Assembly (NCBI GenBank): GCA_964538915.1 | Contig: CAZIFB010000009.1 | Location: 51,506-115,505, forward strand | Direction: 5' to 3' | Length of the DNA stretch: 64,000 bases | Origin: an uncultured candidatus Brocadiaceae bacterium | GTDB taxonomy: Bacteria > Planctomycetota > UBA1135 > UBA2386 | In this document: positions 1-64,000 of the stretch, piece by piece | Numbering within the stretch: position 1 is the stretch's first letter | How the letters are laid out: each line of letters starts with the position of its first letter | Made by a program: the position numbers and the translations under genes | Notes under the pieces: model-generated | Seen by the model: only the letters and a program-made list of their open reading frames with translations | The model's database searches: none | What the model was told of the DNA's origin: nothing

Positions 1-963
1 CTGCTGCGCGCGGGGCCGGTGCAGGACGGCGTGCTGCACGGCGATCTCTTCCTGCTGGGCCACGGCGACCCGACGCTCGGCACGGCGGTCCCGGGCGCCG
101 CGTCGATGCAGCCCTTCGTCGAGGCCGTGCTCGCGTCCGGCGTGCGCCGGATCGAGGGCCGCGTGTACGGCGACGACGGCTGGCTCGGCGACGAACATCT
201 CGGGCGCGGCTGGCAGTGGGACCACCTGCGAGAAGACTTCGCTGCGCCGTTCGGTGCGCTGTGCTGGCGCGGCAACGTCGACGAAGGCGGCGTGCCCGTG
301 CGCGAGCCGGCGATCGCGGCGGCCGCGGCGCTCGTCGCCGCGCTGCGAGCCGCGGGCGTCGGGTGCGGCGAACCGGCGGCGGGCGTCGCGCCTCCGCGCG
401 CCGAGGCGGTGCACGTCGTGTACTCGGCGCCGCTCGCGGGTCTGCTGCCGCGCATGCTCGGCGACAGCGACAACCTCTACGCGGAGCAGTTCTGGCGCGC
501 GGCGGCGCGCGTTGCGACGGGCGACGGGTCGTCGTCGGCGGCCGAAGCGCACGGCAAGGACGTGCTGGCGCGGTTCGGCGTCGACGCTGCGGGGCTCGCG
601 TACGAAGACGGCTCCGGCCTGTCGCGGCGCGACCTCGTGCAGCCGATGCAGGTCGCGCGCACGCTGTTCGCCATGCTGCGATCGCCGGATCGTGCGGTGT
701 TCGAGGCCGCGTTGCCGCTCGCGGGCGTCTCGGGCACTCTCGCGACGCGCCTCGTCGACGGACCGGCGCACGGCAACGTGCGGGCGAAGACGGGCTCGCT
801 CTCGCGTGTCGCCTGCCTGTCGGGCTGGGCGCCGCGGGACGGGCACGAGCCGTTCGTGTTCAGCGTGCTGTGGAACGACTTCCCGGCGGAGGACGACGTC
901 GCGCGGGCGGTGATCGACGCGTTCGTGCAGGAACTCGCCGCCGCGGCCGCTGTCAGAAGGTGA
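1..963 (+). CDS. dacB: D-alanyl-D-alanine carboxypeptidase/endopeptidase (peptidase S13, PBP4), 5'-truncated by window edge
   Basis: GDLFLLGHGDPTL, SDNLYAE (SxN), DGSGLSR and RAKTGSL (KTG) motifs typical of S13; frame is open from base 1. Confidence 0.9.
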   Translation: MLRAGPVQDGVLHGDLFLLGHGDPTLGTAVPGAASMQPFVEAVLASGVRRIEGRVYGDDGWLGDEHLGRGWQWDHLREDFAAPFGALCWRGNVDEGGVPVREPAIAAAAALVAALRAAGVGCGEPAAGVAPPRAEAVHVVYSAPLAGLLPRMLGDSDNLYAEQFWRAAARVATGDGSSSAAEAHGKDVLARFGVDAAGLAYEDGSGLSRRDLVQPMQVARTLFAMLRSPDRAVFEAALPLAGVSGTLATRLVDGPAHGNVRAKTGSLSRVACLSGWAPRDGHEPFVFSVLWNDFPAEDDVARAVIDAFVQELAAAAAVRR

Positions 964-1765
964 GCGAAGCGCCGATCACGAAGCCGTCGAGGATCAGGTC
1001 CGCGTCGTAGCGGAAGCCGTCGTTGGTTCCCTCGGCCGGCAGTTCGCTGTAGCGCCACCCGGCGAAGAATGCGACGTCGCGCATCGGCATCGAGTACGAG
1101 AGGCGGAGTTCGAGATCCTGCAGCGTGCCTTCGAAGTCGCCGCCGAGCGACAGCTCGGGCGAGATCGCGTATTCGGCGTCGATCGCGAACTCGCGCCACG
1201 AGACCCGCGCGCGCGCCGCCGGGTAGACCGTGTCGCCGTCCATGTCCACGCGCTGCTGACGCACACCGTCGGTCGTGCGGCCGCGCAGCGTCGCGTTGCG
1301 GTGGGCGAAGACGGCGCCGATCCCGAACTGGAAGGCCACGGGTCGTTCGCGCACCGACGTCTTCCAGTTCACGATCGGTTCCACGTAGCCGATGCGGATC
1401 TCGTCCATCTCCGCCGTCATCTGCACCGGGTCGCCCGCGAGCAACTGGCCGAAGTCGCCTGCGAGCACACCGTTGGTCGTCGTGTCCTGGTCGAGCTGGT
1501 AGTAGTCGGCGCGGAAGCCGCCGAAGCCGTCGCCGATGTCGACGCGGATGCCGAAGTCCTCGCGGTAGTGATCCTGTCCGAACGTGCGCAGCGTCTCGCG
1601 GCCGTTGTCCTGCAGCGTGCCCGGCGTCGGCGCCGACTGCATCGCGACGTCGCCGCGGACCTGGTACACCGCGAGGTACGGCGACACGAGGATGTGCGGC
1701 TCGGCCGTGGTCAGGGTGCAACTCGTCGCGAGGCTCGCGGCGCCGAGGAGGACGAGGGTTCGCAT
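953..1765 (-). CDS. Putative outer-membrane beta-barrel protein with lipoprotein-like signal
   Basis: N-terminal hydrophobic stretch with LATSC; alternating beta-strand pattern; C-terminal Phe (GFVIGASLTF); TAGCCT 6 nt upstream of ATG. Confidence 0.6.
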   Translation of the reverse strand: MRTLVLLGAASLATSCTLTTAEPHILVSPYLAVYQVRGDVAMQSAPTPGTLQDNGRETLRTFGQDHYREDFGIRVDIGDGFGGFRADYYQLDQDTTTNGVLAGDFGQLLAGDPVQMTAEMDEIRIGYVEPIVNWKTSVRERPVAFQFGIGAVFAHRNATLRGRTTDGVRQQRVDMDGDTVYPAARARVSWREFAIDAEYAISPELSLGGDFEGTLQDLELRLSYSMPMRDVAFFAGWRYSELPAEGTNDGFRYDADLILDGFVIGASLTF

Positions 1766-1855
1766 CGCAGAAGGCTAGGAGGCGACGCGGGTCGGAGAAA
1801 GCGCGGCGTCGGCGTCGCGCTTGCTTCCCGTCGCGGTCACGCCGAAGCTCCGCGG

Positions 1856-2560
1856 ATGACCGAAGCCTTCCTCGAACGCGACTTCAAGGCCTACGAGAAG
1901 CACCGCCAGGACGACCCCGAGTACAACGCGCTGCGCCTCAGTGTGCGGCGGAAGCTGAAGGCGATGGTCGACGGCGTCGCGAAGGAGGCGAAGGCGCTCG
2001 GCACCGAGCTGTCCGCGCAGGCGGGGCTGCACCATCCGTACACGTTCAACGCGTACCGCGTCCGCGAACAGCGCGCCTACCTGTGCCGCGGCACGAAGGA
2101 GCGGAAGAAGCTCGGCGCGTTCTTCGGCGAGGCGCTCGGCAAGGACGCCGAAACCCACTACATCCAGACCGTGCTCGAGGTGTGCATCGACGACGCGATC
2201 GTCGAGGCGGCGCTGCGCATCCATCCGCAGGCGTGGTGGGACGGCGAGAACCTGAAGAAGAAGCTGCTGAACGACCCGGCCAAGCTCGAGGAGTTCTGCG
2301 TGCTGCTGCGGGCGCTGCCGACGGGTTTCAACCTCAAGCTGCACGACTGGAAGAAGGACCACTGGTGTGCCAGCGCGAAGGCGAGCGAGGTGAAGGAGCT
2401 GTTCACCCACTACACGCCCGGCAACCACTGGCTGCACGTGCAGCGGCAACTGCCGAAGGAAGACGCGGTCGGGATGGGGATGGAGGCCGAGAAGTGGGTG
2501 AGCGCGTCGTTGCTCGCGCTTCTGCCGGTCTACAAGTTCACGCTGTGGGAGCCGAGCTGA
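1856..2560 (+). CDS. Hypothetical cytoplasmic protein, possibly YktB/DUF1054-like
   Basis: Start reassigned to MTEAFLERDF at 1856; strong GC3 codon bias; N-terminal F..DF and C-terminal LLPVY.F recall DUF1054. Confidence 0.45.
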   Translation: MTEAFLERDFKAYEKHRQDDPEYNALRLSVRRKLKAMVDGVAKEAKALGTELSAQAGLHHPYTFNAYRVREQRAYLCRGTKERKKLGAFFGEALGKDAETHYIQTVLEVCIDDAIVEAALRIHPQAWWDGENLKKKLLNDPAKLEEFCVLLRALPTGFNLKLHDWKKDHWCASAKASEVKELFTHYTPGNHWLHVQRQLPKEDAVGMGMEAEKWVSASLLALLPVYKFTLWEPS

Positions 2561-2589
2561 GGCGCGTAGCGCCGGGAAGGCCCCGACTC

Positions 2590-5310
2590 TCAGAGTCGTG
2601 ATGTTCTGGCGGCACGCAGCCCAAGGCGCGAGTGGCGGAGCGCGGGCGAGAATTGGCCACGGGTTCCCGACTCCGCCATGACAGGATCGCCGTCCCAGCA
2701 GCCACCTCGGACACATCGGGAGACGGAGCCGCCAGCGGGGTCTGGTCGACGGCCATCGCCTACCCGCTCGGGCCCGTAGTCTGAGTGCTCGTCGAGGCAC
2801 CACTCCCAGAGGCTGCCGCCCATGTCGAACAGCCCTCGGCCGTTTGCCCTCCAAGAGCCCACGGGCAGCACCTGGTTGTGGTTCACGCCTTCGGCTGCCT
2901 CGATGGCCGCTCGGTCGTCGCCTGTCCACCAGTTCGTCGTTGTGCCCGCGCGAACCCCGTATTCCCACTGCAGCTCGCTCGGCAGTGTGAGTCCGTGTGC
3001 GCGGAGCACGGGCTCTGCATCGAGCCAGCTCACGCGCTCGACCGGCAAGGCAAGATCGTTCCGGGTCTTGCTGTCGCTCGGATTCTCGTCGGTCCAGCGA
3101 ACCCACTGGCCCTGTGTCACTTCGTACTTGCCGAGGAAGAACGGATCGAGTCGCACCGTGAGCCGCTTCTTCGCGCCTTCGTCGTCGGCGGGCGTGCCCT
3201 GGGGCAATGTGCCGCCCGGCAGCAGCACGAACACGATGCCCGTGTCTCCGGTGACCTTGATCCGCCCGTCCGGCTCGTGCGTCGGAATCGGCAGCGTCGC
3301 TGGGTCCTGCACGCCGTCCCACGCACTGCGCAGGTCGTAGAACTCCCACAGCTTCGACTGCGGGTTCATGCCGATCGGCACGAGGCCCCACACGTCTTCG
3401 TCGCGCAGCGGAATGTCCTGGCCCTTGTAGAGTTCGTTCGCGACGACCCCGTCGGCCCTCGCGATCGCCGCGCGCGCCTCGGCCCAAGTGTGCTTCGCGT
3501 TCGGGTGCGCGAGAGTCAGCGGACCAACGCTCTTCGCCCAACGGCCACGGCGTGCCATGTCCGGCACAAGCTTCTCGAGATCTGGAAGGCGCTCGAGGAG
3601 GTCTCGCAGGGACCTCTCGAGGAAGCGTTCCGCGGCGAGTGACGCAGCGTCGCCCGTCGTCGCACCAACCACCACACCATCGCGGTAGGTGACGGACCAG
3701 CTTCCTGCGCTGCGTTGGAGTGACCGGACCACGGCCGACGCATCCGCCTTCTTCTGCAGCAGGAAGGTCGCCCTCTCGAGCCAGTCTTCGATCAGCGCAA
3801 CTTGCTCAGGCGCCCCGGGCGTCAGCTCCGGCTCCGTCTCGAGCAGCCGCTCCAAGTCGACCACGAGGGAGAGCTGGTTGAACTGCGCAACCTTGCCCTC
3901 GACGAAGATCTTCTGCTCTTCCGCCTCCTCTCGCGCTGCGTTCGCGTCGCTGGCGTAGGTCGAGGTGCCGACGAGGCCGAGTACCAAGATGAGCGCCGTC
4001 GCCGCGAGGCTCGCCGCGAGCGCCTTGTTGCGGCGCACCCACAGATTCATCTCGACCAGCGCGCCGGTTCGGTACGCCTTCACCACGCGCTGCGCGAGGA
4101 AGGCGCGCAGGTCGTTCGACAGCTCCGTGACGCTCGCGAAGCGTTCCCCTCGATCGCGGGCCATCGCCTTCTCGACGATCGCCACCAGCTCCGCTGGCAC
4201 TCCCTTCCGCACGTCCTCGATGCGCTTGGGTGGGCCCTCGACGACGTCGTTCAGGATCCGGTACGCCGGCTGGCGCACGCCGGGCGTCACGTACGGTGCG
4301 CGCCCGGTCAGCAGCTCGTACATCATCGCGCCGATCGCGTAGACGTCGGCGCGCACGTCGAGCTCCTCGCTGCGCGCCTGCTCCGGCGGCATGTAGCTCG
4401 GCGTGCCGAGCTGCTGGCCGTCCATCGACACCACCGACGACGCGGTGTCGGTCTCCGCGTCGCGCCGTCGCGCCGACTCGATCTTCGACGCGCCGGTGCC
4501 GGGGTCCTTCGCGATGCGCAGGTCGTGGCGATCGGTCTGGCCGAGCACTTTGGCGAGGCCCCAGTCCATCACGTAGACCTCGCCGAAGCGGCCGACCATC
4601 ACGTTGCTCGGCTTGAGGTCGCGGTGCAGCACGCCCTTGTCGTGCGCGTAGGCCATCGTGTCGCAGACCTTCAGCACGACCTCGAGCGCGCGCGTGAGCG
4701 GCCACTGCTCGTGTCCCGCGAACGCGTCGGCGAACACGTCGCTCGCGGTGCGGCCCTTCACGAGGCGCATCGTGAAGTAGACCTTGCCCGTCGCGTCGAG
4801 ACCGAGTTCGTGCACCGGTACGACGCCCGGATGGTCGAGCTGGCTCGTGACCTGCGCTTCTTCGAGGAACCGCCCGAGCAGCTGGTTCGCGAGGCGCTTC
4901 TCGTCGTCGTCGCGCGGTGCCGCGCGTTCGAGGAGCACCTTCATCGCGACCCGGCGGTTCAGCAGGCGATCGTGGATTCGCAGCACGGCGCCCATGCCGC
5001 CCTTGCCGACCTCGGTCTCGAGCGCGAAGCGATCGACGTCGAGTTTCGGCGCCTTGCCCAGCTTCGCCAGCAGCTCGCCGGTCGCGGTCGACTGCACGCG
5101 CTCGCGTCCACCCGATGCGTCGCCGACGAGCGTCGCGTCGTCGTTCGTCGTCGAACGCAGCAGCGCCATCGCCTCCGCGGCGAGAGTCTCGTCCGGCGCG
5201 TTCGCTCGGAGGAACGCTTCACGCTCCCCGGGCGGCAGCGCGGTGGCGGCGGAGACCAGTTGCTGCAGCTTCGTCTGCCGCGAGCGGGAATCGTCGGCGT
5301 TGGCGGTCAT
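2590..5310 (-). CDS. Membrane Ser/Thr protein kinase with C-terminal FGE-sulfatase (C-type lectin fold) domain
   Basis: GKGGMG, VAMK, HRDLKPSN, DWG, GTPSYMPPEQ; one TM helix; FFLGKYEVTQGQW, LPSELQWEY, DMGGSLWEW, RGGCW, GLRAAR; start set at MTANADD. Confidence 0.9.
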   Translation of the reverse strand: MTANADDSRSRQTKLQQLVSAATALPPGEREAFLRANAPDETLAAEAMALLRSTTNDDATLVGDASGGRERVQSTATGELLAKLGKAPKLDVDRFALETEVGKGGMGAVLRIHDRLLNRRVAMKVLLERAAPRDDDEKRLANQLLGRFLEEAQVTSQLDHPGVVPVHELGLDATGKVYFTMRLVKGRTASDVFADAFAGHEQWPLTRALEVVLKVCDTMAYAHDKGVLHRDLKPSNVMVGRFGEVYVMDWGLAKVLGQTDRHDLRIAKDPGTGASKIESARRRDAETDTASSVVSMDGQQLGTPSYMPPEQARSEELDVRADVYAIGAMMYELLTGRAPYVTPGVRQPAYRILNDVVEGPPKRIEDVRKGVPAELVAIVEKAMARDRGERFASVTELSNDLRAFLAQRVVKAYRTGALVEMNLWVRRNKALAASLAATALILVLGLVGTSTYASDANAAREEAEEQKIFVEGKVAQFNQLSLVVDLERLLETEPELTPGAPEQVALIEDWLERATFLLQKKADASAVVRSLQRSAGSWSVTYRDGVVVGATTGDAASLAAERFLERSLRDLLERLPDLEKLVPDMARRGRWAKSVGPLTLAHPNAKHTWAEARAAIARADGVVANELYKGQDIPLRDEDVWGLVPIGMNPQSKLWEFYDLRSAWDGVQDPATLPIPTHEPDGRIKVTGDTGIVFVLLPGGTLPQGTPADDEGAKKRLTVRLDPFFLGKYEVTQGQWVRWTDENPSDSKTRNDLALPVERVSWLDAEPVLRAHGLTLPSELQWEYGVRAGTTTNWWTGDDRAAIEAAEGVNHNQVLPVGSWRANGRGLFDMGGSLWEWCLDEHSDYGPERVGDGRRPDPAGGSVSRCVRGGCWDGDPVMAESGTRGQFSPALRHSRLGLRAARTSRL

Positions 5311-5391
5311 GCCCTTCGTCGACCGGAAGTGTGGGGGCGGCGCTGCGCCGGGCAAGCCGCTTCCCCGGAAGGTGCGCTGGTCAGGTCCGGC

Positions 5392-6633
5392 TCACTGGCT
5401 CGGATACGTCGCCTTCACCCACTCCATCCACTTCGCGTCGAAGTCGAGGACCGAGACGCCGTAGGCCTCCTGCAGCGCCGTGCGGCAGGCGCCGACGATG
5501 TCGCGCTGGTCGGGGCCCCACTTCTCGTCGACTCGTCCCTTGATGGCGAAGAGGAACTTGCGCCACTTCTCCGGGCCCTGCGACATCAGCCAGTCCATGC
5601 GCGACCAGATCGCGACGTGGTCGTTGAACGTGATGCTGCCGAAGTCGCGCCACTGGAAGACCTCGGCGAACGTCGCGAACTTCGAGGGATTGGCGATCAT
5701 GCCGCGGCAGTAGACGTCCCACTTGGCGACGTTCTTCATGTCCGCGATCGAGCCTTCGTTCTGGTCGAAGTCCGAGTAGAGGATCGACACGCGGCGCTCG
5801 TGCCAGTGCGCGTACGCCTCGCGGATCCAGACGGGCAGGTCGTAGTTGTAGTAGCGGAACGAGTCGAGCAGGTTCTGGCTGATGTTGAAGACGAGCGAGC
5901 AGTGCAGCGCGGTGTCGTGTTTGCGCGGGAAGTCCTCGTTCTCCGTCGCGATCGCGAGCAGCAGGTTGCTCAGCTCCTTGAAGTGCCAGCGCTGCGCGTG
6001 CTTCGAGTCACGGCCGAGGTACTTCTTCATGTAGGCCTGGAAGGGCCCGAGCTTCTCGAACACGACCATGAGGAACTTGTCCTTCATGCCGAGGTACGGG
6101 CCGTAGCCCATGTACCGCGCGCCCGGCCGCGGATAGACCTTGGTCGAGTCGGTGGGGAAGTCCTCGTCCTTCACGCCCCACAGTTCCTGCGTCTCCGTGT
6201 AGAGCTTCTCCATCCGGTGCGCGGTGAGGTGCGCACGCAGCCATGGGTCGAGTACGCGCGTCTTCGGGTTGATGTCCGGGAGCTTCAGCGCCAGCTCCTC
6301 CAGTTCCGCCCTGATCTTGTTGCGCGTCTCGAGTTCGCCCGGCGGCACGTTCCACGCGGGCAGGTTGGTGCCGATGCGGAAGTGCTTCGTCTCGATCCAG
6401 AGGATCTGGATGTAGTCGATCGCGGCATCGACGTCGCTCGTCAGCACGGGCTTGTCCGCGATGCCGCCGAACGGGAACGGACCGAACGACACGTATCCGG
6501 CCTTCTCCAGGGCTTCGGGTTTGTTCTTCGTGTAGGGGTCGATGCGCCACTTCGGGAGTTTGTCCGTCGGGGTCTGCGCGCACAGGGCGGCGCCGAGGAG
6601 CGAGGCGACGAGAAGGGTGCGGGGGGCGTGCAT
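5392..6633 (-). CDS. Secreted hypothetical protein, gluzincin/peptidase MA-like fold lacking HExxH
   Basis: Signal peptide ending ALCAQ; LPVWIREAYAHWHE resembles P.W..EG.A..E; the expected HExxH position reads NISQN. Confidence 0.5.
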   Translation of the reverse strand: MHAPRTLLVASLLGAALCAQTPTDKLPKWRIDPYTKNKPEALEKAGYVSFGPFPFGGIADKPVLTSDVDAAIDYIQILWIETKHFRIGTNLPAWNVPPGELETRNKIRAELEELALKLPDINPKTRVLDPWLRAHLTAHRMEKLYTETQELWGVKDEDFPTDSTKVYPRPGARYMGYGPYLGMKDKFLMVVFEKLGPFQAYMKKYLGRDSKHAQRWHFKELSNLLLAIATENEDFPRKHDTALHCSLVFNISQNLLDSFRYYNYDLPVWIREAYAHWHERRVSILYSDFDQNEGSIADMKNVAKWDVYCRGMIANPSKFATFAEVFQWRDFGSITFNDHVAIWSRMDWLMSQGPEKWRKFLFAIKGRVDEKWGPDQRDIVGACRTALQEAYGVSVLDFDAKWMEWVKATYPSQ

Positions 6634-6675
6634 CGTGTGGTTCAGCGCGGAAGAACGGGGGGCCTGTCGGACCGT

Positions 6676-7554
6676 TCAGACCTTCTTCGCCCAGGCCTTG
6701 GCCATTTCGATGACCTGGAACACCGGCATGTTCTCGATCGGCGCCTCGTCGTGGAGCACGCGCATGGCGTTCACGGCCTCCTTCTTCACGGTGTGATCCG
6801 TTGCGTCGAGGTACGGACGGACCGAGCCGGCCTGGTCCTTGGTGGCGAGATAGCGGGCGAGGCGCAGACCGTTCGCCTGGTCGGGCACGGGGGCCTTGCC
6901 GATCGCCTCGAACACCCAGTTGCCCGCGTCGATGCTGCGGGCCGCGGGAAGCACCTCGGCGAGGATCGCCTGCACTTCCTGCCAGTGCGCCTTCGTGTAG
7001 GTCATGACCGGAGCGAGCGCGCCCTTGTCCTTCAGGGCGAGCGTGCCGAGTGCCGCATGGAACGCGGTCGACTCGTCCTTGTCCTTCATCGTGGCCTGCA
7101 GCACCGGCAGCAGCTCCGGGTCCGTGAAGCGGCACATGCGGACCGTGAGGTAGCGGCGCAGTTCGACGCGCGGCTTCTTGATCTCGCGTGCGACGAGCGC
7201 CGCGTGCTCCGGCCCGATCAGTCGATCGAGCACTTCGAAGATCGGGCGGTTCAGGTTGTCGGGGCGATCCGACGTCTCGAGCAGCAGGATCGGCACGGCG
7301 CCGGCGCCGAGGTCCGTCAGTGCCTTCTTCGCCGGGTCGTGCAGCGCGGCGTCGGGTTTGCGGAACTGGCCGATCAGGGCTCGCACACGATCCTTGTCGG
7401 TGTCCGCGAGCGTCGGCCACTCGGAGAGCTTCTCGACCTTCGCCGGCTTCTCGGTCGTTGCGGGCGCGTCGCCCTTCTGCGCGGGCAGCGCGGCTAGCAG
7501 GAGGCCGTGGGCCAGGAGGACGAACGCGTTGTGCGATGACGGCATGCGGTTCAC
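6676..7554 (-). CDS. Secreted HEAT/ARM-repeat-like protein
   Basis: Signal ending ALPAQ; helical repeats (LQATMKDKDESTAFHAALG, YLDATDHTVKKEAVNAM); GTG start overlaps upstream TGA (GTGA at 7551-7554). Confidence 0.6.
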   Translation of the reverse strand: MNRMPSSHNAFVLLAHGLLLAALPAQKGDAPATTEKPAKVEKLSEWPTLADTDKDRVRALIGQFRKPDAALHDPAKKALTDLGAGAVPILLLETSDRPDNLNRPIFEVLDRLIGPEHAALVAREIKKPRVELRRYLTVRMCRFTDPELLPVLQATMKDKDESTAFHAALGTLALKDKGALAPVMTYTKAHWQEVQAILAEVLPAARSIDAGNWVFEAIGKAPVPDQANGLRLARYLATKDQAGSVRPYLDATDHTVKKEAVNAMRVLHDEAPIENMPVFQVIEMAKAWAKKV

Positions 7555-8228
7555 GGCAGCTTCGGGAGGACGAGCCAGTTCGGGATCGCTTCGCGGAAAT
7601 CCGGGTGGACGAACGTCACCTTGCTCGCGACGCGCGCTTCCTCCGTGCGCAGCCACTCGAGCCACGCGGTGTTGTCGTGCGTGGAGAACGTGACGACCGT
7701 CGCTTCGGCGTAGTCACCGACCGTCGTCGCGTGCTCGTTGATCGAATTGCAGGCGGCCAGGACGTAGCCGAACGGCATCTCGATCGGCTGGCTCACGGAG
7801 CCAGTCAGCAGCGGATCGAACAGGAACATCCCGATCGGCAGCTTGGCCTGGCCGCGGGTCACGCGGGAACGTTTGACGTCCCGCATGGACCGCGTCTTGT
7901 TCTCGAGCTCCTCGATGTTCGTCGTGACGGAGCGCAGCGTCGTCGCCAGTTCGAGCTGTTTTGCGCGCTCGGCCGGGAACGCGCGCTGGGCGAGGCGCAG
8001 CGGCAGCAGGTGTTCTTCGAGGACGCGCAGCACCTTGGCCTTGCGCCCGCCTTCGGGGATGTAGCCGTCGAGGAACTTCAGGTACGGATCGAGTTCGGCG
8101 AACCCGATCGTGATGCCGTCGACGACGAGCAGGCGGGTCTCCGGAGGCGGCTCTTCGTGGCACGAAGGGAGTCCCAGGAGAGCGAACAACAGGGCCGTGG
8201 TTGCCTTGGTGCGGTGCATCGGGATCAC
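7551..8228 (-). CDS. Lipoprotein with degenerate PpiC/parvulin-like domain
   Basis: Lipobox LPSC; GSVSQPIEMPFGYVL matches the parvulin G.vS.Pi.t.fGyhi motif. Confidence 0.55.
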   Translation of the reverse strand: MIPMHRTKATTALLFALLGLPSCHEEPPPETRLLVVDGITIGFAELDPYLKFLDGYIPEGGRKAKVLRVLEEHLLPLRLAQRAFPAERAKQLELATTLRSVTTNIEELENKTRSMRDVKRSRVTRGQAKLPIGMFLFDPLLTGSVSQPIEMPFGYVLAACNSINEHATTVGDYAEATVVTFSTHDNTAWLEWLRTEEARVASKVTFVHPDFREAIPNWLVLPKLP

Positions 8229-8908
8229 GGTGTGTCGAGGGCGGCGAGGAAGGCGCCGACCGGGCCCGTGAGGTAGCGGTACGTCTCGTAGAGTAGCTCG
8301 GCGAACTGGGGGGCGTCACCGACGCCCACGGGGCCGGCGAAACTGCCCGTCGTTTCGACCCAGACCGAGCGCGGGTCCTGCGGCCACGTCTCGATGCGGA
8401 CCTGGAACGTGCTGCGTTCCCCCGGTGACTGCGGCAGCACGAGCCGTGCGCCGAGCGACTGCACCGGCCGGCCGAACTGTTGCCAGGCGTCGGCGCCGGG
8501 GGCTATCAGCCGGCGGCTCAGGAATTCGCGGCCGTCGCGGTAGTGGCGGGGCGTGATCAGCGAGCGGACCAGGAACTGCTGCGCCAGGGATGCGGGGATG
8601 CCGAGGGTCTGGAAGGTCGTCGTGGCGACGTTCACCATCCGCGTCGCGAAGTCCTCGACCGTGATGCCGCGCAGTTCCTCGCGCAGCACGAGCCGATCCC
8701 AAGCCAGACTCGCAGTCGAGATCTGGCCCGGCATCTGCGGGAGGTTGCTGAGGTGGATGCCGTCCGGCGCGACCTGGAAGTTCTGGTACCCGACCGCGGG
8801 CTTCTGGTAGAGCGTGTTGTGGACACTCTGGGCGAGGTCGGCGCGAAGCTGTTGCGGCGGGTGCAGCAGTTCGGCCGTGAAGGCGATCGTCCGGGGCTCG
8901 TAGCTCAT
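8225..8908 (-). CDS. Hypothetical cytoplasmic protein (TIGR04255-like alpha/beta fold, tentative)
   Basis: Good codon bias; first gene of a coupled four-gene run; TAGCAT 13 nt upstream; family resemblance only by overall pattern. Confidence 0.45.
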   Translation of the reverse strand: MSYEPRTIAFTAELLHPPQQLRADLAQSVHNTLYQKPAVGYQNFQVAPDGIHLSNLPQMPGQISTASLAWDRLVLREELRGITVEDFATRMVNVATTTFQTLGIPASLAQQFLVRSLITPRHYRDGREFLSRRLIAPGADAWQQFGRPVQSLGARLVLPQSPGERSTFQVRIETWPQDPRSVWVETTGSFAGPVGVGDAPQFAELLYETYRYLTGPVGAFLAALDTP

Positions 8909-9096
8909 CGGCGAGCGCCGGATGCTACGGGGCCTGTGGCGCAGGGGGCACGGCCTCGGAGCGAAAGATCGCGACTCGTCGGCGGGAGCAACGGCGCACC
9001 ACGACTCGGCCTGTCCGGGAGGTTTCGCCCCCTCGCCTCGTTTCGCGCGCCCGAGTCGCTAGACTGCCGCCCCCTTTCTCCGTCCAAACCACTCCG

Positions 9097-10692
9097 ATGC
9101 ATCGCGCCCTTCCATTCGCCGCCTTGGCCGCCCTGGCCGTAGCTTCGCTCTCGGCCCAGGATCAAAAGGCCCAGCTCACGCAGTTGCGGAAGGAGGTCGC
9201 CGAGCTGTCCGACCGCCTCATCGCCGAGCGCGTCCGGCTGATGCAGGACCTGAAGGTCAACGGCAAGCAGCTGGACCCGAAGGAGGTCATGCGGGAAGCG
9301 GTCTACCTCACCGGCGGCAAGCTGGTCGAGGCGAAGGTCGCCAACTTCTTCATTCTCGAGGAGATGAAGCGTCAGGTGGAGTCGGGCAAGCGGAAGGCCG
9401 AGGAGTTCGTCGTCTCGGACGACGAGGTGATCGAGCAGCTCGGCCCGATGATGAACGACTTCGGTGCCAAGCACCCGGGCGTCGACTTCTGGGACGTCGT
9501 CCGGTCGCAGTACGGCCTGAATCGTGAGACGTTCCTCGAGCAGCGCAAGGAAGGCATCCTGTTCGACCGAGTGTTCTTCCCCGGCGCACCGAAGAACTGG
9601 CCCGACATCACGAAGGAAGCGATCAAGTCGCAGACGCAGGGGGCGCAGGGCGCGCAGTTCCTGGAGCAGATGGAGAAGGCGACCGAGGGAACGGACGACA
9701 AGGGTCAACCCCGCAAGCTGCCCGAGTTCTGGATCCAGATGATGCGCACCTTCGTGCAGAAGGGCCTGCGCGGCTGGAGCGACATCAAGTACGCGTCGAA
9801 CGGTCTGCCGGTCGAAACGGTCGTGCAGGTCAACGATCTGAGCTGGAGCACGGAGGAGGCGTTCGAGTTCGTCAAGAAGGGCCTGTTCATCCAGGACTTG
9901 GAGCGCGCCGTGCACGAGGTGCTGGTGCGCGAGGCGCTGCGCCAGGAACTCGTGAAGAAGGGCGCCTACCTCGCCGACGAGGCCTTCCAGCAGCGCTACG
10001 AGGAGTACCGGCAGCCGTACGACTCGACCCCGTTCACGGTCGAGATCATCGCGACGAAGTTCAAGGGCTACCCTTGCCTCGAAGCGTTCCGTTCGCGCTG
10101 GCGCCTCCTCGCGTCCTTCGGCGACATGATCAAGTCGGAGATCACCGACGAAGTGCTCCAGGCGCACGCCGACAAGTACGCGGCGTTCTTCGCCGACGGC
10201 CAGCTCAACCTCGACATCATCCCGTTCATGGCGCGCGACCCGAACTCCGGCGCATGGCAGCCGGACGGCATGGCGGCCGCGAAGCAGCGCTGCGAGGCGG
10301 TGTTCGCGTCGCTCGAGAAGCGCGAGATGACGTTCGAGCAGGCGATCGCCAAGCACACCGAGTTCTATGCCACGGACGAGAAGAAGGGGCGCCTCGGCCT
10401 GCTGCCGCTGAACCAGATCCGCCAGAATCTGCGCGAGAGCGAGTTCACGCAGCTGCACGACGGGTTCTCCCTGGCGCACTTCCTGTTCTTCGACGCCGAG
10501 GTCGGCAAGACGCTGGGCCCGTTGCAGAGCCCGGACGGCTACCTGATCGCGCGCATCAACTCGCGGACGCCGCCGCGCAAGCGGATCGACGTGAAGGACG
10601 AGCGTCAGCGCACGCTCGTTCGCGAGGAGTACGTGACGAACCGCTTCTTCGCGTGGGCCAACGAGGTCATCGGTCGCGCCAAGTTCGACTGA
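9097..10692 (+). CDS. Secreted SurA/PrsA-like peptidyl-prolyl isomerase/chaperone
   Basis: Signal ending LSAQ; FEQAIAKHTE..KKGRLG and GKTLGPLQSPDGYLI match the PpiC rotamase domain. Confidence 0.65.
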   Translation: MHRALPFAALAALAVASLSAQDQKAQLTQLRKEVAELSDRLIAERVRLMQDLKVNGKQLDPKEVMREAVYLTGGKLVEAKVANFFILEEMKRQVESGKRKAEEFVVSDDEVIEQLGPMMNDFGAKHPGVDFWDVVRSQYGLNRETFLEQRKEGILFDRVFFPGAPKNWPDITKEAIKSQTQGAQGAQFLEQMEKATEGTDDKGQPRKLPEFWIQMMRTFVQKGLRGWSDIKYASNGLPVETVVQVNDLSWSTEEAFEFVKKGLFIQDLERAVHEVLVREALRQELVKKGAYLADEAFQQRYEEYRQPYDSTPFTVEIIATKFKGYPCLEAFRSRWRLLASFGDMIKSEITDEVLQAHADKYAAFFADGQLNLDIIPFMARDPNSGAWQPDGMAAAKQRCEAVFASLEKREMTFEQAIAKHTEFYATDEKKGRLGLLPLNQIRQNLRESEFTQLHDGFSLAHFLFFDAEVGKTLGPLQSPDGYLIARINSRTPPRKRIDVKDERQRTLVREEYVTNRFFAWANEVIGRAKFD

Positions 10693-10734
10693 GCCGCCCG
10701 AGAAGTCCGGCGCTCGGCGCTCTAGCATGATCGC

Positions 10735-12612
10735 GTGACCGAGCCCGTCGACGACCCGCGGAAGGACTTCCGCGCGCTCCTTCGCCGCCTCTGGGCCGCG
10801 ATCGTCCGCTACAAGGGGATGGTTGCGGTCATGTTCGTGTTCGGCGTCTTCGAGGCGCTGTTCACGAAGCTGCCGCTGCTGCTGGTCCAGCCGCTGTTCT
10901 CCGCGCTCGGCGGCGCCGCGAAGCCGGCTGCTCCTTCACCCGAGCCCGGGCTCCGCGAGTCGGTCGAGCGCTGGTTCAACCAGTTCGCGGCGGACGTCGC
11001 GGGCTGGTTCGGCCTGTCGCTCGAGAAGCCGGGTATGGAGGTCGTGATCGCCTGCGCGGTGATCGCGGTCGTCTGCGGGTTGTGTGGCGCCGTCGCCATC
11101 TACCTGGTCCAGACCTACTCGCGTCTGTTCGCGGTGCGCATCGTCGCCGACCTGCGTGAGGACCTCGCCCGCCATTTCCTGAACCTGCCGCTGCGCTTCT
11201 ACGGCAGGCAGCGGATGGGGGAACTGATCAGCAAGGTCACGAACGACACGCAGGTGATGCAACGATCGTTCGAGCTGGCGGCCGACAACATCGTCGTCGA
11301 CCCGCTGCTCATCCTCGGCAACATGGCGATCATCGCCTTCTACCTGCCGGAGGCGATCTGGGTGTTGCTCGTGATGATCCCGCTGATGGGGATCCCGCTG
11401 TACCGGCAGGGCAGGCGGGTGCAGAAGCGCAGCAGCCGCAGTCTGCAGGCGATGGGGGAGACGACCGAGTCGCTCAACCAGATCCTCTCCGGCATCCGGA
11501 CCGTGAAGGCGTTCCAGCTCGAGGATCTGCGCTTCGAGGAGTTCCGTGCGAACACGGGCACGTTCCTCGACCGTACCCGGAAGATGCTGCGGGCGAAGGG
11601 GCTGTCGATGGCGCAGACGTTCGTCACGTACAACATCGGCTTCGCCGCCCTGCTCGTGGTCTTCGGGTGGGTCGTGCTGGTGAAGGGGGTCGGGTTCGCG
11701 GACGTGACCGCGGTCGTCGTGCCGCTTTCGACGACCTACCAGAACGTGAAGCGCCTGACCCGCTCGTGGCACGTCCTGATGGAGTCGGCAGGGGCACTGA
11801 AGGGCATCGAGGAACTGCTCGCGGTGGACGTCGACCACACCGGGGTCGGCGGTGCGCCGATGCCGGAACTCCGCGGCGACGTCCAGCTGCGCGACGTCTG
11901 GTTCTCGTACGGCGACGAGCCGGTGCTGCGCGGCATCGATCTCGACGTGCGAGCCGGACAGACGGTCGCGTTCGTCGGTTTGTCGGGCGGCGGCAAGTCG
12001 ACGCTGATGGATCTCCTGCTGCGTTTCCACGATCCGCAGCGTGGCTCGATCCTCGTCGACGGTCGGGATCTGCGCGAAGTGCGCCTCGCGGACTACCGCG
12101 CGCACACTGCGGTCGTGAGCCAGCAGCCTTTCCTGTTCAACACGACGATCGGCACGAACATCGCCTATGGCCGTCCCGGCGCGACTCGGGAACAGGTCGA
12201 GGCGGCGGCGCGAGCGGCGAACATCCACGACTTCGTCGTTTCCCTGCCGGCGGGTTACGACACGCCGGCCGGTGAGCGGGGCAGCAACCTCTCCGGCGGA
12301 CAGATGCAGCGCATCACGATCGCGCGGGCGATCCTCCGCGAGCCCGGGATCCTGTTCCTCGACGAAGCGACGTCCGCCCTCGACTCGGAGAGCGAGGGGC
12401 TCGTGCAGAAGGCGATCGACACGCTGCGCAAGGGGCGAACCTCGTTCGTCATCGCCCACCGACTGTCGACGATCCTCGACGCCGACCTGATCGTCGTCCT
12501 CGACAAGGGGCGGGTGGCCGAGTCGGGCACGCACGCCGAGCTGATCGCGAAGAACGGCGTCTACCGCCGCATGTACGAGCTGCAGATGGCGGGCGTGTCA
12601 GAGCGGCCCTAG
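10735..12612 (+). CDS. ABC transporter permease/ATP-binding protein, MsbA-like exporter
   Basis: N-terminal TM domain; GLSGGGKST (Walker A), LSGGQMQR, FLDEATSALD, AHRLST. Confidence 0.9.
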   Translation: MTEPVDDPRKDFRALLRRLWAAIVRYKGMVAVMFVFGVFEALFTKLPLLLVQPLFSALGGAAKPAAPSPEPGLRESVERWFNQFAADVAGWFGLSLEKPGMEVVIACAVIAVVCGLCGAVAIYLVQTYSRLFAVRIVADLREDLARHFLNLPLRFYGRQRMGELISKVTNDTQVMQRSFELAADNIVVDPLLILGNMAIIAFYLPEAIWVLLVMIPLMGIPLYRQGRRVQKRSSRSLQAMGETTESLNQILSGIRTVKAFQLEDLRFEEFRANTGTFLDRTRKMLRAKGLSMAQTFVTYNIGFAALLVVFGWVVLVKGVGFADVTAVVVPLSTTYQNVKRLTRSWHVLMESAGALKGIEELLAVDVDHTGVGGAPMPELRGDVQLRDVWFSYGDEPVLRGIDLDVRAGQTVAFVGLSGGGKSTLMDLLLRFHDPQRGSILVDGRDLREVRLADYRAHTAVVSQQPFLFNTTIGTNIAYGRPGATREQVEAAARAANIHDFVVSLPAGYDTPAGERGSNLSGGQMQRITIARAILREPGILFLDEATSALDSESEGLVQKAIDTLRKGRTSFVIAHRLSTILDADLIVVLDKGRVAESGTHAELIAKNGVYRRMYELQMAGVSERP

Positions 12613-13086
12613 CAGGGCGACGACCGTCGCGCGCATCGCCTCACTGCGCCCGATCGCGTCGACCTTCTCGCCGGTCTTTCCCTTCACGTTGACCCGATCG
12701 GCGGGCAGTTCGAAGAGTTGCGCGAGTCGCTCGCGCATCGCGCGTCGCATCGGCTGCAGCTTGGGCGCCTCGGTCTCGACGACGACGTCCATCGACAGGA
12801 CGCGCAGCCCTTCCTGGTGCACACGCACCATCGTTGCGGTGCAGAAGTCGGCCGACGCACGGCCGCGGTTGGCGGGGTCCTTGTCCGAGAACATGGTTCC
12901 CAGGTCGTCGAGACCGGCGGCGCCGAGCACCGCGTCGCACGCGGCGTGCAACACGGCGTCGCCGTCGCTGTGGCCGATCGGGCCGACCGGCGAACCCGGG
13001 AACGGCACGCCGGCGAGCGTACACGCGCGGCCGGCCTCCAGGCGGTGGACGTCGATGCCGAGACCGATGCGGGGCAGTTCGTTCAT
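12598..13086 (-). CDS. ispF: 2-C-methyl-D-erythritol 2,4-cyclodiphosphate synthase
   Basis: RIGLGIDVHR, GHSDGDAVLHA..DAVLGAAGLDDLG..F, VNVKGKT; start at MNELPR overlaps the ispD stop. Confidence 0.95.
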   Translation of the reverse strand: MNELPRIGLGIDVHRLEAGRACTLAGVPFPGSPVGPIGHSDGDAVLHAACDAVLGAAGLDDLGTMFSDKDPANRGRASADFCTATMVRVHQEGLRVLSMDVVVETEAPKLQPMRRAMRERLAQLFELPADRVNVKGKTGEKVDAIGRSEAMRATVVALLGPL

Positions 13087-13790
13087 GCGAGTCCGGCGGC
13101 GAGGATCGCTTCGGCGAGGGCGAGGTCCCCCGGGTGGGTGATCTTCAGGTTGGTGACGGCGCCCGGGACGACTGCGACGGGTTCGCCGAGTCGTTCGACG
13201 AGTGACACGTCGTCGGTGCCGTCGAAGCCGGCGCGCCGCGCCTCGTGGATCGCGCGCCGCAGCAGGTTCGTGCGCACGACCTGCGGCGTCTGCGCCTGCC
13301 AGACACCCGTGCGGTCGAGGGTCGCGGCGACCCGTCCGTCGGCGACGCGCTTCTGTGTGTCGGTGGCCGGAACGGCGAGCAGAGCGGCGCCGGTCCGCCT
13401 GGCTTCGGCGATGCACTCGCGCACCGCAGCGGTCGGCACGAGGGCGCGGGCGGCATCGTGCACGAGGACCACGTCGGCGTCGGCGTCGACCACGGAGAGG
13501 CCGTTCGTCATCGAGTCCTGCCTCGAGGCGCCGCCGTCGACGATGCGCACTGCGTGCGAGCCCGCGGCGCGTTCGATCGCTTCGAGACACGGCGCGAGGT
13601 GTGCCTTCCGATCGTCGGGGTGGACCACGAGGAGGATCTGCGCCTGTTCGCCGGCGTCGATCGCCGCGAGCAGGCGGCGTGCACTGTGCACGAGGAGCGC
13701 TTCACCACGGAGGCGCAGGAACGCCTTCGGTAGGGCGCCGCCGAAGCGGGTGCCGCGGCCGGCGGCGAGCAGCAACATGGCGACCTTCAC
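13083..13790 (-). CDS. ispD: 2-C-methyl-D-erythritol 4-phosphate cytidylyltransferase
   Basis: LLAAGRGTRFGG..PKAF, GGASRQDS, VLVHDAARAL, QAQTPQ, TDDVSLVE, NLKITHPGD; GTG start. Confidence 0.95.
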   Translation of the reverse strand: MKVAMLLLAAGRGTRFGGALPKAFLRLRGEALLVHSARRLLAAIDAGEQAQILLVVHPDDRKAHLAPCLEAIERAAGSHAVRIVDGGASRQDSMTNGLSVVDADADVVLVHDAARALVPTAAVRECIAEARRTGAALLAVPATDTQKRVADGRVAATLDRTGVWQAQTPQVVRTNLLRRAIHEARRAGFDGTDDVSLVERLGEPVAVVPGAVTNLKITHPGDLALAEAILAAGLA

Positions 13791-13798
13791 TCGGCGAG

Positions 13799-13808
13799 AC
13801 CTTACACT
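13799..13808. promoter_or_regulatory. Overlapping divergent -10 boxes for ispD and ruvC (candidate leaderless starts)
   Basis: TACACT (+, 13803-13808) lies 7 nt before the ruvC ATG; TAAGGT (-, 13804-13799) lies 8 nt before the ispD GTG; no SD room in the 25-bp gap. Confidence 0.6.
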
Positions 13809-13815
13809 CGTGCCG

Positions 13816-14415
13816 ATGGCGGTTGTGCGGATTCTGGGCATCGACCCGGGGACACGTGTCGTCGGTTTCGGCTGCCTCGAGATCACGGTCGGCGCGCCGG
13901 CCCGGCCGTCGCGTGCGGCGCCGCTCGCGATGCGCGGCAGCAACGTTGTGTCGGCTGCGGCCTCGTCGGGGTCGGACCTCCGCTTCGTGGAAGCGGGTGT
14001 GCTTCGGCTCGGCGGCCGCGACACCGAGCTGGACCGCCGGCTCTTGTCGCTCGCGGAGCAGTTCCGGTCCCTGGTGGACCGGCTTCGGCCGACGCAGATC
14101 GCGCTCGAGGAGGCGTTCGCCGGCAAGAGCGCCCAGGCCGCGCTGCGGATCGGCGAGGCTCGCGGTGTCGTGATCGCCGAATCGGCGCGCAACGGGCTCG
14201 GCGTGCACCAGTTCGCGCCGGCTCGCGTGAAGCGGAGCGTCACGGGCAATGGTGCGGCGAGCAAGGAGACCGTTGCGGCGATGGTGGATCAGCTCGTGCT
14301 CGGTGGTCGAGGGTCCGTGGCGCGCGGCTTGCCGGCCGACGCTTCCGATGCGGTTGCGGTCGCCCTGGCACTCGTCGAGATGCAGCGGTCGCCGCTCCAG
14401 ATGCTCGGCGGCTGA
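13816..14415 (+). CDS. ruvC: Crossover junction endodeoxyribonuclease RuvC
   Basis: ILGIDPG, ALEEAF, GEARGV, VKRSVTGNGAASKE, DASDAVAVA; catalytic acidic residues intact. Confidence 0.93.
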   Translation: MAVVRILGIDPGTRVVGFGCLEITVGAPARPSRAAPLAMRGSNVVSAAASSGSDLRFVEAGVLRLGGRDTELDRRLLSLAEQFRSLVDRLRPTQIALEEAFAGKSAQAALRIGEARGVVIAESARNGLGVHQFAPARVKRSVTGNGAASKETVAAMVDQLVLGGRGSVARGLPADASDAVAVALALVEMQRSPLQMLGG

Positions 14416-14637
14416 CGCGTGGCCATCGCGCAGACTCGCATTCGTCGCGCAGTCGGGGCTTGCAATGGAATCCGAGGCGCCGTCCAATCCCGCCCACGGT
14501 CAGCGAGGGCGATACGGTCGTTCTCGAGGCGGTTGGTGCGGGGCGGTTGCGCGATTCAGGTCGCCGCGGGCGCGGCGACCGCGCCGTCCGGCTCACGCGC
14601 TCGATTGCGACGGCTCGCGACGCGTGCGGAGGCATTG

Positions 14638-15597
14638 ATGATCCGAGGTCCCGTTCTCCCACACATGCGCGAGGCGCTGTGGGCACTGGTCTCGGTTCGA
14701 CTCGACGTGATCGAGCGCGGCCTCGTCCTGGTCGCCGAGGGCATCGATTGCAGCGCCGGCCACGCCGGGCCGGTCGACGGTCTGGCGCGCGACGCGAACG
14801 GGGCACCGGTCCTGCTGCTCGTAGCGACGGACAACGACGGACTCCTGCCAGCTCGCACGATCGCGGCATGCGACTTCCTGCAGCGCGTCGGTGATGCGTT
14901 CGGGGCGGCCGTGCCGGAAGGCAACTTCTGCGCGGGGCGCACCGGTCGCGTGATCGTCGTTTCGGGCGACGGTGGACGCGTCGCGATCGAAACGCTGCGT
15001 CGGCTGCCGCTCTCCGGCCTCGAAGCGTGCCGGCTCGAGGCGTTCCGTATCGGCGGTGCCGAACGCTTCGCGGTCCGATGGCTGCGCGCTGGCAATGCCG
15101 GGGCGGCCGAGGACGTCGCCCCTGCTTTCGAAGTGCCAGCCGCGTGTCGATCGGCCTGGGATGCGCTCGAAGCCGTCGCTCGCCGCATCGATCCGGCGGT
15201 TGCCGTCGATGGAGGACGCTTCTCCCGCCGGATCACCTGGCGCGGCCGCCTGCTCGGTGAGGTCGTGGCCGTCGACGGGGAGCTGCGAGCACTCGGATCC
15301 GACGGCGTCGCGCGAGGTTTGACCGGCGACCGCGATGTGCGGTCGTTCGCGGACTCCCTCGTGCGGCGCCATGCGCAGTTCACGGGGCTTGCGCCCATCG
15401 CGGCGCCGCGCGAAGCGCAAGGGACCGGTTCGACCGATCGCCTGCGCCCGCAGCGTGTGGAGACGCTCCGCGAGTCGTTGCAGGCCATGCGGATCTCGAC
15501 CGAAGAACGCACTGCCCTGGCAACCGGAATCGGCGACGAACTCGAAGACGGCGGAGCGGCCGCCGTCGAGGACGCCGCGCCAGGGCAGAACGAGTAG
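14638..15597 (+). CDS. Hypothetical protein with degenerate NucS/PD-(D/E)xK-like N-terminal domain
   Basis: LDVIERGLVLV..G....GPVDGLARDANGAPVLL follows the NucS-like pattern but lacks ExK; start uncertain (14638 or 14665). Confidence 0.5.
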   Translation: MIRGPVLPHMREALWALVSVRLDVIERGLVLVAEGIDCSAGHAGPVDGLARDANGAPVLLLVATDNDGLLPARTIAACDFLQRVGDAFGAAVPEGNFCAGRTGRVIVVSGDGGRVAIETLRRLPLSGLEACRLEAFRIGGAERFAVRWLRAGNAGAAEDVAPAFEVPAACRSAWDALEAVARRIDPAVAVDGGRFSRRITWRGRLLGEVVAVDGELRALGSDGVARGLTGDRDVRSFADSLVRRHAQFTGLAPIAAPREAQGTGSTDRLRPQRVETLRESLQAMRISTEERTALATGIGDELEDGGAAAVEDAAPGQNE

Positions 15598-15641
15598 CGA
15601 TGTCACGCCGGTAGTCGGGCGTTTCACGCCCGAGGAGGTGC

Positions 15642-16535
15642 TTGGAGACCGATCTTGAGTCGCGGAAGCCCGGAGGCTTCCTCGGGCGACTGTTCCGCCG
15701 CTCGTCGGTGGGGCCGTTGATCGAGGCGGAGGCTGTCGTCGTCGCTTGTGCCAGTGGAAAGGGTGGGACCGGCAAGTCGTTCCTGACGACGAATCTCGCC
15801 ATCGCCCTGCACCGAGCCGGCCGCCGTGTCGCCGTGGTCGACTGCGACTTCGGGCTCGCGAACGCGCATCTGCTGTTCGGCGTGAATCCCCGCTTCTCGA
15901 TGCAGCATCTGCTCGAGGGGGGCGTGCCGCTCGAGGACGTGCTGTGCGAGACGCCGCACGGGCCGACGCTGATCGCCGGCGGCTCCGGAGTCGTGAGCAT
16001 GGCGGAACTCGGAGCGCGCCACATGCAGGTCCTGGCGCGCGCGCTGCACCGTGTCGCGATGTCGTTCGACTACGTCCTGCTCGATTGCCCCGCCGGGCTC
16101 GCGCCGCAGTCGATGGTCACGGTCCTCGCGGCGGATCACATCGTCCTGGTGACCAATCCCGAGATCGCTGCTCTCACCGATGCTTATGCGCTGATCAAGT
16201 GCCTGGCGAGGCAGCCGCGTCATCCCGATCTCGGGATCGTCGTGAATCGTGTCTCGACGCCGGGCCTCGGACGCACGACGTTCGATCGGCTGGCCGAGGT
16301 TTCCCGCCGTTTTGCCGCATGCTCGATCCACTACGTCGGGGAGGTGCCCGAGGATCCTGCCGTGACGCAGCGGCGACTGGGGCAGCCGCCCGTTCTCGTG
16401 TCGTTGGCCGAATGTCCCACCGCGAAGGCGATCCTCTCGATCGAAGCGCAGATCGAAGCGGTGACCCATCCCGTCCGCACCTCTCGGCGGGCGGGGGTCG
16501 AAGAGAGGATGATGGAACAGCTTCGACGTTGGTGA
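15642..16535 (+). CDS. MinD/ParA family ATPase, FlhG/FleN-like
   Basis: SGKGGTGKS deviant Walker A, VDCDFGLANAHLLFG, LLDCPAG, PEIAALTDAYALIK; TTG start with GAGGAGG SD. Confidence 0.85.
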   Translation: METDLESRKPGGFLGRLFRRSSVGPLIEAEAVVVACASGKGGTGKSFLTTNLAIALHRAGRRVAVVDCDFGLANAHLLFGVNPRFSMQHLLEGGVPLEDVLCETPHGPTLIAGGSGVVSMAELGARHMQVLARALHRVAMSFDYVLLDCPAGLAPQSMVTVLAADHIVLVTNPEIAALTDAYALIKCLARQPRHPDLGIVVNRVSTPGLGRTTFDRLAEVSRRFAACSIHYVGEVPEDPAVTQRRLGQPPVLVSLAECPTAKAILSIEAQIEAVTHPVRTSRRAGVEERMMEQLRRW

Positions 16536-16885
16536 GCCCCGGGCGCCGGCGCGTGCTTCTGAGCGTCTGGGCGTTCCTGGTGTTCGCCCTGGCCGTGCGC
16601 GCGCTGGCTAGAGGGCTCTTGCCCGCCGACGCGTCCGGCGCCGTGGAACTGCGTCCCGTTCTCGTCGACGTCAATCGGGCAAGTGTCGGGGACCTGATGT
16701 CCTTGCCCTCGATCGGTGCGGTTCGAGCGGAGGCCATCGTCCTCGAGCGGATTCGCCGTGGTCCGTTCCGTTCTCTCGACGACATCGACCGTGTGGATGG
16801 CCTGGGTCCCGGAGCCTGCGAGAGTCTGCGTGACCTGGTGACGTTCGGAGGCCTCGGCGAGGCCTCGGGTCGTCCGCGAGACTGA
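16532..16885 (+). CDS. ComEA-family helix-hairpin-helix DNA-binding protein
   Basis: TM helix, then VDVNRAS..DLMSLPSIG..RAEAI..R...GPFRSLDDIDRVDGLG; GTG overlaps the upstream stop. Confidence 0.85.
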   Translation: MSPGRRRVLLSVWAFLVFALAVRALARGLLPADASGAVELRPVLVDVNRASVGDLMSLPSIGAVRAEAIVLERIRRGPFRSLDDIDRVDGLGPGACESLRDLVTFGGLGEASGRPRD

Positions 16886-16936
16886 TGTCGTCGCGGTGCG
16901 AGGCCGCCGGTATTCGTGTAGTCTCCCGCGGGTCGC

Positions 16937-17821
16937 ATGGATGCGTACGCCACCGAAGTCCGAAGCAGCGTGCGCCGCGCACTTGCGGAGGACCTCGGTA
17001 GAGACGACCTGAGCCTGCAGGGCGATCTGACGACCAGACTGGCGTTGCCGCAGCGCCGCCGCGGTCGGGCGCGCATCGTCGCGAAGGCGGATGGCGTGCT
17101 CGCCGGCGTCGACTGCGCGGTGGTGTGCTTCCGGTTGTTGGACGCCGATGCGCAGATCGACGTTCGCGTGAAGGACGGCCAGTCTTTTCGAAGAGGCGAC
17201 CTGCTGCTGCACGCCGAAGGCGACATGGCGGCCCTGCTGGCCGCTGAACGGACAGCGCTCAACTTCCTGCAGCGGTTGACCGGGGTCGCCACTCGTACCC
17301 GCGCGTTCGTGGACGCCGTTGCGAACACCGGCGCCAGGATCCTGGACACGCGGAAGACGACGCCGGGACTGCGGCACCTCGAGAAGCACGCCGTTGCCTC
17401 CGGAGGCGGGAGCAACCACCGGATCGGCCTGTTCGATCAGGTTCTGCTGAAGGAGAACCACTTCGGGTTTGCGCTCCCCCTCGCCTACGAGGAGGTCGTG
17501 CGTCGTTGTGTCCTCGGCCAGTCCGCTCCGGTGGTCGCCGAGGCCCGAACCGTCAACGAGGCGGTTGCCGCGGTCCGCGGCGGCGCCGGGGTCGTCTTGC
17601 TCGACAACTTCGCTCCGGGGGATCCGCTTCGGGCCGCCGTCACGGCGGTCCGTGCCGAAGCGCGTCGAATGGGTTCGACGGTGGAGGTCGAAGCCTCCGG
17701 AGGCGTCGATCTCTCGACGGTAAGGGCTTTCGCCGAGTGCGGGGTCGATCGCATTTCCGTCGGCGGCTTGACTCATTCTGCGCCAGCCGTCGACTTGTCG
17801 ATGCTCGTCGAGGGCGTCTGA
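16937..17821 (+). CDS. nadC: Nicotinate-nucleotide pyrophosphorylase (carboxylating)
   Basis: ALAEDLG..D, ERTALNFLQRLTGVAT.T, LDTRKTTPGLR.LEK.AV..GGG.NHR.GL.D..L.KENH, EASGG, ISVGGLTHSA..VDLSM. Confidence 0.96.
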   Translation: MDAYATEVRSSVRRALAEDLGRDDLSLQGDLTTRLALPQRRRGRARIVAKADGVLAGVDCAVVCFRLLDADAQIDVRVKDGQSFRRGDLLLHAEGDMAALLAAERTALNFLQRLTGVATRTRAFVDAVANTGARILDTRKTTPGLRHLEKHAVASGGGSNHRIGLFDQVLLKENHFGFALPLAYEEVVRRCVLGQSAPVVAEARTVNEAVAAVRGGAGVVLLDNFAPGDPLRAAVTAVRAEARRMGSTVEVEASGGVDLSTVRAFAECGVDRISVGGLTHSAPAVDLSMLVEGV

Positions 17822-18249
17822 TGCGTGGCCGACTCGTCTTTCCACCGAATCAGGGCGTGCTGAAGGCGTTGCGCGCCAAGGTTCGTGCGGCTGCTTCGTC
17901 CCTCGGCGCGACCCCCGAAGTGTGTGACAGCCTCGCGCTCGTCGTGGACGAGCTGGTCAACAACGCGGTCGAACACGGGGTGAGCTACCGGCGGAAGGCG
18001 CTCGATCTGGCGATCGAGCTCGGGTCGTCCGGAGATCGCATCTCGATCGAGTTCTTCGATCAGGAGATGCCGACAGCCGACGTGCACGAACTCGCGCGCG
18101 CCTTGTCCGCGGCCGCATCCGGCATGCCATCTCTCGAGAGCGAGCGTGGCCGTGGGCTGTTCCTGATGTCCGTGTACCTCGAGGGCCTTCGCGCAGAAGT
18201 CGCTCAGGTCGGCGGTCTCCGGCTCGTTGGAATGGTCGCGAAGCGATGA
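17821..18249 (+). CDS. RsbW-like anti-sigma factor / HATPase_c_2 ATP-binding protein
   Basis: LALVVDELVNNAVEHG (N box) and ERGRGLFLM (G2 box); ATG overlaps the nadC TGA. Confidence 0.85.
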   Translation: MRGRLVFPPNQGVLKALRAKVRAAASSLGATPEVCDSLALVVDELVNNAVEHGVSYRRKALDLAIELGSSGDRISIEFFDQEMPTADVHELARALSAAASGMPSLESERGRGLFLMSVYLEGLRAEVAQVGGLRLVGMVAKR

Positions 18250-18793
18250 CGGAGTTCGGCGATTGGCGGAACGCGTGACCGATGCCACCGGCGATCGACG
18301 CGGGCTTGTCGGTCACACGAGAAGGGTCGTCTCTGCCTGGATCGGTCTGCCGCTCGCGGTTCGCGCCGTTGCGCCGGTGCTCGTGATGGGACTGCTATGG
18401 TGGAGTTCGTCGCGTGAGATTGCGCCGCAGGCGCCGTCTGATGTGCGGGCCTTCCTGCACAACGGGATGCACGTGGTCGCGTACGCGGCGCTGTGTGCGG
18501 CGTGGCTGACCTCGCTGCGACGCGGGCCAGGACCCGCGACACCGACCCGCTGCAACGTCGTCGGCGTGCTCTTGTCGGTCGCCTACGGCATCGTCGACGA
18601 GTGGCACCAGTCGTCCGTCCCTGGGCGCGTGTCTTCCGTCTCGGACGTGATCTCCGATTCCTGCGGGGCGCTGCTGGCAGTCGTTCTCCTGGATGCGGTT
18701 CTCGGGGTTGGTGCGGTGAAGCGGGGCGTACTCGCGGGGTGTCTGGTCCTGTGCATTGCCAGCGTCGCGTTCGCCACGTGGGGCCCTTGGTGA
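18227..18793 (+). CDS. VanZ-like membrane protein
   Basis: MHVVAYAAL, AYGIVDEWHQSSVPGRVSSVSDVISD; true start probably GTG 18275. Confidence 0.8.
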   Translation: MEWSRSDDGVRRLAERVTDATGDRRGLVGHTRRVVSAWIGLPLAVRAVAPVLVMGLLWWSSSREIAPQAPSDVRAFLHNGMHVVAYAALCAAWLTSLRRGPGPATPTRCNVVGVLLSVAYGIVDEWHQSSVPGRVSSVSDVISDSCGALLAVVLLDAVLGVGAVKRGVLAGCLVLCIASVAFATWGPW

Positions 18794-18906
18794 GGCGTTT
18801 TGGGTGAGACGGACGGGCGTATCGCCCGAGAAGGAATGGCTCACCGCGAGCCAGCTTCTTGCCACGCAGCACGCGTCGAGATCGTTCTGCGCTGGAACCT
18901 CTTGTC

Positions 18907-19278
18907 ATGAAGCGATTCCCGCTCCTCTGCGTGGTGGCCCTCCTCGGGGCCGCCGTCTCTGCTCCGGCCCAGGTCGTTGTCGAGGGCAAGATCGGCCGGA
19001 ACCTTCGCGCTTCGGTCGCCATCGGCTCGCACGGCGCTCACCACTGCGAACCCGTGCGTCGGGTGGCGCCGCCTCCCCGCGGTCACTGGGAGACCGTGTA
19101 CGAGGAAGTGCTCGTCCCCGGGTACTGGCGCGAAGATCGGATCCCGCCGACCTACGGTTGGGTCTACGATCGCTGCGGTCACCGTCGCTGGGCGATGGTC
19201 GACAAGGGCGGCTGCCACCGCGTGTGGGTGCCGGCTCGCTACGAGACCCGTTCCCGCCGAGTCTGGGTCAGCTGCTGA
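18907..19278 (+). CDS. Small secreted protein with W/G/Y-rich (WXXGXW-like) repeats
   Basis: Signal ending APAQ; RGHWE, VPGYWR, TYGWVY, RVWVPARY. Confidence 0.6.
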   Translation: MKRFPLLCVVALLGAAVSAPAQVVVEGKIGRNLRASVAIGSHGAHHCEPVRRVAPPPRGHWETVYEEVLVPGYWREDRIPPTYGWVYDRCGHRRWAMVDKGGCHRVWVPARYETRSRRVWVSC

Positions 19279-19322
19279 CCCTGTCGTGGCGCGCCGCGCC
19301 GCCGCCTGCTAGACAGGCGAGC

Positions 19323-20759
19323 ATGACGGAACGCGGCGACCGCTTCGACCACCCGCTCATCGAGCGCTACGCGAGTGTCGAGATGAGCCGGTTGTTCTCG
19401 CCGCGTGTCCGTCACACGACCTGGCGAGACCTCTGGATCGCGCTTGCGCAGGCACAGCACGAACTCGGCTTCCCTGTCGCGCCGGACCAGATCGCCGAAC
19501 TGCGCTCGAAGCGGGACGAGTTCGATTGGTCGCGAGTCGCGGAACTCGAGAAGGAGTTGCGCCACGACGTGATGGCGCACGTCCATCACTATGGGGACCT
19601 CTGCCCGCGTGCCCGCCCGATCATCCATCTCGGGGCCACGAGTTGTTTCGTCACGGACAACGCGGACCTGATCGTCTACCGCAACGCGCTTCGACTGGTC
19701 GAGCACCGGCTCGCAGCCGTCCTGCGTGCTTTCGCCGCGTTCGCCGAGCGATGGCGATCGCAGCCATGTCTCGGCTACACGCACTTCCAGGTCGCGCAAC
19801 CGGTGACCGTGGGCAAGCGCGCGTGTCTCTGGGCCCAGGACTTCCTGCTCGACCTGGACGAAGTGCGTCGCGTCGCCGAGTGGTTGCCCTTTCGCGGCGT
19901 GAAGGGAACGACCGGCACGCAGGCGACCTTCTTGCTGCTGGCGGGTGGAGATCACGCCAAGGTCGACGAACTCGATCGTCGCGTCACGGCAGCACTCGGA
20001 TTCAAAGGGTCGATCCCGATCAGCGGCCAGACCTACACCCGCAAGATCGACTGGACGATCCACCAGGCCCTCTCTGCCGTCGCGCAGTCGGCGTCCAAGT
20101 TCGCCACCGACATGCGCCTTCTCTCGCACGAGGGCGAAGTCGAAGAGCCGAGCGAGTCGAAGCAGATCGGCAGCTCGGCGATGGCGTACAAGAAGAATCC
20201 GATGCGCTGCGAGCGGGTCTGCTCGCTGGCCCGCTACGTCGTCGAAGTGGCGAACACGAGTGCGCACACGGCTGCCACGCAGTGGCTCGAGCGCACCCTG
20301 GACGACTCGGCGATCCGCCGCATCGCGCTGCCCGAGTCCTTCCTCGCCATCGACGGCATCCTCACGCTCGTCGAGAACGTCGCGAAGGGGCTGGTCGTCT
20401 ATCCGAAGGTGATCGAGCGCAAGCTGCGAGAGAACCTGCCGTTCCTCGCGACCGAGGAGATCCTGATGGCGGGCGTCGCCGCCGGCGGCGATCGCCAGGA
20501 CCTGCACGAACGCATCCGTGTGCACAGTCGGGCCGCGGCGCACGCGGTGAAGGCCGAAGGTCGTGACAATCCCCTGCTGGCGCTCGTCGCCGCGGATCCA
20601 GCCTTCGCGGCGATCCGCGACACGCTGCCGAGGTTGCTCGACCCGGCGCGCTTCGTCGGCCGCGCGGCCGAACAGGTCGACACCTTCCTGCGCGACGAGT
20701 TGGCGCCGCGCGTATCGCGAACGGAGGGAGAGTCGCTGTCGTCCGAGATCCGCGTGTGA
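19323..20759 (+). CDS. purB: Adenylosuccinate lyase
   Basis: RHDVMAHVH, IHLGATS, LGYTHFQVAQPVTVGKR, GVKGTTGTQA, GSSAMAYKKNPMRCE. Confidence 0.96.
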   Translation: MTERGDRFDHPLIERYASVEMSRLFSPRVRHTTWRDLWIALAQAQHELGFPVAPDQIAELRSKRDEFDWSRVAELEKELRHDVMAHVHHYGDLCPRARPIIHLGATSCFVTDNADLIVYRNALRLVEHRLAAVLRAFAAFAERWRSQPCLGYTHFQVAQPVTVGKRACLWAQDFLLDLDEVRRVAEWLPFRGVKGTTGTQATFLLLAGGDHAKVDELDRRVTAALGFKGSIPISGQTYTRKIDWTIHQALSAVAQSASKFATDMRLLSHEGEVEEPSESKQIGSSAMAYKKNPMRCERVCSLARYVVEVANTSAHTAATQWLERTLDDSAIRRIALPESFLAIDGILTLVENVAKGLVVYPKVIERKLRENLPFLATEEILMAGVAAGGDRQDLHERIRVHSRAAAHAVKAEGRDNPLLALVAADPAFAAIRDTLPRLLDPARFVGRAAEQVDTFLRDELAPRVSRTEGESLSSEIRV

Positions 20760-20883
20760 GCTGCGACCGCGTTCCTGCGGCGCGTCGTTCTTGCTGCGGC
20801 GCAGGCCGTTTCGCATAGTTCCGCGACGCGCGCCGTCGGCAAGAAATACTGGGCCGATCGCCGCGCACCTGCACGATCTACAC

Positions 20884-22005
20884 ATGCGAACGATTCGAAT
20901 CGCGGCGCTCTGTCTCTCTTCGGCCTTGCTGCTGTCCGTCCCTTGCCGCGCGCAGGGGCCCGCACCGATGACGGAAGAGAACGTCATCTCCGGCACGATG
21001 GACATCGAGTTCGAGACCCGCTCGAAGCTCGACACCACGGGCGACCTCAAGAAGGGCTCTCCGGCGATCGGCGCGAAGGACACCTACAAGTTCGCGCTCC
21101 AGGTCGGCAAGACCACGGAGTTCGCGGGGTCGATCACGCGCATGCCGAAGCTGTTCAGCAGCGTGCTCGGCCGCACGAAGCAGGATGCGTCGCTCTACTA
21201 CTCCGTCGACCTCGCGGTCTTCAACCCGGCCGACCTGAAGCAGAAGAAGGTCGTCGGCAAGTGGGTGGGGACCGTGCCGATGGATCCGGAGACCGGCGCG
21301 TTCGACCTCTCCGGCGGCAAGGCCAAGGAGAGCGCGCTTCGGGTGAAGGTCGACACCATGGGCAAGGCGTCGGCGTTCGAGGATGCCTTCGCCGGGAGGC
21401 TGGTCGGCAAGGCCGAGAAGAAGGAAGGGCTCGCCAGCTCGATCTACGAGCGCGTGGTGGGCGGCCGCACGGTGAAGGTCACCGTGAAGAAGAGCGACCC
21501 GATGCGCTTCGAGAACATCGCCCTCGCGATGGGACCTGCGCCGAGCTACCCGAAGACCGTCGTCGTCGGTCGCCTCGACTACGACTACGAAACGGGCAAC
21601 TACTTCAGCGACGGCATCACGTTCCGCTACGCCCTCGACGGCAAGGACTACGAGGACATCGTCACTGGATCGATCAAGTGGGTGAAGGAGAAGGACTACG
21701 AGACGAGCGGCAAGAGCTACTACGAGTTCAACCTCCGCTTCAACGAGGCGAAGAACAAGACCGCCACGAACGAAGCTGCGGCGTTCGAGAAGATGAGCGA
21801 GGAGGACGCGTTCTTCGCCGTCGACAACAGCATCCCGGCGCTGACGGGGCGCATCTCCTACGTCGACGTGAAGTCGGGTGAGGATTCGCCGCCGACGTCG
21901 AGCAAGGTCACCTACGCGCTCAACGCGAACAAGCTGACCAAGCAGCAGATCATGAACTTCTTCAAGCTCTGGCTGCTCGCGGTCGGTCCCACGAACGACG
22001 AGTGA
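20884..22005 (+). CDS. Secreted beta-rich hypothetical protein
   Basis: Signal ending CRAQ; very strong GC3 bias, Lys/Thr-rich; no motif recognised. Confidence 0.7.
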   Translation: MRTIRIAALCLSSALLLSVPCRAQGPAPMTEENVISGTMDIEFETRSKLDTTGDLKKGSPAIGAKDTYKFALQVGKTTEFAGSITRMPKLFSSVLGRTKQDASLYYSVDLAVFNPADLKQKKVVGKWVGTVPMDPETGAFDLSGGKAKESALRVKVDTMGKASAFEDAFAGRLVGKAEKKEGLASSIYERVVGGRTVKVTVKKSDPMRFENIALAMGPAPSYPKTVVVGRLDYDYETGNYFSDGITFRYALDGKDYEDIVTGSIKWVKEKDYETSGKSYYEFNLRFNEAKNKTATNEAAAFEKMSEEDAFFAVDNSIPALTGRISYVDVKSGEDSPPTSSKVTYALNANKLTKQQIMNFFKLWLLAVGPTNDE

Positions 22006-22020
22006 CGTAGCCAACGCCTG

Positions 22021-22128
22021 TCCGTCCTCGGTCGCCAACTCGCCTCGCGCCTTCGCCAACGCCAATGACCCGCTCCTTCTACCGTCGTCTCGCTCGCTCC
22101 GTCCTCGGTCGCCAACTCGCCTCGCGCC
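22021..22128 (+). repeat. 31-bp exact direct repeat (22021-22051 and 22098-22128)
   Basis: tccgtcctcggtcgccaactcgcctcgcgcc is read twice, 77 bp apart; one copy is intergenic, one lies in the next CDS. Confidence 0.9.
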
Positions 22129-23543
22129 GCGACTTCCTCGCCGGAAGCGCGGTTGCAGCGGGTTCTCTGCTGATGTCCCGTTCGGGGAGCCTGCTCGGCG
22201 GGCGCGTCGGCAAGCGGGTGGTGGTGGTTGGCGGCGGCTTCTCCGGGCTTGCGTGCGCGTACGAGCTGAAGGCCGCGGGCTACGACGTGACGTTGCTGGA
22301 GGCGACGAACCGCGTCGGTGGCCGCGTTCGCTCTTCGACGGAGTTCGTCGAGGGGCGCGTGATCGAGGTCGGCGCGGAGCTGATCGGATCGAACCATCCG
22401 ACGTGGATGGCCTTCAAGGACACGTTCCAGCTCGAGATGCTGGACCTGTCCGAGAACGAGGAGTGGGAGCAGCCGGTGATCCTCGACGGCAAACGGCTCT
22501 CGCGCGAAGAGGCCAAGGCCTTGTTGGAGGAGATGGACGAAGTGTTCGTGAAGGCGATCGACCCGCTCGCCGAGAAGGTCGACGCGGACGAGCCCTGGAA
22601 GACTCCCGACGCCAAGACCCTCGACGCGAAGAACACCGGCGCCTGGATCGCGGAGCTGCAGTGTTCCGACGCGTGCAAGAAGGCGCTCGCCGTGGAGTTC
22701 CAGTCGAACAACGGCCAGCACGTCGCGAAGCAGAGCTTCCTCGGGAACCTCACGCAGGTGAGGGGCCACGGCAACGCCCAGAGCTATCGCGACGAGAGTG
22801 AGGTGTACCGTTGCAAGGGCGGCAACCAATCGCTGGCGAAGAAGCTCGCCGAGTCCCTGGGCAAGGTGGTCACGCTCGAACTTCCCGTCCGCTCGATCGA
22901 GTGGGCCGGCAACCACGTGATCGTGACCTGCAACGACGGCCGCACGCTCGAGTGCGACGACGTCGTGGTGACGGTGCCGCCTTCGGTGTGGTCGAAGATC
23001 GAGTTCAAGCCCGGTCTGCCCGCGGCTCTGACGCCGCAGATGGGCTTCAACACCAAGTGGTTCGTGCACCTGAAGTCCCGCTTCTGGCAGAAGGCCAACC
23101 AGGAGCAGTACGCGATGAGCGACGGCATCTTCAACATGACGTGGGAGGGCACCGACGCGCAGCCCGGCGACGAGAACGTCGTGTTCGTCGCGTTCAACGG
23201 TGGTCCCTCCGCGGAGCGCGCGCGCTCGCTACGCGGGGACGCGCAAGCCGACGCGTACTTCGCCGACCTGGAAACCCTGTACCCCGGCTTCAAGGAGCAG
23301 GTCGTCGGCAAGCCGTTCTTCATGGACTGGCCGAACGAGCCTTGGACCAAGGCGAGCTACTCGTTCCCCGCCCCCGGCCAGATCACGGCGCAGGGACAGA
23401 TCCTGCGCGACGGTCTGCAGGGGCGTCTGCACTTCGCCGGCGAGCACACGTGCTACCGCTTCGTCGGCTACATGGAAGGCGCGCTCTACTCCGGTTCGCA
23501 GCTCGCGAAGCGGCTCGCGAAGCGCGACGGCATCGTTCGCTGA
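22065..23543 (+). CDS. Flavin monoamine oxidase family FAD-dependent oxidoreductase with Tat signal
   Basis: SRRDFLAG twin-arginine; VVGGGFSGLACA, LEATNRVGGR, EVGAELI, LHFAGEHT, GYMEGALYSG. Confidence 0.88.
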   Translation: MTRSFYRRLARSVLGRQLASRRDFLAGSAVAAGSLLMSRSGSLLGGRVGKRVVVVGGGFSGLACAYELKAAGYDVTLLEATNRVGGRVRSSTEFVEGRVIEVGAELIGSNHPTWMAFKDTFQLEMLDLSENEEWEQPVILDGKRLSREEAKALLEEMDEVFVKAIDPLAEKVDADEPWKTPDAKTLDAKNTGAWIAELQCSDACKKALAVEFQSNNGQHVAKQSFLGNLTQVRGHGNAQSYRDESEVYRCKGGNQSLAKKLAESLGKVVTLELPVRSIEWAGNHVIVTCNDGRTLECDDVVVTVPPSVWSKIEFKPGLPAALTPQMGFNTKWFVHLKSRFWQKANQEQYAMSDGIFNMTWEGTDAQPGDENVVFVAFNGGPSAERARSLRGDAQADAYFADLETLYPGFKEQVVGKPFFMDWPNEPWTKASYSFPAPGQITAQGQILRDGLQGRLHFAGEHTCYRFVGYMEGALYSGSQLAKRLAKRDGIVR

Positions 23544-23551
23544 GTTCGCCG

Positions 23552-25549
23552 TCAGTCGACGAACTCGAGGCTGTCGACGAACACCGAGCCGGCGGTGTGG
23601 CCGGGTCGGTCGAACCAGAAGTAGATCCACCGCACGTCGGTGAGGTCGGCTCCGGCGAAGGCCGACAGGGGCAGTCGGATCGTCGTCATCGCGCTCTTCG
23701 TGAAGTCGCCCGCTGCATAGGGGTAGGGCCAGGTGACGAACACGTCGGGCGACGGGATCCGGCCGAAGTCGCTCACGGCCACCGATGACGACCATCCGTT
23801 GCCCGTGTAGAGCGACACGCGGAAGTCCTGGTCCTGGCCGGCGACGTTCCAGGCGTCGAGGTAGTCCTGCGCGACGCGCAGACTGAGGTTCGAGAAGCTG
23901 GTGACGTCGCGCGCCGGGCCGACGAACGGCACGTTGGCGACCGGGATGTTCCACCCGACGTACGACGAGGATCCGGACCACTTGATGCGGATGCCGCCGG
24001 TGTCGTGCGGCGCCGACGGGTCGAGTTCCCACAGGTTGTCCTCGGCGATCTGCGCGATTCCGGACCCGGTGACCACCGAGCCGCCGCGGCTGTTCGAGTC
24101 CCACGTGCCGTTCTCGCAGTCGTCGACGACCCGACGAGGGTGGTCGGCGAACTGCTCGAACACGTCGATGTCGGCGACTCGGACCTTGGTCGGCTCGGCG
24201 CGGCCGTCGAAGTACGCACGGTACGCACTCTCGTTGCGGACGTGCCAGCGCAGGAACGCAGTGGCGTAGCCCTTCGCGACGTCCTTGTGCCGTGCGCAGC
24301 CGATCGAGCCGCCGTCGAGCACGGTGCAGCCGTCGAGGAAGCCGCGGTGCGTGGCGCCGTGGACGAACACCATGCTCTTCGTCAGATTGGCCGCAGGCAG
24401 GAGCAGGCCCTCCACCGACGCTTCGGTGCCGGCGCGGTCGTAGATCGCGAAGGCGCTGCGCTCGGGCTCGGTCAGCGGATCCTCGAGGCGCACGCCGCGC
24501 ACGTCGGGGTCGCGCGAACCGTAGATCGCCAGGAGCGATCGCGACATCGTGCCGTCGAGCTGCTCTTTCGTGTCCGTGCCCGTGCTGCCGCCGTCGGTCG
24601 GCGCGATCGACAGCACACACTTCACGTCGTACGGAATGTGAGCGAGGGCAGGTTGCTCGGCGAGAAGTCGCGCGGCGGTGACCGCGGCTTCGCCGCCGCG
24701 GCTGTGGCCCGCGAACACCACGTCGTTCGTCAGTCGGTTGGCGTAGCCCCAGTACGCGTGCAGGCCGTTCAGGTAGCTGATCGCTTCGCGGGCGCGCCCC
24801 TCGTTGCTGCCACCCATGTGCGCGCCGTTCGCGATGCTCGCGACCACGAAACCGTTGCGCGCGACGTGCGCGAGGATCTCGTCGTGGTCGTCGATGTCCA
24901 TGCCGTTGCCGTGCAGGAAGATCACGACGGGCAGGCCGATCGGCGGGCCGTCGCTCTGTTGGCACGTCGCCGACGGCCACCACACCTTGCCCTGGATGTT
25001 CGGCACGCCGTCGCCGCCGTAGTTCCACCAGAGGTTGCTCCAGTACGCACACGGATAGACCACGGCCGCAGCCGGGTCGGGCGTGGGGGACTGGCCCGGG
25101 AACTCGAGTTCGAGCCCGGGGCTCGTCGTCAGCGACAACGCCGCGTCGAAGGTGATGCCTTGGGCTCGCACCGTGCCGACGTAGTCGCTCGGCATGGTGA
25201 GGCTGAACGCCGCGTGTCCGCCGCCGTCCGAGGGCGCGAACCACAGGATCAGCGGTTCGGCGAGCAGGGTGCAGCCGACGCCGCCGAGCGGCACTGCGAC
25301 TTCCTGGAAGCCGAGTACCAGCAGCGCCGGCGCGAGTGGCGCGACCGTCACGTCGAACGCGACCGAGTGGCTGTCGTCGCCGAGGATGGTGTCGACAGCA
25401 GTGGCACCGACGCCGCAGCCCTGGCCGTATGGCGTGACCACGGCCGGGTCGGTGTACTGCGCGAGCAGCGGGGCCTGCAGGGCGCTGGCGGCCGCCACCG
25501 CGAGGAGTGCGGCTGTCCGCGGGGAACGGAACGGGATGGGTTGGTTCAT
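23552..25549 (-). CDS. Secreted alpha/beta-hydrolase (chlorophyllase/PAF-AH-like) with N-terminal accessory module
   Basis: Signal ending LLAQ; VIFLHGNG, GHSRGG nucleophile elbow, GSRDPDV, VHGATHRGF. Confidence 0.8.
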   Translation of the reverse strand: MNQPIPFRSPRTAALLAVAAASALQAPLLAQYTDPAVVTPYGQGCGVGATAVDTILGDDSHSVAFDVTVAPLAPALLVLGFQEVAVPLGGVGCTLLAEPLILWFAPSDGGGHAAFSLTMPSDYVGTVRAQGITFDAALSLTTSPGLELEFPGQSPTPDPAAAVVYPCAYWSNLWWNYGGDGVPNIQGKVWWPSATCQQSDGPPIGLPVVIFLHGNGMDIDDHDEILAHVARNGFVVASIANGAHMGGSNEGRAREAISYLNGLHAYWGYANRLTNDVVFAGHSRGGEAAVTAARLLAEQPALAHIPYDVKCVLSIAPTDGGSTGTDTKEQLDGTMSRSLLAIYGSRDPDVRGVRLEDPLTEPERSAFAIYDRAGTEASVEGLLLPAANLTKSMVFVHGATHRGFLDGCTVLDGGSIGCARHKDVAKGYATAFLRWHVRNESAYRAYFDGRAEPTKVRVADIDVFEQFADHPRRVVDDCENGTWDSNSRGGSVVTGSGIAQIAEDNLWELDPSAPHDTGGIRIKWSGSSSYVGWNIPVANVPFVGPARDVTSFSNLSLRVAQDYLDAWNVAGQDQDFRVSLYTGNGWSSSVAVSDFGRIPSPDVFVTWPYPYAAGDFTKSAMTTIRLPLSAFAGADLTDVRWIYFWFDRPGHTAGSVFVDSLEFVD

Positions 25550-25625
25550 GTCACGGGTCTCCGAGGACCCGTGCAGCGGGGCGCGCGCGGCGGAGCGGGT
25601 ACCGAATCCCGCGATTCGCGGTCCG

Positions 25626-26267
25626 TCAGTCCGCCGCGGTCCTGCCGAAGCCGCGCATGCGCAGTTTCACGAGCAGCTTCGCCTGGGCGTCGTGGAACGC
25701 CTGCCGCGCGGTCTCGGCCGAGGAGTAGCCGAGCGCCTCGCCGATCGCCGCGAACGGCGTGTCTTCCACCAGGCGCAGTTCCAGCAGTCGGCGCTGGCGC
25801 TCCGGCAGTTCTCCCAGCGCGTCGCGAACGAGCCCGGCGCGTTCGCCGAGCGAGGCCGCGAGCGTCGGCGTGGCCTCGCGCCGGTCGGCTGCGACGCCCG
25901 CGATCCCTGCCGTCGGCTCCGCGACCTGACGGCGACCGTCGCGGCGCGCCGCTTCGTGGAATCGCACGGCGTCGAGGAGCCGGTGCCGGACGAGGGTTCC
26001 GAGGTAGGCGCAGAACGGTCCGGGGCCTTCGAACTGCGTGTCGGCCAGGTCCTGGACGACCGCGGTGAGCACTTCGTGGACGACGTCCTGGGTGCTGAAC
26101 AGCGGCAGCATCCAGCGGTGACGCTGGCGGAAGTCCTGTTGCAGCGAGGCGTGGACGAGCGAGCGAACGCCCGGGAGGCACGCCTCGACGATCCGTTCGC
26201 GGGCGTCGCGATCGCCGGACACCGCGGCGACGATCGCCGGCCGCAGTCGTTCCCAGTCGATGTTCAC
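25626..26267 (-). CDS. ECF RNA polymerase sigma factor
   Basis: Region 2 (STQDVVHEV, YLGTLVRHRLLDAVR) and region 4 (LPERQRRLLELR...FAAIGEALG); GTG overlaps the upstream TGA. Confidence 0.88.
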   Translation of the reverse strand: MNIDWERLRPAIVAAVSGDRDARERIVEACLPGVRSLVHASLQQDFRQRHRWMLPLFSTQDVVHEVLTAVVQDLADTQFEGPGPFCAYLGTLVRHRLLDAVRFHEAARRDGRRQVAEPTAGIAGVAADRREATPTLAASLGERAGLVRDALGELPERQRRLLELRLVEDTPFAAIGEALGYSSAETARQAFHDAQAKLLVKLRMRGFGRTAAD

Positions 26268-27748
26268 AGGAACAGCTGCACCGGCCAGGCTTCGGCGATC
26301 TCGCTCAGCGACCCGTCGGCCGCGAACCAGCGAGCCGTCACGTCGAATCCCGTGAGCGAGATGCCGATCGGCACCGCCAGCGAGAACGTCTGCGGGTCGC
26401 CGACGAGCGGCGACGCCGTGTTGCGCAGGAAGATCGGGCTGAAGAGGTTGAGGTCGAGCGCGGGTCCGAACGTGAGGAACATCGCGGCGAAGCCGGGCCC
26501 GACGCCAGTCGACGGCGGCCACCCGATCATCCACGAGTCGTACCAGGTCGCTCCCGCTTCGCGGCGGCGGAACGCCGAGGCGTGGATCGCCGGCGGGCCG
26601 AGCAGGCCCTGTCGCGGCGTGCCGCACGACCAGCCGAAGTCGTCGCCCGCGGGCGGCGGAGAACCGATCGAGCCGATCGTCGGATCGAGCGTGCACACCG
26701 CGTCGACGTCGTCGTTCTGCGCCTTGCCGATCGACTGGCTGACCTTCGTCGTGCCGTCGGGCAGCGTCGCTTCCTTCGGAACGGGGATGCCGTCGGTGGA
26801 GAGGTCGTGCACGAGGAACTGATCGCGGGTCGTGCCGACCATCGAATACAGCATCTTCTGCCGCACGATGTCGACCGCGAGTGCGTCGATGTCCTCGTCG
26901 CGCGCGAGGCCCATCGCCCAGTACGGACGGAAGACGTGCGGCGGCGTCCAGGACCCCAGCGGCGTGCTGCGGAGCACGCGGTAGATCGTCGCTCCGCTGG
27001 AGAGCGTGGTCGACGGGCCGTAGAGCTGCCAGGAGACCGGGACGAGATCGCGAGTCGCGTGCGACACGGTGAAGTAGATCGCCTGCGGATCGGCGATCAG
27101 TGCGCCGAAGTTCGGTTCGACCGTCCCGAGCGCCGCCTGGTCGAGACCCAGCACCAGCGGCACGTCGAGCCCGTCCACTTCGTTGGTGCCGATCGGCAGT
27201 CCGAGTTCGGCGCGAGAGTGCGAACGTTCGACGACGCCCACGAGCTGCGGCGGCACGCTGCTGCCCGGGAAGATCCACGAGAACAGCGTCGTGCCGATGT
27301 CGCCGAGCGCCGCCTGTTGCGCGATGCGCGAAGGGCCTTGCGAGCCAGAGCCGGCGACGCCGGTTGCCCCCACACGCATCGAGAACGACATGACGGCCCA
27401 CGAACTCGCTTCGACCGCCATCACGCCGTTGCCGTCGAACAACACGTCGTCGCGGCCGGTGCTGATGTCGTCGACGTCGAGCCCCGGCGGCGCACCGTTG
27501 GCGGCGAGTATGGCCGCGAGATCCGGCGCGTTCGGGGCGGCCGGGAACGCGATCGTCGGCGCGAGCGAGAAACCGTTCCGGTGGACGCGGGTCGCCGCGT
27601 CCGTGCCCGGCGAAACGCCGCCGTCGACGAGGATCGCCGCCGGTGCGCCTGCGAGGACTCCGCGGCTCCCGATCTGCGCGGCGACGGTGCCGGTCAGCAT
27701 GGGCAGCAAGAGCACCACGGAGGTGCGACGGACGGGAAGGCATCGCAT
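26264..27748 (-). CDS. Secreted hypothetical protein (beta-rich repeats plus C-terminal accessory module)
   Basis: Signal ending VAAQ; repeated acidic D.D(A/G)(L/V) motifs (DVDDIS, EVDGLD, DIDALA, DVDAVC); start reassigned from the 1163-aa shadow ORF. Confidence 0.7.
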   Translation of the reverse strand: MRCLPVRRTSVVLLLPMLTGTVAAQIGSRGVLAGAPAAILVDGGVSPGTDAATRVHRNGFSLAPTIAFPAAPNAPDLAAILAANGAPPGLDVDDISTGRDDVLFDGNGVMAVEASSWAVMSFSMRVGATGVAGSGSQGPSRIAQQAALGDIGTTLFSWIFPGSSVPPQLVGVVERSHSRAELGLPIGTNEVDGLDVPLVLGLDQAALGTVEPNFGALIADPQAIYFTVSHATRDLVPVSWQLYGPSTTLSSGATIYRVLRSTPLGSWTPPHVFRPYWAMGLARDEDIDALAVDIVRQKMLYSMVGTTRDQFLVHDLSTDGIPVPKEATLPDGTTKVSQSIGKAQNDDVDAVCTLDPTIGSIGSPPPAGDDFGWSCGTPRQGLLGPPAIHASAFRRREAGATWYDSWMIGWPPSTGVGPGFAAMFLTFGPALDLNLFSPIFLRNTASPLVGDPQTFSLAVPIGISLTGFDVTARWFAADGSLSEIAEAWPVQLFL

Positions 27749-27804
27749 GGCAACGGAGCAGCGTAGCGGGCCCGTCGGATCCAAGGTGGAAAGGGCTGGC
27801 CGTA

Positions 27805-30348
27805 TCAGCGAAACGGGCGCAGCCCCGCGTCGATCTCCCGCTGCAACCGCGCCTTCAGCTCCTCGTCCCCGAGTGCCCGCTGGATGGCGACCCGGCGGAG
27901 CACCGCGCTGACCCATGCCGTTGCCCGCTCGTCGAGTCCGGTGGGCGGCAACAGGTAGGCGAGGTTCGCCAGCTGGTACGCGTCGTCGGGTTCTTCCAGC
28001 AGCGTGGCCGCGAAGGGTCCGATCGCCGCCAGCTTGTCCGACGACGTGAGCGCGAATGCGATTGCACGCCGTTGTCGACCGAGCACCGAGTTGCGGGCGC
28101 GCAAGGCCTCGTCGTACGCCGCGACCGCGCGGACCGCGGCTTCGCGCGAACGCTCGGGGTTCGTCTCCACCAGCGCCATCGCTTCGTCGAGCGCGATGCT
28201 GCCGACGAGGTCGGGCTGCATCCACTCTTCGCCGCGATGACCCGTCTTCGCGAGACCGTTCGCGATCTCGAGTGCTTTGGCGAGGTCGCCGCGCCGCTGC
28301 GCCAGTCGGGCGAGGCCCTGCTGCGTGTTCCACGCGAACGGCCGCAGGCGAAGGGCCTCCCGAAAGTGCCGCTCGGCGTCGTCGAGGCGGCCGAGATTCA
28401 GGAACGAGACGCCGAGGTTCTGGTGCGGCCCGTGGCGCTCGGGTCGGAGTTCGAGCGATCGCTCCAGTTCGGGAACGGCCTGCGCGTAGCGTTTCTGCAG
28501 GATCAGCGCGAGGCCGCGCAGCGCGCACGTGCGGGCCGTGGGCCGGCCGTAGATCGTCTCCAACGCGATCGTCTCGTCGTGCAGACGCTGCTGGACTTCC
28601 GGGCGACCGCCCGCGAGTTCTGCCCACGCGAGCAACCGCAGATCGCGGGCCGGCAAGTACGAGTCCGCCGCGCGGCTCAGCAGCTGTTCGGCACGCGTCG
28701 CGAAGCCCTTCACGTGCCGCGCTCGCAGTTCGTGGAAGCCGGCGACGTAGCAATCCTCCGGCGTCACCGGCGCCGGCAGACCGCTCGTGTCCACCGCCAT
28801 CGCGCCCGTGCGATCGGGGAGGAGACGGAGATACCGGTCGGCAAGTGCGCGCAGGTATTCGCTCCGGCCGTCCGCTGCGATCGTGTGCAGATCGTCCGCC
28901 GCGCCGTCGCGGTCGCCGAGGTCGAGACGAAGGCACGCGCGCCAGAGTCGTACGGGCAGGTCGGACTCGTCCAGTGCGAGGATGTCGTCGAGGAGCCGGA
29001 TCGCGTTGCGGTGCTCCTCGTGCAACGCCGCGAGCACGCGCTCGTCCGGCCATCCCTCGATCGCGAGCACGGAAGGCAGCGTCGCGTAGAGCCGCTGCTT
29101 CTCTGCGGCGGTCTGTTCGCTCCGCTGTCGCAGCAGGACGGGGCCGGCGATGGCGACGGTCGCGATGGCGAGAACGAGTGCGGCGACGGCGACGAGGCGT
29201 GCAGGCGTCCGGCGCCATTGGCGCCATCGGCGCTCGAAGGCTCCGATCGGCCGGGCCTGCACGGGCTGGTGGGCGAGGAAGCGATCGAGGTCCGCCGCCA
29301 GCTCGCTGGCCGTCGGATAACGCGAGGACGGATCGCGTTCGAGGCAGCGCTCGACGATCGCCCGCAGGTCGCGCGGCAACGTGGGGGCCGTCGTCGCGAG
29401 CGGCGTGGGTTCCTGGGTCGGCAGCGCCGCGATGACCGTCGCAGCGTCGCCCTCGTACGGCGGGCGTCCGGCGAGCAGGTGGTACATCGTCGCGCCGAGG
29501 CCATAGACGTCGAGCGTGGGTGACGCGGTGCCCGAACTCCCCGCTCGCACCTGCTCCGGCGGCATGTACCACGGTGTTCCGAGCGTCGTCTGGGTCGCGG
29601 TCAGGCGTTCGTCGTTCGCGCGCGACGCGATGCCGAAGTCGAGCAGCACCGGTCGATCGTCGCTCGTCACGAAGATGTTCGAGGGCTTCACGTCGCGATG
29701 CACCAGATCGCGGTCGTGAGCGGCGGCGAGGCCGCGTGCGACGTCGCGAGCCCAACGTGCGACCACGCGGGTCCAGGGCATCTCGTTCGTTCGGATGCCG
29801 AGCGTCGTCAGCGCCGTGTCCGGGTCCGAACCCGCCGCAGCCTCGAGGATCGTCGCGAGCGTCGCTCCCGCGAGCAGTTCGAGGACGACGAAGTGGATGC
29901 CCTCGGTGGTGCGGCCGCGGTCGAACACCGCGACGACGTTGCGGTGCTGGAGCGCAGCCAGTGCTTCGCCTTCGCGGCGGAAGCGCTGCTCGGCCTGCTC
30001 GTCACGGAACAGCCGCGCATCGAGGATCTTCACCGCCACGTCGCGCTGCAGTTCCTGGTCGCTCGCGCGGTACACGACGCCCATCGCGCCGCGGCCGAGG
30101 CAGGCGAGCAGCCGGTAGCGGCCGGCGAGCAGCAGCCCCGCCAGCGGATCCTCGCGAAGCGCTTCACCCTGAAGGAGCGGCAGCTCGGCGGCCAGACCCA
30201 GGACCTCCGCGAGTGGACGCGCGAGGTGCGGGTGGTCGCGGCACAACGCCGCCGGATCCACGGCCTCGCCGGCGTCCATCTTCGCGAGCGCCTGCCGCAC
30301 GTAGGCGACGAGGCGTTCCTGGTTCTCCGGATCGCGGGCGATGGTCAC
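27805..30348 (-). CDS. Membrane Ser/Thr protein kinase with TPR repeats
   Basis: GRGAMG, VAVK, HRDVKPSN, DFG, GTPWYMPPEQ; TM helix; TPR-like PELERSLELRP...HQNLG..A..HFREALRLRP. Confidence 0.9.
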   Translation of the reverse strand: MTIARDPENQERLVAYVRQALAKMDAGEAVDPAALCRDHPHLARPLAEVLGLAAELPLLQGEALREDPLAGLLLAGRYRLLACLGRGAMGVVYRASDQELQRDVAVKILDARLFRDEQAEQRFRREGEALAALQHRNVVAVFDRGRTTEGIHFVVLELLAGATLATILEAAAGSDPDTALTTLGIRTNEMPWTRVVARWARDVARGLAAAHDRDLVHRDVKPSNIFVTSDDRPVLLDFGIASRANDERLTATQTTLGTPWYMPPEQVRAGSSGTASPTLDVYGLGATMYHLLAGRPPYEGDAATVIAALPTQEPTPLATTAPTLPRDLRAIVERCLERDPSSRYPTASELAADLDRFLAHQPVQARPIGAFERRWRQWRRTPARLVAVAALVLAIATVAIAGPVLLRQRSEQTAAEKQRLYATLPSVLAIEGWPDERVLAALHEEHRNAIRLLDDILALDESDLPVRLWRACLRLDLGDRDGAADDLHTIAADGRSEYLRALADRYLRLLPDRTGAMAVDTSGLPAPVTPEDCYVAGFHELRARHVKGFATRAEQLLSRAADSYLPARDLRLLAWAELAGGRPEVQQRLHDETIALETIYGRPTARTCALRGLALILQKRYAQAVPELERSLELRPERHGPHQNLGVSFLNLGRLDDAERHFREALRLRPFAWNTQQGLARLAQRRGDLAKALEIANGLAKTGHRGEEWMQPDLVGSIALDEAMALVETNPERSREAAVRAVAAYDEALRARNSVLGRQRRAIAFALTSSDKLAAIGPFAATLLEEPDDAYQLANLAYLLPPTGLDERATAWVSAVLRRVAIQRALGDEELKARLQREIDAGLRPFR

Positions 30349-30378
30349 GGTGGGCGGATGGTAGCCCGCCCCGCGCCG

Positions 30379-33097
30379 TCACTGCGTGAGCTGCTTGCTG
30401 AACTCGACGACCTTGGGCCCGATCTCCTTCGGATCGAGGCCGAACGCGGTCTTGAAGTCGAGCTTGTCGATGGCGCCAGTGTAGAACGCGACGACGTAGT
30501 CGAGCAGCGCGCGGCGGTAGCGGCCGTTCTCGGTCTCGTACAGGTACCGCGCGAGCATGGCGGACTGTGCATAGAAGAGGGAGAGGCGACGTGCGCGATA
30601 GCCGGCTCCGAGGTGCATCGTGCTGGCGATGGTCGACTCGGTGGTCGCCTGCGTCATGCGGCCGAACTCGAGGCGCGACATCTTGCAGAGTCGTTCCCAC
30701 GCGATCAGCTGACGCGGAGCGGCCGACGCGACGAGGTCGGCGTCCTCGAGGTCGCCCTTGCCGAGCGTGGCTCGGCGGTTCACCAGGTCGAAGTCGAACT
30801 GTCCGATCAGGCTCGCGAAGCCCTCGACGATCCAGAACGCCCTGGGGCCGAGCATCACCGCCGCGGTGTCGGGGGCGGAACGCGGGGCACCGGTCCATCA
30901 GCCAGTGATGCGTCAGTTCGTGGGCGAGGGTCGGCAGCACGGACGCGAACCCGGCGTCGTCGGCCGGGACGTACAGGCGCGACTTGGGCACGACTTCGTT
31001 GAGCGCGCTGCCGTAGTAACCCGCCGCCCACTCGGCGATGTCCATGCCGAGCTTCATCGATTCGGCGACGTACTCGTCGCGATCGGGGTACAGGAACACG
31101 AGCATCGGGCGCGGATCCTCGCGAACGCGCGGCACGTCGGCGAACATCGCTTCGAGCGTGTCGCACACGGTCTCTCCGGTCGCGATGGCCTTGGCGATGC
31201 TGCCGGGGCGCGAGATGGGCGTGAACAACAGCGTGCGTCCGCCGAGCAACGCCTGGAGATCGGGGCGCCAGCGGTGCCGCCACTCGAGCAGCTGCTGCTT
31301 GTTCTGCGCGGTGATCGGATCGAGATCGCCGGCGCCGAAGTCGTCGGCCTTCGCCTCGAAGAAGACCACCTTCGTCCGCGACGTCGCATCGAGGAAGTCG
31401 AGCCAGTCGGCCGGGAGGAACGGCTCCGCCACCGGCATGTCCTTGGGGATCAGCGCGCGCACCGAAGCACCCGCGGCGCTGTGCGACGGCGCGCGCGCGA
31501 GCAGCCATCGGAGTCCCTGACGAACGGCTTCCGGCGTCCGCGACGTCCAGCCTGCGATCGTGCCGTGCAGGTCGTCCAGTGTGCCCGACGCGACGCCGTC
31601 GGCGGTGGCACGAACGGCCTTGGCCTTTCCTTCGTTCGGCTTCTGCTTGCTGTCCCTGCTGCGTACGACCAGGTCCTTCTCCTTCCTGGTCGCCCATGCC
31701 TCGTCGGCGCCGAAGCCGCGTGCGCGCGCCAACAGGTCGTCGGCGAGGTCCCAGTCCGCAGCTGCCGCCGCGTCGTCGACGAGCGGGCGCACTTTCGCCT
31801 CTTGCGCGGCGAGCCACGCCGTGTCGAGCTCGGCGCCGATCGGGTCCTCCGGCACGTCGGCGCGGAGGGCGAAGACCTCGTCGCTGCTCGCCAGCAGGAT
31901 CCCGTTGCGTGTCGGAATCGCTCGTGCGATCGGCAGGTCGCGACCATCGACCTTCTCCATGCGCCACAACATGCGGAACTCGCCGGTGTCGATCGCCGTG
32001 GCGCCGAGATAGACCGCCCCCGCGACCATCGTCGGCGGGGCCGCCGCGATGCGACGATGGAGGTCGCACGTGTCGAGGCGGACACCGGTCTTGCCGTCCG
32101 GTTCGATCGACATCAGCGCCGTTGCCTTCTTCGCCACCACGGCTCCCAGCTGGCGGGTGGGGTCCAGGCCGTGCGCCGTCGGGATCTCGAAGAGGCCGGG
32201 CACCCCGTCGCGCAGCGGCAGGTCGACCTGGAGTGCGTTGACCACGACGTCCCCGAGCATCTTGACCTGGGCCCCCTGCCCGCCACCGAAGCGCACGATG
32301 CCGCGGTTGCCGGCGAGCTGCACGCGGGTCTCTTCGCCGGGGTTCTTCGTGAGAGGGACGGCTCCGGTCGAGGATGCGACGGTGCCGGTGTCGCGCTCGA
32401 GAGCCGTGAGTGCGAAGTCGTCGCCGACCTTCTGTAGCGCGAAGACGTGGTTGTCCAGCAGCGACAGCGGACCGGAGAACACGCCCGATTTGCTTCGCCA
32501 CAGCACGCGGAAGTCGGCCACGCGCATGCACACGACCTGCCCGGCCACGACGGTCCACATCTTGGTCCCGAGGCGAAGGGGCGCGCCGACTCCCTTGGTC
32601 GTGGGGGTGCGCGCTAGGAAGTCCACTCTCTTCGCATTGATGCGCAGCGTCTCGAGGCCGTCCGGCCCCGAACGCCAGAGGATCTCGTTGCCCCAGAGCG
32701 ATGGACTCGGATCCGCCGCCGACTCCATCACACGCGGCGCCCCGACGAGCTTTCCGTCGACGAGTCGGCGAACTTCGATCGCGCGCTTCTTCTCGTTGAC
32801 ACGCACCGCGAGCACCACGTGTTCGTCCCAGACGAGCGGTTCTCCGACGATCGTGCCGCCGACCTTCTGCGACCACGCGAGGCGCGGGCGACGCAGCAAC
32901 GGCGCCGCCGCCGACCACCCGTTCCGAGCCGTGTTCCCGCCTTCGACGTACCACCGGCCCGCGGCCGTGCACTCCCCGTCGCGCGGAGCGACCGCCTTCG
33001 GCCTCGGCTTCTCCTTCGCCGGGGCGGCTGGCGGCGCCTGGCCAGGGAGATGAAGGGCCAAGGCGAGAACGAGCAGTCCTGCGTGTCCCGTGCGCAT
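30379..33097 (-). pseudogene. Secreted PQQ-like beta-propeller plus gluzincin metallopeptidase, split by a 1-nt frameshift (real or sequencing error)
   Basis: Signal ending LPGQ; GGNTARNG..A..P propeller start; AHELTHHWL in one frame and FWIVEGFA in the next; removing one G from GGGGG at 30871-30875 gives continuous FRPDTAAVMLGPRAFWIVEG. Confidence 0.8.
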
Positions 33098-33345
33098 GCG
33101 CCGGATGCTAGTGCGCACTCGCGCCGAATCCGCCGTCGCGTCCGCACGCGGGCACCGCGTGCGGCCGTAGGTCTTCGTGCGCAGGCGGAGCGCGGCCGCG
33201 TGTCAGCCTGACAGGCGGGTCGCGGCGGACCTGACAGCTGCGCGGACCCCGGCGCCGGGGCACCCCCGTGCCGCCGGGGTCCGGCGATCGGTACACCTTG
33301 TGCTTTCGGCGCGGCCCCGGACGCGGCGTCCGGAGGAGGAACCGC

Positions 33346-35967
33346 ATGGACACCCAGAAGCTCACGCAGAAGTCGCAGGAAGCGCTGCAGCTCGCCCAGA
33401 GCAAGGCGGTCGCGTTCGGCCACCAGCAGGTCGACACGAAGCATCTGCTGCTCGCCCTGGTGGAACCGGGCGACGGGCTGGTCGTGCGGCTGCTCCAGCG
33501 GATGGACGTGCCCGCCGACGCGCTCCAGAAGGCGATCGAGGGCGAACTGCAGAAGCAGCCCAAGGTGTCCGGTCCAGGCTTCTCCGCCGACAAGATCTAC
33601 CTCACGCAGGAACTCGCGCAGGTCCTGACCGCCGCCGAGCAGCAGGCCGCGAAGATGCGCGACGAGTACGTGTCCGTCGAGCACCTCTTCCTCGCGATCC
33701 TCCAGGGAAGCAAGAACGGGGTCCGCGACCTGTTCCGCAGGTTCGCGATCGACGAGAGCCGCTTCCTCAACGCACTCAAGGAAGTGCGCGGCAACCAGCG
33801 CGTGCAGAGCGCCAATCCCGAGGCCACGTACGAGGCACTCGAACGCTACGGCCGCGACCTCGTCCAGATGACGAAGGCGGGCAAGATGGACCCGGTGATC
33901 GGCCGCGACGACGAGATCCGGCGCGTGATCCGCATCCTGTCGCGCAAGACCAAGAACAACCCGGTGCTGATCGGTGAGCCCGGCGTCGGCAAGACCGCGA
34001 TCGCCGAGGGCCTGGCGCAGCGCATCGTGCGCGGCGACGTGCCGGAAGGCTTGAAGGACAAGACGGTGTTCGCTCTCGACATGGGCAGCCTCGTCGCCGG
34101 CGCGAAGTACCGCGGCGAGTTCGAGGAGCGTTTGAAGGCCGTTCTCACGGAGGTCAAGAACAGCGAGGGCCGCATCCTGCTGTTCATCGACGAGCTGCAC
34201 ACGATCGTCGGCGCCGGCAAGGCCGAAGGCGCGATGGATGCCGGCAACATGTTGAAGCCGATGCTCGCGCGCGGCGAGCTGCACTGCATCGGGGCCACGA
34301 CGCTCGACGAGTACCGCAAGTACATCGAGAAGGACGCGGCGCTCGAGCGGCGCTTCCAGCCCGTCGTCGTCGACCAGCCGAGCGTCGAGGACACCATCTC
34401 GATCCTGCGCGGCCTGCGCGAGCGCTTCGAAGTGCACCACGGCGTCAAGATCCAGGACCAGGCGCTCGTCAACGCCGCGTCGTTGTCGCACCGCTACATC
34501 ACGGACCGTTTCCTCCCCGACAAGGCGATCGATCTCGTCGACGAAGCGTGTGCGATGATCCGCACCGAGATCGACTCGCTGCCGACGGAACTCGACACCG
34601 TGAGCCGCCGGGTGATGCAGCTCGAGATCGAGGAGACCGCGCTCGCCAAGGAGAAGGACGCGGCGAGCAAGGCGCGTCTGCACGAACTCAAGAAGGAGAT
34701 GCAGGAGCTGCGGGGCAAGGCCGACGCGATGCGGGCCCAGTACGAGGCCGAGAAGAAGGCGATCGGCAACGTGCGTTCGCTCCGCGAGAAGCTCGAAGCG
34801 CTGCGGCGCGACCAGCAGGAGGCCGAGCGTCGCTACGACATGAACAAGGCGGCCGAGCTGAAGTACGGCGCGATCCCGGACGCCGAGAAGGCGCTCGCCG
34901 CGGAAGAGGCCCGCATGGCGAAGGGCGGCGGCGATCGCCTGCTGCGCGAAGAAGTCACCGCCGACGAGATCGCGCAGATCGTCGCGCGCTGGACCGGCAT
35001 CCCGGTCACGCGGCTGATCGAAGGCGAACGTGAGAAGCTGCTGAAGCTCGACCAGATCCTGCACGAACGCGTCGTCGGCCAGGACGAAGCCGTGCAGGTC
35101 GTCGCCGATGCGGTGATCCGCGCGCGTTCGGGCATCAAGGATCCCAAGCGCCCGATCGGCAGCTTCTTGTTCCTCGGCCCGACCGGCGTCGGCAAGACCG
35201 AACTCGCGAAGACGCTCGCGGAGGCGCTGTTCGACAGCGAGGACAACCTCGTGCGCATCGACATGTCCGAGTACATGGAGAAGCACGCGGTGTCGCGGCT
35301 CATCGGCGCGCCGCCGGGCTACGTCGGCTACGACGAAGGCGGGCAGCTCACCGAGGCCGTGCGGCGGAAGCCGTACTCGGTCGTGCTGTTCGACGAGATC
35401 GAGAAGGCACACCCCGACGTCTTCCACGTGCTGCTGCAGATCCTCGACGACGGTCGCGCCACCGACAGTCAGGGCCGCACGGTCGACTTCAAGAACACTG
35501 TCATCATCATGACGTCGAACATCGGCGCACCGCTGCTGCTCGAAGGCATCACGAAGGACGGCACGATCCGCGAGTCCGCGCGCGACCAGGTGATGGCCGA
35601 ACTGCGCCGGCACTTCCGCCCCGAACTGCTGAACCGCATCGACGACATCGTGCTGTTCAAGCCGCTCCAGGCCGCCGAGATCCGCCGCATCGTCGACCTG
35701 CTGCTCGTGTCCCTGCGAGCGCGCCTCGCCGAACGCCGCATCACCATCGAGGTCACCGACGACGCGAAGACGTTCCTCGGCAACCAGGGTTACGACCCGG
35801 TCTACGGAGCGCGGCCGCTGAAGCGCTACCTGCAACGCGAACTCGAGACGCGCATCGGCCGAAAGCTGATCGCCGGCGAGATCGCCGACGGCAGCGTCGT
35901 GCACGTCGACGTGAAGAACGGCGCGCTCGTCATCGAGGCCCGCGCGGGCGAGGCCGCGGCGCGGTGA
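33346..35967 (+). CDS. clpB: ATP-dependent chaperone ClpB
   Basis: Clp N-domain, [20 protein letters not shown], coiled-coil M domain, [43 protein letters not shown]; GGAGGAGG SD. Confidence 0.97.
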
Positions 35968-36103
35968 TCCGCGGCGCGAGGAGGATCGCTCGGCGTTGGC
36001 ATGGCGGCCGGTGCAGGGGCACCGATCGGAGCGCTCATGCCGTCGGCCCACCCACTTCAGCCGCGAACGGACGACACGTCGATCGCTCACCGTGCCATCG
36101 CCG

Positions 36104-36640
36104 TCACCCTTCACCCGCGTCTCTCATCCCCGGTCCGGACGTTCGGGGCAGACGCTCTTTGCGCAGAACCTCGTTGAGCCCCTCGGCGGCCGAGTAGTCC
36201 GTGGGCAGGTAGCGCTCCTCGGCAAGCCGCCATAGCAGTGCGTCCAAGCTGAGCGCGATCGGTTGCAGGTGACGCCGCGGATCCACTTCCGGATCTCCCC
36301 AGAACACCTCGTGACTCACGTAGGCCGGGCGTGCGGTCCGCGTGGTCAAGTCCAGCACCAGCAGGTCACCGTTCGCAGCCGCGCTGCCCACCAGCAGGAG
36401 TCGGTGCGCGAGCAATCGTTCTGCATCGTCTCCCCCCGCCGCCATCTCCCTCGAGCAGGTGAGGCGGAGCGGACCGATCTCCGCCGACTCCTGTACCCAG
36501 CTGCTCGCGAGGAAGGTCACCAGTGAGTCGTCGAGGTTCAGCGTGTCCAGCCAGCGCTGCACCTCGGTAGGTGCGTCGCCGACCTCGAGCCCCCGGAGGG
36601 CGAGATGGCACATCACATCCGCGCAGAAGTCGCTGTTCAT
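36104..36640 (-). CDS. SMI1/KNR4 (SUKH superfamily)-like protein
   Basis: LLVGSAAANGDLLVLD......PAYVSHE matches the SUKH core (G...GD..vlD...v....HE). Confidence 0.6.
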   Translation of the reverse strand: MNSDFCADVMCHLALRGLEVGDAPTEVQRWLDTLNLDDSLVTFLASSWVQESAEIGPLRLTCSREMAAGGDDAERLLAHRLLLVGSAAANGDLLVLDLTTRTARPAYVSHEVFWGDPEVDPRRHLQPIALSLDALLWRLAEERYLPTDYSAAEGLNEVLRKERLPRTSGPGMRDAGEG

Positions 36641-36692
36641 CCGGGCGCGGAGGCTGCCACGAGCTCAGCCGCGCCGACCGCGGGCGGGCGGA

Positions 36693-37946
36693 TCAGAGCG
36701 AGTAGAAGCGAGCTTCGAGGTTCGACAGGCGGATGTCGCCGTTGGGGTCGAACGTCGCGAACTGCATGTAGAACGGGAACGGCACGGGGCCGCCGAACAG
36801 CGCGAGCGGCACGAAGCCGAACTGGAACTGACCGGCCGGGTCCAGCTGCCCGGCGACGAACGCCGCAGTGGGGAGGTCGACCAGGAGAGCGCCCACGAAC
36901 GGTGCGCCCAGCTCCGTGTAGGAAGGCGTCAGCCCGAACAGGAACGCGAACGGCGCGGATGGCGCCAAGCCGTCGCACATGATCGTGACCGGCTGCGTCG
37001 AGTCCGTTTCGCCGGACGGCAGGGGCGTCGACGCGAAGACGAGTCGCGGCATCGCGGGGGCGTTGAGCGTCACCGGTCCGAAAACCTGGCCCGACAGCGG
37101 CACCGGTCCATGGACCGTCACTTCGGAGACCGGGTAGAAGCGTTCGTTCGTCAGGCGGACCGCTGCGCCGGGGAAGGCGCCGCCCGCCGTGATGACATCC
37201 GCGGTGCCACCGCTGATCAGGAGACGCGAGTCGTTGCGCACGAAGATCGCGTCACCACCGAGTCCGATGAGGAAGCCAGGCGGCGCGCTGTTCCCGGCGA
37301 TGATGCGGGTGTCCGCGACGCGTGCTCGTGACGAATCGACGACTGCCAGACCCGACCCTCCGGTGCGAGAGCCCGGACCGCTGAACACTCCGGTGATGCT
37401 CCCGCCGAGGATGTCGCAGTCCATGGCGCTGAACTCGCCTCCCTGCACGGTGATCGCGTTGCCGCCGGTCATCGGTCCGCCGAACGGCGGTGGTGGCGGC
37501 GGGCCGATCGCGTCGCCGCCGACGAACCGGCAACGCAGCGCGAACACCTCGGAGAAGCCGCTGACGATCAGTGCGTTCGTACCGTTGAACGCCTGGTTGA
37601 TGCCGACGATCTCGCAGTCGGTCAGCGTCACGTGTGCGGCGTTGTTCGCCCAGAGGTTGCCGTGGATCGTCATGCCGCTGAACACGTCGACCGTGCCTGC
37701 GGGCGTTTGCGTCACGCCATGGGAAGATCCGTTCACGATCGTCGCGCCGATGCCCGCGCCACGGATCGTCAGCGTGCGGCCCGTCATCGCGAACGTCGAG
37801 TACGACCCAGCGCGCACGAGGATCGTGTCGCCATCCGCTGCGGCGGCGATCGCGGCGGGCAGGTCGGTGAAGTGGGAGCCGGGACCGGCTGCTGCGTCGA
37901 CGATCCACGTCATCGGCAGCAACCCCAGAGCGAGTGCGGTGAGCAT
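36693..37946 (-). CDS. Secreted right-handed beta-helix (pectin-lyase-like) protein with C-terminal module; paralog of 48980-50221
   Basis: WIVDAAAGPGSHFTDLPAAIAAAADGDTILVRAGSY start; Gly-rich beta-helix turns; ends IRLSNLEARFYSL. Confidence 0.75.
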   Translation of the reverse strand: MLTALALGLLPMTWIVDAAAGPGSHFTDLPAAIAAAADGDTILVRAGSYSTFAMTGRTLTIRGAGIGATIVNGSSHGVTQTPAGTVDVFSGMTIHGNLWANNAAHVTLTDCEIVGINQAFNGTNALIVSGFSEVFALRCRFVGGDAIGPPPPPPFGGPMTGGNAITVQGGEFSAMDCDILGGSITGVFSGPGSRTGGSGLAVVDSSRARVADTRIIAGNSAPPGFLIGLGGDAIFVRNDSRLLISGGTADVITAGGAFPGAAVRLTNERFYPVSEVTVHGPVPLSGQVFGPVTLNAPAMPRLVFASTPLPSGETDSTQPVTIMCDGLAPSAPFAFLFGLTPSYTELGAPFVGALLVDLPTAAFVAGQLDPAGQFQFGFVPLALFGGPVPFPFYMQFATFDPNGDIRLSNLEARFYSL

Positions 37947-37956
37947 GTAGACCTCC

Positions 37957-38016
37957 TGGTGGAAAGGTCTGCGCGGCGAAGGAAGGAAGTCGAGGGTGCG
38001 CGGGCCCTCGCGTCAA
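37957..38016 (-). promoter_or_regulatory. Conserved promoter/leader: TTGACG-N17-TCGACTTCC-N18-CTTTCCACCA
   Basis: Same three boxes with identical spacing upstream of the paralog at 50234-50293, while the spacers differ. Confidence 0.65.
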
Positions 38017-38108
38017 CCGGGAGGTGTCTCTTCGCGGGCCATGCCCCTGCATCGGACGGTGCGCGCCGCACTCGCCGGTAGCCCGAGCGTCAACGCCGCG
38101 CGGCTCCT

Positions 38109-40283
38109 TCAGGACATGGCGCGGACGTCGACCGCCACCGCGCCGCTCTCGTAGGCGAACAGCGGGTTGATCTCGAGTTCGACGACTTCCGGGTTGCTGC
38201 GCGCGCACGCCGCCACGGCCATGATCGCGTCGAGCACCGCTTCGCGGTCGACCGCCGGACTGCCGCGATGCCCGCGCAACAGGCGTGCGCCCTTGATCTC
38301 GCCGAGCATCTGCTTCGCGTCGTCGCGCGTGATCGGCAGCAGCCGCAACGTCACGTCCTTCAGCACCTCGACGGTGGTGCCGCCGAGGCCGACGACCAGC
38401 ACGCCGCCGTAGTGCGGATCCTTCTTGTAGCCGACCAGCAGTTCGACCGTCGGCCGCGGCAGCGACGGCGCCACCAGGATGCCGCGGAGATCGGGCACGA
38501 TGCCGCGCTTCTGGCAGTAGCTGCGCACGGCGTCCGAGACCTGCACGAACGTGCGAGCCACGTCGTCGGGGGCGACGCCGACGCGCACTGCTCCGGCTTC
38601 GGTCTTGTGGATCACTCCGGTGGAGACCGCCTTCAGCGCCGCAGCGCCGCCGATCTCGCGCGCCGCCGCCTCCGCTTCGGCTGCGGTCGTGCACAGCGTC
38701 GCCGGTACGACGGTCACTCCGTAGCCGCGCACGAGCTCGCGCGCCTCGGTCTCGAGCAGCACCACGCGCTCCTGTTGCTTGACCACCGACCAGCCGGACC
38801 ATTGGCCCGCGCCGGGAGGCGGTGGGGTGCCACGTCGACGGTCGAGCTGGCGTCCGCGTTCGAACACGGCCGAAGCGCACCGGCACGCGATTTCGAGCGA
38901 AGCGATGACAGGGACGCCGGCGGTCCGCAGCACGTCGAGCGGTTCGCTCGGCGTGTCGGCGTACAGGCTGTGCACGACGAAGGCGCGGCGATGGCGGCGC
39001 GAGGATTCGACCATCGCGTGGGCCGCGGCGACCTCACGCGCCAGGAGCTCCGCGGTGAAGCGGCGGTGGTAGCCGCCGAACAGCCCGACGACCAGCACGG
39101 TGCCGACCTGTTCGTCCTGCATCAGCAGATCGACGGAGCGTGCGAACACCATCGGGTCGCCGTCGGCGGCCCCGCCGAGGTCGACCGGGTTGCGGGCGGG
39201 ACCGTGGAGGCCGAGCTCGCGTTGCAGTTCGGTGGCGGTGGCGACTCCGAACTCGGTCAGTGCGGCCCCGTGGTTCTGCAGCGCGTCGGTGGCGAGCGTG
39301 CCGTGCCCGCCGCCGTCGGTCAGCACCGCGATGCCGCGGTAGCGACCACGCGCCGGCTGACCGGCCAGAGTCTCGGCGGTGTGCAGCAACTCGTCCGAAC
39401 GGCGCACGAGCACGACGCCGCTCTGGCGCAGGCCGGCGCGGAAGACCGGGAACGAGCCCGCCAGTGCCCCGGTGTGCGACCGCGCGGCGTCGGCTCCGCG
39501 GCCGCTGCGGCCGCCTTTCAGCAGGATCACCGGCTTCTTCGGCGTGACCCGTGCGGCGGCCTCGAGGAACTGCTGGCCGCGCCGGAAGCCCTCGACGTAC
39601 ATCGCGATCGCCGCGGTGTTGGGTTCGTCGGCGAGATAGTCGAGGTACTCGTCGAAGCGCAGGTCGATCTCGTTGCCGACGCCGATCACCAGCGAGAACC
39701 CGGCGCGCGTGCGTCGCATCGCCTCGGTCAGCACCTGCAGCGTGACGTTGCCGCTCTGGCCGAGCAGCGCGATCCTGCCGGCCGGCACGTCGGCGACGCC
39801 GATCAGGTTGACACCGCGATGCGGATTGAGGATGCCGCTGGTGTTCGGCCCGATCACGCGGATCCCGGTGTCGCGCACGACTGCCTGGATCTCGCGTTCG
39901 AGCTGCTCGCCCGCGGGCCCTGCTTCGCGGAAGCCGAGTGCCACGACGACGGCGCCCACGACGCCCTTGGCTGCACACTCGGCCAGCGCCTTCGGCACGC
40001 TCGCCGCGGGAGTGCAGACCAGCGCGGTGTCGACGTCGGGCGGCAGTTCGTCCAGCGAACGGAGGAACTCACACCCGTGGGCGTTGCCGCCCTTCGGATT
40101 GACGCCGTGGACGGTGCCTGCGTATCCGGCCTGGCGGAGCGCCGCGAGCGCCTGGTTGCCGCGCTTCTTCGCGTCGACGGAGGCGCCGACGACGACGATG
40201 CCGCGCGGGCGGAAGATGCGATCGAGCGACTGGTTCGCCGCCGACGGCGTCGATGCGTCACTCACCGGTGAACTCCGGCTCAC
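38109..40283 (-). CDS. NDP-forming acyl-CoA synthetase (acetate-CoA ligase family, CoA-binding plus ATP-grasp fusion)
   Basis: VVGAS....KRG, IGPNTSG, LGQSGNV, GNEIDL, LKGGRS..GA.AA.SHTGALAG, HKTEAGAV, ELEINPL; start may be GTG 40265. Confidence 0.9.
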   Translation of the reverse strand: MSRSSPVSDASTPSAANQSLDRIFRPRGIVVVGASVDAKKRGNQALAALRQAGYAGTVHGVNPKGGNAHGCEFLRSLDELPPDVDTALVCTPAASVPKALAECAAKGVVGAVVVALGFREAGPAGEQLEREIQAVVRDTGIRVIGPNTSGILNPHRGVNLIGVADVPAGRIALLGQSGNVTLQVLTEAMRRTRAGFSLVIGVGNEIDLRFDEYLDYLADEPNTAAIAMYVEGFRRGQQFLEAAARVTPKKPVILLKGGRSGRGADAARSHTGALAGSFPVFRAGLRQSGVVLVRRSDELLHTAETLAGQPARGRYRGIAVLTDGGGHGTLATDALQNHGAALTEFGVATATELQRELGLHGPARNPVDLGGAADGDPMVFARSVDLLMQDEQVGTVLVVGLFGGYHRRFTAELLAREVAAAHAMVESSRRHRRAFVVHSLYADTPSEPLDVLRTAGVPVIASLEIACRCASAVFERGRQLDRRRGTPPPPGAGQWSGWSVVKQQERVVLLETEARELVRGYGVTVVPATLCTTAAEAEAAAREIGGAAALKAVSTGVIHKTEAGAVRVGVAPDDVARTFVQVSDAVRSYCQKRGIVPDLRGILVAPSLPRPTVELLVGYKKDPHYGGVLVVGLGGTTVEVLKDVTLRLLPITRDDAKQMLGEIKGARLLRGHRGSPAVDREAVLDAIMAVAACARSNPEVVELEINPLFAYESGAVAVDVRAMS

Positions 40284-41037
40284 GCTTCTCGGCGAATGCG
40301 GTGATGCCCTCGCGCCAGTCCCGCGTCTGCATGCACGCGAGCAACGCGTCGGCCTCGGCGGCGAGCACGCCGTCGAGCGGGAGTTCGGTGGCCTTCTGCA
40401 GCAGCTGCTTGCCGAGCGTCAGCGAGCGCGGCGCCTTCTTCGCAAGCTCCTCGGCCAGCGCGATGGCAGCCGGCAGCACGCGTTCCGGCGACTCCGCGAA
40501 GTTGCACACGCCGTTCGCCGCGGCCTCGCTGCCGAGGAAGAAGCGGCCGAGCAGCAGCAGTTCGCGCGCCTTGGCCGCGCCGGTGCGCGCCAGCAGCGTC
40601 GCCGTGGCGCCGCCGCCGACGAACGTGCCCAGTCCGAACTCGGGGAAGCGCAGTTTCGCCGAGTCCGCGACCACCGACAGATCGCACGCGAGAGCCAGCT
40701 CGAGCCCGGCGCCGATCGCGTGGCCGTTCAGCGCCGCGACGATCGGGCATCGATGCCGCAGGATGGCGCTCGCGGCGCGCTGGCCGAGTTCGACGTAGTG
40801 ACGGCGCGCGGCGACATCACGTTCGGTCTCGTTGTGGCCGTGCAGATCGGCACCGACGCAGAAGGCGCGCCCGGCGCCGGTCAGCACGATCGCTCGAACG
40901 GCACGATCGGCAGCGGCGTCGTCGAGTGCTGCCAACAGAGCCGTGTACATCGCCTCGTTGACGGCATTCAGCCGTTCGGGCCGGTTCAGCGTCAGCTGCA
41001 CGATGGCGCCGCGGCGTTCCGCGAGGAGCGTCTGCAT
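40258..41037 (-). CDS. Enoyl-CoA hydratase/isomerase (crotonase) family protein
   Basis: LTLNRPERLNA, LTGAGRAFCVGADL, NGHAIGAGLELALACD, FPEFGLG; both catalytic Glu positions present; GAGGAG SD. Confidence 0.92.
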   Translation of the reverse strand: MQTLLAERRGAIVQLTLNRPERLNAVNEAMYTALLAALDDAAADRAVRAIVLTGAGRAFCVGADLHGHNETERDVAARRHYVELGQRAASAILRHRCPIVAALNGHAIGAGLELALACDLSVVADSAKLRFPEFGLGTFVGGGATATLLARTGAAKARELLLLGRFFLGSEAAANGVCNFAESPERVLPAAIALAEELAKKAPRSLTLGKQLLQKATELPLDGVLAAEADALLACMQTRDWREGITAFAEKREPEFTGE

Positions 41038-41203
41038 CTCCTCATGATGCATCGATCGACTGTCCACGCAAGGTTGCTCGTCCCCGGTCGCGAGTCTCGT
41101 GCTAGCCTGGGTGGCCCGTTCGCGCGCATCGCGGCGTCGTCCGAGTGCGCGCCTTTGTTCCACCCTGCGGCCGAACGGTCGCCCAACAAAGCAGGACAGC
41201 ACG

Positions 41204-42610
41204 ATGCCGAAGCTGATCAAGGTCGCGCCACGCAAGTTCAGAGTCTTCACCCGCCGCGACCTCGATCGCATTCCGCAGCTGCAGCGCTTCAGCGCCGACG
41301 ACCTGTTGGCGATGAAGGCAGTCGCCTGTGTCCTTCCCTTCCGCGTCAACGAGTATGTCTGCGACGAACTGATCGACTGGGAACGGGTGCCGGAGGATCC
41401 GATCTTCCAGCTGACGTTCCCGCAGCCGGGCATGCTGGGAGCGAAGGACCTCGCGCGCATGATCGATCTGCTGCGCGATGACGCCAGTGAGGCCGAGATC
41501 CAGCAGGAAGCGCGCCGCATCCAGACTTCGCTCAATCCGCACCCCGCGGGTCAGGTCGAGCTGAACGTGCCGCGGCTCGAGGGCACGGCGCTGCCGGGCA
41601 TGCAGCACAAGTACCGCGAGACCGTGCTGTTCTTCCCCAGCAGCGGTCAGACGTGCCACACCTACTGCACCTACTGCTTCCGCTGGCCGCAGTTCGTCGG
41701 TCTCGACGAGCTGAAGTTCGCCGCGCGCGAAGCGGACCAACTGGTCGCCTACCTCCGCGAGCATCCCGAGGTCAACAGCGTGCTGTTCACCGGCGGTGAC
41801 CCGATGGTGATGAAGACGCGCGTGCTGCGGCGCTACGTCGAACCGCTGCTGGCCGCGGACCTCGACCACATCGTCAGCATCCGGATCGGCACGAAGGCAC
41901 CGGCGTACTGGCCGCAGCGTTTCACCACCGACGACGACGCCGACGACCTGATGCGTCTGTTCGAACAGGTCGCCCGGGCCGGACGTCACCTCGCGATCAT
42001 GGCCCACTTCAGCCATCCGCGTGAGCTCGACACTCCGACCGCGCAGGCCGCCATCGACCGGTTGCGCAACGCCGACACCGTCGTGCGTTGCCAGGCGCCT
42101 CTGATCCGCCGCGTCAACGACGATGCGCAGACGTGGGCGGACATGTGGAAGCGCCAGATCGTGCTGGGCGCGGTGCCGTACTACATGTTCGTCGAGCGCG
42201 ACACCGGGCCGAAGCACTACTTCGAGGTGCCGCTCGCCCGCGCCTACGACATCTTCACCACGGCCTACCGGCGCGTCTCCGGCCTCGGCCGTACCGTGCG
42301 CGGCCCGTCGATGTCGGCGACGCCGGGCAAGGTCCTGGTCGACGGCGTCGCCGAAGTGCACGGCGAGAAGGTGTTCGTCCTGAAGTTCCTGCAGGCCCGC
42401 GACCCGGCCTGGGTCAACCGAGTGTTCTTCGCCAAGTACGACGAGAAGGCGACGTGGCTCGATCACCTGCAGCCGGCGTTCGGCGAGAAGGAGTGGTGGT
42501 TCCAGCCCACGATCCGCGAGATGAAGAAGCAGGGCTGGCAGCCGTCGTGGGGCGACCGGTCGCGCGCGAAGAAGCGCGTGACGCAGTTCGGCCACGTCGA
42601 GTGGGAGTAG
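41204..42610 (+). CDS. KamA-family radical SAM/PLP aminomutase-like enzyme
   Basis: LPFRVNEY, DPIFQLTFP, HKYRETVL, CHTYCTYC (CxxxCxxC), VLFTGGDP, IRIGTK, PYYMF, PGK lysine. Confidence 0.88.
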   Translation: MPKLIKVAPRKFRVFTRRDLDRIPQLQRFSADDLLAMKAVACVLPFRVNEYVCDELIDWERVPEDPIFQLTFPQPGMLGAKDLARMIDLLRDDASEAEIQQEARRIQTSLNPHPAGQVELNVPRLEGTALPGMQHKYRETVLFFPSSGQTCHTYCTYCFRWPQFVGLDELKFAAREADQLVAYLREHPEVNSVLFTGGDPMVMKTRVLRRYVEPLLAADLDHIVSIRIGTKAPAYWPQRFTTDDDADDLMRLFEQVARAGRHLAIMAHFSHPRELDTPTAQAAIDRLRNADTVVRCQAPLIRRVNDDAQTWADMWKRQIVLGAVPYYMFVERDTGPKHYFEVPLARAYDIFTTAYRRVSGLGRTVRGPSMSATPGKVLVDGVAEVHGEKVFVLKFLQARDPAWVNRVFFAKYDEKATWLDHLQPAFGEKEWWFQPTIREMKKQGWQPSWGDRSRAKKRVTQFGHVEWE

Positions 42611-42751
42611 GCGGCTCGCTCGAGCGGGCGGCCGCGCCGATGCCGCGCGATGCGCGGCAGCCCGGTTCCCGGTGCTGGTGGCGAGGGGCGCCGGTGGATT
42701 CTCGGGTTCTTTCCGTACATTCCGGCCAGCCCGGGCATCCACCGAGCGCCG

Positions 42752-45700
42752 ATGCTCCCGACCGACGTCCAGCTCTTCCGCCGCTACGCGACGGCCGCCG
42801 ATCGCGCCGCACTGGACGAGCTGTTCGGCCGCCACTACGCGGCCGTGCTCCGCCTCGCCGCGAAGCTCCTGCCCGAGCCCGCCGACGCCGCGGATGTCGC
42901 TCAGTCGACGTTTCTCGCCGCCATCCGCGCCGGCCGAGACGCGCTCCCGACCGATTCCTTCCGCGCGTGGCTGCTCGGGATCGCCGTCAACGAGGTGCGG
43001 CAGTTTCTCCGCACGCGACGCCGCCAGCGTCGCGATCCGCTGGCCGAGGTCGTGCGTGCTGCTGCGGACGACCTCGTTCCGGACGCCGCCGCGCGCCGCG
43101 AATTCGAACGCGCGCTGGAAGACTCGCTGCGTCTCCTGCCCCAGCACCTGAAAGAACCCGTAGCGCTCCACTTCTACGAAGCGCTGCCGCTCGCCGACGT
43201 AGCCGCCGTGCTGGGCCTGCCGAAGAGCACCGTGCAGACCCGCATCACCGCCGCGGTCGAGCGTGTGCGCCGGTCCCTGCGCCGCGCGGGCCACGCCGCC
43301 CTCGTGCCGTTGTTCGACGCCCGCATCACCATCCCCGCGCCCGCGAACGCCGCCGCCGGCCTCAGCCATCTGCTCGCCTGGACCATGTCCACCAAGCTCC
43401 CCGTCGTCGCCGGCGTCGCGATCCTCGTTGCCGGACTCTTCGCCCTCGTCGCGATCTGGCCTCCTGCACCGGCACCCGAACAACGCACCAGCGCGAGCAC
43501 GCCGGACGCCGCGAGTGCATCACCGCTGCTCGTGGTCGGCGACCAGGTGGCACCGAGCCGGGTGCCCGACGCGCTCACCGCCGCCGGTGACGTCGCGCGC
43601 GAAGTCTTCGGTCTGGTCCTGCGCGAAGGCGGCGAACCGATCGTCGGGGCGACCGTGCGCCTGTTCGACTATGCCGCCGACCGCACCGAAGACGCGCTCA
43701 CGGACTCCGGCGGCCGTTTCCGCTTCGCCAGCACCCGGGATCGCGACGGCGTTTTCCACCTCGTCGCCGAGAAGTCCGGCAGCGGTCGCCGCACGGTCGC
43801 CGACGTGATCGCGTCCCTGCAACCGCTGCGCTGCGTCCTCCAGTCGGACCTGACGATCCGCGGCCGCGTCGTGGATGCCGTCGGCGGCGGACCCATCGCG
43901 GCGTTCACGGTCGAGGCGGTGCGCCTGCCGTTCCAGCGCGAAGCCGACTGGGATCCGGCCCTCGTGCTGCATCGCCAGAGTCTGCCCGCGAGGCTGCTCG
44001 TCGATCGGCGCGCCGAAGTGGTCGACCCGGACGGCCGCTTCGAACTGCCCGACCTCGAGACGGGCCGCTACCTGCTCGTCGTCACCACCGAGGGTCGCCA
44101 GCCGGTGTCCTTCGCAGCGGGTGGTCGCTCCTGGGATCGCTTCGCCGGCGTCGAGGCGCTGCCGCGCGCGGCGGCAACCGAGCACACCATCGTGCTACCC
44201 GTGCCCGGCCACATCGTCGTGCAGGCCGTGGAGGCGGCGAACGGCACCCCGATCGCCGGCGCCACCGTGCGTCTGGACTGCGCGTTCGGCGATCTGGCGT
44301 TCCCGTGCACCGCGACGACGACCGATGGCGACGGACGTGCCGTCGTGTCCGTCGCGCTGGATGCGCGCGGCGGGATCGAGGACGTCGCGCTGACCGTGAG
44401 TGCGCCGGGCCTTGCACCGGCGAGCACCAGCTTCAGCGGCCAGGAGAACGGTTTCACCATCACCCTCGCACTCGCGCGCCCGGCGGCGCTGCACGGCCGC
44501 GTGCTCGGTGCCGATGGCGCGCCGGTGTCCGGCGCCGCGATCCTGGTCGAACGCGTCGTCGATCGCACGCTGCTCCGGCGGGCGCGCAGCGACGCCGACG
44601 GGCGCTACGCCATCGCCGGCCTGCACGCCGCGAGTGCAACCACGCTGCACTGCCTGTCGCCGGCACTCGACCACGTCACCGCCACACTGCCGCTGAAGCT
44701 CGAGGACGGCGAGACGCGCTACCTCGACATCGACCTGCGCGGAGCCGCCGGCGTCGTCGGGAGAGTGGCGGTCGGCGGTGTTCAGGCGGCCGGCGCGCTG
44801 GTCGCCATGCACGCCGAACGCGGTGGCATCCGCGTCGACTGCACGACGCGGCGCGACGGTGCGTACGCGTTCGCCGGCCTGCCGGAGGGCCGTTACGAAA
44901 TGACGGTGACCACGGAATGGCTCGGGCGGCAGCTCGCGTCGCGGACACCGATCGAGGTCGGCCTCGCCATGCAGGAGCGCGACTTCGATTTCGCGCAACG
45001 CGTGACCGGCCGCGTCGTCGCCGTGGCGGCGGGCGGTCGGGAGGCGCCGCAGGCGCCGGGGGCCGAGGTCGTGGCGACGCACCTCACCGATCGGACCACG
45101 ATCGAGGTCGACGCGGAGGACGACGGCAGCTTCGCGGTGCTGCTCGCGGCGCCCGGCCCATGGGAACTGCACGCGCAGCGCGGCGACGAGACGTTCCCGG
45201 TGCGCCCGCAGCGGATCGAGGTCCGCGACGGGGCGGCGATCGACGGTGTCGAACTCCTGTTCGCCTCGGATCCCGCCGACGGTCGCATCGAGGTGCGTTT
45301 CGTCGACGCGAAGAGCGGCGCGCCCGTCAGCGGCGAGCTGCGTTTCTCGCACGGTCGCTCGTGGACGGCCGCGAGCTTCGAAGACGGTGTGTACGTCGAG
45401 GAGAAGGCGCTGCTCGGTCGCTACCGCTTCACGGCGACGACGGACGAGCACCGGCCGACGCCCTTCGAAGTCGAACTGCTGCCGGGGCAGCGGGAAGTTG
45501 TCTTGTCGGTGCCGCTCGTTGCGGCGAGCGAGGTCGAGATCGTCGAGGTCGCGGCGGGCAGCGCGGCTCACCGCGCGGGCCTTCGTGCGGGCGATCGGCC
45601 GCGCCGCTACGGCGCAACGGCGATCCACAGCATCGCCGGGCTGCGCGCCGCGATCGCAGCGCACCCGGGGCCGACGACTCTCGCGGTCCTTCGCGACGGC

Positions 45701-45763
45701 GCGGAACTCGCCGTCCCGGTGCCGGGCGGCGCGCTCGGCATCCAGGTCGAGAACGTTCGCTGA
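42752..45763 (+). CDS. ECF sigma factor fused to a TM helix, carboxypeptidase-regulatory-like repeats and a C-terminal PDZ domain
   Basis: AADVAQSTFL, FRAWLLGIAVN, DVAAVLGLPKSTVQTRI; TM VVAGVAILVAGLFALVAIW; repeated G.V....G.P(I/V).GA.V; VEVAAGSAAHRAGLRAGD. Confidence 0.85.
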   Translation: MLPTDVQLFRRYATAADRAALDELFGRHYAAVLRLAAKLLPEPADAADVAQSTFLAAIRAGRDALPTDSFRAWLLGIAVNEVRQFLRTRRRQRRDPLAEVVRAAADDLVPDAAARREFERALEDSLRLLPQHLKEPVALHFYEALPLADVAAVLGLPKSTVQTRITAAVERVRRSLRRAGHAALVPLFDARITIPAPANAAAGLSHLLAWTMSTKLPVVAGVAILVAGLFALVAIWPPAPAPEQRTSASTPDAASASPLLVVGDQVAPSRVPDALTAAGDVAREVFGLVLREGGEPIVGATVRLFDYAADRTEDALTDSGGRFRFASTRDRDGVFHLVAEKSGSGRRTVADVIASLQPLRCVLQSDLTIRGRVVDAVGGGPIAAFTVEAVRLPFQREADWDPALVLHRQSLPARLLVDRRAEVVDPDGRFELPDLETGRYLLVVTTEGRQPVSFAAGGRSWDRFAGVEALPRAAATEHTIVLPVPGHIVVQAVEAANGTPIAGATVRLDCAFGDLAFPCTATTTDGDGRAVVSVALDARGGIEDVALTVSAPGLAPASTSFSGQENGFTITLALARPAALHGRVLGADGAPVSGAAILVERVVDRTLLRRARSDADGRYAIAGLHAASATTLHCLSPALDHVTATLPLKLEDGETRYLDIDLRGAAGVVGRVAVGGVQAAGALVAMHAERGGIRVDCTTRRDGAYAFAGLPEGRYEMTVTTEWLGRQLASRTPIEVGLAMQERDFDFAQRVTGRVVAVAAGGREAPQAPGAEVVATHLTDRTTIEVDAEDDGSFAVLLAAPGPWELHAQRGDETFPVRPQRIEVRDGAAIDGVELLFASDPADGRIEVRFVDAKSGAPVSGELRFSHGRSWTAASFEDGVYVEEKALLGRYRFTATTDEHRPTPFEVELLPGQREVVLSVPLVAASEVEIVEVAAGSAAHRAGLRAGDRPRRYGATAIHSIAGLRAAIAAHPGPTTLAVLRDGAELAVPVPGGALGIQVENVR

Positions 45764-46099
45764 TCTTGGTGCGGACCTGTCACGCACGCAGGAGGTCGGC
45801 GAAGTCAGATTTGCTCGTCGACACGGCGGACGGATCGAGCCAGTCCATGTTCCGGAGCAGCAGCGTCGCCATCGCCGACGGCCGGGCGCCGTGAGCCGCG
45901 AGTGCGGACCTCAGCGGGTGCTCGGTCTCGATGCAGATCATGTGGGCCGCACCGGCGCGCGGCCCGTGCGCGCCGTGCGCCGCCGACGCGTGCACGGCGT
46001 GCAGAACCTGCATCGGTGCCCCCGTTGAAAGTAAGTGGGCACTACCAGTTCGCTCGCCTGCCGTGTCCGAGCCCGCCGCGGTCTCTTCGCCGCGTGCGG

Positions 46100-47227
46100 C
46101 TACTGGAACGCGAGTTCGATCGCGTTCGACAGCCCCCAGCCCTGGGGCAGTGTTGCATCGAGATACGCGAACTGCGCGAAGATCGTCGGCAGGCCGGTCG
46201 CGCCGGTGAGCCCGTCGTCCCAGAGCCAGGTTCCCTGCGCGTCCAGCAGGGCGATCTGGGCGTGGAAGATCGGCACGGGGACCAGAGTGCCGCCGAAGAT
46301 CGGGACCGGCGCGTTCTGGGTTCCGAAGGCGACGAGGCCGAGGCCGCCGGGCGGGGCGCCCGAGACCCGCATGTCGGTCGTCGTGCCGACGAGGTTCAAC
46401 GGGCCGCCGCAGGCGGACAGCACCGACGTTCCCGGACCCTGGAAGCCGAGGTTGGTCTGGCAGAGGTTGGCCGCGCGAATCGCGTCCACGTGGGCGATGA
46501 CCTCGCGCAACGTGACTTCGGCCGCCTGTCGGGCCAGCGTCCACGACAGGCTGCGGCCGACGTGCACGTGCCCGGCCGTGACGCACCAGGCCGGATCGGT
46601 GGGCGACTCGTGGATGTCCTGGTACCAGACGCCGTGGTACGCGATGAACTCGGAAAGGAAGCCGCCGCCGTTGCCCGTGTAGCAGACGTACGGATTGACC
46701 GGCAGCCCGGCCGCGAAGATCGCCGTCACGATGTTCTGCACCGGCAGCGTGCTCGGCCGCAGAGCGTCCGGCGGAATGGACCCGTCGGGCGGACTGCGCG
46801 TCGGCTGCGTCGGCGCCACGTAGTCGTTCGCCCAGACCGTGCGGTTGTACTGGTTCATCTCGAGCTCCCACGTGATCTGCGTGGACGAGCGCGAGAACGT
46901 GATGACCGCGATCGGTTGCAGAGCGTTCGCGATCGACCAGAAGTCGGCCGACGTGTCCTGGTAGTCGACGGTCAGGTTGCCGCTCCCGGTTCCGCAGGTC
47001 GTGCACGTCGGCGGCGAGAACTCGGGGTGGTACGCGTGGATGTCGTACCCGCGGCCCTCCCAGTTCGCGCCGATCCATCCGCCGGGGTTCTGCGTCGGGT
47101 CGGGGTTCCACTGGCGGATCGCTTCGTTGCTCGGTGGCCAGTAGCCGGTGAGCAGGATCTTCGGCAGCTGTGCCCGCGCCGTCGCGACACACAGCAAGGG
47201 GACGACCGCGATCGAGAGTCGGTTCAT
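46100..47227 (-). CDS. Secreted pyroglutamyl-peptidase I (C15)-like protein with C-terminal module
   Basis: Signal ending ARAQ; KILLTGYWPP, STLPVQNIV, GGGFLSEFIAY, AGHVHV; Ser at the usual Cys nucleophile position. Confidence 0.7.
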   Translation of the reverse strand: MNRLSIAVVPLLCVATARAQLPKILLTGYWPPSNEAIRQWNPDPTQNPGGWIGANWEGRGYDIHAYHPEFSPPTCTTCGTGSGNLTVDYQDTSADFWSIANALQPIAVITFSRSSTQITWELEMNQYNRTVWANDYVAPTQPTRSPPDGSIPPDALRPSTLPVQNIVTAIFAAGLPVNPYVCYTGNGGGFLSEFIAYHGVWYQDIHESPTDPAWCVTAGHVHVGRSLSWTLARQAAEVTLREVIAHVDAIRAANLCQTNLGFQGPGTSVLSACGGPLNLVGTTTDMRVSGAPPGGLGLVAFGTQNAPVPIFGGTLVPVPIFHAQIALLDAQGTWLWDDGLTGATGLPTIFAQFAYLDATLPQGWGLSNAIELAFQ

Positions 47228-47443
47228 CACGACGAGAGCCTCAGGGGATCCGAATGGCGAACCGTGCTCCGAGCGGCGCCGCACCACGCGGCGCCAGCGT
47301 GGGGCACGGTTGGCGGCGCAGGATAGCAGATCGATCGCCGGCCGAACTTCGGCGGCATCGAGGCGTGTCGTCGCCTGCCTTGCGTATCGCCGGCCGCACG
47401 ACGCGCCGGCCACTTCTTCGTCAGTCGGATGCCGGTCCTCGCA

Positions 47444-48268
47444 TCACGGCGCTTCGGCGGCCGGCGGCGGGAACACGGTCGACAGCCATTGCTGCCAGTG
47501 GTCCTTCTGCGCCGCGGCGGCGCCGGCGCGAGGGCCGTAGAAAAACGCCTGCAGCGTCGCCATGCACATGCCCATGCAGTCCATCGCGCTCGCGAGCACG
47601 ATGCCGGGCGCAGGCTCCTTCACGATCGCCATGATGCCGCTGCCCTGCGGGACGTTGTCGATGGCCTGCACGGTGCCGCGGAACAGGTCGCGCCCCGATG
47701 TGGCGACGCGCACCGGCTGGCCGATGCTCGGTGCCGGTGTGCCGAGGGCGTGCGCGAACACCTTCCACGCCGAGGGGGCGCCGCCGGCGGGCGGCGTCGG
47801 CGCCATGAGCACGAACGAGGCGGACGCTTCGCCGGCGTGGTGCGCGAGGTAGTGACGCAGCACGCGGAAGTACCCGGGCCAGCCGTGCTCGACGCTGCCG
47901 AGTTGTCCGTCCCAGTCGTCGGTGCTCGCGAACAGGCTGTGCACGACGCGAACGACGCACGTGCCGCCGGACTTCGCTTCGACGATCCACTCGGTCGCGA
48001 CAGGCGGTCCGCCTTGCAACCACGACGAGTCCTCGGCGACGAAGCGGTGCGGTGGCTGCCACTCCGTGATCTTCGCGGACGACACCATGCCGCCGCCGAA
48101 GTCGAGCGACAGCGATCCGCCGGGGCGGCCTTCGAGCTTCGTCGGGACGAACCACGACGAGATGCCGGGTCCGCTCGCGATCGCTTGCCACACCTGCTCC
48201 GGTGTGCCGGGGACTTCGACTTCGACTTGGACGCTTCGGCGTCCGGACGGCTCTTTCTTCACGCTCAT
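47444..48268 (-). CDS. SRPBCC/AHSA1 (START-like) domain protein
   Basis: VEVEVPGTPEQVWQAIA.GPGISSWF, ITEWQPPHRF, WDGQLGSVEHGWPGYF..L..YL. Confidence 0.85.
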   Translation of the reverse strand: MSVKKEPSGRRSVQVEVEVPGTPEQVWQAIASGPGISSWFVPTKLEGRPGGSLSLDFGGGMVSSAKITEWQPPHRFVAEDSSWLQGGPPVATEWIVEAKSGGTCVVRVVHSLFASTDDWDGQLGSVEHGWPGYFRVLRHYLAHHAGEASASFVLMAPTPPAGGAPSAWKVFAHALGTPAPSIGQPVRVATSGRDLFRGTVQAIDNVPQGSGIMAIVKEPAPGIVLASAMDCMGMCMATLQAFFYGPRAGAAAAQKDHWQQWLSTVFPPPAAEAP

Positions 48269-48294
48269 GGTTCGACTCGTGGTCAGGGGATCGG

Positions 48295-48870
48295 TCAGGG
48301 AGACGGGTGGGCGAAGACCACGACGCGGTGCGGGCGTCCGCCGGTTGCGTCGGCGTCGTGGTAGCGGGAGGCGAGGTCGGCGATCGCGGCCGCGAGTTCC
48401 TGGCTGAATGCCGCGCGATCGGTCGCGCTGCGGAAGCGGATCTCGGTGTCGATGGAGAGGGTCGCGAGGCGCTGCTCGGTCTCGAGGGCCCGGCGCACCA
48501 TGGCGCCGACTTCGCGCACGGCGCGCGCAGCGAGCGCGATCAGGTAGCTCGCGGACAGGCGGTCGGCGGTGCGTTCGGGCGTCGCCGCGGCGGGCCCCAT
48601 CGCGGACGGCGACACGACGTACGAGTTCGCCGTCGCGACGAACCGGCGCTCCGTCAGTCCGCCCCAGCGACGCTCGCCGGCCGGCTGCACGAGGCCGTGG
48701 CCCGCGAGGGCCTGCAGGTGGTAGTTCACCTTCTGGCGGGGCAGCCCGAGGCGCTCCGCCAGGGTCGCCGCGCTGGCGGGTGTCGACAGCTCGGCGAGCA
48801 GCCGACTCCGCATGGGGTCCAGCGCAACTGCGGCTGCAACAGGGTCTTCGATGACCTCGACGTCCTGCAT
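48295..48870 (-). CDS. ArsR-like winged-helix transcriptional regulator
   Basis: ALDPMRSRLLAEL..PASAATLAERLGLPRQKVNYHLQALAGHGLV. Confidence 0.85.
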   Translation of the reverse strand: MQDVEVIEDPVAAAVALDPMRSRLLAELSTPASAATLAERLGLPRQKVNYHLQALAGHGLVQPAGERRWGGLTERRFVATANSYVVSPSAMGPAAATPERTADRLSASYLIALAARAVREVGAMVRRALETEQRLATLSIDTEIRFRSATDRAAFSQELAAAIADLASRYHDADATGGRPHRVVVFAHPSP

Positions 48871-48887
48871 GGTCGCGCCAACAGATC

Positions 48888-48909
48888 ATTGACAAGAAAA
48901 CTTGTCAAT
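48888..48909. promoter_or_regulatory. Perfect 9-4-9 palindrome ATTGACAAG-AAAA-CTTGTCAAT, likely operator overlapping the -35 of the regulator gene
   Basis: Exact inverted repeat in an AT-rich patch 18 nt upstream of the regulator ATG; contains TTGACA on both strands. Confidence 0.8.
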
Positions 48910-48979
48910 AGCCTCGCGCAGATTCCAGCCGGGTGGAATCAGGCGGCCGGGGCGGCGGTCGGCGCCCCGGCGGCTCGCG

Positions 48980-50221
48980 TCACAGCGAGTAGAAGCGCGC
49001 GTCGAGGTTCGACAGGCGGATCGAGCCGCTCGGGTCGAAGACTGCGAACTGCATGCAGAAGGGCACCGGCATCGAGCCGCCGAAGATCGCCAGTGGCAGG
49101 AAGCCGAGCTGGGCCTGGCCGAGGGCGTCGAGCGTGCCGACGAACAGACCGGCCGTGCCGAGGTCGAGCAGCAGGTCGCCCTCCAGCGGCGCCGGCACCA
49201 CCGTGTAGCGCGGCTTGATGTCGAAGAGGAACGCGTAGAGCGCGGAGGGTGCGAGGCCGTCGAAGGTCACCGTCACCGGTTGCGACGCATCGGTCTCCCC
49301 CGATGCGAGCGTCGTCGCGGCAACGGTGAGTTCCGGCAGTTGCACCGCGCCTAACGTCACCGGCCCGGTGACCGTGCCGACGACCGGCGTTGCGCCGTGC
49401 ACGGTGACGTCCGAGGGCGCGGCGAAAGGCGCGGCGAGCACGTAGATCGCCGGCGCTGGGGTGAGGCCGGTGATGCCACCGCGCACGATGTCCGCGGCGC
49501 CGCCCTGGATCTCGACATGGCCGCCACCGTTGGCATACACGCCCTGGCCGGCCGCATGCAGGGCGTTGCCGCCGGTGAGTCGGCACGAGTCGACGCGCGC
49601 CCACGACAGGGACGCGGCGAGACCGTGGCCTCCGAAGTGCTGCATCAACGGGTTGTTGGCGAGGTTGTCACCGCCCTTCAAGTCACAGTCGCAGGCGGCG
49701 AAGGTCGACGACGGCCCGAGCGTCACCGCGGTCCCGGCGTACGTCTGGCCGACCCCCGACGGCCCGAGGCCGGATGCCGGAGCGAGCACGTTGCCGCCGG
49801 TGAAGTCGCAGCGTAGAGCGAAGACCTCGCTCTCCGACGCACGCAGGGCCGGGCTGCCCAGGAACGCCGTGGCGCTGCCGACGAGCGCACAGTCGAGCAG
49901 GGTCACGCGAGCGTTCTGGCTCGTCGCGAACTCGCCCTGGATCGTGAGACCGGCGAAGACGTTCACACCGCCCGCCGGTGTCGCCATCACGGCGTGCGAC
50001 GTGCCGTTGACGATCGTCGTGCCGACCCCCGCGCCGCGAATCGTCAGTTCCTTCGCGTTGATCGAGATCGCGGAGTAGGTGCCGGCGCGCACGAAGATCG
50101 TGTCGCCGCTCGATGCCGCCGCGATCGCCGCGTGGATGTCGGTGAAGTGGGAACCGGGACCTGCCGCCGCATCGACGACCCAGATCGTCGGCAACAGCAC
50201 CAGAGTGAGTGTGGTCAGCAT
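48980..50221 (-). CDS. Secreted right-handed beta-helix protein with C-terminal module; paralog of 36693-37946
   Basis: WVVDAAAGPGSHFTDIHAAIAAASSGDTIFVRAGTY start; ends IRLSNLDARFYSL. Confidence 0.75.
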   Translation of the reverse strand: MLTTLTLVLLPTIWVVDAAAGPGSHFTDIHAAIAAASSGDTIFVRAGTYSAISINAKELTIRGAGVGTTIVNGTSHAVMATPAGGVNVFAGLTIQGEFATSQNARVTLLDCALVGSATAFLGSPALRASESEVFALRCDFTGGNVLAPASGLGPSGVGQTYAGTAVTLGPSSTFAACDCDLKGGDNLANNPLMQHFGGHGLAASLSWARVDSCRLTGGNALHAAGQGVYANGGGHVEIQGGAADIVRGGITGLTPAPAIYVLAAPFAAPSDVTVHGATPVVGTVTGPVTLGAVQLPELTVAATTLASGETDASQPVTVTFDGLAPSALYAFLFDIKPRYTVVPAPLEGDLLLDLGTAGLFVGTLDALGQAQLGFLPLAIFGGSMPVPFCMQFAVFDPSGSIRLSNLDARFYSL

Positions 50222-50233
50222 GGGGACTCCATT

Positions 50234-50293
50234 TGGTGGAAAGAGTCCGTTGCAGTGCCGGGGAAGTCGACCGCGCCCGGTCCGGTCCGTCAA
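50234..50293 (-). promoter_or_regulatory. Conserved promoter/leader: TTGACG-N17-TCGACTTCC-N18-CTTTCCACCA
   Basis: Matches 37957-38016 box for box with identical spacing. Confidence 0.65.
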
Positions 50294-50307
50294 TGCCGGC
50301 GACGCGT

Positions 50308-52938
50308 TCAGCGCTGCTCGCGCAGCCGTGCGAGCGCCGCGCGCGCCTTCTCACGCGAAGCGGGGGGCACCTTTTCCTCGTCACGCAACGCCGCTTCGAG
50401 CAGTTCGATCGCCTGCTGCGCGTGACCGTTCGCCGCCTCGGCTCGGCCCCAGAGAGCGCGTTCGCGAGGCGTGATGGACTTGTCCACTGCGCGCGCCTGC
50501 TCTACCGCCCTCGCCGCCCCCGTCGCGTCCATCGGGCGAACCTCGAGGCAGACTTCGGCGAGGCGCCACCACGGGCCGTCGTTGTCCGGAGCGATGCGCG
50601 TCGCTCGTTCGGCGCTCTCGCGCGCGACGTCCGGGAGTTCGGCCTCGAGGGCCCGCAGGGCCAGCGTCATGCACCTCGCGTAGTCGTCGGCCGCCGCGAA
50701 CGTGTTGGCGCGCACCTCCGCGACGAACGCCTCCTCGACTCGATCGAGGCGCTTCAGGCTGCGCGCCATGCATGCGTACGGAGCCGACTGGGTGGGGGCG
50801 AGCCTGGCTGCTGTTTCGAACTGGGCGAGTGCCCCTTCCTCGTCGCTCAGTTCGTGCAGCACGAGGCCGAGGTTCTGCGCATGCTTCCAGTCGCCTCCGT
50901 CCAGTTCTCGTGCGCGCTCCAGCGGGGCGCGGGCTTCGGCCGGCTTGCCGGTTTCCATGAGAATCGCACCCTCCAGCCCGTGCGCGGAACCCATCTTCGG
51001 ATCGACGGCGATCGCCCGGCGCGCAGCCTCGACGGCGCCGTTCGGGTCCTTCGCCGATCGCCGCCACCGGGCGAGCGTTTCCCACGCTCGTGCGTTGTCG
51101 GGTTGCAGTTCGAGGGCGCGCTCGAACGCCGCGATCGCCTCCGCGGTCCGGTTCGCGCGCGCCAGGTAGTGTCCGCGGGCGAGAAGGAAGCGCGGATCCG
51201 TGTCGAGTCCGGTCGCCGATACCGCCGCGAGGCCGCGTTCGATCGGCGCCACCGCCGACCCGAACGCGTACAGCAGCTGGAAGCCGCGGGTGTCGGGAAA
51301 GAACTGCTCGTACGCCGCGAGTGCGTTCGCGAACGCGTCTGCGTCGTTGGCGCGCGCGGCGGCGATGGACCACTGCAGCAACAACCACGCGCGCGGCTTC
51401 GGGGAGAGTGCGACGGCCCGGCCGTACCACTTCGCGGCGTGATGGTAGAAGATCGTGCCGCGGTGGTACGACTTCTCCTGTTCGGCCGCGATGTGGCCGA
51501 GCACCGCACACTCGAGCGTCGTCGACGCCTCCACGTCCTCGAAGCGGAACGGGAGGTCCTTGCCGCCGCCGTCGAGCAGCAGCCGCACGAGTTCGTGGAT
51601 CCTGGTCCCGGCGAAGGCGCTGAGCATCGTTCCTGCCTTCTGCGGTGTGTCCGTCCATGTCCACAGGGCACACATCGCGAGGCGGACCTCGAGATCCGTC
51701 GGATCGCCGCTCCAGGGTTCCAGCTCGCGCAGACCGTCGCGCGGCCGTTCGTCGTTGAGCGCCACCCACGCGGTCGTCAACGCGCGCTCGCGCTGCTCCT
51801 CGCGTTCGGCGCGCGCCGCAGCCTCGATGCGCGGCGCGTTCGCCCACAGGTAGCCGCCGACGACGGCCAGCAACGGAACGCCGATCGCGAGCAGCGCGGC
51901 GGCGAGTGCGCGCCAGGGTTCGCGCCGTGCCCAGCGGCGCAGACGCTCGGTCGCGGTCGGCAGACGCGCCGCGACCGGCGCACCCTGCTGCCACGCCCGC
52001 AGGTCGGCCAGGAACGCGACCGCGCTGGGGTATCGCCGCACCGGGTCCTTCTCGAGGGCGCGCGCGCAGATCGCGGCGAGGTCGTCGTCGATCCCCGTCG
52101 CGCCGCGCAAGCCGGCCGGGTCCTGCGTGAGGATCGCGTGCAGCGTGGCCGTCGCGGTTTCCGAGGCGAACGGATGGCGCCCGATGAGCAGTTCGGCGAG
52201 CACGACGCCCGTCGACCAGACGTCGACGCGCGCATCCACCTTCTGCCCCTGGATCTGCTCCGGCGCCGCGTAGTCCAGCGTGCCGAGGAACCCGCCTTCG
52301 ACGGTGACGGTCGGCGAATGCACGTCGCGGGCGAGGCCGAAGTCGGTCAGCACCACCTGGCCGTCGGTGCGCACGAGCACGTTCGCCGGCTTGACGTCGC
52401 GGTGCACGAGGCCGGTGGCGTGTGCGTGCTGCAACGCGTCGAGGACGCGCGCTGCGAGTTCGACGGCGGCACGCGGCTCGCGGAAACGTTCGCGGCAGCG
52501 GTAGAGCGGTTGGCCTTCCACCAGCTCCATCGCGAACCAGTTCACGTCGCCGTCGCGACCCACTCCGAACACCTCGACGATGCCCGGGTGGCGCAGCTTC
52601 GCGGTCGCGGCCGCCTCGCGGTGGAAGCGTGCGATCGCGGCGGAGTCGGCGGTGAGCGCGGGCGCGAGGATCTTCAGCGCTACCTTGCGACCCAGCGACT
52701 GCTGCCAAGCGGAGTACACGACGCCCATGCCGCCGCGGCCGAGTTCGGCGTCGATGCGGAAGTCGCCGATCACCCGCGTCGTCGTGGCGCCGTCGCGTTC
52801 CGCGAGCATGGGCTCCAGCAGTTCGCGCAGCTCGGGGTGCGCCGCGAGGAGGGCGTCGTCGTCGCGCGTGCTGGTCTCGACGTGAGCGAGCCACACCTCG
52901 AGGGCTCGTTCGAGGCGCGAGGAATCGGCGCGGCTCAT
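50308..52938 (-). CDS. Membrane Ser/Thr protein kinase with TPR repeats
   Basis: GRGGMG, VALK, HRDVKPAN, DFG, GTLDYAAPEQ; TM helix; multiple TPRs (AFERALELQPDNARAW); ATG overlaps the sigma TGA. Confidence 0.9.
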   Translation of the reverse strand: MSRADSSRLERALEVWLAHVETSTRDDDALLAAHPELRELLEPMLAERDGATTTRVIGDFRIDAELGRGGMGVVYSAWQQSLGRKVALKILAPALTADSAAIARFHREAAATAKLRHPGIVEVFGVGRDGDVNWFAMELVEGQPLYRCRERFREPRAAVELAARVLDALQHAHATGLVHRDVKPANVLVRTDGQVVLTDFGLARDVHSPTVTVEGGFLGTLDYAAPEQIQGQKVDARVDVWSTGVVLAELLIGRHPFASETATATLHAILTQDPAGLRGATGIDDDLAAICARALEKDPVRRYPSAVAFLADLRAWQQGAPVAARLPTATERLRRWARREPWRALAAALLAIGVPLLAVVGGYLWANAPRIEAAARAEREEQRERALTTAWVALNDERPRDGLRELEPWSGDPTDLEVRLAMCALWTWTDTPQKAGTMLSAFAGTRIHELVRLLLDGGGKDLPFRFEDVEASTTLECAVLGHIAAEQEKSYHRGTIFYHHAAKWYGRAVALSPKPRAWLLLQWSIAAARANDADAFANALAAYEQFFPDTRGFQLLYAFGSAVAPIERGLAAVSATGLDTDPRFLLARGHYLARANRTAEAIAAFERALELQPDNARAWETLARWRRSAKDPNGAVEAARRAIAVDPKMGSAHGLEGAILMETGKPAEARAPLERARELDGGDWKHAQNLGLVLHELSDEEGALAQFETAARLAPTQSAPYACMARSLKRLDRVEEAFVAEVRANTFAAADDYARCMTLALRALEAELPDVARESAERATRIAPDNDGPWWRLAEVCLEVRPMDATGAARAVEQARAVDKSITPRERALWGRAEAANGHAQQAIELLEAALRDEEKVPPASREKARAALARLREQR

Positions 52939-53564
52939 GTGCCCGGCACCTCGGGCACGTCGCCCGAACGCAGCGATCGCATGATGTCCGCCAGTCGTGC
53001 AACTGCGCGCACCCAGCGCATCCGCACCGCGTTCGCCGTCATGCCGAACTCTTCGCCGAGATGGACGAACGAGCGGTCCTCGAATTCGCGCGCGACGACG
53101 AGGCGACGATCCTCGGCGTCGAGCAGTTCGAGACCGAGCCGTACCCACTCCCGCAGTTCGCCGCGGCTCGCGTCGCGGCTGGGCGTGGCGCTCGTGGCGA
53201 GCGCGGGATCGAGCGCGAGCACGCTCTCGCTCGGCAACGGCGCATCGCGGCCGAGGTCGCGGCGCTTCGCGCGGTACCAGTCGTTGCGGTCGCGGAGGGT
53301 GTTCTCGACGACTCTCGCCAGGAGGCTGCGGAACTGCACGCCGTCGCGGACCTGGAAGCGTGGACCGTCGCGCAGGAACTCGAGCACCGCGGCCTGCAGG
53401 TAGTCCTCCGGCTCCTCGCGCTGGCGGAGGAAGGCGCCGACGCGGCGCTCGAGGTGCTCGCGAAGCCAGGGCAGGTGCGCTTCGACCAGCGCGGGCAGCG
53501 CCGCCGGGTCGCCTGCGTGCCACCGCCGCAGCAGCTCCTGGGTCGGTTCGGCGTCAGCCGGCAT
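52935..53564 (-). CDS. ECF RNA polymerase sigma factor (planctomycete kinase-associated type)
   Basis: [34 protein letters not shown], region 4 [22 protein letters not shown]. Confidence 0.9.
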
Positions 53565-53572
53565 GGGCCCGG

Positions 53573-53601
53573 ATTCCAGGCGGTAAAGGAAGGCGGGTCA
53601 A
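53573..53601 (-). promoter_or_regulatory. Candidate promoter TTGACC-N17-TGGAAT, 8 nt before the sigma ATG
   Basis: Near-consensus -35 with exact 17-nt spacer; no SD. Confidence 0.5.
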
Positions 53602-53716
53602 GCGGCCGGGTCACGTCCAGGGCAGCGGCAGGCCGCGCGAAACCACACGCGGCCCATGCCGTCGGCTACGTCCTTCACCGGGCGCCGGGCCGGGGGCCGG
53701 GGCGTTCGCTGTCCCG

Positions 53717-54745
53717 ATGACCATCCACACCTCGGCGCCCTCGAAGGCCCGCTCGGTCGCCGCGATCCGCCAGCTGGTCGGAAACACGCCGCTCCTGGAG
53801 GTGCTCTACCGGATCGACGGTCGAGAACGGCGGCTCTTCGCGAAGTACGAGTCGATGAACATGACGGGCTCCGTGAAGGACCGCATGGCGTGCCACATCC
53901 TCGCGGAGGCCTGCGCGGCCGAGCAGCTCCAGCTCGGCGACACCATCGTCGAAGCGAGCAGCGGCAACACGGGCATCGCGTTCGCGGCGCTCGGCGCGGC
54001 GCTCGGTCACCCCGTGCGCATCCACATGCCGGACTGGATGAGCCGCGAACGCGTGCAGCTCATCGCGAGCTTCGGCGCGGAGGTCGTGCCCGTCTCCGCG
54101 GCGGACGGCGGGTTCCTCGGCGCGGTGCAGCAGGCCGAGCGGTTCGCGCGCGAGCACGAACACGTGTTCCTGCCGCGCCAGTTCGAGAACCAGGCGAACG
54201 TGCGCGCCCACGCCAGCACGACCGGCCCGGAGATCCTGCTGCAGCTCGAGGCGTTCGGTGTGCACCCGGCGGCGTTCGTCGCGGGTGTCGGCACCGGCGG
54301 CACGGTGATGGGCGTCGGCCGTGCTCTCCGAGCCGCCTTCCCGCGGGTCCGTGTGCATCCGCTCGAGCCCGCCAACTCGCCGACGCTGCGCACCGGACAG
54401 AAGGTCGGTACGCATCGCATCCAGGGCATCTCCGACGAGTTCGTGCCCGCCGTCGTCGATCTCGCGTGGCTCGACGAGATCGTCGACGTGTGGGACGGCG
54501 ACGCGATCCTCATGGCGCAGGCCCTCGCGCGCGACCTCGGCCTCGCCGTCGGCATCAGCTCCGGCGCGAACTTCCTGGGCGCCGCGCAGCTGGTCGAGCA
54601 GATCGGCTCGCCGGACGCCGTCGTCACGGTCTTCTGCGACAGCAACAAGAAGTACCTCTCGACCGATCTGTGCCGTGCCGAGCCCGTTCGTGACGACTAC
54701 CTGTCGCCGCGCATCGAGCTGGTCGGCTTCCGCGCCGTGCGCTGA
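53717..54745 (+). CDS. PLP-dependent cysteine synthase family protein
   Basis: [53 protein letters not shown]. Confidence 0.92.
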
Positions 54746-54766
54746 GCTGCGCGGTTGGCGCGGCCT

Positions 54767-56497
54767 TCACCAGCGCACGATGGCGGTGAATCGCCGGGGC
54801 TCGTGCCACTGGGCCGCCACGAGGTGTCTGATTCCGTGCGCCGCGACGACTGCGCCGAGCCGCTGAACGAATCGTGGCACTTCGTGCCATGGGCTCTCTT
54901 CCTCGAGGTACGCCAAGGCCGGTGCGACCATGCCGACGAGGCCGTCCATCATTTCGGCGACGTCGGTCGTCGAGATCGCGGACCAATTCGGCGCCCAGCC
55001 CTGGATCTTCGCACGAACCGCCTCCGGGAGATCGGGTGCGCGCTCGCCTCTGCGACGGGCGGCGACGGTGTCGAGGAGCCCGCGGAAGGCGCGCTTCGTG
55101 GATTCGCGGCCGCCGATGCCGACGACGAGCAGGTCGTCGACGAACGCGTACTCGACCGGGATCGAGCCGGCGAGCTTGATGCCGTGGATCTTGTGGTCGC
55201 CGTACGCCTCCGTCTTGCGCGCCGCGTGCATCCCGCGCGCCCGGAGGGCCGTCTCCAGACTCCTTGCCAGTGCTTCGCCGTCGCGCAGGCGGACCGCGAA
55301 GCAGGTATCCCCGAATCGGTCGGAGAATCGTTCCGCGTCCTCGTCGGGTTCGTCGGCGCTGCCCTCGGCCATCGCCTGGATGTCGTCGATGCGGAGGTAT
55401 TCGTTGCCGAGGTGCACGAGCACGTCGTCGCGGATCCGCAGCTTGGTGAACTCCCGCACTTTCTCTTCGACCGTCGTCTCGACCGCCTGACGGTCCGCGC
55501 CCTCCGTGGCGGCGACCACTTCGACGATCGCGCGGAGGAACGCGGTCGCGTCGAAGCGGCCGAACGACCAGCACGTCGCGTCTGGCGGCAGATACTCCAG
55601 CATCGTCGGTTCCGTCGCCGGCGTCGGGGCGAAGACGTCGAGCACGCCGCGCGGCCCTTCGCCCAGAGCCAGGGCGAACGACTCCTCGGCGTGTGTGCCG
55701 TTCGCGCGCAGCGAGAGCGTGATGCGTTGCCAGGACGTGAGCCCCGTGGCGTCGAGCACCCTGGCGATGCGTCCTGCTTCCGGCACGTCGACCGCATCGA
55801 GTGTCGCGCGCAAGGCGGCCATGCTCGGCGCCACTTCCGCCTGCAGGCCGAGGGTCGCGTTCGCCATGTCGGGTTCGAGTTCGAAGCCCCGCTCGTGCGC
55901 CTCGAGCACCGACGCGGCGTGCGTCGCGAGGTCGTTGCCGAACAGGACGACGAGCGCGTCGCCGCGTCGCGTCGGTCCCGCCAGTTCGCCGTACGCGAGC
56001 GTGTGGAAACTCACGGACTCGCCGCCGATCTCGCGCTCTCTCCGGTCACCGGGCATGGCAGCGCGGATCGCCTTCTCGATCGCGTCGAGGTCCGTTTTCC
56101 CGTCGGCGAAGATCGCCAGCGACGCCAGCAGGTGCGGGGGCTGCTCGTGCTTCAACGGGGTCAGGTCGACGGAGAGTCCGAAGACCACGTCGCCGGCATG
56201 GCCGGCGAACGCATCGATCACCGCGTCCCACTTCGCGACCGTCGCCTCGTCGAGCGAGTCGTCGCCGACGAAGTCGTCGACGGCACTCTGCCACAGCGCT
56301 CGTGCGGATGCCGCGAGCTGGGCGTCGCCGAAGACCTTGCCGACGCCGGTCGCTGCGAAGTCCTGCCGCCAGCCGGCGAAGCCCTTCGTGCGAGCGACGA
56401 TCGCCGCGTTCGGCGGCACGAAGCGGAACGGGTCCTGTTGGGCTTCGGCGGGCAGCGCTGCGGCGAGCGCGAGTGTGAGGGAGAGTCCGGAGCGCAT
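54767..56497 (-). CDS. Secreted hypothetical protein (DUF3352-like, tentative)
   Basis: Signal ending AEAQ; DPFRFVPPNA and MLEYLPPDA repeat-like halves; start reassigned to MRSGLSL. Confidence 0.55.
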   Translation of the reverse strand: MRSGLSLTLALAAALPAEAQQDPFRFVPPNAAIVARTKGFAGWRQDFAATGVGKVFGDAQLAASARALWQSAVDDFVGDDSLDEATVAKWDAVIDAFAGHAGDVVFGLSVDLTPLKHEQPPHLLASLAIFADGKTDLDAIEKAIRAAMPGDRREREIGGESVSFHTLAYGELAGPTRRGDALVVLFGNDLATHAASVLEAHERGFELEPDMANATLGLQAEVAPSMAALRATLDAVDVPEAGRIARVLDATGLTSWQRITLSLRANGTHAEESFALALGEGPRGVLDVFAPTPATEPTMLEYLPPDATCWSFGRFDATAFLRAIVEVVAATEGADRQAVETTVEEKVREFTKLRIRDDVLVHLGNEYLRIDDIQAMAEGSADEPDEDAERFSDRFGDTCFAVRLRDGEALARSLETALRARGMHAARKTEAYGDHKIHGIKLAGSIPVEYAFVDDLLVVGIGGRESTKRAFRGLLDTVAARRRGERAPDLPEAVRAKIQGWAPNWSAISTTDVAEMMDGLVGMVAPALAYLEEESPWHEVPRFVQRLGAVVAAHGIRHLVAAQWHEPRRFTAIVRW

Positions 56498-56583
56498 GCG
56501 GTCAGCGGAGCGGAGTCGCGCCGTGTGCGCAAGCGCATCGACGCGCGAGCCCGTGAGTGGCACGTCCGCTACGGTTCCGCGCC

Positions 56584-57300
56584 ATGACGCTCCGATTGCC
56601 CGGCCTCGCTCTTCCGTTCGTCGTGCTCGCGTGCAGCGTGGCACCGCCGCCGGCGACCGACGCGAGCGACCTGCGCCCGTTCTTCGCTGCGCACGGGCTG
56701 CCGCCGCGGTCGCAGGGGCCGCGCCCGACGTGTTCGATCTTCACGACGGTGGCCGCGTTCGAGTTCGCGGTCGCGAAGGTGACGGGCGCCGGCACCCGAC
56801 TCAGCGTCGAGTACGCGAACTGGGCCGCGAACGCCGCGAACGGCCGCGCCGACGACGGCGACTTCTTCCACTTCGCGACGAGCGGCCACGAACGCTTCGG
56901 CATCTGCCGCGACGAGCTCTGGCCGTACGCCGCCGCGTTCGACGCGCAGGCCGTGCCGGCGCCCGACGCGCTCGTCGACGGCGGCCGCCATCTCGCGACG
57001 ATCGCACCGCGATTGCGCGTGCGCTGGATCCGGCCGAGCGACGGCAAGCCGGGCCTCGACGACGCGCAGTTCGCCGACGTGCTGCGCACGCTCGCCGCGG
57101 GCTGGCCGGTCGCGGCCGGCTCGGGCCACAGCCGCCTTCTCGTCGGCTACCGCGCGGACCCCGCCGCGGCGGGCGGCGGCACGTTCTTCACGCTCGACTC
57201 CGCGCTCGGCGCGTTCGCCGAAGTGCCGGCGGCGTTCGTGCGCAACGACCTCTACGACGCGTTCGTCGTGGAAGAGGCCTCCGGCGCGGCGGCGCGGTGA
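56584..57300 (+). CDS. Papain-like (C1) cysteine peptidase, lipoprotein
   Basis: Lipobox LACS; SQGPRPTCSIF (Gln/Cys), GHSRLLVGY (His), FTLDSALG in place of NSWG. Confidence 0.75.
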   Translation: MTLRLPGLALPFVVLACSVAPPPATDASDLRPFFAAHGLPPRSQGPRPTCSIFTTVAAFEFAVAKVTGAGTRLSVEYANWAANAANGRADDGDFFHFATSGHERFGICRDELWPYAAAFDAQAVPAPDALVDGGRHLATIAPRLRVRWIRPSDGKPGLDDAQFADVLRTLAAGWPVAAGSGHSRLLVGYRADPAAAGGGTFFTLDSALGAFAEVPAAFVRNDLYDAFVVEEASGAAAR

Positions 57301-57313
57301 TCGCGGCGCCGCT

Positions 57314-60175
57314 TCACGGCATCGACGCGCGCTCCGGATCGATGCTGCGGGAGGGACGGAAGCCGAGGAAAGGCCACGTGCTGTGCGGGGCCACGTTCGA
57401 ACGCATCGCGGAACGGCAGTAGATCCACGAGTTCTGGGCCGCGCTGATCCGCGCCGTGCGTTCGTAGTTGGCCTCCAGGCTGCCGCGCTGTCCGTCGCCC
57501 GGCCGCGCCGTGCGCTGCTCGTAGAAGAAGAAGCGGTCCCGGCACCACTCGGCGGCGTTGCCGCAGACGTCGTGCAGTCCGTACGCGTTCGGTCGCAGAC
57601 TGCCGACCGGAGCGGTCTCCGCGAAACCGTCGTCGAACGAGCCGTGCGAGAGGTCGGGCGCCTGCTGGAACGCGAGTTCCGGGTGAGCCCGGACCCGGGC
57701 CGCGTCGAGGATGTTGGCGCAACCGACCAGCGACGCACTGTCCGCGCCGTGCGGGTACGGCGTCGACGTTCCGCCGCGCACCGCGCGCTCCCACTGTGCC
57801 TCCGTCGGCAGGTCGAGGTCGAGGCGGCGGCAGAACTCGCGGGCCTGCAGGTACGACATCTGCGTTGCGGGATGCCTGCCGGTGATCTCGATGCCTTCGT
57901 TCGTCCTGGTTCCGGGGGCGTTGAGGGTGACGTTCGGATCTCCGTGGGTGCGCCACTGTGCGAGCGTCACCTCGAACTTCGCGATCAGGAACGGCGCGAG
58001 CACGACTTCGTGCGGCGGCCACTCGACAGCCTGGGCGCGCGGATCCGGGTTGGGCAGTCCTTCCTCCGGGCGAGAGGCGCCCATGTGGAACGATCCGCCG
58101 GGCACGAGCACGAGCACGATTCCCTCGGCGCCGTCTGCGCCGAGTTCGACGTGGCCGCGGCCGAGGTTCTCGCCCTTCCACGATGGGCGCCTGCCCGAGG
58201 CCATGTGCCAGAACTCCCACAGGCCGGAGTGCTCGTCGGTGCCGAGCGGAACGAGCCCCGGGATCGGCGCGAGCGCCGTGCCGTGGTACGGCGAATCACC
58301 GCGCGCGACGTCCGCGATGCAGCGCCGCCAGGCTTCCGCGTCTTCGCCGGTCACGCGCTCCTCCAGCGCGATCGCGCGGGAACGGCGTTCCCGGATGTCG
58401 GCGACGGCGCCCGTGCCTTCGACCAGGATGCGCCGCGTCTGCGCGATGAGGCGCTCCAGCTGTTCGTGCTGGAACTGACGGACCTCGTCGGGGAATCGCC
58501 ACCGCTGCTGACGCGTCTGCCGGTCCCGCAGCGCCGTCGCGGCGCTCCGGCGCGTTCCGAGGGTGTCGCGAACGGTCGACGCCCAGCGAAGCATCACCTT
58601 CGCGCCCTCGACCCGCGCCGTCGCGTCGAGCCGCACGGCGTCCGGCGCGTCCTCGGGCAGGTCCTGCAGTTGCTCGAAGCGCTCGTCCACGCGGGACGTC
58701 AGCGGGCCGACCATCTCGGCGAATGCGATGTCGGCTTCCATGTCCGCGAGCGCCGGCATGTCGGCCGGGTCGCCGAAGTCGGCGGCCTCCGCGGGCAGAG
58801 CCTCGCTGCGCAGGTTCGCGAGGCGCTGCTCGAACTCGGGCAACCGTCGCTCCAGGTTCGCTGCGCGGTCGAGCCACGCGTCGTAGCGCGCTCGTTGTCG
58901 AGGCGTCACTGGCCACGCGTCGGTGTCGACCTCCGCGATCATGTGTTCGACGGCGCGCAGGTCGGCGAGCCGCTCCCATTCCCGGCCCTGGATGCCGCGC
59001 ATCACGAAGAGTGCGCTCACGACCGCGCCCGCGACCAGCTGGATCACCGCAAGGGCGGCGAGTGTCGCGAGGCCACGGTTGCGGCGCGCCCAGCGGCGGA
59101 CGCGCATCCAGGTCGTCACCGGCCGGGCGAGGATCGGTTCGCCCGCCCGCACGTGGGCGAGGTCGTCGGCGAGCGCCGCCGCCGTCGAGTACCGGCTCGC
59201 CGGTTCTTTCGCGAGCGCGGTCGCGACGACGACGGCGAGGTCCGTGCCGATGTTCGGCACGCCGCGGAGATCCGTGGGCTCCTCGTCCGTGATGACGCGG
59301 CAGAGCGCTTCGTAGGTCGGAGCGCCGAACGGCCGCCGCCCCGTCAGTGCCTCGTACAGCGACACGCCCAGCGCCCACACGTCGACGCGCCGGTCCGCGA
59401 GCGGGCTGCCGGCGCGGATCTGCTCGGGGGCGAGGTACGCCGGCGTGCCGAACAGCTCGCCCGAGCGCGTGAGCCCGGCACCGCCGTCGTCGAGGCTCCG
59501 CACGAGCCCGAAGTCGATGACGATCGGATCGCCAGCGGCCGTCACGAGGATGTTGCCGGGCTTCACGTCGCGGTGGACGAAGCCTGCTTCGTGTGCGTGG
59601 TGCAGTGCGCGCGCGACGCGCTCGAAGAGGTCGATGGTCGCCGCCCGCCGGGCATCGGCGGGAACATCGGCCAGGTGTTGCAGCAGCGGTTTGCCCTCGA
59701 CGAAGTGCATCACCAGGAACGGCACGCCTTCGTGTTCGTCGGCGTCGTGCAGCGCGCACAGCCCGGGATGCGCGAGTCGCGACGCGGCCTCGGCTTCGCG
59801 CCGGAACCGTTCCTTCGCGGCGAGCGAACTGCTGCCGAACCCGGTCAAGAGCTTCAGCGCCACGCGCCGCCCGAGGCGCTCGTCGAGCGCCAGGTAGACG
59901 ATGCCCTGGCCGCCGCGGCCGATCGTGTCGACGATGCGATAGCGCCCGATGCGATCCTGCGACGTCGCCGCGGCAGGAGGACCGTCGCTCGCCAGACGCG
60001 CGAGTTCTGTGCGGACCAGGTCTTCGTGCCCGGGAAACGCGGCGACGTAGTCCTCGACCGATCGCTGACCGCCCTTCTGCCGATCGAGCAGCACCCGCTC
60101 GAGCAGGGCGACGACGATCGCGGACGACGCGTTGCCGTGAGTGGGTTCGTGGGACGGGTGCTTCGCCTCCTCCAT
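57314..60175 (-). CDS. Membrane Ser/Thr protein kinase with C-terminal FGE-sulfatase domain
   Basis: GRGGQG, VALK, HRDVKPGN, DFG, GTPAYLAPEQ; TM helix; FLIAKFEVT, LPTEAQWE, PNAYGLHDVCGNAAEWC, GFRPSR. Confidence 0.9.
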   Translation of the reverse strand: MEEAKHPSHEPTHGNASSAIVVALLERVLLDRQKGGQRSVEDYVAAFPGHEDLVRTELARLASDGPPAAATSQDRIGRYRIVDTIGRGGQGIVYLALDERLGRRVALKLLTGFGSSSLAAKERFRREAEAASRLAHPGLCALHDADEHEGVPFLVMHFVEGKPLLQHLADVPADARRAATIDLFERVARALHHAHEAGFVHRDVKPGNILVTAAGDPIVIDFGLVRSLDDGGAGLTRSGELFGTPAYLAPEQIRAGSPLADRRVDVWALGVSLYEALTGRRPFGAPTYEALCRVITDEEPTDLRGVPNIGTDLAVVVATALAKEPASRYSTAAALADDLAHVRAGEPILARPVTTWMRVRRWARRNRGLATLAALAVIQLVAGAVVSALFVMRGIQGREWERLADLRAVEHMIAEVDTDAWPVTPRQRARYDAWLDRAANLERRLPEFEQRLANLRSEALPAEAADFGDPADMPALADMEADIAFAEMVGPLTSRVDERFEQLQDLPEDAPDAVRLDATARVEGAKVMLRWASTVRDTLGTRRSAATALRDRQTRQQRWRFPDEVRQFQHEQLERLIAQTRRILVEGTGAVADIRERRSRAIALEERVTGEDAEAWRRCIADVARGDSPYHGTALAPIPGLVPLGTDEHSGLWEFWHMASGRRPSWKGENLGRGHVELGADGAEGIVLVLVPGGSFHMGASRPEEGLPNPDPRAQAVEWPPHEVVLAPFLIAKFEVTLAQWRTHGDPNVTLNAPGTRTNEGIEITGRHPATQMSYLQAREFCRRLDLDLPTEAQWERAVRGGTSTPYPHGADSASLVGCANILDAARVRAHPELAFQQAPDLSHGSFDDGFAETAPVGSLRPNAYGLHDVCGNAAEWCRDRFFFYEQRTARPGDGQRGSLEANYERTARISAAQNSWIYCRSAMRSNVAPHSTWPFLGFRPSRSIDPERASMP

Positions 60176-60234
60176 CCGCAACACCCTAGCGCCGGCCGCT
60201 GGCGACGCCGAGACCGTCTGCTCATGATCCGCGA

Positions 60235-60882
60235 ATGGAAGACGACTCGCGCCGCGACGAGCGGGCCGAAGGTGACCACGGAACGACGTCGCACCATCTG
60301 CGCGGCGCGGTCGCCGGGGACATGACCGCGCTCGACGAACTCGTGCGCCGCGTGACGCCGCTGCTCCTGTCCGCGGCGTCGTACCGCCTTCGCAGCCTCG
60401 CGGGTCGCGCCTGCGAACCGATGGATCTGGTGCAGGACGTCTGGATGCGCACGCTGCCACGGCTCGGCCAGCTCCGCGAACGCGACGGCCGGCTCACGCC
60501 CGTGCTGCTGGCCTGGCTCGGAACGACGTTGCGCCGGCGCGCACGCGATCTGCTCGAGACCGCGCTGCGGCGGCATCGCACGGTGCCACTGGCGGACGCG
60601 GACGACGCGCTGCCCGAAGTTCCGGAAGCGACGCGCGGCGTCGTGTCGCGCGTGGTGTACGCCGAGAACCGCGGCCTGGTCGACACTGCCCTGGAAGCGC
60701 TCTCGGACTCGGATCGTGAGATCGTGCTGCTGCGGGGAGTCGAGCAGGTCCCCGTCGTCGAGGTCGCCACGCTGCTCGCGATCACTCCGAGCGCGGTGAA
60801 GATGCGCTACCTGCGTGCGCTCCAGCACCTTCGCGAGGAGGTGCCCCGTTCGATCTTCGACGAACTCGATGACGCGGACTGA
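60235..60882 (+). CDS. ECF RNA polymerase sigma factor
   Basis: AVAGD..ALDEL, EPMDLVQDVW, region 4 LSDSDREIVLLR...VEVATLLAITPSAVKMRYLRAL. Confidence 0.9.
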   Translation: MEDDSRRDERAEGDHGTTSHHLRGAVAGDMTALDELVRRVTPLLLSAASYRLRSLAGRACEPMDLVQDVWMRTLPRLGQLRERDGRLTPVLLAWLGTTLRRRARDLLETALRRHRTVPLADADDALPEVPEATRGVVSRVVYAENRGLVDTALEALSDSDREIVLLRGVEQVPVVEVATLLAITPSAVKMRYLRALQHLREEVPRSIFDELDDAD

Positions 60883-60909
60883 TCGACCGCCCCGCCGGAA
60901 TCGGCGAGG

Positions 60910-62538
60910 TCAGCGCGACAGCAGATGCAGTCCGCGCAGCCTGGTGTCGCCCTTCGCCTCGAGGCGCACCTCGAACAGGTCGAGGTCGGGCGGGAGCGGC
61001 ACGACGCAGCCTGCATCCTTGGTGGTCGCCGGAATCTCGACCGCGAGCGCGCCGTTCAGTAGCACCGTCATTGCCGCCGTGCCGCGGCTGCCAGCGCGCA
61101 GAAGCAGCGCCGAGCCGCGCACCGGGGCGGCGAGCCGCAGCACGGTGGGCCGGTTGTTCACCCGGAACTCCTGCTTCGGATCCGTGCCCGGCACGAACAT
61201 CGCCGCGATCTGCGGAGTCGGTCGATCGGCCTGCAGCACTTCGCCGGACAGGGCCACCGGCGCACCGTCGTTCGTTCTCGCCGCCACGGCGGCGGCGTCG
61301 AGGGGCGTGGCCTCGAGCGAAGCTGCCGCGCGTTCCCTCTCACGCCGCGCCACGGCGACGATCGCGGTGAGAGCCTGGGCACGCTCCTCGGTCAGTGCGG
61401 CGAGCTGCAGGTTCCCCGAGCAGACGACGGCGTCGCCGACCGTGTTGCCGAGCTGCACCGGCTTCGCCTCCCCGTCGATCGTGAGTGCGACGTTGCCCTG
61501 GGCGTCGACCGTCGCTTCGAACGCGACGTCGCGCGCCGGCAGCGTGCGCAGATCGATGCCCTTGCCGACGGTCTCCAGGGTCGCCGCATCGTGCTGCACT
61601 TCGGTGAACACGAAGCCGCGCTGGGCGGAGGCGGGCAGCGCCAGCATCGCACCGCGACCGGACGTCGCAGCCGCCACGAACGGCGCGAGTCGCGGTGCGG
61701 CAGCGGCGCGACGCTGCGCCTCGGCCCGATCGGCACGAGCCTTCGCGGCGTCGTCCGCGCGCTTCTTCGCCGCCGCTTCGGCGGCCTGTTGTTCGGCGAT
61801 CTGCTGCTGGCGCCGCCGCTCCGTCTCGCGAGCCCATTCGGCCGCCCGGGCTTCGTCCGCCTTCTTCTGTTCGGCGGCGAGCTTCGCGTGGTCCTCCGAA
61901 CCGAGAACGATCGCGCCGGGAAGGAGGGACGCCGACACGAAGCGCGGCCCTGAGCGCATCCTCACCTGCCGGTTCGGATCGCCGATGACCGGGTAGCCGT
62001 TCCGCACGTCGCCGGCGGTGTCGAACCAGGGCCGCAGCGGCCCGCCATCCTGCGAGTCGCCGCGATCGACGTGGGCCATGACGTCCCAGCCGCTCGTCGG
62101 CAGCAGGGCACCGCGGACCCTGCCCGCGAACGGCAGCGTGGCGCCGGTCTCCGCGATCGTGCGAACGACGAAGCGGCCGCGCAGTTCGTGGTCGATCATC
62201 ACGACCGGCTCCTTCAGGCGCAGCGTCGCGGTCCACTTCGTCTCCCACGCGACCGGCACCTTGCCGGCGTCGCCGCCGCCGCGTTCGACGTTCTTCCGCT
62301 GCCTCACGGACATCTCCGACTCGGCCCATTCGCCGAGTTCGACGTCGACGACTTCGATCCCGGTCGGCGCCAGCCCGAGGTTGCCCCAGTTGCCGCTGTC
62401 GAACGTCGACACCTCCTTCGCGATCGCCGGTTCGACCGCGGCTGCCGGCGGAGTGTTCGCACCGCACGCGGCCAGGGCGGCGGCGAGGCAGGCGATGGGA
62501 ACGCGGGGGAAGAAGGGACGGAGTGCGGGACTGGGCAT
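60910..62538 (-). CDS. Lipoprotein with central Ala/Glu/Lys/Arg-rich (TolA-like) coiled coil
   Basis: Lipobox LAAC; AEQKKADEARAAE..EQQAAEAAAKKRADDAAKARA; beta-rich flanking domains. Confidence 0.6.
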   Translation of the reverse strand: MPSPALRPFFPRVPIACLAAALAACGANTPPAAAVEPAIAKEVSTFDSGNWGNLGLAPTGIEVVDVELGEWAESEMSVRQRKNVERGGGDAGKVPVAWETKWTATLRLKEPVVMIDHELRGRFVVRTIAETGATLPFAGRVRGALLPTSGWDVMAHVDRGDSQDGGPLRPWFDTAGDVRNGYPVIGDPNRQVRMRSGPRFVSASLLPGAIVLGSEDHAKLAAEQKKADEARAAEWARETERRRQQQIAEQQAAEAAAKKRADDAAKARADRAEAQRRAAAAPRLAPFVAAATSGRGAMLALPASAQRGFVFTEVQHDAATLETVGKGIDLRTLPARDVAFEATVDAQGNVALTIDGEAKPVQLGNTVGDAVVCSGNLQLAALTEERAQALTAIVAVARRERERAAASLEATPLDAAAVAARTNDGAPVALSGEVLQADRPTPQIAAMFVPGTDPKQEFRVNNRPTVLRLAAPVRGSALLLRAGSRGTAAMTVLLNGALAVEIPATTKDAGCVVPLPPDLDLFEVRLEAKGDTRLRGLHLLSR

Positions 62539-62697
62539 GGGACCTCGGGTTGCTTGGACGAGATCCCCGAAGGGCCGACTGGCGCGGCGGTCACATCGTT
62601 TTCCGGCATGGCGGCGTCCGGGTTTCGCGGGCTCGGGTGTGACCGGTTCCCGGCTCGACCCTTCGAGGCCGGTGACTCCTGCAAAGCACATCCTCCG

Positions 62698-62997
62698 ATG
62701 AACCACCGCCATTCCCTCGTGCGCACCGCCGCGCTCTCGATCCTGTTGCCCCTCGCAGCCTGCGTCACTGCCGGCCGCCCGTTCGACCTCGCCGCCGCCG
62801 ACACCATCACCGTCGGCATGACGGAGGCCGAGGTCACCGCCGCGATGGGGGCGCCGCAACAGGTGCACGTCGACGACCAGGGCGGTCGGTGGCTCGGCTG
62901 GGTCTACTCGCGCGCCAGCATCTTCCGCAGCCACGTCCAGCAGTTCCTGGTGCGGATCACCGACGGCAAGGTCGACTCGATCCAGAAGCACTTCTGA
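62698..62997 (+). CDS. Small lipoprotein, SmpA/OmlA (BamE)-like fold
   Basis: Lipobox LAAC; ITVGMTEAEV..AMGAP, W.W.Y, V.F/I..GKV pattern. Confidence 0.65.
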   Translation: MNHRHSLVRTAALSILLPLAACVTAGRPFDLAAADTITVGMTEAEVTAAMGAPQQVHVDDQGGRWLGWVYSRASIFRSHVQQFLVRITDGKVDSIQKHF

Positions 62998-63043
62998 CTC
63001 GTCGCGGTGCCGTGGGGGCGTCCGTCGCGAGCGCGCTCGTCGC

Positions 63044-63772
63044 TCAGGCCTGCCGGAGTCCGATAGCCGTTCCGATGTCGGCGAGCATGCGCGGCACGAC
63101 GTCCGCGGCGCGGCCCTCGTGCCACCGGTCGCCGCCGTCGAGGTTGTCCGGTGCCTCGAGCGCCTGGACCCAGGTGACCGCGCCGTGCGAACGCGCCTGC
63201 TGCAGCATCCCGGCGGCGGGCCAGACCTTGCCGCTCGTGCCGATCGCGACGAAGTGCGTGCAGCGCCGCAGCGCGCGCTCGATCTCGCCCATGTGGAACG
63301 GCACCTCGCCGAACCACACGATGTGCGGGCGGAGCCGCGCGTGGCCGCACGCTTCGCACGGGACGAAGCGCCCCGGGTCGAAGTGCACACGGTCCTCGAC
63401 CACGGTCTCGCACGACTCGCAGCGCAGCTTCATCAGTTCGCCGTGCATGTGCAGGACCTCGCTGCCCGCGCGGTCGTGCAGGTCGTCGACGTTCTGCGTC
63501 ACGAGGGTCACGCCGTGGCCCGCTTCGGTCGCCGCTTCGGCGAACTCGGCGAGTGCGCGGTGCGCGGCGTTGGGCTCAACGGTCCGCAGCTGTCGCCGTC
63601 GTTCCTGGTAGAAGCGCCAGACGAGCGACGGGTTGCGCTCCCAGCCGTCGGGCGTCGCGACGTCCTCGACGCGCTGCCCTTCCCACAGACCGCCGGCGTC
63701 GCGGAACGTGCGCACGCCGGAGTCGGCGCTCACACCGGCGCCCGTCAGGATCAGCACGTGGTGGCTCTGCAT
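63044..63772 (-). CDS. cobB: NAD-dependent protein deacylase (sirtuin class III)
   Basis: TGAGVSADSG..TFR, PNAAH, TQNVDDLH, HMHGEL, CxxC..CxxC, LRPHIVWFGE, GTSG.V.PAA; YxxR (FYQER) acyl-specificity motif. Confidence 0.93.
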   Translation of the reverse strand: MQSHHVLILTGAGVSADSGVRTFRDAGGLWEGQRVEDVATPDGWERNPSLVWRFYQERRRQLRTVEPNAAHRALAEFAEAATEAGHGVTLVTQNVDDLHDRAGSEVLHMHGELMKLRCESCETVVEDRVHFDPGRFVPCEACGHARLRPHIVWFGEVPFHMGEIERALRRCTHFVAIGTSGKVWPAAGMLQQARSHGAVTWVQALEAPDNLDGGDRWHEGRAADVVPRMLADIGTAIGLRQA

Positions 63773-63848
63773 GCGCGCATCTCACGCCGTCGGTGTTCCC
63801 GACACCAGAGACTTGCGAGGCGGCGGAGCGCGATGGACAACGCGCCGC

Positions 63849-64000
63849 ATGAGATGCGTCGTCGGGTCGGTGCTCCTCCTCCTTCTCGTGGGTCCTCTCA
63901 CGGCGCAGCAAGGCGCGAACGAAACTGGCGAGGACGTGGCCAGGCGCGTGCTCTCCGGCGGCTGGTTCGAAGAGGCGCGTTCGCGGCGCAGCGCCGATGG
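63849..64000 (+). CDS. Secreted hypothetical protein, 3'-truncated by window edge
   Basis: Hand translation MRCVVGSVLLLLLVGPLTAQQ... gives a signal peptide with the AQ cleavage seen in other genes here; open to the window end. Confidence 0.5.
   Translation, partial: MRCVVGSVLLLLLVGPLTAQQGANETGEDVARRVLSGGWFEEARSRRSAD

Follow-up and report, generated by a model that had tools for sequence, protein, structure and literature searches.

MinD and FlhG are described as binding the membrane as ATP-bound dimers via a C-terminal amphipathic helix (PMC11407121, PMC12826062, PMC7226244), and the DQAxxLR motif of FlhG, according to PMC12826062, marks an N-terminal enhancer helix that activates FlhF. A working rule for ParA/MinD ATPases follows the same lines, in that a C-terminal amphipathic helix points to the membrane and a basic surface points to the nucleoid (PMC11407121). 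No N-terminal membrane-targeting sequence (MTS) in a natural MinD/ParA ATPase was described in the literature we searched, a collection with few subscription journals. The window, i.e., the whole 64,000-nucleotide stretch of planctomycete DNA analyzed here, encodes a MinD/FlhG-like deviant-Walker-A ATPase of 297 a.a (15642..16535, forward strand) with a membrane-type motif at the opposite end. Our best explanation, to which we assign a probability of roughly one half, is that this is a non-flagellar FlhG/FleN-like ATPase that would carry its membrane helix on a flexible N-terminal extension instead of on the C-tail.

Identity of the ATPase and its start codon

The protein belongs to the ParA/MinD superfamily, displaying a deviant Walker A motif, switch aspartates, and a MinD/Soj-type fold. 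The Walker A motif, SGKGGTGKS (residues 38–46; 15753..15779, forward strand), contains the signature lysine K40, and across 73 aligned sequences the catalytic/dimerization residues and switch aspartates (K40, K45, S46, D67, D69, and D148) are invariant. Pfam matches to ParA, CbiA, and AAA_31 were all above their cut-offs, while the NCBIfam MinD models scored below theirs (minD_arch, TIGR01969, 153.6 bits vs. a cut-off of 201.75; minD_bact, TIGR01968, 110.6 bits vs. 212.9). Sequence matches in the PDB were FleN (2.1e-38) and FlhG (1.7e-33), and the AlphaFold2 (AF2) model (pLDDT 87.3) matched FlhG, FleN, MinD, and Soj with Z scores of 25–33, the best being 4rz2_A (Z 32.9; rmsd 1.9 over 255 residues) and 5j1j_B (Z 32.3), with MinD at 27–28. 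In the tree, the ATPase falls within a clade marked by GKGGTGK[ST] (44 rows, support 99). Neither the window protein nor any of the 44 clade rows has the DQAxxLR motif, which 50 of the 141 representatives outside the clade carry. The sequence-only reading had named the gene a MinD/FlhG ATPase; the superfamily assignment stands, with FlhG/FleN as the closest relatives, but the description of a non-flagellar FlhG-like paralog suits the gene better than that of a MinD. Relatives are currently named by their sources as FlhG or as a generic P-loop NTPase, and one clade-representative cluster is labeled Acidobacteriota by its source.

The ATPase opens with a TTG codon (15642..15644, forward strand), the first ATG, GTG, or TTG past the upstream stop in this frame, with AGGAGGTGC immediately 5′ and, by sequence reading, a Shine–Dalgarno-like AGGAGGT (15633..15639, forward strand) two bases ahead. 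We compared this start across 34 orthologous loci (the window and 33 others), 28 of which were anchored at an ‘xEPDL’ position. The anchored start codon was TTG in 18 loci, GTG in 7, and ATG in 1, while the two remaining loci (L013 and L015), mis-anchored by the pattern, each have a TTG at the expected distance; CTG or another leucine codon occupies the position in none of the 28. In every one of the six loci outside the anchoring, a start codon lies 5′ of the motif. Orthologous loci have GAGGTG or GAGGAG(G) ahead of the start; in several of them it lies in a different frame from the start codon, as a ribosome-binding site might and coding sequence would not. Given the start-codon identity kept across loci, the Shine–Dalgarno sequence, and the conservation of the peptide at the protein level, we conclude that the TTG at 15642 is the real start, which bears out the earlier placement of the start upstream of the motif.

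Translation from further in, at the GTG of residue 23 (15708) or the TTG of residue 26 (15717), would turn the motif into a conserved 5′ leader that is not part of the protein. Both codons are in frame, and some gene callers do place the start near the Walker A motif in 14 of 121 homologs. However, this would leave unaccounted for a start position occupied only by TTG, GTG, or ATG, never by another Leu codon, and preceded by a Shine–Dalgarno sequence; moreover, the motif residues are held despite synonymous codon changes, and in many orthologs the stretch from the motif to the first β-strand contains no possible start codon. We regard such a late start as highly improbable.

The two ends of the protein

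As the sequence-only reading had it, translation of 15642–16532 (forward strand) gives RKPGGFLGRLFRR at residues 8–20 (15663..15701, forward strand), before the Walker A motif. This cationic amphipathic segment was assessed by its conservation, hydrophobic moment (μH), and interfacial ΔG. In a protein set comprising the query and the best 120 of 655 matches (E ≤ 1e-10), 107 of the 121 proteins have the motif region and at least 30 residues before the Walker A motif, the other 14 being fragments or shorter gene calls. In the alignment of 73 sequences, R16 is invariant and L14 at least 90% conserved; the invariant arginine is encoded by CGG, CGA, CGC, or CGT, and the central hydrophobic column is occupied by L, W, I, or F. 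These codon and residue patterns indicate that the motif is translated and under protein-level selection. Distant positional orthologs keep a basic/aromatic N-terminal segment that differs in sequence (MARFFDRILRPFQR, GSVFRRLFGERG, and GGLIRRLLARVG), and order-level relatives have N-termini such as MLSRFQFKRFRSFRR.

The window motif has a μH of 0.64, a net charge of +3, and a best 9-mer interfacial ΔG of −2.09, with a core (FLGRLFRR, residues ~11–20) that is hydrophobic at i, i+1, i+4, and i+5 and carries Arg elsewhere. When the 14-residue motif segment was shuffled, the hydrophobic moment was matched in 334 of 10,000 trials, which makes amphipathicity alone modest evidence and conservation the strong part. 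AF2 leaves residues 1–20 undocked at a pLDDT of 41–50, as expected of a helix induced by lipid. Several other measures were set aside. The hydrophobic moment fails as a sole discriminator, being 0.64 at each terminus of the window protein and highest at residues 214–224, so that the N-terminal motif is not set apart from surface helices of the core; a HeliQuest-type D factor was charge-driven and unspecific, exceeding 1.34 in 24 of 49 canonical FlhG N-extensions. A Tat or other signal peptide, considered for the RR pairs, was rejected, since what comes after them is not a hydrophobic h-region but the opening strand of a cytoplasmic ATPase. Finally, a complex prediction of the ATPase core (residues 31–297; two copies, with ATP and Mg) with the N-peptide (residues 1–30) as the scored partner returned a score of 0.00 and a mark of 0.32 which, run without controls, weigh neither way on binding.

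The C-terminal tail of Escherichia coli MinD reads KKGFLKRLFGG, and GFLGRLFRR of the window motif resembles it. The heptad pattern G[FL][FLIM]x[RK][LIMWV][FLIVM] matched 80 of the 120 close homologs (best 120 of 655), in each case within the N-extension; it had no match in the core (28,786 residues) or C-tails of these 120. Of the 50 DQAxxLR-bearing sequences that represent canonical FlhG, 7 have the heptad in the C-tail and none has it in the N-extension or core. The motif's proposed likeness to C-terminal membrane tails is therefore upheld, the heptad being common to it and the canonical FlhG C-tails. We also computed the Wimley–White interfacial energy of the best 9-mer. Among 107 f1-like proteins (family f1; best 120 of 655 set), which are close kin and non-independent observations, the median was −1.42 for the N-extension (≤ −1 in 65 of 107) and +0.23 for the C-tail (≤ −1 in 2 of 107). 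The corresponding medians in canonical FlhG were +1.48 for the N-extension (≤ −1 in 4 of 49) and −1.93 for the C-tail (≤ −1 in 37 of 49). Interfacial hydrophobicity is thus reversed, N vs. C, between f1-like proteins and canonical FlhG. The reversal does not hold throughout the wider GKGGTGK[ST] clade, where the N end was better than the C end in only 20 of 40 representatives, and no N/C anchor complementarity was seen. From the match to the canonical C-tail heptad, the reversed interfacial energy, and the conservation, we propose that the N-terminal helix may bind the membrane.

The conserved C-terminal helix of the ATPase (GVEARMLAQIRRW; feature GVEERMMEQLRRW, 16494..16532, forward strand) lies at the canonical C-terminal MTS position, directly before the TGA stop. 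Within it, R289 is invariant, and conservation is at least 90% at G285, M290, Q293, R295, R296, and W297 (73 sequences). AF2 models a helix at residues 286–296 with a pLDDT of ~90, and structural alignment sets model residue 297 against residue 287 of 4rz2_A, the C-terminal end of the FlhG chain. In the window protein, this helix has a μH of 0.64, a net charge of 0, and an unfavorable interfacial ΔG, and the tail heptad is absent. Two earlier statements hold in part. The C-terminus had been said to lack a membrane motif, which agrees with the heptad count of 0 of 120 (best of 655), but it is itself a conserved helix; and the anchor had been called permuted, a term that is too strong given that a near-invariant helix, modeled at a pLDDT of ~90, is retained where FlhG ends.

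Both termini might instead serve as anchors, with the C-helix freed on dimerization as in FlhG and the N-helix acting as an auxiliary for affinity or for the sensing of curvature or charge. The position of the modeled C-helix at the FlhG C-terminal end would suit this, as would its face of M, L/I, and W residues (μH 0.64), and 2 of 15 N-positive clade members are amphipathic-cationic at both ends. Yet the C-tail carries no net charge, reaches an interfacial energy of ≤ −1 in only 2 of 107 proteins (best 120 of 655 set), and, near-invariant and ending in RRW, looks more like a specific protein contact than like a lipid anchor; we consider double anchoring unlikely.

The N-peptide could also be a protein contact of the ParB, MinE, or activator type, docking on the ATPase dimer, either its own or that of a neighbor, to tune hydrolysis, or a ParB mimic directed at the chromosomal ParA. 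What keeps this rival alive is the genome's own ParB (G000:C41:9982-10911), which begins RRLGRGLDFFL (N-terminus MVDRRLGRGLDFFLSGG); the ParB peptide does as well as the motif on the interfacial scale (−1.99), a counterpoint to the lipid anchor. (The gene following ParA on contig C5 was tried as ParB and is not; ParB lies on contig C41.) A further counterpoint is that ParB-like LGRGL sits at the same place in several clade members, with RRLGRGLRDF, KLGRGLASM, VLGRGLKDL, TLGRGLQDL, or SLGRGFSEL found by pattern in 6 of 44 and RKLGRGMSQLV by eye in one more, while an in-genome paralog reads GLGPRGRGLFGRLLDGL. The f1 consensus, GRGFLRR, has GRG[LF] in common with these sequences, and an invariant R16 goes beyond the requirements of a pure lipid anchor. 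The window protein, however, has PGG in place of GRG, and thus the ParB-equivalent Arg is not kept; its hydrophobic face is free among L, W, I, and F, and the AF2 monomer shows no docked peptide. The charge of +3 to +5, the aromatics, and the exact match to the canonical C-tail pattern suit a lipid anchor better. On balance, a contact peptide appears possible but doubtful.

Should the N-terminal helix be the membrane anchor, then, by analogy with MinD and FlhG, ATP-dependent dimerization via the signature lysine would bring two weak N-terminal helices together and place the dimer on anionic membrane, and ATP hydrolysis would release the monomer back into the cytoplasm. The C-terminal helix, retained from the ancestor but unfavorable for the membrane, may lie against the ATPase body and serve as a conserved structural or regulatory latch. 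Such a protein would allow the dependence of the MinD/FlhG nucleotide switch on the site of anchor attachment to be examined in a natural case, and would show the role of the retained C-terminal helix once freed from lipid binding. A clade with an N-terminal membrane-type helix would also be misclassified by the matrix rule based on the C-terminus.

Neighboring genes and genome context

The ATPase lies among ruvC, up319, a comEA-like gene, and nadC. The upstream partner, up319 (14638..15597, forward strand; 319 a.a, beginning MIRGPVLP, with the start set from orthologs), displayed no Pfam or NCBIfam matches, but its AF2 model (pLDDT 84.9) predicts a NucS-like PD-(D/E)xK-fold domain (2vld_B, Z 10.3 over residues 10–136) and a second α/β domain, together with a disordered linker; the peptide at its C-terminus is conserved. 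With no invariant lysine seen, up319 is predicted to bind DNA but not to cleave it. An upstream homolog is present in 28 loci, and up319 itself occurs in all five family-f1 genomes and adjoins the ATPase wherever the contig permits. We did note, by eye, an up319-like protein at the order-level locus L090, where the profile of the up319 alignment (A2) was negative at E ≤ 1e-5. The C-terminal peptide (LRESLQAMRISTEERTALA, 15466..15522, forward strand; family consensus LRSxLAAARLSPEEYSALG) has E290, A293, and L294 invariant in A2, and variants in distant loci read RLSDEEMAAFFG, RLSDDEVVSLG, and ILTEEEIQAF; in the window copy, the hydrophobic position has degenerated. The peptide resembles the EIDAL motif at the N-terminus of FliM, the genome's own FliM beginning ..ILSNEEIDTLL. 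By analogy with FlhG and the FliM N-terminus, the NucS-like up319 would be the likely partner or cargo, its EIDAL-like peptide engaging the ATPase.

Upstream of the up319–ATPase pair lies ruvC (13816..14415, forward strand; Pfam RuvC, 4.6e-30), a position kept in loci L002–L036 and L090. Downstream is the comEA-like gene (16532..16885, forward strand), which encodes a TM helix and an HHH_3 domain (2.7e-13) and lies 3′ of the ATPase in orthologous loci as well; between its start candidates at 16529 and 16532, the GTG start likely overlaps the ATPase stop codon (GTGA), judging from the sequence. Elsewhere in the window, purB was Pfam-confirmed and a putative ispD was named from its ORF reading.

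The claim that minC/minE, flhF, and flagellar genes are missing nearby is correct for the 35 window ORFs scanned, among which no min or flagellar families were found. It does not extend to a lack of flagellar genes, since a flhA-flhF-flhG cluster lies on another contig (C65) of the same genome. Division without Min/FtsZ, stated earlier of many Planctomycetota, agrees with the genome, which yielded no FtsZ and no MinE matches at 90.64% completeness, a level that leaves some room for missed genes, and a MinC_C match of 26.2 bits, under the cut-off of 33.2. The N-terminal placement of the membrane-type motif suggests a rewired membrane switch in a planctomycete without the usual division-site machinery. 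Occurring in planctomycetes in which no FtsZ or MinE was found, and paired with a DNA-enzyme-like partner, the ATPase is a candidate for a role in spatial organization. That the N-anchored ATPase, up319, and perhaps the translationally coupled, membrane-borne ComEA-like DNA binder beside ruvC form an undescribed membrane–DNA positioning module in an FtsZ- and Min-less planctomycete lineage is a long shot in our estimation; if they do, an FlhG-derived switch would have been put to a new use, the tethering or positioning of DNA or of a DNA-processing complex at the membrane or division site.

Comparison with known systems

The nearest systems by both sequence and fold are FlhG (YlxH) of Geobacillus thermodenitrificans (4RZ2/4RZ3) and FleN of Pseudomonas aeruginosa (5J1J), with which the window ATPase has the deviant Walker A motif, the switch residues, and the location of the C-terminal helix in common. 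Unlike them, it lacks the DQAxxLR enhancer helix, is encoded away from flhF/flhA in a genome with a separate flhA-flhF-flhG cluster, and reads GKGGTGKS rather than GKGGVGK[ST] at the Walker A motif; its membrane-type motif is N-terminal, and its C-terminal helix is polar and near-invariant. MinD (E. coli 3Q9L; archaeal 1HYQ) has the same superfamily and fold (Z 27–28) but carries its membrane-type motif at the opposite end.

Short N-terminal basic/aromatic helices, the type to which the window motif would belong, are described as reversible membrane anchors of MreB, Noc, and MinE, and an N-terminal amphipathic membrane helix is reported for FtsY. All four proteins belong to unrelated families, none of which is a ParA/MinD ATPase. 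The contact peptide of ParB is likewise short and N-terminal, and in it hydrophobic residues come after GRGL (RRLGRGLDFFL in the genome's own ParB); similar peptides occur in several clade members. In ParB, however, the peptide sits on the partner and not on the ATPase. The GRG arginine is missing from the window protein, which is also much the more cationic of the two.

Reading frame and start codon of the ATPase

The ATPase is encoded at nt. 15642–16535 (+; 297 a.a) by an ORF with a TTG start preceded by AGGAGGTGC. It comprises the N-terminal motif at residues 8–20 (nt. 15663–15701, +), which reads RKPGGFLGRLFRR, a Walker A sequence (SGKGGTGKS) at residues 38–46, and a C-terminal end reading GVEERMMEQLRRW; translation confirmed what the sequence-only reading had reported of residues 8–20 and both termini. 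The TTG at nt. 15642 is the earliest ATG, GTG or TTG past the in-frame stop, the upstream gene ends at nt. 15597, and alternative in-frame starts lie at residues 23 (GTG) and 26 (TTG). Of 7,999 candidates scored in a homologue search, 655 matched at E ≤ 1e-10; the top 120 matches are 60–98% identical and ~300 a.a long. Where named, these 120 are called 'P-loop NTPase', 'AAA family ATPase' or 'MinD/ParA family protein' (NCBI), with 'FlhG' used in JGI and one NCBI record; the NCBI-named ones are nearly all from Planctomycetota MAGs. The ortholog survey proposed with the initial observation found the motif region in 107 of 121 proteins (query included), which have at least 30 residues before Walker A and read M/L/V-EPDL-x5-GRGFLRRWFRR or near variants, the other 14 being shorter gene calls or fragments.

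Among 34 orthologous DNA loci, the residue preceding EPDL could be anchored in 28, where its codon was TTG (18), GTG (7) or ATG (1); the other two of the 28 (L013 and L015) were mis-anchored by the search pattern, with TTG at the expected distance in both. Other leucine codons were never seen at this position in the anchored loci, and each of the six unanchored loci has a start codon upstream of the motif. GAGGTG or GAGGAG precedes the start by a few bases; its frame differs from that of the start in several loci, which identifies it as a ribosome-binding site. Where the motif could be anchored (26 loci), CGG, CGA, CGC and CGT are all used for the invariant Arg, TTC (14) and TTT (10) for Phe, and L, W, I or F occupies the central hydrophobic column. 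Start-codon conservation thus bears out the TTG start upstream of the motif and, together with the ribosome-binding site and codon variation within the motif, indicates that the ATPase is translated in its long form, N-terminal motif included.

The N- and C-terminal segments

The N-terminal motif combines four bulky hydrophobic residues with a charge of +3 and a muH of 0.64 (attained by 334 of 10,000 shuffles); over the last 11 residues, muH is likewise 0.64, with a charge of 0. The heptad G[FL][FLIM]x[RK][LIMWV][FLIVM] occurs in 80 N-extensions of the 120 best homologues (f1-like proteins) and in none of their cores (28,786 residues) or C-tails, so the earlier statement that the C-terminus lacks such a motif stands. 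Among representatives of the DQAxxLR class (canonical FlhG; 50) it was present in seven C-tails, in the T-class (52) in five N-extensions, and in other representatives (43) in three C-tails, with no occurrence elsewhere in these proteins. The best 9-mer interfacial energy (Wimley-White scale) is reversed between the termini, with a median dG of −1.42 in f1-like N-extensions (≤ −1 in 65/107) and +0.23 in their C-tails (2/107), against +1.48 (4/49) and −1.93 (37/49), respectively, in canonical FlhG. A putative N-terminal anchor finds its strongest support in this reversal, with the f1-like proteins being close, non-independent kin.

In the AF2 model, residues 1–20 have a pLDDT of 41–50 and a C-terminal helix occupies residues 286–296 (pLDDT ~90), with a nearly invariant consensus (GVEARMLAQIRRW) in the 73-row alignment. 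Structurally, the model is matched through its last residue, opposite residue 287 of 4rz2_A, and FlhG chain 4rz3_A aligns only up to chain residue 264; in the FlhG structure, that C-terminal stretch is reportedly the membrane-targeting sequence (MTS) folded back on the monomer. Together, the heptad, the energy reversal and the conserved C-terminal helix suggest that the anchor motif moved to or arose at the N-terminus and that the ancestral C-terminal helix was retained with changed character. The 'permuted' anchor of the sequence-only reading therefore keeps its membrane-type N-terminal motif, but the term is too simple for a protein that retains the C-terminal helix. A predicted membrane anchor at the N-terminus explains the motif best, with a probability of about one half. 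No earlier description of such an arrangement was found in the literature covered, with most subscription journals outside that coverage.

Of 401 genomes from the phylum, 159 gave a match to the ATPase (E ≤ 1e-25). Among the matches listed, those aligning from before query residue 15 to at least residue 275 come from the family called f1. All five f1 genomes and the window's own have a match (54–100% identity), most aligning from residues 1–14 to 275–297 and one (G224) from 28. Each of these six genomes also has a paralogue at 43–47% identity, with N-terminal GLGPRGRGLFGRLLDGL and C-terminal GIEARFRQHRLFL. The window genome's copy (G000:C6:124854-125966; locus L080, 5855–6967) belongs to the same clade, is 46% identical to the ATPase and adjoins ORFs assigned by eye as GAF and FHA-GGDEF-like. 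Distant positional orthologues keep the order ispF-ruvC-X-ATPase-nadC, with N-terminal segments MARFFDRILRPFQR or MAKFFDRIFKPFQR (L033, L034) and, in L036, GSVFRRLFGERG; order-level relatives begin MLSRFQFKRFRSFRR, MLNTRFDFSRLRTLTRFL and similar, and end SFYERARKALR.

HMMER, run over the whole library, yielded 150 representatives, and the FastTree tree of 141 usable rows placed the window protein in a 44-row clade (SH-like support 99), all 44 with Walker A GKGGTGK[ST]. By sequence, terminal features across this clade are mixed: an amphipathic-cationic 11-mer occurs in 15/41 N-extensions and 6/44 C-tails, compared with 5/50 and 36/50 in the DQAxxLR class and 3/32 and 21/47 in the remaining rows, and the N-extension is better than the C-tail by interfacial energy in just half of the clade representatives (20/40). 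A serious rival is that the N-terminal peptide is a ParB-like cis contact peptide. Six clade members by pattern and one by eye (P0154, P0164, P0176, P0189, P0209, P0240 and P0246) carry [KR]LGRG[LF] at the N-terminus, several also retaining a C-terminal [FY]FxRLR tail, and the organism's own ParB begins MVDRRLGRGLDFFLSGG, a peptide with an interfacial score of −1.99. Partners of ParA/MinD ATPases usually bind via N-terminal peptides, according to a review (PMC11407121), which makes a cis contact peptide plausible for the ATPase. However, the window protein has PGG in place of the family's GRG, the hydrophobic face varies freely, the motif's charge is +3 to +5, and it equals canonical C-terminal tails. 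Separately, P0255 has LGLGRGLLERL in its C-tail.

Gene neighbourhood and the upstream gene up319

The ATPase follows ruvC (nt. 13816–14415) and up319, a 319-a.a gene (nt. 14638–15597, +). Directly after it lies a ComEA-like gene (TM helix and HHH_3; nt. 16529–16885), whose likely GTG start (nt. 16532) overlaps with the ATPase stop in the sequence GTGA; this overlap points to translational coupling between the ATPase and this membrane DNA-binding protein. Next come nadC, a HATPase_c_2 gene and a VanZ-like gene. Elsewhere, the 64-kb window encodes four large Ser/Thr protein kinases (nt. 2593–5391, 27808–30378, 50311–53553 and 57317–60493, all −), of which two carry fused FGE-sulfatase domains and the other two fused TPR repeats. 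One 1,050-a.a open frame (nt. 42611–45760, +) joins ECF-type sigma-70 regions 2/4 to repeated CarboxypepD_reg domains; it could be a fusion of sigma/anti-sigma-like type, or else two genes read as one.

By tblastn, up319 is directly upstream of the ATPase in 28 loci; no paralogue was found in the organism's own genome, nor an up319-like neighbour at the L080 paralogue. A profile built from 26 orthologues detected it in 11 of 401 genomes, including all five f1 genomes and the window's own, adjoining the ATPase in G000 (the window's own), G044, G119, G157 and G224; in G371 the two are on separate contigs, at a contig end. The protein had no match in Pfam or NCBIfam. In its AF2 model (pLDDT 84.9), residues 10–136 resemble the NucS nuclease domain (2vld_B, Z 10.3, 22% identity; Foldseek 5gke/2vld, ~1e-3), of PD-(D/E)xK type by fold comparison, and residues 166–250 form a YjbR/frataxin-like domain (Z 8.5). 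Nuclease activity is doubtful, as the up319 alignment has no invariant lysine. The most conserved stretch, past a disordered linker, is LRSxLAAARLSPEEYSALG (E290, A293 and L294 invariant), with RLSDEEMAAFFG and RLSDDEVVSLG, and by eye only ILTEEEIQAF, in distant loci; the stretch is degenerate in the window's up319 (RISTEERTALA). This peptide resembles the EIDAL motif at the FliM N-terminus, the organism's own FliM beginning ..ILSNEEIDTLL. The EIDAL motif binds CheY (PMC6946799), and FlhG contacts FliM/FliN via the FliM N-terminus (PMC12826062; PMC7226244); we regard the likeness as a lead.

Comparison with MinD and FlhG

None of 35 window ORFs scanned matched min or flagellar families, in agreement with the original remark that no such gene is nearby. 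In the organism's own 90.64%-complete genome, FtsZ and MinE gave no match, and MinC_C was sub-threshold only (26.2 bits, cut-off 33.2). Contig C65 groups flhA (817.9 bits) with an FlhF-like gene and another MinD-like gene, beside fliP/fliR/flhB-like ORFs, and FliM is present in the genome. That MinD-like gene (G000:C65:12823-13605; locus L082; AKGGVGKT), presumed to be the flagellar FlhG, has upstream in-frame LDAQAKGL, not a clean DQAxxLR, and no obvious amphipathic C-tail. A fourth MinD/FlhG-like gene (G000:C92:9618-10754; locus L081; 35% identical), in which neither DQAxxLR nor a terminal amphipathic motif was seen, is followed by an HU/IHF-like ORF, with a sigma-factor fragment near, on a 12.7-kb contig.

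The ATPase matches ParA, CbiA and AAA_31 in Pfam. Its first assignment as MinD/FlhG narrows to FlhG-like rather than MinD, as it scores under both NCBIfam MinD cut-offs (minD_arch, the best match, 153.6 bits against 201.75; minD_bact, 110.6 against 212.9) and its fold is nearer FlhG/FleN. By sequence, the closest solved relatives are FleN (2.1e-38) and FlhG (1.7e-33), then archaeal and bacterial MinD; by VIA-align, the AF2 model (73-row alignment, pLDDT 87.3) matches FlhG 4rz2_A (Z 32.9, rmsd 1.9, 255 residues aligned), FleN (Z ~32) and MinD (Z 27–28). K40, K45, S46, D67, D69 and D148 are invariant in that alignment. FlhG is defined by DQAxxLR and a C-terminal MTS (PMC12826062); unlike FlhG proper, the window protein's clade has DQAxxLR in none of its 44 rows, the motif being carried by 50 rows outside it. 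From the family scans, this difference and the separate flagellar cluster, the gene is a non-flagellar FlhG-like paralogue, neither MinD nor FlhG proper.

Follow-up and report, generated by a model that had tools for sequence, protein, structure and literature searches.

A terminal beta-sandwich domain on secreted proteins of Planctomycetota and its possible role in envelope targeting

Do secreted proteins with different passenger domains, encoded close together in one planctomycete genome, carry the same terminal module, and if so, what might such a module do? This question was raised by a 64-kb stretch of DNA from an uncultured Brocadiaceae bacterium (contig CAZIFB010000009.1; the window below always means this whole stretch). 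The initial annotation had pointed to a recurrent module of about 100 residues on five unrelated secreted proteins (here A to E, Table 1) and had proposed a common export, attachment or docking domain. The segments it quoted were found where it had placed them, and all five genes lie on the minus strand. Judged from sequence profiles, four of the proteins (A, C, D and E) possess one shared beta-sandwich domain, present in a single copy in each of them and situated at one end of the chain.

Table 1. Positions of the genes and of their modules in the window
Feature	Description	Positions	Strand	Basis
Gene A	signal peptide (1-31), module, Pro-rich linker, alpha/beta-hydrolase, C-terminal region	23552..25549	-	
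Module of A	residues 40-150, Cys-containing subtype	25100..25432	-	HMM, hhalign
Gene B	secreted protein, no family assigned, not detected as a member of the module family	26264..27748	-	HMM, hhalign
Gene C	right-handed beta-helix passenger after a short hydrophobic N-terminus, module at the C-terminus	36693..37946	-	full-length model
Module of C	residues 306-417 of 417, C-terminus	36696..37031	-	model, HMM, translation
Gene D	signal peptide (MNRLSIAVVPLLCVATARAQ), C15-like passenger (weak), module	46100..47227	-	Pfam/NCBIfam, sub-threshold
Module of D	last ~100 of 375 residues	46103..46402	-	HMM, hhalign
Gene E	beta-helix and module, paralogue of C	48980..50221	-	52% identity to C, full length
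Module of E	residues 302-413, C-terminus	48983..49318	-	60% identity to module of C, counted on HMM columns

Homology of the module among the window proteins

Pairwise comparison connected only two of the five proteins. With phmmer, C and E matched each other (E 1e-46), D gave E 0.3-0.5 with either of them, and A and B matched none of the other proteins. A MAFFT alignment of the five raw segments was poor and unusable. As C and E are paralogues, the description of the five proteins as unrelated was overstated. Such results would also suit the view that no domain is shared and that the resemblance reflects the Ala/Gly/Pro/Leu-rich composition of proteins from a 70% GC genome. The initial annotation had itself named a lack of significant alignment beyond the two paralogues as evidence against its proposal; on the pairwise test alone this is what was found, and it is the profiles that bring in D and A.

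For the profile test, an HMM of 151 family modules, with both A and D left out, was searched against all 485 six-frame ORFs in the window. C and E were matched at E 1e-37 to 1e-39, D at its C-terminus at E 2.6e-5 and A at residues ~60-138 at E 2.8e-4, and the next match after A had E 0.5. When aligned singly with the 151-module profile by hhalign, D reached P 3.3e-5 and 72% probability (shuffles at most 0.8%) and A reached P 5.2e-5 and 67% probability (shuffles at most 2.1%). In the reverse direction, with an HMM from five A-type (Cys-containing) modules, close homologues of C were matched at values between 1e-6 and 6e-4. By profiles in both directions and by composition controls, A, C, D and E are homologous in the module. 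A mere effect of composition is therefore very improbable: all 485 ORFs share the same composition and only these four were matched, shuffled sequences failed, high-GC loci of other phyla gave no matches, the subtypes are joined by reciprocal search, and a fold is predicted confidently (see below). For A, C, D and E, the tests largely refute this explanation; for B it is still the best description.

B had been listed as a possible diverged member. It gave no match to the module-family HMMs, and a profile of its own four-member family (B, L061, L014 and L062) reached 0.2-0.3% probability against the module profile in hhalign. Greedy alignment of its C-terminus with the module was colinear and not significant, and B was rejected as a member at the sequence level, even with its three homologues. 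Weak leads elsewhere in the window (7554-8315 and 54770-56740) were lost with better profiles.

Fold of the module and its passengers

The module is ~95-112 residues long, with conserved G, P, L, D, Q, S and N positions. The motifs G-x-L-L-x-D and L-D-x-x-G recur in it, as do S-N close to the end and, in the region of the penultimate strand, a Q that is almost invariant. One subtype contains [YF]GxGCxG and a second Cys; the module of A (YGQGCGVG ... GGVGCTLL) groups with representatives of this subtype from loci L012, L021, L025 and L054. Fold prediction, suggested as a check by the initial annotation, gave a confident result: from a 21-sequence alignment, the module of C was modelled as a beta-sandwich with pLDDT 90.9. 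Its best Foldseek matches in the PDB were FN3/Ig-like domains (TM at most 0.5, E at least 0.02), Ig-like domains of a surface-retained adhesin among them. The confidently predicted fold is thus a generic Ig/FN3-like one.

No name for the module had been known to the initial annotation, and none was found. The 21 module sequences matched nothing in Pfam and NCBIfam at E <= 5, PDB sequences gave no match, and every database copy is annotated as 'hypothetical protein'. A literature search for an already described planctomycete sorting domain returned nothing relevant, and word-indexed database searches yielded nothing useful with the module alone and two short fragments only with a 51-sequence module alignment. 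An Ig-like beta-sandwich domain, the module is so far undescribed and matches none of the families named in Pfam, NCBIfam or PDB. In the carrier sequences inspected, nothing after it resembled a trans-membrane tail, a lipobox or a sorting motif already known. The module proteins have endings such as ...SNLEARFYSL and ...SNAIELAFQ, with no hydrophobic helix.

As for the passengers, the beta-helix label agrees with the full-length model of C (pLDDT 85.7) and its Foldseek matches to phage tailspikes, RbmB polysaccharide lyase, AlgE4 and an alginate lyase (E 1e-5 to 1e-3), and is supported for both C and E. An exact look-up of the C product gave no match; 30 homologues of ~400-450 aa were found. 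The module of C is matched by HMMs at E 1e-29 to 1e-55, and within the C/E family conservation is higher in the module (0.62) than in the beta-helix body (0.48). If gene E began at an alternative TTG start at 50293, its product would gain a basic region at the N-terminus. In A, the 31-residue signal peptide is followed by an 8-residue spacer, the module and a short Pro-rich linker leading to the alpha/beta-hydrolase. The hydrolase assignment held, with Chlorophyllase (PF07224) matched at residues 207-331 with E 1.3e-6 and 27.9 bits against a 26-bit cut-off; weak PDB matches were one lipase and one esterase. The passenger of D had been called a C15 peptidase, which goes too far: PF01470 was matched at E 0.18 with 12.2 bits (cut-off 22.7) and PRK13197 at E 0.074 with 13 bits (cut-off 199), while PDB sequences gave no match. 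Its likeness to C15 pyroglutamyl-peptidases, seen in such sub-threshold matches, is weak.

Extent and distribution of the family

A census by exhaustive profile search, as the initial annotation had proposed, found the module in 275 clusters (50% identity) at E <= 1e-3, 87 of them at E <= 1e-10. Among the 247 copies whose sequences were fetched here, 240 end at most 25 residues from the ORF end, and no ORF contains more than one copy, which supports the suspected bias towards terminal positions. Two clear exceptions to the C-terminal position are A and a Kelch protein (L037 2447-4225). In both, the module directly follows the signal peptide, which leaves it at one end of the mature chain. That the carriers are secreted also agrees with the larger sample, with a hydrophobic, signal-peptide-like N-terminal segment present in 108 of 116 full-length carriers. 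The passengers include beta-helix (polysaccharide-lyase-like), FG-GAP and Kelch proteins, BD-FAE esterase with Calx-beta, an alpha/beta-hydrolase, a C15-like protein and several of no recognised type. These data support the module as a genuine mobile domain on differing passenger domains.

Genome loci were fetched via the full-length beta-helix family, which served as scan anchor and biases them toward that family; the taxonomic range given here rests on these loci and on a narrow first profile. All 38 positive loci belong to Planctomycetota, including Rohdeia mirabilis, and the 22 other loci, six of them at 68-75% GC, had no module match. In the sample examined, the module looks restricted to one high-GC planctomycete lineage that includes R. 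mirabilis (Saltatorellus clade), in line with the lineage specificity initially suggested. In the cultured R. mirabilis Pla163, locus L019 holds three module genes in tandem. We found no recurrent receptor, scaffold, sortase-like or translocon gene beside module genes. The only neighbours that recurred were genes for ECF sigma factors and Ser/Thr kinases, both plentiful in this lineage in any case. Among the scanned genes of the window, no candidate translocon or T9SS machinery (Sov/SprA, PorV, PorU) was detected.

Possible role of the module

Several known systems resemble the module in part. The C-terminal domain (CTD) of T9SS cargo (Por_Secre_tail, TIGR04183 / PF18962) is, like the module in its usual position, a single beta-sandwich of ~80-110 residues at the extreme C-terminus; it is phylum-restricted, and the signal-peptide proteins that bear it have enzymatic or adhesive passengers of great diversity. 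The module, in contrast, has no sequence or specific structural similarity to it, occurs in Planctomycetota and is sometimes N-terminal in the mature protein; CTD models from Pfam and NCBIfam matched none of the five full proteins at E <= 1. Dockerins (of the cohesin-dockerin system) and SLH domains are terminal, usually single, non-catalytic and found at either end of secreted enzymes, which they hold on a scaffold or the cell wall, and this positional pattern matches that of the module. However, dockerins are duplicated helical segments that bind Ca, and SLH domains are helical bundles, whereas the module is modelled as an all-beta sandwich with no match to Dockerin_1; cohesin-like repeat proteins were not found either. 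PEP-CTERM, LPXTG and GlyGly-CTERM signals are also lineage-specific, C-terminal and spread over many otherwise unrelated secreted proteins, but consist of a ~25-residue motif, a trans-membrane helix and a basic tail. The module is instead a folded 100-residue domain ending in an amphipathic beta-strand with no hydrophobic helix, and NCBIfam gave no match to signals of this type on module proteins. Finally, generic bacterial Ig-like and FN3 domains share its fold class, but they are usually tandem and internal, while the module is single and terminal and matched none of their Pfam models.

From the architecture of its carriers, we tentatively read the module as an undescribed, lineage-specific domain for envelope targeting or retention, a reading to which we give slightly less than an even chance. 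According to it, Sec would take the carrier across the inner membrane, the terminal domain would fold independently and then bind a common envelope component, or a common receptor or scaffold. In this way, the cell surface would receive or retain polysaccharide-active enzymes, esterases, peptidase-like proteins and propeller-type binding proteins. The logic would be that of SLH, dockerin or sorting domains in their retained form, although the module is none of these. Both the binding of an envelope component and the surface localisation of carriers are inferred. It can be noted that terminal single-copy beta-sandwiches may also be substrate-binding modules.

The position of the module also bears on whether it could instead act as a T9SS-CTD-like secretion signal, recognised by an outer-membrane translocon, with the protein translocated and then cleaved or covalently attached. 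About 97% of copies lie at the extreme C-terminus, the ~100-residue size and Ig-like beta-sandwich recall T9SS CTDs, and the cargo is diverse and rich in enzymes. However, the two copies located right after the signal peptide represent independent architectures which a C-terminal signal would not tolerate; they disfavour an obligatorily C-terminal export signal and favour anchoring or docking over a T9SS-CTD-like role. Moreover, TIGR04183 and PF18962 were unmatched at E <= 5, no T9SS CTD structure was present among the top 50 Foldseek matches, no candidate translocon turned up among the window genes scanned, and T9SS belongs to Bacteroidota and related groups. We consider such a signal unlikely. 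A more specific proposal is similarly doubtful, namely that the module is the cargo tag of a novel outer-membrane delivery or surface-attachment pathway of the shapeshifting Saltatorellus-clade Planctomycetota, which would be unrelated to type IX secretion, fulfil the same role and have a receptor or translocon of its own.

That the module is an accessory domain without a sorting role, either ligand-binding or structural (a CBM-like domain or an Ig-like spacer), is rather improbable, though this would readily account for the generic Ig/FN3-like fold, for the occurrence at either terminus and for the many polysaccharide-active or esterase-type carriers, since such enzymes often bear one terminal binding module; the terminal position would then result merely from domain shuffling favouring gene ends. 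What speaks against it is that non-enzymatic carriers (FG-GAP and Kelch propellers) are common too, that the conserved residues are not the aromatic platform typical of carbohydrate-binding modules, and that ordinary Ig-like spacers are tandem and internal, which the module never is in 247 copies.

Little is understood of how enzymes and adhesins reach the unusual cell surface of planctomycetes, and promiscuous, terminal, lineage-specific domains are the type of signature that exposed protein-sorting systems earlier. The cultured carrier R. mirabilis Pla163 makes the sorting or anchoring idea directly testable. Even if the role is simple binding, the profile names and bounds a domain hidden in hundreds of 'hypothetical proteins', and it marks a likely surface or secreted proteome in the metagenome-assembled genomes that bear the module.

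A terminal domain common to A, C, D and E

The initial annotation had placed one terminal module of about 100 residues on five otherwise unrelated secreted proteins (A to E, see the table). In pairwise phmmer comparisons among the five, only C and E were related (E 1e-46); D reached no better than E 0.3-0.5 with either of them, and A and B scored nothing. As a naive multiple alignment of the five segments was also poor, relatives were collected for building profiles. C had 30 database homologues of ~400-450 aa, every one ending in the module segment, and the last ~125 residues of these formed the first profile. Its top non-self match in the window was D (E 0.009), and A was matched at the correct spot (E 0.23). 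A second profile of 151 modules, made after an exhaustive search and without A and D, was run against 485 six-frame window ORFs and recovered D (E 2.6e-5) and A (E 2.8e-4), with no further match of E < 0.5. In hhalign, the single sequences gave P 3.3e-5 (D) and 5.2e-5 (A) against this profile; shuffled controls (30 per sequence) reached maximum probabilities of 0.8% and 2.1%, respectively. Reciprocally, a profile of five Cys-containing A-like modules found close homologues of C (1e-6 to 6e-4), and high-GC loci from other phyla yielded zero module matches by profile. These searches in both directions, together with the shuffle and high-GC controls, show that the module segments of A, C, D and E are homologous; on profile columns, C and E are 60% identical and the remaining pairs 19-27%. 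The proposed recurrence thus holds for four proteins, and beyond the C/E paralogues the segments align by profile and hhalign, not by pairwise phmmer.

B was rejected as a fifth member. It matched the module in no profile run, and a four-member C-terminal profile of its family (relatives at 93% identity in locus L061 and 30-36% in L014 and L062) matched the module with a probability of 0.2-0.3%. At the level of sequence, B lies outside the family.

For the last 112 residues of C, AlphaFold2 (21-sequence alignment) predicted a compact beta-sandwich of nine strands (pLDDT 90.9). Foldseek against PDB returned generic FN3/Ig-like domains only (best E 0.02, TM <= 0.5), and the T9SS C-terminal domain was absent from its top 50 matches. 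Module sequences matched nothing in Pfam, NCBIfam or PDB sequences, database copies are annotated 'hypothetical protein', and a literature search found no description. The family has no name, and its general type, a terminal beta-sandwich on secreted cargo, is a familiar one. Two subtypes were seen: one on the beta-helix family, often after a conserved P-S-G-E-T-D coil, and one starting with [YF]GxGCxG and carrying a second Cys in a G-C-x-L strand, to which A belongs.

The earlier passenger labels stood for C, E and A, and the one for D is weak. The full-length model of C (pLDDT 85.7) shows a right-handed beta-helix and, behind it, the sandwich, with structural likeness to phage tailspike depolymerases, the RbmB polysaccharide lyase, AlgE4 and alginate lyase. 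The passenger of A is an alpha/beta-hydrolase of the chlorophyllase/lipase kind, and the likeness of D to C15 peptidases was under every threshold. Within the C/E family, mean column identity is higher in the module (0.62) than in the helix body (0.48).

Position, carriers and distribution

The expected terminal bias was borne out: the module ended <=25 residues from the ORF end in 240 of 247 copies, and no ORF among these contained a second copy. The seven exceptions form three groups. Three (two ORFs in locus L015, one in L051) have an extra tail of 40-48 residues; this is Gly/Asn-rich (…NHIGNYDPTA..GNYG.GN.GGGFIV.FTGVI.) and may be an additional small element. Two (database proteins P0066 and P0125) look like reading-frame errors, and in two, A and a Kelch protein in locus L037, the module directly follows the signal peptide. 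A hydrophobic N-terminal segment was present in 108 of 116 full-length carriers. In C, E and their closest relatives, the N-terminus consists of only ~12 hydrophobic residues (ML..L.LGLLPTTW-VVDA-A) and the basic region is absent; more distant members of the family have ordinary signal peptides, and either the start codons of the subfamily or its export signal should be checked.

The exhaustive search, which used the narrower first profile, gave 275 clusters (50% identity) with E <= 1e-3, 87 of them with E <= 1e-10. The majority belong to the beta-helix family (~400-470 aa); two other architectures, FG-GAP repeats (P0152) and a BD-FAE esterase joined to Calx-beta domains (P0170), were also present, both with the module at the extreme end. 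Scanning genomes with the beta-helix family as anchor gave 60 loci, 38 with module matches (all profile runs combined) and 22 without any. All 38 positive loci bear a Planctomycetota label or an obvious MAG mislabel and have a GC of 65-75%. Further carriers there were FG-GAP and Kelch propellers, another esterase with Calx-beta, and several large proteins lacking any Pfam match. The cultured Rohdeia mirabilis Pla163 is among the positive loci (L019), where three consecutive genes, each ending in the module, form a tandem array. Rohdeia is a member of the Saltatorellus clade with a reported GC of 70.5% (10.1101/817700), with which the ~70% of the window agrees. The window genes have matches in metagenome-assembled Planctomycetota genomes, and the window DNA is also present in sand and bioreactor metagenomes.

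Genes around the module carriers

Positions of the genes and segments discussed (in the window unless a locus is named)
Feature	Positions	Strand	Description
Ser/Thr kinase	2593-5391	-	
A	23552-25549	-	665 aa, clear signal peptide
ECF sigma factor	25629-26261	-	between B and A
B	26264-27748	-	494 aa, clear signal peptide
Ser/Thr kinase	27805-30348	-	TPR repeats; immediately upstream of B; also delimited as 27808-30348
ORF	30164-33118	-	
Second frame	30379-30897	-	GC3 0.91; also delimited as 30379-30858
C	36693-37946	-	417 aa, short hydrophobic N-terminal stretch ending VDA-A
N-terminus of C	37890-37946	-	
Sigma-region protein	42650-45763	+	1037 aa
D	46100-47227	-	375 aa, clear signal peptide
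E	48980-50221	-	413 aa, short hydrophobic N-terminal stretch ending VDA-A
N-terminus of E	50165-50221	-	
Ser/Thr kinase	50308-53523	-	TPR repeats; E directly downstream; also delimited as 50311-53523
Ser/Thr kinase	57317-60493	-	
L014 kinase	11671-14502		
L014 B homologue	14505-16004		
L015, tailed ORFs	14057-15793, 15450-16958		
L051, tailed ORF	3-1079		
L019 (CP036290)	491447-512900		tandem array

On one strand, the order is kinase, B, sigma factor, A; kinase and B homologue follow in the same order in L014. Of the four kinases within the 64 kb, two are fusions with TPR repeats and the other two carry a C-terminal FGE-sulfatase (formylglycine-enzyme-like) domain. This agrees with the expansion of kinases reported for this part of Planctomycetota. 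In the sigma-region protein, regions 2 and 4 of an ECF sigma factor are joined to four or more carboxypeptidase-regulatory-like beta-sandwich domains, with a PDZ domain at the C-terminus; the protein looks like an unusual sigma/anti-sigma-like fusion. The first ~750 residues of ORF 30164-33118 read as a plausible secreted protein (this part without Pfam match); Arg-rich nonsense follows, and protein-like sequence carries on in the second frame. Either the frame is shifted here, in a pseudogene or by an assembly error, or two genes lie side by side.

Proposed role of the module

The module is folded, single-copy, chain-terminal, lineage-restricted and found on exported proteins of many kinds, and it lacks both a trans-membrane tail and any known sorting motif. 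Most likely, it would be a common targeting or retention handle: the carrier would leave the cytoplasm by Sec export, the module would then bind a receptor or a component of the envelope that the carriers have in common, and enzymes and binding proteins would thereby be kept at the surface. An obligatorily C-terminal export signal is less likely, because N-terminal copies exist (A and the L037 Kelch protein); such cases fit the SLH and dockerin anchoring and docking modules, which tolerate either chain end. The alternative of a role that is CBM-like or purely structural retains some probability, but the module has no conserved aromatic residues and obeys a strict single-copy terminal rule, both of which speak against it. 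A search of module-gene neighbourhoods found no partner gene; Ser/Thr kinases and ECF sigma factors, both abundant in this lineage, were the only recurrent neighbours. The sorting or anchoring interpretation of the initial annotation is reasonable but unproven, and a cultured relative offers a direct way to test the role of the module.

Follow-up and report, generated by a model that had tools for sequence, protein, structure and literature searches.

The window, i.e., the whole 64-kb stretch of DNA analysed here, carries a gene for a KamA-like radical-SAM protein back to back with a crotonase gene and an acyl-CoA ligase gene (Table 1). Do these three genes form a pathway for β-amino acids, as the preliminary description proposed, or are they neighbours by chance? 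Our reading, to which we give a probability of about 0.42, is that two independently conserved units have been joined at this locus and probably cooperate in a CoA-dependent β-amino-acid route.

Gene Organization of the Locus

The three genes announced by the preliminary description are real and lie where it placed them: all three ORFs present a coding-type GC3 (0.84–0.89) and clear domain matches. Some of the boundaries depend on the start codon that is chosen. The ligase is 724 aa long from GTG 40283 and 718 aa long from GTG 40265, which is the start of the 718-aa public gene call P0121. The first of these starts makes the hydratase and ligase genes overlap by 26 nt, whereas the second leaves a 2-nt spacer between them. 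The overlap reported earlier thus exists only with GTG 40283, while the coupling reported with it stands, since the two genes are tightly coupled, at the level of translation, under either start, like the homologous loci. In the same way, the gap between the crotonase and KamA-like genes measures 151 bp when the crotonase starts at ATG 41052, and reaches the 166 bp given earlier with the alternative start, ATG 41037. The inverted repeats found in this divergent region are only weak and imperfect.

Table 1. Features of the locus (window positions)
Feature	Position	Strand	Evidence
Fused (alpha+beta) ADP/NDP-forming acyl-CoA synthetase	38109..40283	-	CoA_binding_2 + Succ_CoA_lig + ATP-grasp_5 (Pfam)
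Crotonase-fold enoyl-CoA hydratase/lyase, 264 aa	40258..41052	-	ECH_1, E 1.6e-56 (Pfam)
Divergent intergenic region, 151 bp	41053..41203	.	read directly
KamA-family radical-SAM protein, 468 aa, presumed PLP-dependent amino-acid 2,3-aminomutase, non-lysine subfamily	41204..42610	+	TIGR00238 + AF2 model

The trio consists of two separate units, the crotonase with the ligase and the KamA-like protein. Around it, we found genes for ClpB, ECF sigma fusions, Ser/Thr kinases, IspD, NadC, and similar unrelated functions, and the genes of the 64-kb window show no functional clustering. No flanking synteny was found between the window locus and any other locus. Moreover, Pfam scans of the 38 ORFs of the window revealed no domains of B12-type aminomutase subunits, EF-P/EpmA, GNAT, NRPS, kdd, kce, or kal. 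These scans bear out the earlier statement that the usual partners (kamDE, kdd, kce, kal, epmA/efp, ablB, and NRPS) are absent.

The Crotonase–Ligase Pair

The crotonase and the ligase form a near-obligate adjacent pair. In 74 of 84 loci, the ligase gene has a crotonase gene directly upstream of it and in the same orientation; the other 10 have no room upstream to show one. This adjacency holds down to 38% ligase identity. The pair is self-contained, i.e., it has no further conserved neighbour.

Its three domains and both of its histidines assign the ligase to the NDP-forming acyl-CoA synthetase (ACD) superfamily. These residues, His264 (SHTGA) and His553 (HKTEAGG), are invariant in A4 and, from general knowledge of ACD structures, we take them to be the phospho-histidine sites. 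Likewise, the ECH_1 domain and both catalytic Glu assign the crotonase to the enoyl-CoA hydratase superfamily. The two Glu are carried by the motifs GAGLELAL and FPEFGLG (rat ECH E144/E164), and a Val takes the place of the usual Pro in LGTFVGGG. Both the Glu motifs and the loss of the Pro are conserved in 44 ligase-linked orthologues; these features are common ground on which a lyase and a hydratase are not told apart.

The best PDB sequence matches of the ligase are 9Y43, a 3-hydroxypropionate-CoA ligase [ADP-forming] (E 5.8e-90), and 8WZU, a 4-hydroxybutyrate-CoA ligase, and that of the crotonase is 5ZAI, a 3-hydroxypropionyl-CoA dehydratase. The thaumarchaeal and crenarchaeal systems to which these enzymes belong also pair a crotonase with an ADP-forming synthetase. 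However, 9Y43 has its domains in a permuted order when compared with the window ligase, and the surroundings here are those of a bacterium, without any carbon-fixation genes close by. The ligase also stays far under the equivalog cut-offs for acetate, 3-hydroxypropionate, and 4-hydroxybutyrate ligases (350–410 bits against 1200–1300), with about 300 bits in the comparison with the archaeal pair.

Are the Two Units Linked?

The 468-aa KamA subfamily is widespread, at 57–90% identity across many phyla, and its named matches include members in Marinobacter, Nostoc, Nocardiopsis, and Nitrosopumilales. One eukaryote-looking fusion also falls within it. The gene usually stands alone. No crotonase or ACD ligase was found within ±8 kb at any of 80 representative-genome loci of the subfamily, and no conserved neighbour of any kind surrounds it; the lysine-pathway partners (kamDE, kdd, kce, kal, epmA/efp, and ablB) are not recurrent neighbours at these 80 loci either. 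By named matches, the taxonomic range of the mutase family is much wider than that of this ligase subfamily, hence most of the mutases work without the ligase.

Chance could therefore account for the locus. Under this explanation, a pair that activates short-chain hydroxy acids or enoates in the ordinary way, converting for example 3-hydroxypropionate, acrylate, or 4-hydroxybutyrate into a CoA ester and then an enoyl-CoA like the archaeal ligase/dehydratase pair, was placed by rearrangement beside an unrelated stand-alone aminomutase. The PDB matches of the ligase and the crotonase favor it, as do the self-contained nature of their pair and the lack of both flanking synteny and functional clustering. 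The closest KamA-like relatives (83–90% identity) have different neighbours and, among the related planctomycete MAGs, at least four carry both units without linkage. The adjacency of the KamA-like gene and the pair is unique to the window among planctomycetes, and the divergent arrangement itself is not a conserved cluster.

On the other hand, this trio recurs as a conserved operon in a bacterial group far removed from the planctomycetes. Only one KamA-like gene was detected in the flanks of 76 crotonase–ACD modules (about 525 kb), at L143, and it led to an Ignavibacteria/Bacteroidota MAG clade with a co-directional operon in which the crotonase, the ligase, and the KamA-like genes follow one another in this order. 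The ligase and KamA-like genes are separated there by 6–129 nt, and the operon is kept through 73–75% KamA and 67–73% ligase identity while its flanks change (three contexts, at L171/L173, L174, and L175). Such a conservation amid changed flanks is hard to account for unless co-expression is selected. The scores of the ligase against the hydroxy-acid equivalogs (350–410 bits, where 1200–1300 are required) also argue against an ordinary activation pair. We hold the chance explanation to be a serious possibility, although on balance a doubtful one.

The planctomycete locus adds a second, independent case of adjacency, in an arrangement that differs from that of the Ignavibacteria/Bacteroidota operon; it speaks for cooperation of the units, as does their joint presence, although unlinked, within single genomes of the four or more related planctomycete MAGs. 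Other genomes give a divided picture of the co-localization implied by the earlier proposal: it is absent from all of the 86 other KamA-family loci, relatives 83–90% identical included, where neither a hydratase nor a ligase was found within ±8 kb, and it is present in the Ignavibacteria/Bacteroidota clade.

A Possible CoA-Dependent Route

If the two units cooperate, as in our preferred reading, the KamA-like enzyme would first act on a free amino acid and shift its α-amino group to C3, using PLP and a 5'-deoxyadenosyl radical derived from SAM at a [4Fe-4S] cluster, as its family and conserved residues suggest. The ADP-forming ligase would then turn the β-amino acid into its CoA thioester by a phospho-histidine mechanism. 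Finally, the crotonase may remove ammonia to give a 2-enoyl-CoA, and/or hydrate it to a 3-hydroxyacyl-CoA. The reversible ligase could then free the acid and regain the ATP. In most organisms, the mutase stands on its own, and what it makes is probably put to other uses, e.g., as a compatible solute; the hydratase–ligase pair would be an add-on, physically linked only in some lineages.

The deamination step has a precedent in the degradation of β-valine by Pseudomonas sp. SBV1, which relies on a CoA ligase, BvaA, and on two β-aminoacyl-CoA ammonia lyases of the ECH family, BvaB1 and BvaB2 (PMC4619459). The logic is the same, from β-amino acid to CoA thioester and then to 2-enoyl-CoA and ammonia. 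BvaB1 and BvaB2 keep both Glu and miss the loop Pro (PMC4619459), and so does the window crotonase, a likeness in features. In contrast to the window ligase, which is ADP-forming, BvaA is AMP-forming and PaaK-like, and the Bva pathway has no aminomutase. Because this ligase/ammonia-lyase route is established and the trio is an operon in the Ignavibacteria/Bacteroidota clade, a functional link between the KamA-like protein and the pair is plausible, its chemistry being predicted; the conservation of that operon in a distant group makes a new β-amino-acid route plausible too, though unproven. The pathway proposed by the preliminary description is thus partly supported, and weakened by the unlinked planctomycete units and by the closest relatives, which show no linkage. 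A further counterpoint is that the likeness of the ligase and crotonase to 3-hydroxypropionate/4-hydroxybutyrate ligases and 3-hydroxypropionyl-CoA dehydratase would fit an ordinary hydroxy-acid module.

A bolder version can be formulated, which we find rather unlikely: the subfamily, which is present across bacteria and in Nitrosopumilales archaea, would be a new, non-orthologous 2,3-aminomutase (the second for glutamate, or the first natural one for alanine). With the crotonase and the ACD, it would make up a route of three enzymes, neutral in ATP, that starts from an α-amino acid and yields ammonia and an enoyl- or 3-hydroxy-acyl-CoA (or acid). If true, its β-amino acid would be used widely, e.g., as an osmolyte, the crotonase would be a β-aminoacyl-CoA ammonia lyase, and the ADP-forming ligase would activate a β-amino acid.

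The same enzymes could also run toward biosynthesis, the crotonase adding ammonia to an enoyl-CoA, the ligase freeing the β-amino acid along with ATP, and the mutase equilibrating the α and β forms, in order to supply a β-amino-acid osmolyte or precursor. Indeed, ACDs can work in both directions and classically yield ATP, the lyase reaction on β-valinyl-CoA comes to equilibrium once about 40% is converted (PMC4619459), and the conversion of glutaconyl-CoA into β-glutamyl-CoA and β-glutamate, through β-glutamyl-CoA ⇌ glutaconyl-CoA + NH3, was proposed for methanogens (PMC1224877). The halophile-rich distribution of the mutase family and the sporadic MscS, Na+/H+ antiporter, and Trk genes near its loci point the same way. 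However, a CoA route to a β-amino acid would be redundant given the mutase, no source of the enoyl-CoA is encoded nearby, and a sequence cannot show direction. We judge this direction improbable.

Active Site and Likely Substrate of the KamA-like Protein

The protein matches TIGR00238 ("KamA family") at 142.1 bits, below the curated cut-off of 199.2, which marks it, as far as its sequence tells, as a divergent KamA subfamily. Every substrate-specific equivalog model scores far under its cut-off (AblA, 104 of 525 bits; EpmB, 112 of 369; AblA-like-2, 112 of 396). Nevertheless, the best PDB match of its AF2 model (pLDDT 82.8) in Foldseek is the lysine 2,3-aminomutase (LAM, KamA) of Clostridium subterminale, 2A5H (E 3.8e-16, TM 0.64 normalised to LAM), far ahead of other radical-SAM folds.

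LAM and the KamA-like protein share the fold (a partial TIM barrel), the CxxxCxxC motif (C151, C155, and C158), and the α-carboxylate Arg (R160, aligned with LAM R134). The three Cys and R160, together with K376 and R332, are invariant among 93 members, and S369 is found in 90 of them. We presume that K376 is the PLP lysine, since its distance from the SG motif would equal that of K337 in LAM. It is also kept in sister subfamilies; the HMM alignments end at residue ~355–362, short of it, and a search with the C-terminal fragment gave no matches. In contrast to LAM, to which it is only 19% identical, the protein carries an insertion of ~35 residues ahead of the barrel and a conserved C-terminal domain of its own (~100 aa, ending in GHVEWE), and its gene usually lacks pathway neighbours. 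LAM D293, a ligand of the lysine ε-ammonium, aligns with R332, and LAM D330 presumably corresponds to S369, by a manual alignment. By these residues, the subfamily is clearly predicted not to be lysine-specific.

Hence, although close homologues are named "lysine 2,3-aminomutase" in public records and both the fold and the cofactor motifs resemble those of LAM, it is most improbable that the protein makes β-lysine for lysine fermentation, EF-P modification, or Nε-acetyl-β-lysine, given the Arg and apparent Ser at the lysine-binding positions, the 104–112 bits against AblA, EpmB, and AblA-like cut-offs of 369–525, the missing partners in the window, and the absence of the zinc-site Cys268 and of the C-terminal Cys triad of LAM.

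The substrate would most likely be an amino acid that is either acidic or small and neutral, and our leading guess is the conversion of glutamate into β-glutamate, in which case the enoyl product of the crotonase would be glutaconyl-CoA. In the glutamate 2,3-aminomutase EamA of Clostridioides difficile (TIGR04368), Lys and Asn reportedly stand in for the two lysine-binding Asp of LAM (Ruzicka and Frey, 2007); the Arg and apparent Ser found here would be analogous, one side chain being basic and the other small and polar. However, the KamA-like protein is not orthologous to EamA, with Arg/Ser instead of Lys/Asn, and, as a counterpoint to the glutamate guess, TIGR04368 gives the lowest score of six KamA models (80.8 of 650 bits). 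Taken with the abundance of halophiles in the family, Nocardiopsis included, the residues of the active site weakly suggest glutamate/β-glutamate. Nocardiopsis is known to contain β-glutamate (PMC1224877).

The Three Genes in the Window

GC3-based ORF selection combined with domain scans placed the crotonase (ECH), the ADP/NDP-forming acyl-CoA ligase (ACD) and the divergent KamA-family gene where the preliminary description had put them (Table). The 166-bp divergent gap reported there holds if the crotonase starts at ATG 41037, and shrinks to 151 bp with ATG 41052. Likewise, the overlap of the hydratase and ligase genes amounts to 26 nt from GTG 40283 and gives way to a 2-nt spacer from GTG 40265, the start in a public gene call (P0121); the two genes are tightly coupled under either ligase start. 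The usual aminomutase partners are indeed absent, as had been claimed: Pfam scans found none among 38 ORFs across the window. The G+C content is about 70%, the best protein matches come from Planctomycetota metagenome-assembled genomes (MAGs), and the neighbours of the trio are unrelated genes, among them ClpB, Ser/Thr kinases, ECF sigma fusions, IspD and NadC. The intergenic region (41053-41203) carries weak imperfect inverted repeats only, and no convincing operator was found in it.

Table. Positions and domain content of the trio and of other ORFs in the window
Feature	Position	Strand	Domains or remarks
Fused NDP-forming acyl-CoA synthetase, 718/724 aa	38109-40283	-	CoA_binding_2, Succ_CoA_lig, ATP-grasp_5
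Crotonase, 264 aa	40258-41052	-	ECH_1, E 1.6e-56
KamA-family radical-SAM protein, 468 aa	41204-42610	+	Divergently transcribed; domain scan
1037-aa ORF	42650-45763	+	ECF sigma regions 2 and 4, transmembrane segment, four CarboxypepD_reg repeats, C-terminal PDZ
Long high-GC3 ORF	36693-37946	-	No Pfam or NCBIfam match
Long high-GC3 ORF	46100-47413	-	No Pfam or NCBIfam match
Long high-GC3 ORF	5392-10692		No Pfam or NCBIfam match
Large Ser/Thr protein kinase	2590-5391	-
Large Ser/Thr protein kinase	27805-30378	-
Large Ser/Thr protein kinase	50308-53553	-
Large Ser/Thr protein kinase	57314-60493	-
Small ECF-sigma-like ORF	52935-53597		Adjoins a kinase
Small ECF-sigma-like ORF	60190-60882		Adjoins a kinase

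The Mutase and Its Active Site

The mutase scores 142 bits on TIGR00238, against a cut-off of 199, and stays far below the cut-offs of the substrate-specific equivalogs (bits/cut-off: AblA 104/525, EpmB 112/369, arginine 95/600, glutamate 81/650). Its AlphaFold model (pLDDT 82.8, pTM 0.85) has by far its best PDB match in lysine 2,3-aminomutase (LAM; 2A5H, E 3.8e-16 over about 417 aligned columns), the next matches standing at E~1e-5. In the profile alignment to 2A5H, the CxxxCxxC motif and R134 of LAM pair with C151, C155, C158 and R160, and D293 of LAM pairs with R332. These residues, together with K376, are invariant in 93 family members, and S369 is present in 90 of them. Counted from the conserved SG motif, K376 presumably sits at the place of the PLP lysine K337 of LAM and S369 at that of D330. 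This pairing was made by hand, because the HMM alignments end near residue 355-362 and because a phmmer search of the C-terminal 143 aa, which hold the PLP-lysine region, gave no match among solved structures even at E≤10. Sister subfamilies of 33-40% identity keep K376, but not the ERDTGP motif, and the zinc-site cysteines of LAM are missing from the mutase.

In LAM, the ε-ammonium of lysine is reportedly held by D293 and D330, which are said to be replaced by Lys and Asn in glutamate 2,3-aminomutase. An invariant Arg and an apparent Ser at these positions therefore speak against lysine as the substrate and favour one that is acidic or small. Judging by its active-site residues, the subfamily cannot bind lysine in the manner of LAM; residues, scores and context together led us to reject a role with lysine, EF-P or acetyl-β-lysine.

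An Orphan Subfamily of Putative Aminomutases

At least 8000 protein clusters (90% identity) in public data match the mutase subfamily; all 8000 candidates scored did so, and 374 representatives of a 50%-identity library match at E≤1e-30. Where members bear a name, it is "lysine 2,3-aminomutase" or "KamA family". The subfamily is unusually conserved, with 57-90% identity across phyla, and extends over Planctomycetota, Verrucomicrobiota, Acidobacteriota, Gemmatimonadota, Myxococcota, Gammaproteobacteria (Marinobacter, Halomonas/Billgrantia, Ectothiorhodospira, Thiohalocapsa), Actinomycetota (Nocardiopsis, Nonomuraea), Cyanobacteria (Nostoc, Scytonema), Bacteroidota and Chloroflexota. As it is so conserved and found mostly in aerobes and halophiles, its product is probably a β-amino acid that is common and has been overlooked. 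The family shows an enrichment in halophiles and haloalkaliphiles (L012-L080: Marinobacter, Halomonas/Billgrantia, Ectothiorhodospiraceae, Thiohalocapsa, Nocardiopsis and soda-lake sediment MAGs).

Ammonia-oxidising archaea of the Nitrosopumilales also carry the subfamily (P0282, P0327 and P0347, about 69% identical to Ignavibacteria proteins). Their carbon fixation uses an ADP-forming 3-hydroxypropionate-CoA ligase and a crotonase. Two fusions were observed. P0365 (882 aa, from the representative library) has an L-lysine/L-ornithine N-monooxygenase domain (PF13434, E 2.5e-100) at its N-terminus and, at its C-terminus, a KamA-like domain belonging to the same subfamily (55% identical, ERDTGP and PGK kept). 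This perhaps points to a connection, in some lineages, with N-hydroxylated amino acids or with chemistry of the siderophore type. In P0509 (464 aa, truncated), a sequence of eukaryotic appearance, the N-terminal half of a KamA-like protein of this family is fused to a 2Fe-2S ferredoxin domain of adrenodoxin type, which suggests a built-in electron donor and a family possibly reaching beyond prokaryotes.

At least 597 loci in representative genomes encode a relative. We examined the surroundings of the best 80, whose mutases are 57-80% identical to the query, out to as much as 8 kb in either direction (about 1 Mb of flanking sequence in all). In these 80 loci, tblastn at E≤1e-10 found no match to the window crotonase or ligase, and ORF clustering at two stringencies found no conserved neighbour. 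In a Pfam census of 146 immediate neighbours (69 upstream, 77 downstream), each family was confined to at most 5 loci. With the closest relatives included, none of 86 KamA-family loci has an ECH or ACD nearby. Indeed, the 90% identical mutase (L083) is divergent from a large secreted protein, those at 86-87% (L081, L084-86) lie between Lactamase_B upstream and the Der GTPase downstream, and that at 83% (L082) has exosortase genes among its neighbours. We reject a conserved trio cluster in the planctomycete lineage, since relatives of 83-90% identity have unrelated neighbours and the genes flanking the window trio have no homologue in any of 175 fetched loci.

The Crotonase-Ligase Module and an Operon in Ignavibacteria

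Around the ligase, a different picture emerges from 84 loci, four of them found by exact look-up and the other 80 in a metagenome scan. In 74, an orthologue of the window crotonase lies directly upstream on the same strand; 10 of the 84 have no room upstream. This order is kept down to 38% ligase identity. Apart from a sporadic second ECH, no other conserved gene was found around the pair, which is therefore a self-contained module. A second, more distant crotonase gene (27-34% identity) directly follows the ligase, in the order ECH-ACD-ECH, in about 13 metagenome loci (L120, L123, L125, L136, L139, L141, L146, L149, L154, L156, L160, L164 and L165). In a Gemmatimonadota locus (L090, 1-9160), AtuA, an AtuA_ferredoxin-like gene and a second ECH precede the pair, which may mean that the acyl-CoA cluster of this lineage is larger.

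One ligase locus, L143, holds ECH, ligase and a KamA-like gene in this order on one strand, with 6 nt between the last two. Its KamA is 55% identical to the window mutase and has its relatives in Bacteroidota/Ignavibacteriae MAGs. The ligase directly precedes the KamA-like gene in all four lineages examined of this clade. The full trio lies between allantoin genes and a Cho-like nuclease in L171/L172 (100% identity); L173 (90%) shares the downstream synteny of L171 and has a ligase cut by the contig end, then KamA; L174 (74%) has ligase and KamA 38 nt apart, the ECH lost to the contig end, and different downstream genes; L175 (73%) keeps all three, flanked by an ABC transporter and DNA polymerase B, with ligase and KamA 129 nt apart. 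Ligase identity within the clade is 67-73%, and the two crotonases available share 55%. That three differing flank contexts keep the trio alone bears the mark of selection for co-expression. In the planctomycete window, the genes then form a second, independent adjacency, arranged differently.

In the planctomycete clade, the two units co-occur and are normally unlinked. They lie on separate contigs in GCA_020638655.1, and GenBank accession blocks place both in the same MAG in three further planctomycete or related lineages (MBX3461933/MBX3462013; MGE3173530/MGE3172751 and MGE3353360/MGE3351160, two assemblies of one lineage; MCR9245294/MCR9243675). For co-occurrence of the three genes in other genomes, the outcome is mixed: an operon in the Ignavibacteria/Bacteroidota clade, unlinked units in planctomycete MAGs, and neither ECH nor ACD near the 86 other KamA-family loci.

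A Candidate Route from α- to β-Amino Acids

CoA-dependent deamination of a β-amino acid is established for β-valine. There, the ligase BvaA acts with BvaB1/B2, homologues of enoyl-CoA hydratase in which both catalytic Glu are present and the loop Pro is missing, and which equilibrate with 3-methylcrotonyl-CoA (PMC4619459). Both Glu motifs, with a Val in place of the loop Pro, are seen in the window crotonase and in 44 orthologues linked to the ligase, a pattern consistent with a lyase and not diagnostic of one, and the ligase keeps both His motifs of ACDs. We therefore favour, with a probability of about 0.4, a route in which the mutase would convert an α-amino acid into a β-amino acid, the ADP-forming ligase would activate it to the β-aminoacyl-CoA, and the crotonase would release NH3 to give a 2-enoyl-CoA and/or yield a 3-hydroxyacyl-CoA; the reversible ligase might allow ATP recovery. 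Such a trio would be a variant of both a KamA-type aminomutase and a Bva-like CoA-dependent lyase route.

It is also quite possible, at less than even odds, that the pair is an ordinary module for activating hydroxy acids or enoates, and that its adjacency to the mutase in the window is a meaningless rearrangement. The best PDB matches (9Y43 and 8WZU for the ligase, the dehydratase 5ZAI for the crotonase) speak for it, as do the 86 KamA-family loci free of ECH and ACD, the unlinked units in sister MAGs and the much wider taxonomic range of the mutase; against it, the Ignavibacteria operon keeps the trio together. We also set aside the idea that the ligase is a DMSP lyase of the DddX type, as 7CM9 scores 222 bits, below the hydroxy-acid ligases. 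The observation of the preliminary description is confirmed, and its reading as an undescribed β-amino-acid pathway partly supported.

For the substrate of the favoured route, glutamate is our leading guess, one that we expect to fail more often than it holds. It draws on the Arg/Ser at the lysine-binding positions of LAM, the halophile-rich distribution of the family, sporadic mutase neighbours (MscS channels, Na+/H+ exchangers, Trk, glutamate dehydrogenase, aminotransferases), and the β-glutamate reported in Nocardiopsis together with the β-glutamyl-CoA/glutaconyl-CoA step proposed earlier (PMC1224877). Alanine/β-alanine is an alternative that would fit the similarity of the ECH-ACD pair to 3-hydroxypropionate enzymes.

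If the mutase is linked to the pair, a redox-free, CoA-dependent deamination of an α-amino acid would be added, crotonase-type ammonia lyases would gain a second example, and the activities would interest those working on β-amino-acid and 3-hydroxy-acid biocatalysis. We know of no earlier β-amino-acid-activating ADP-forming ligase, and this would then be the first. Should there be no such link, what the locus shows is an ordinary juxtaposition, and the orphan mutase family alone stays of interest; it is the more robustly interesting element of the locus. In the searchable literature, we found no description of the trio, of this KamA subfamily or of KamA in Nitrosopumilus.

Other Features of the Window

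The unmatched ORFs include genes at both sides of the trio, neither with a homologue in the fetched loci. The 1037-aa ORF looks like a sigma/anti-sigma-like fusion; in L089, a comparable architecture of 871 aa is found close to the ECH-ACD pair, and in L001 the KamA gene is followed by an ECF sigma of its own. Two of the four kinases carry a C-terminal FGE-sulfatase (formylglycine-generating-enzyme-like) fusion and two have TPR repeats; two of the four adjoin the small ECF-sigma-like ORFs.
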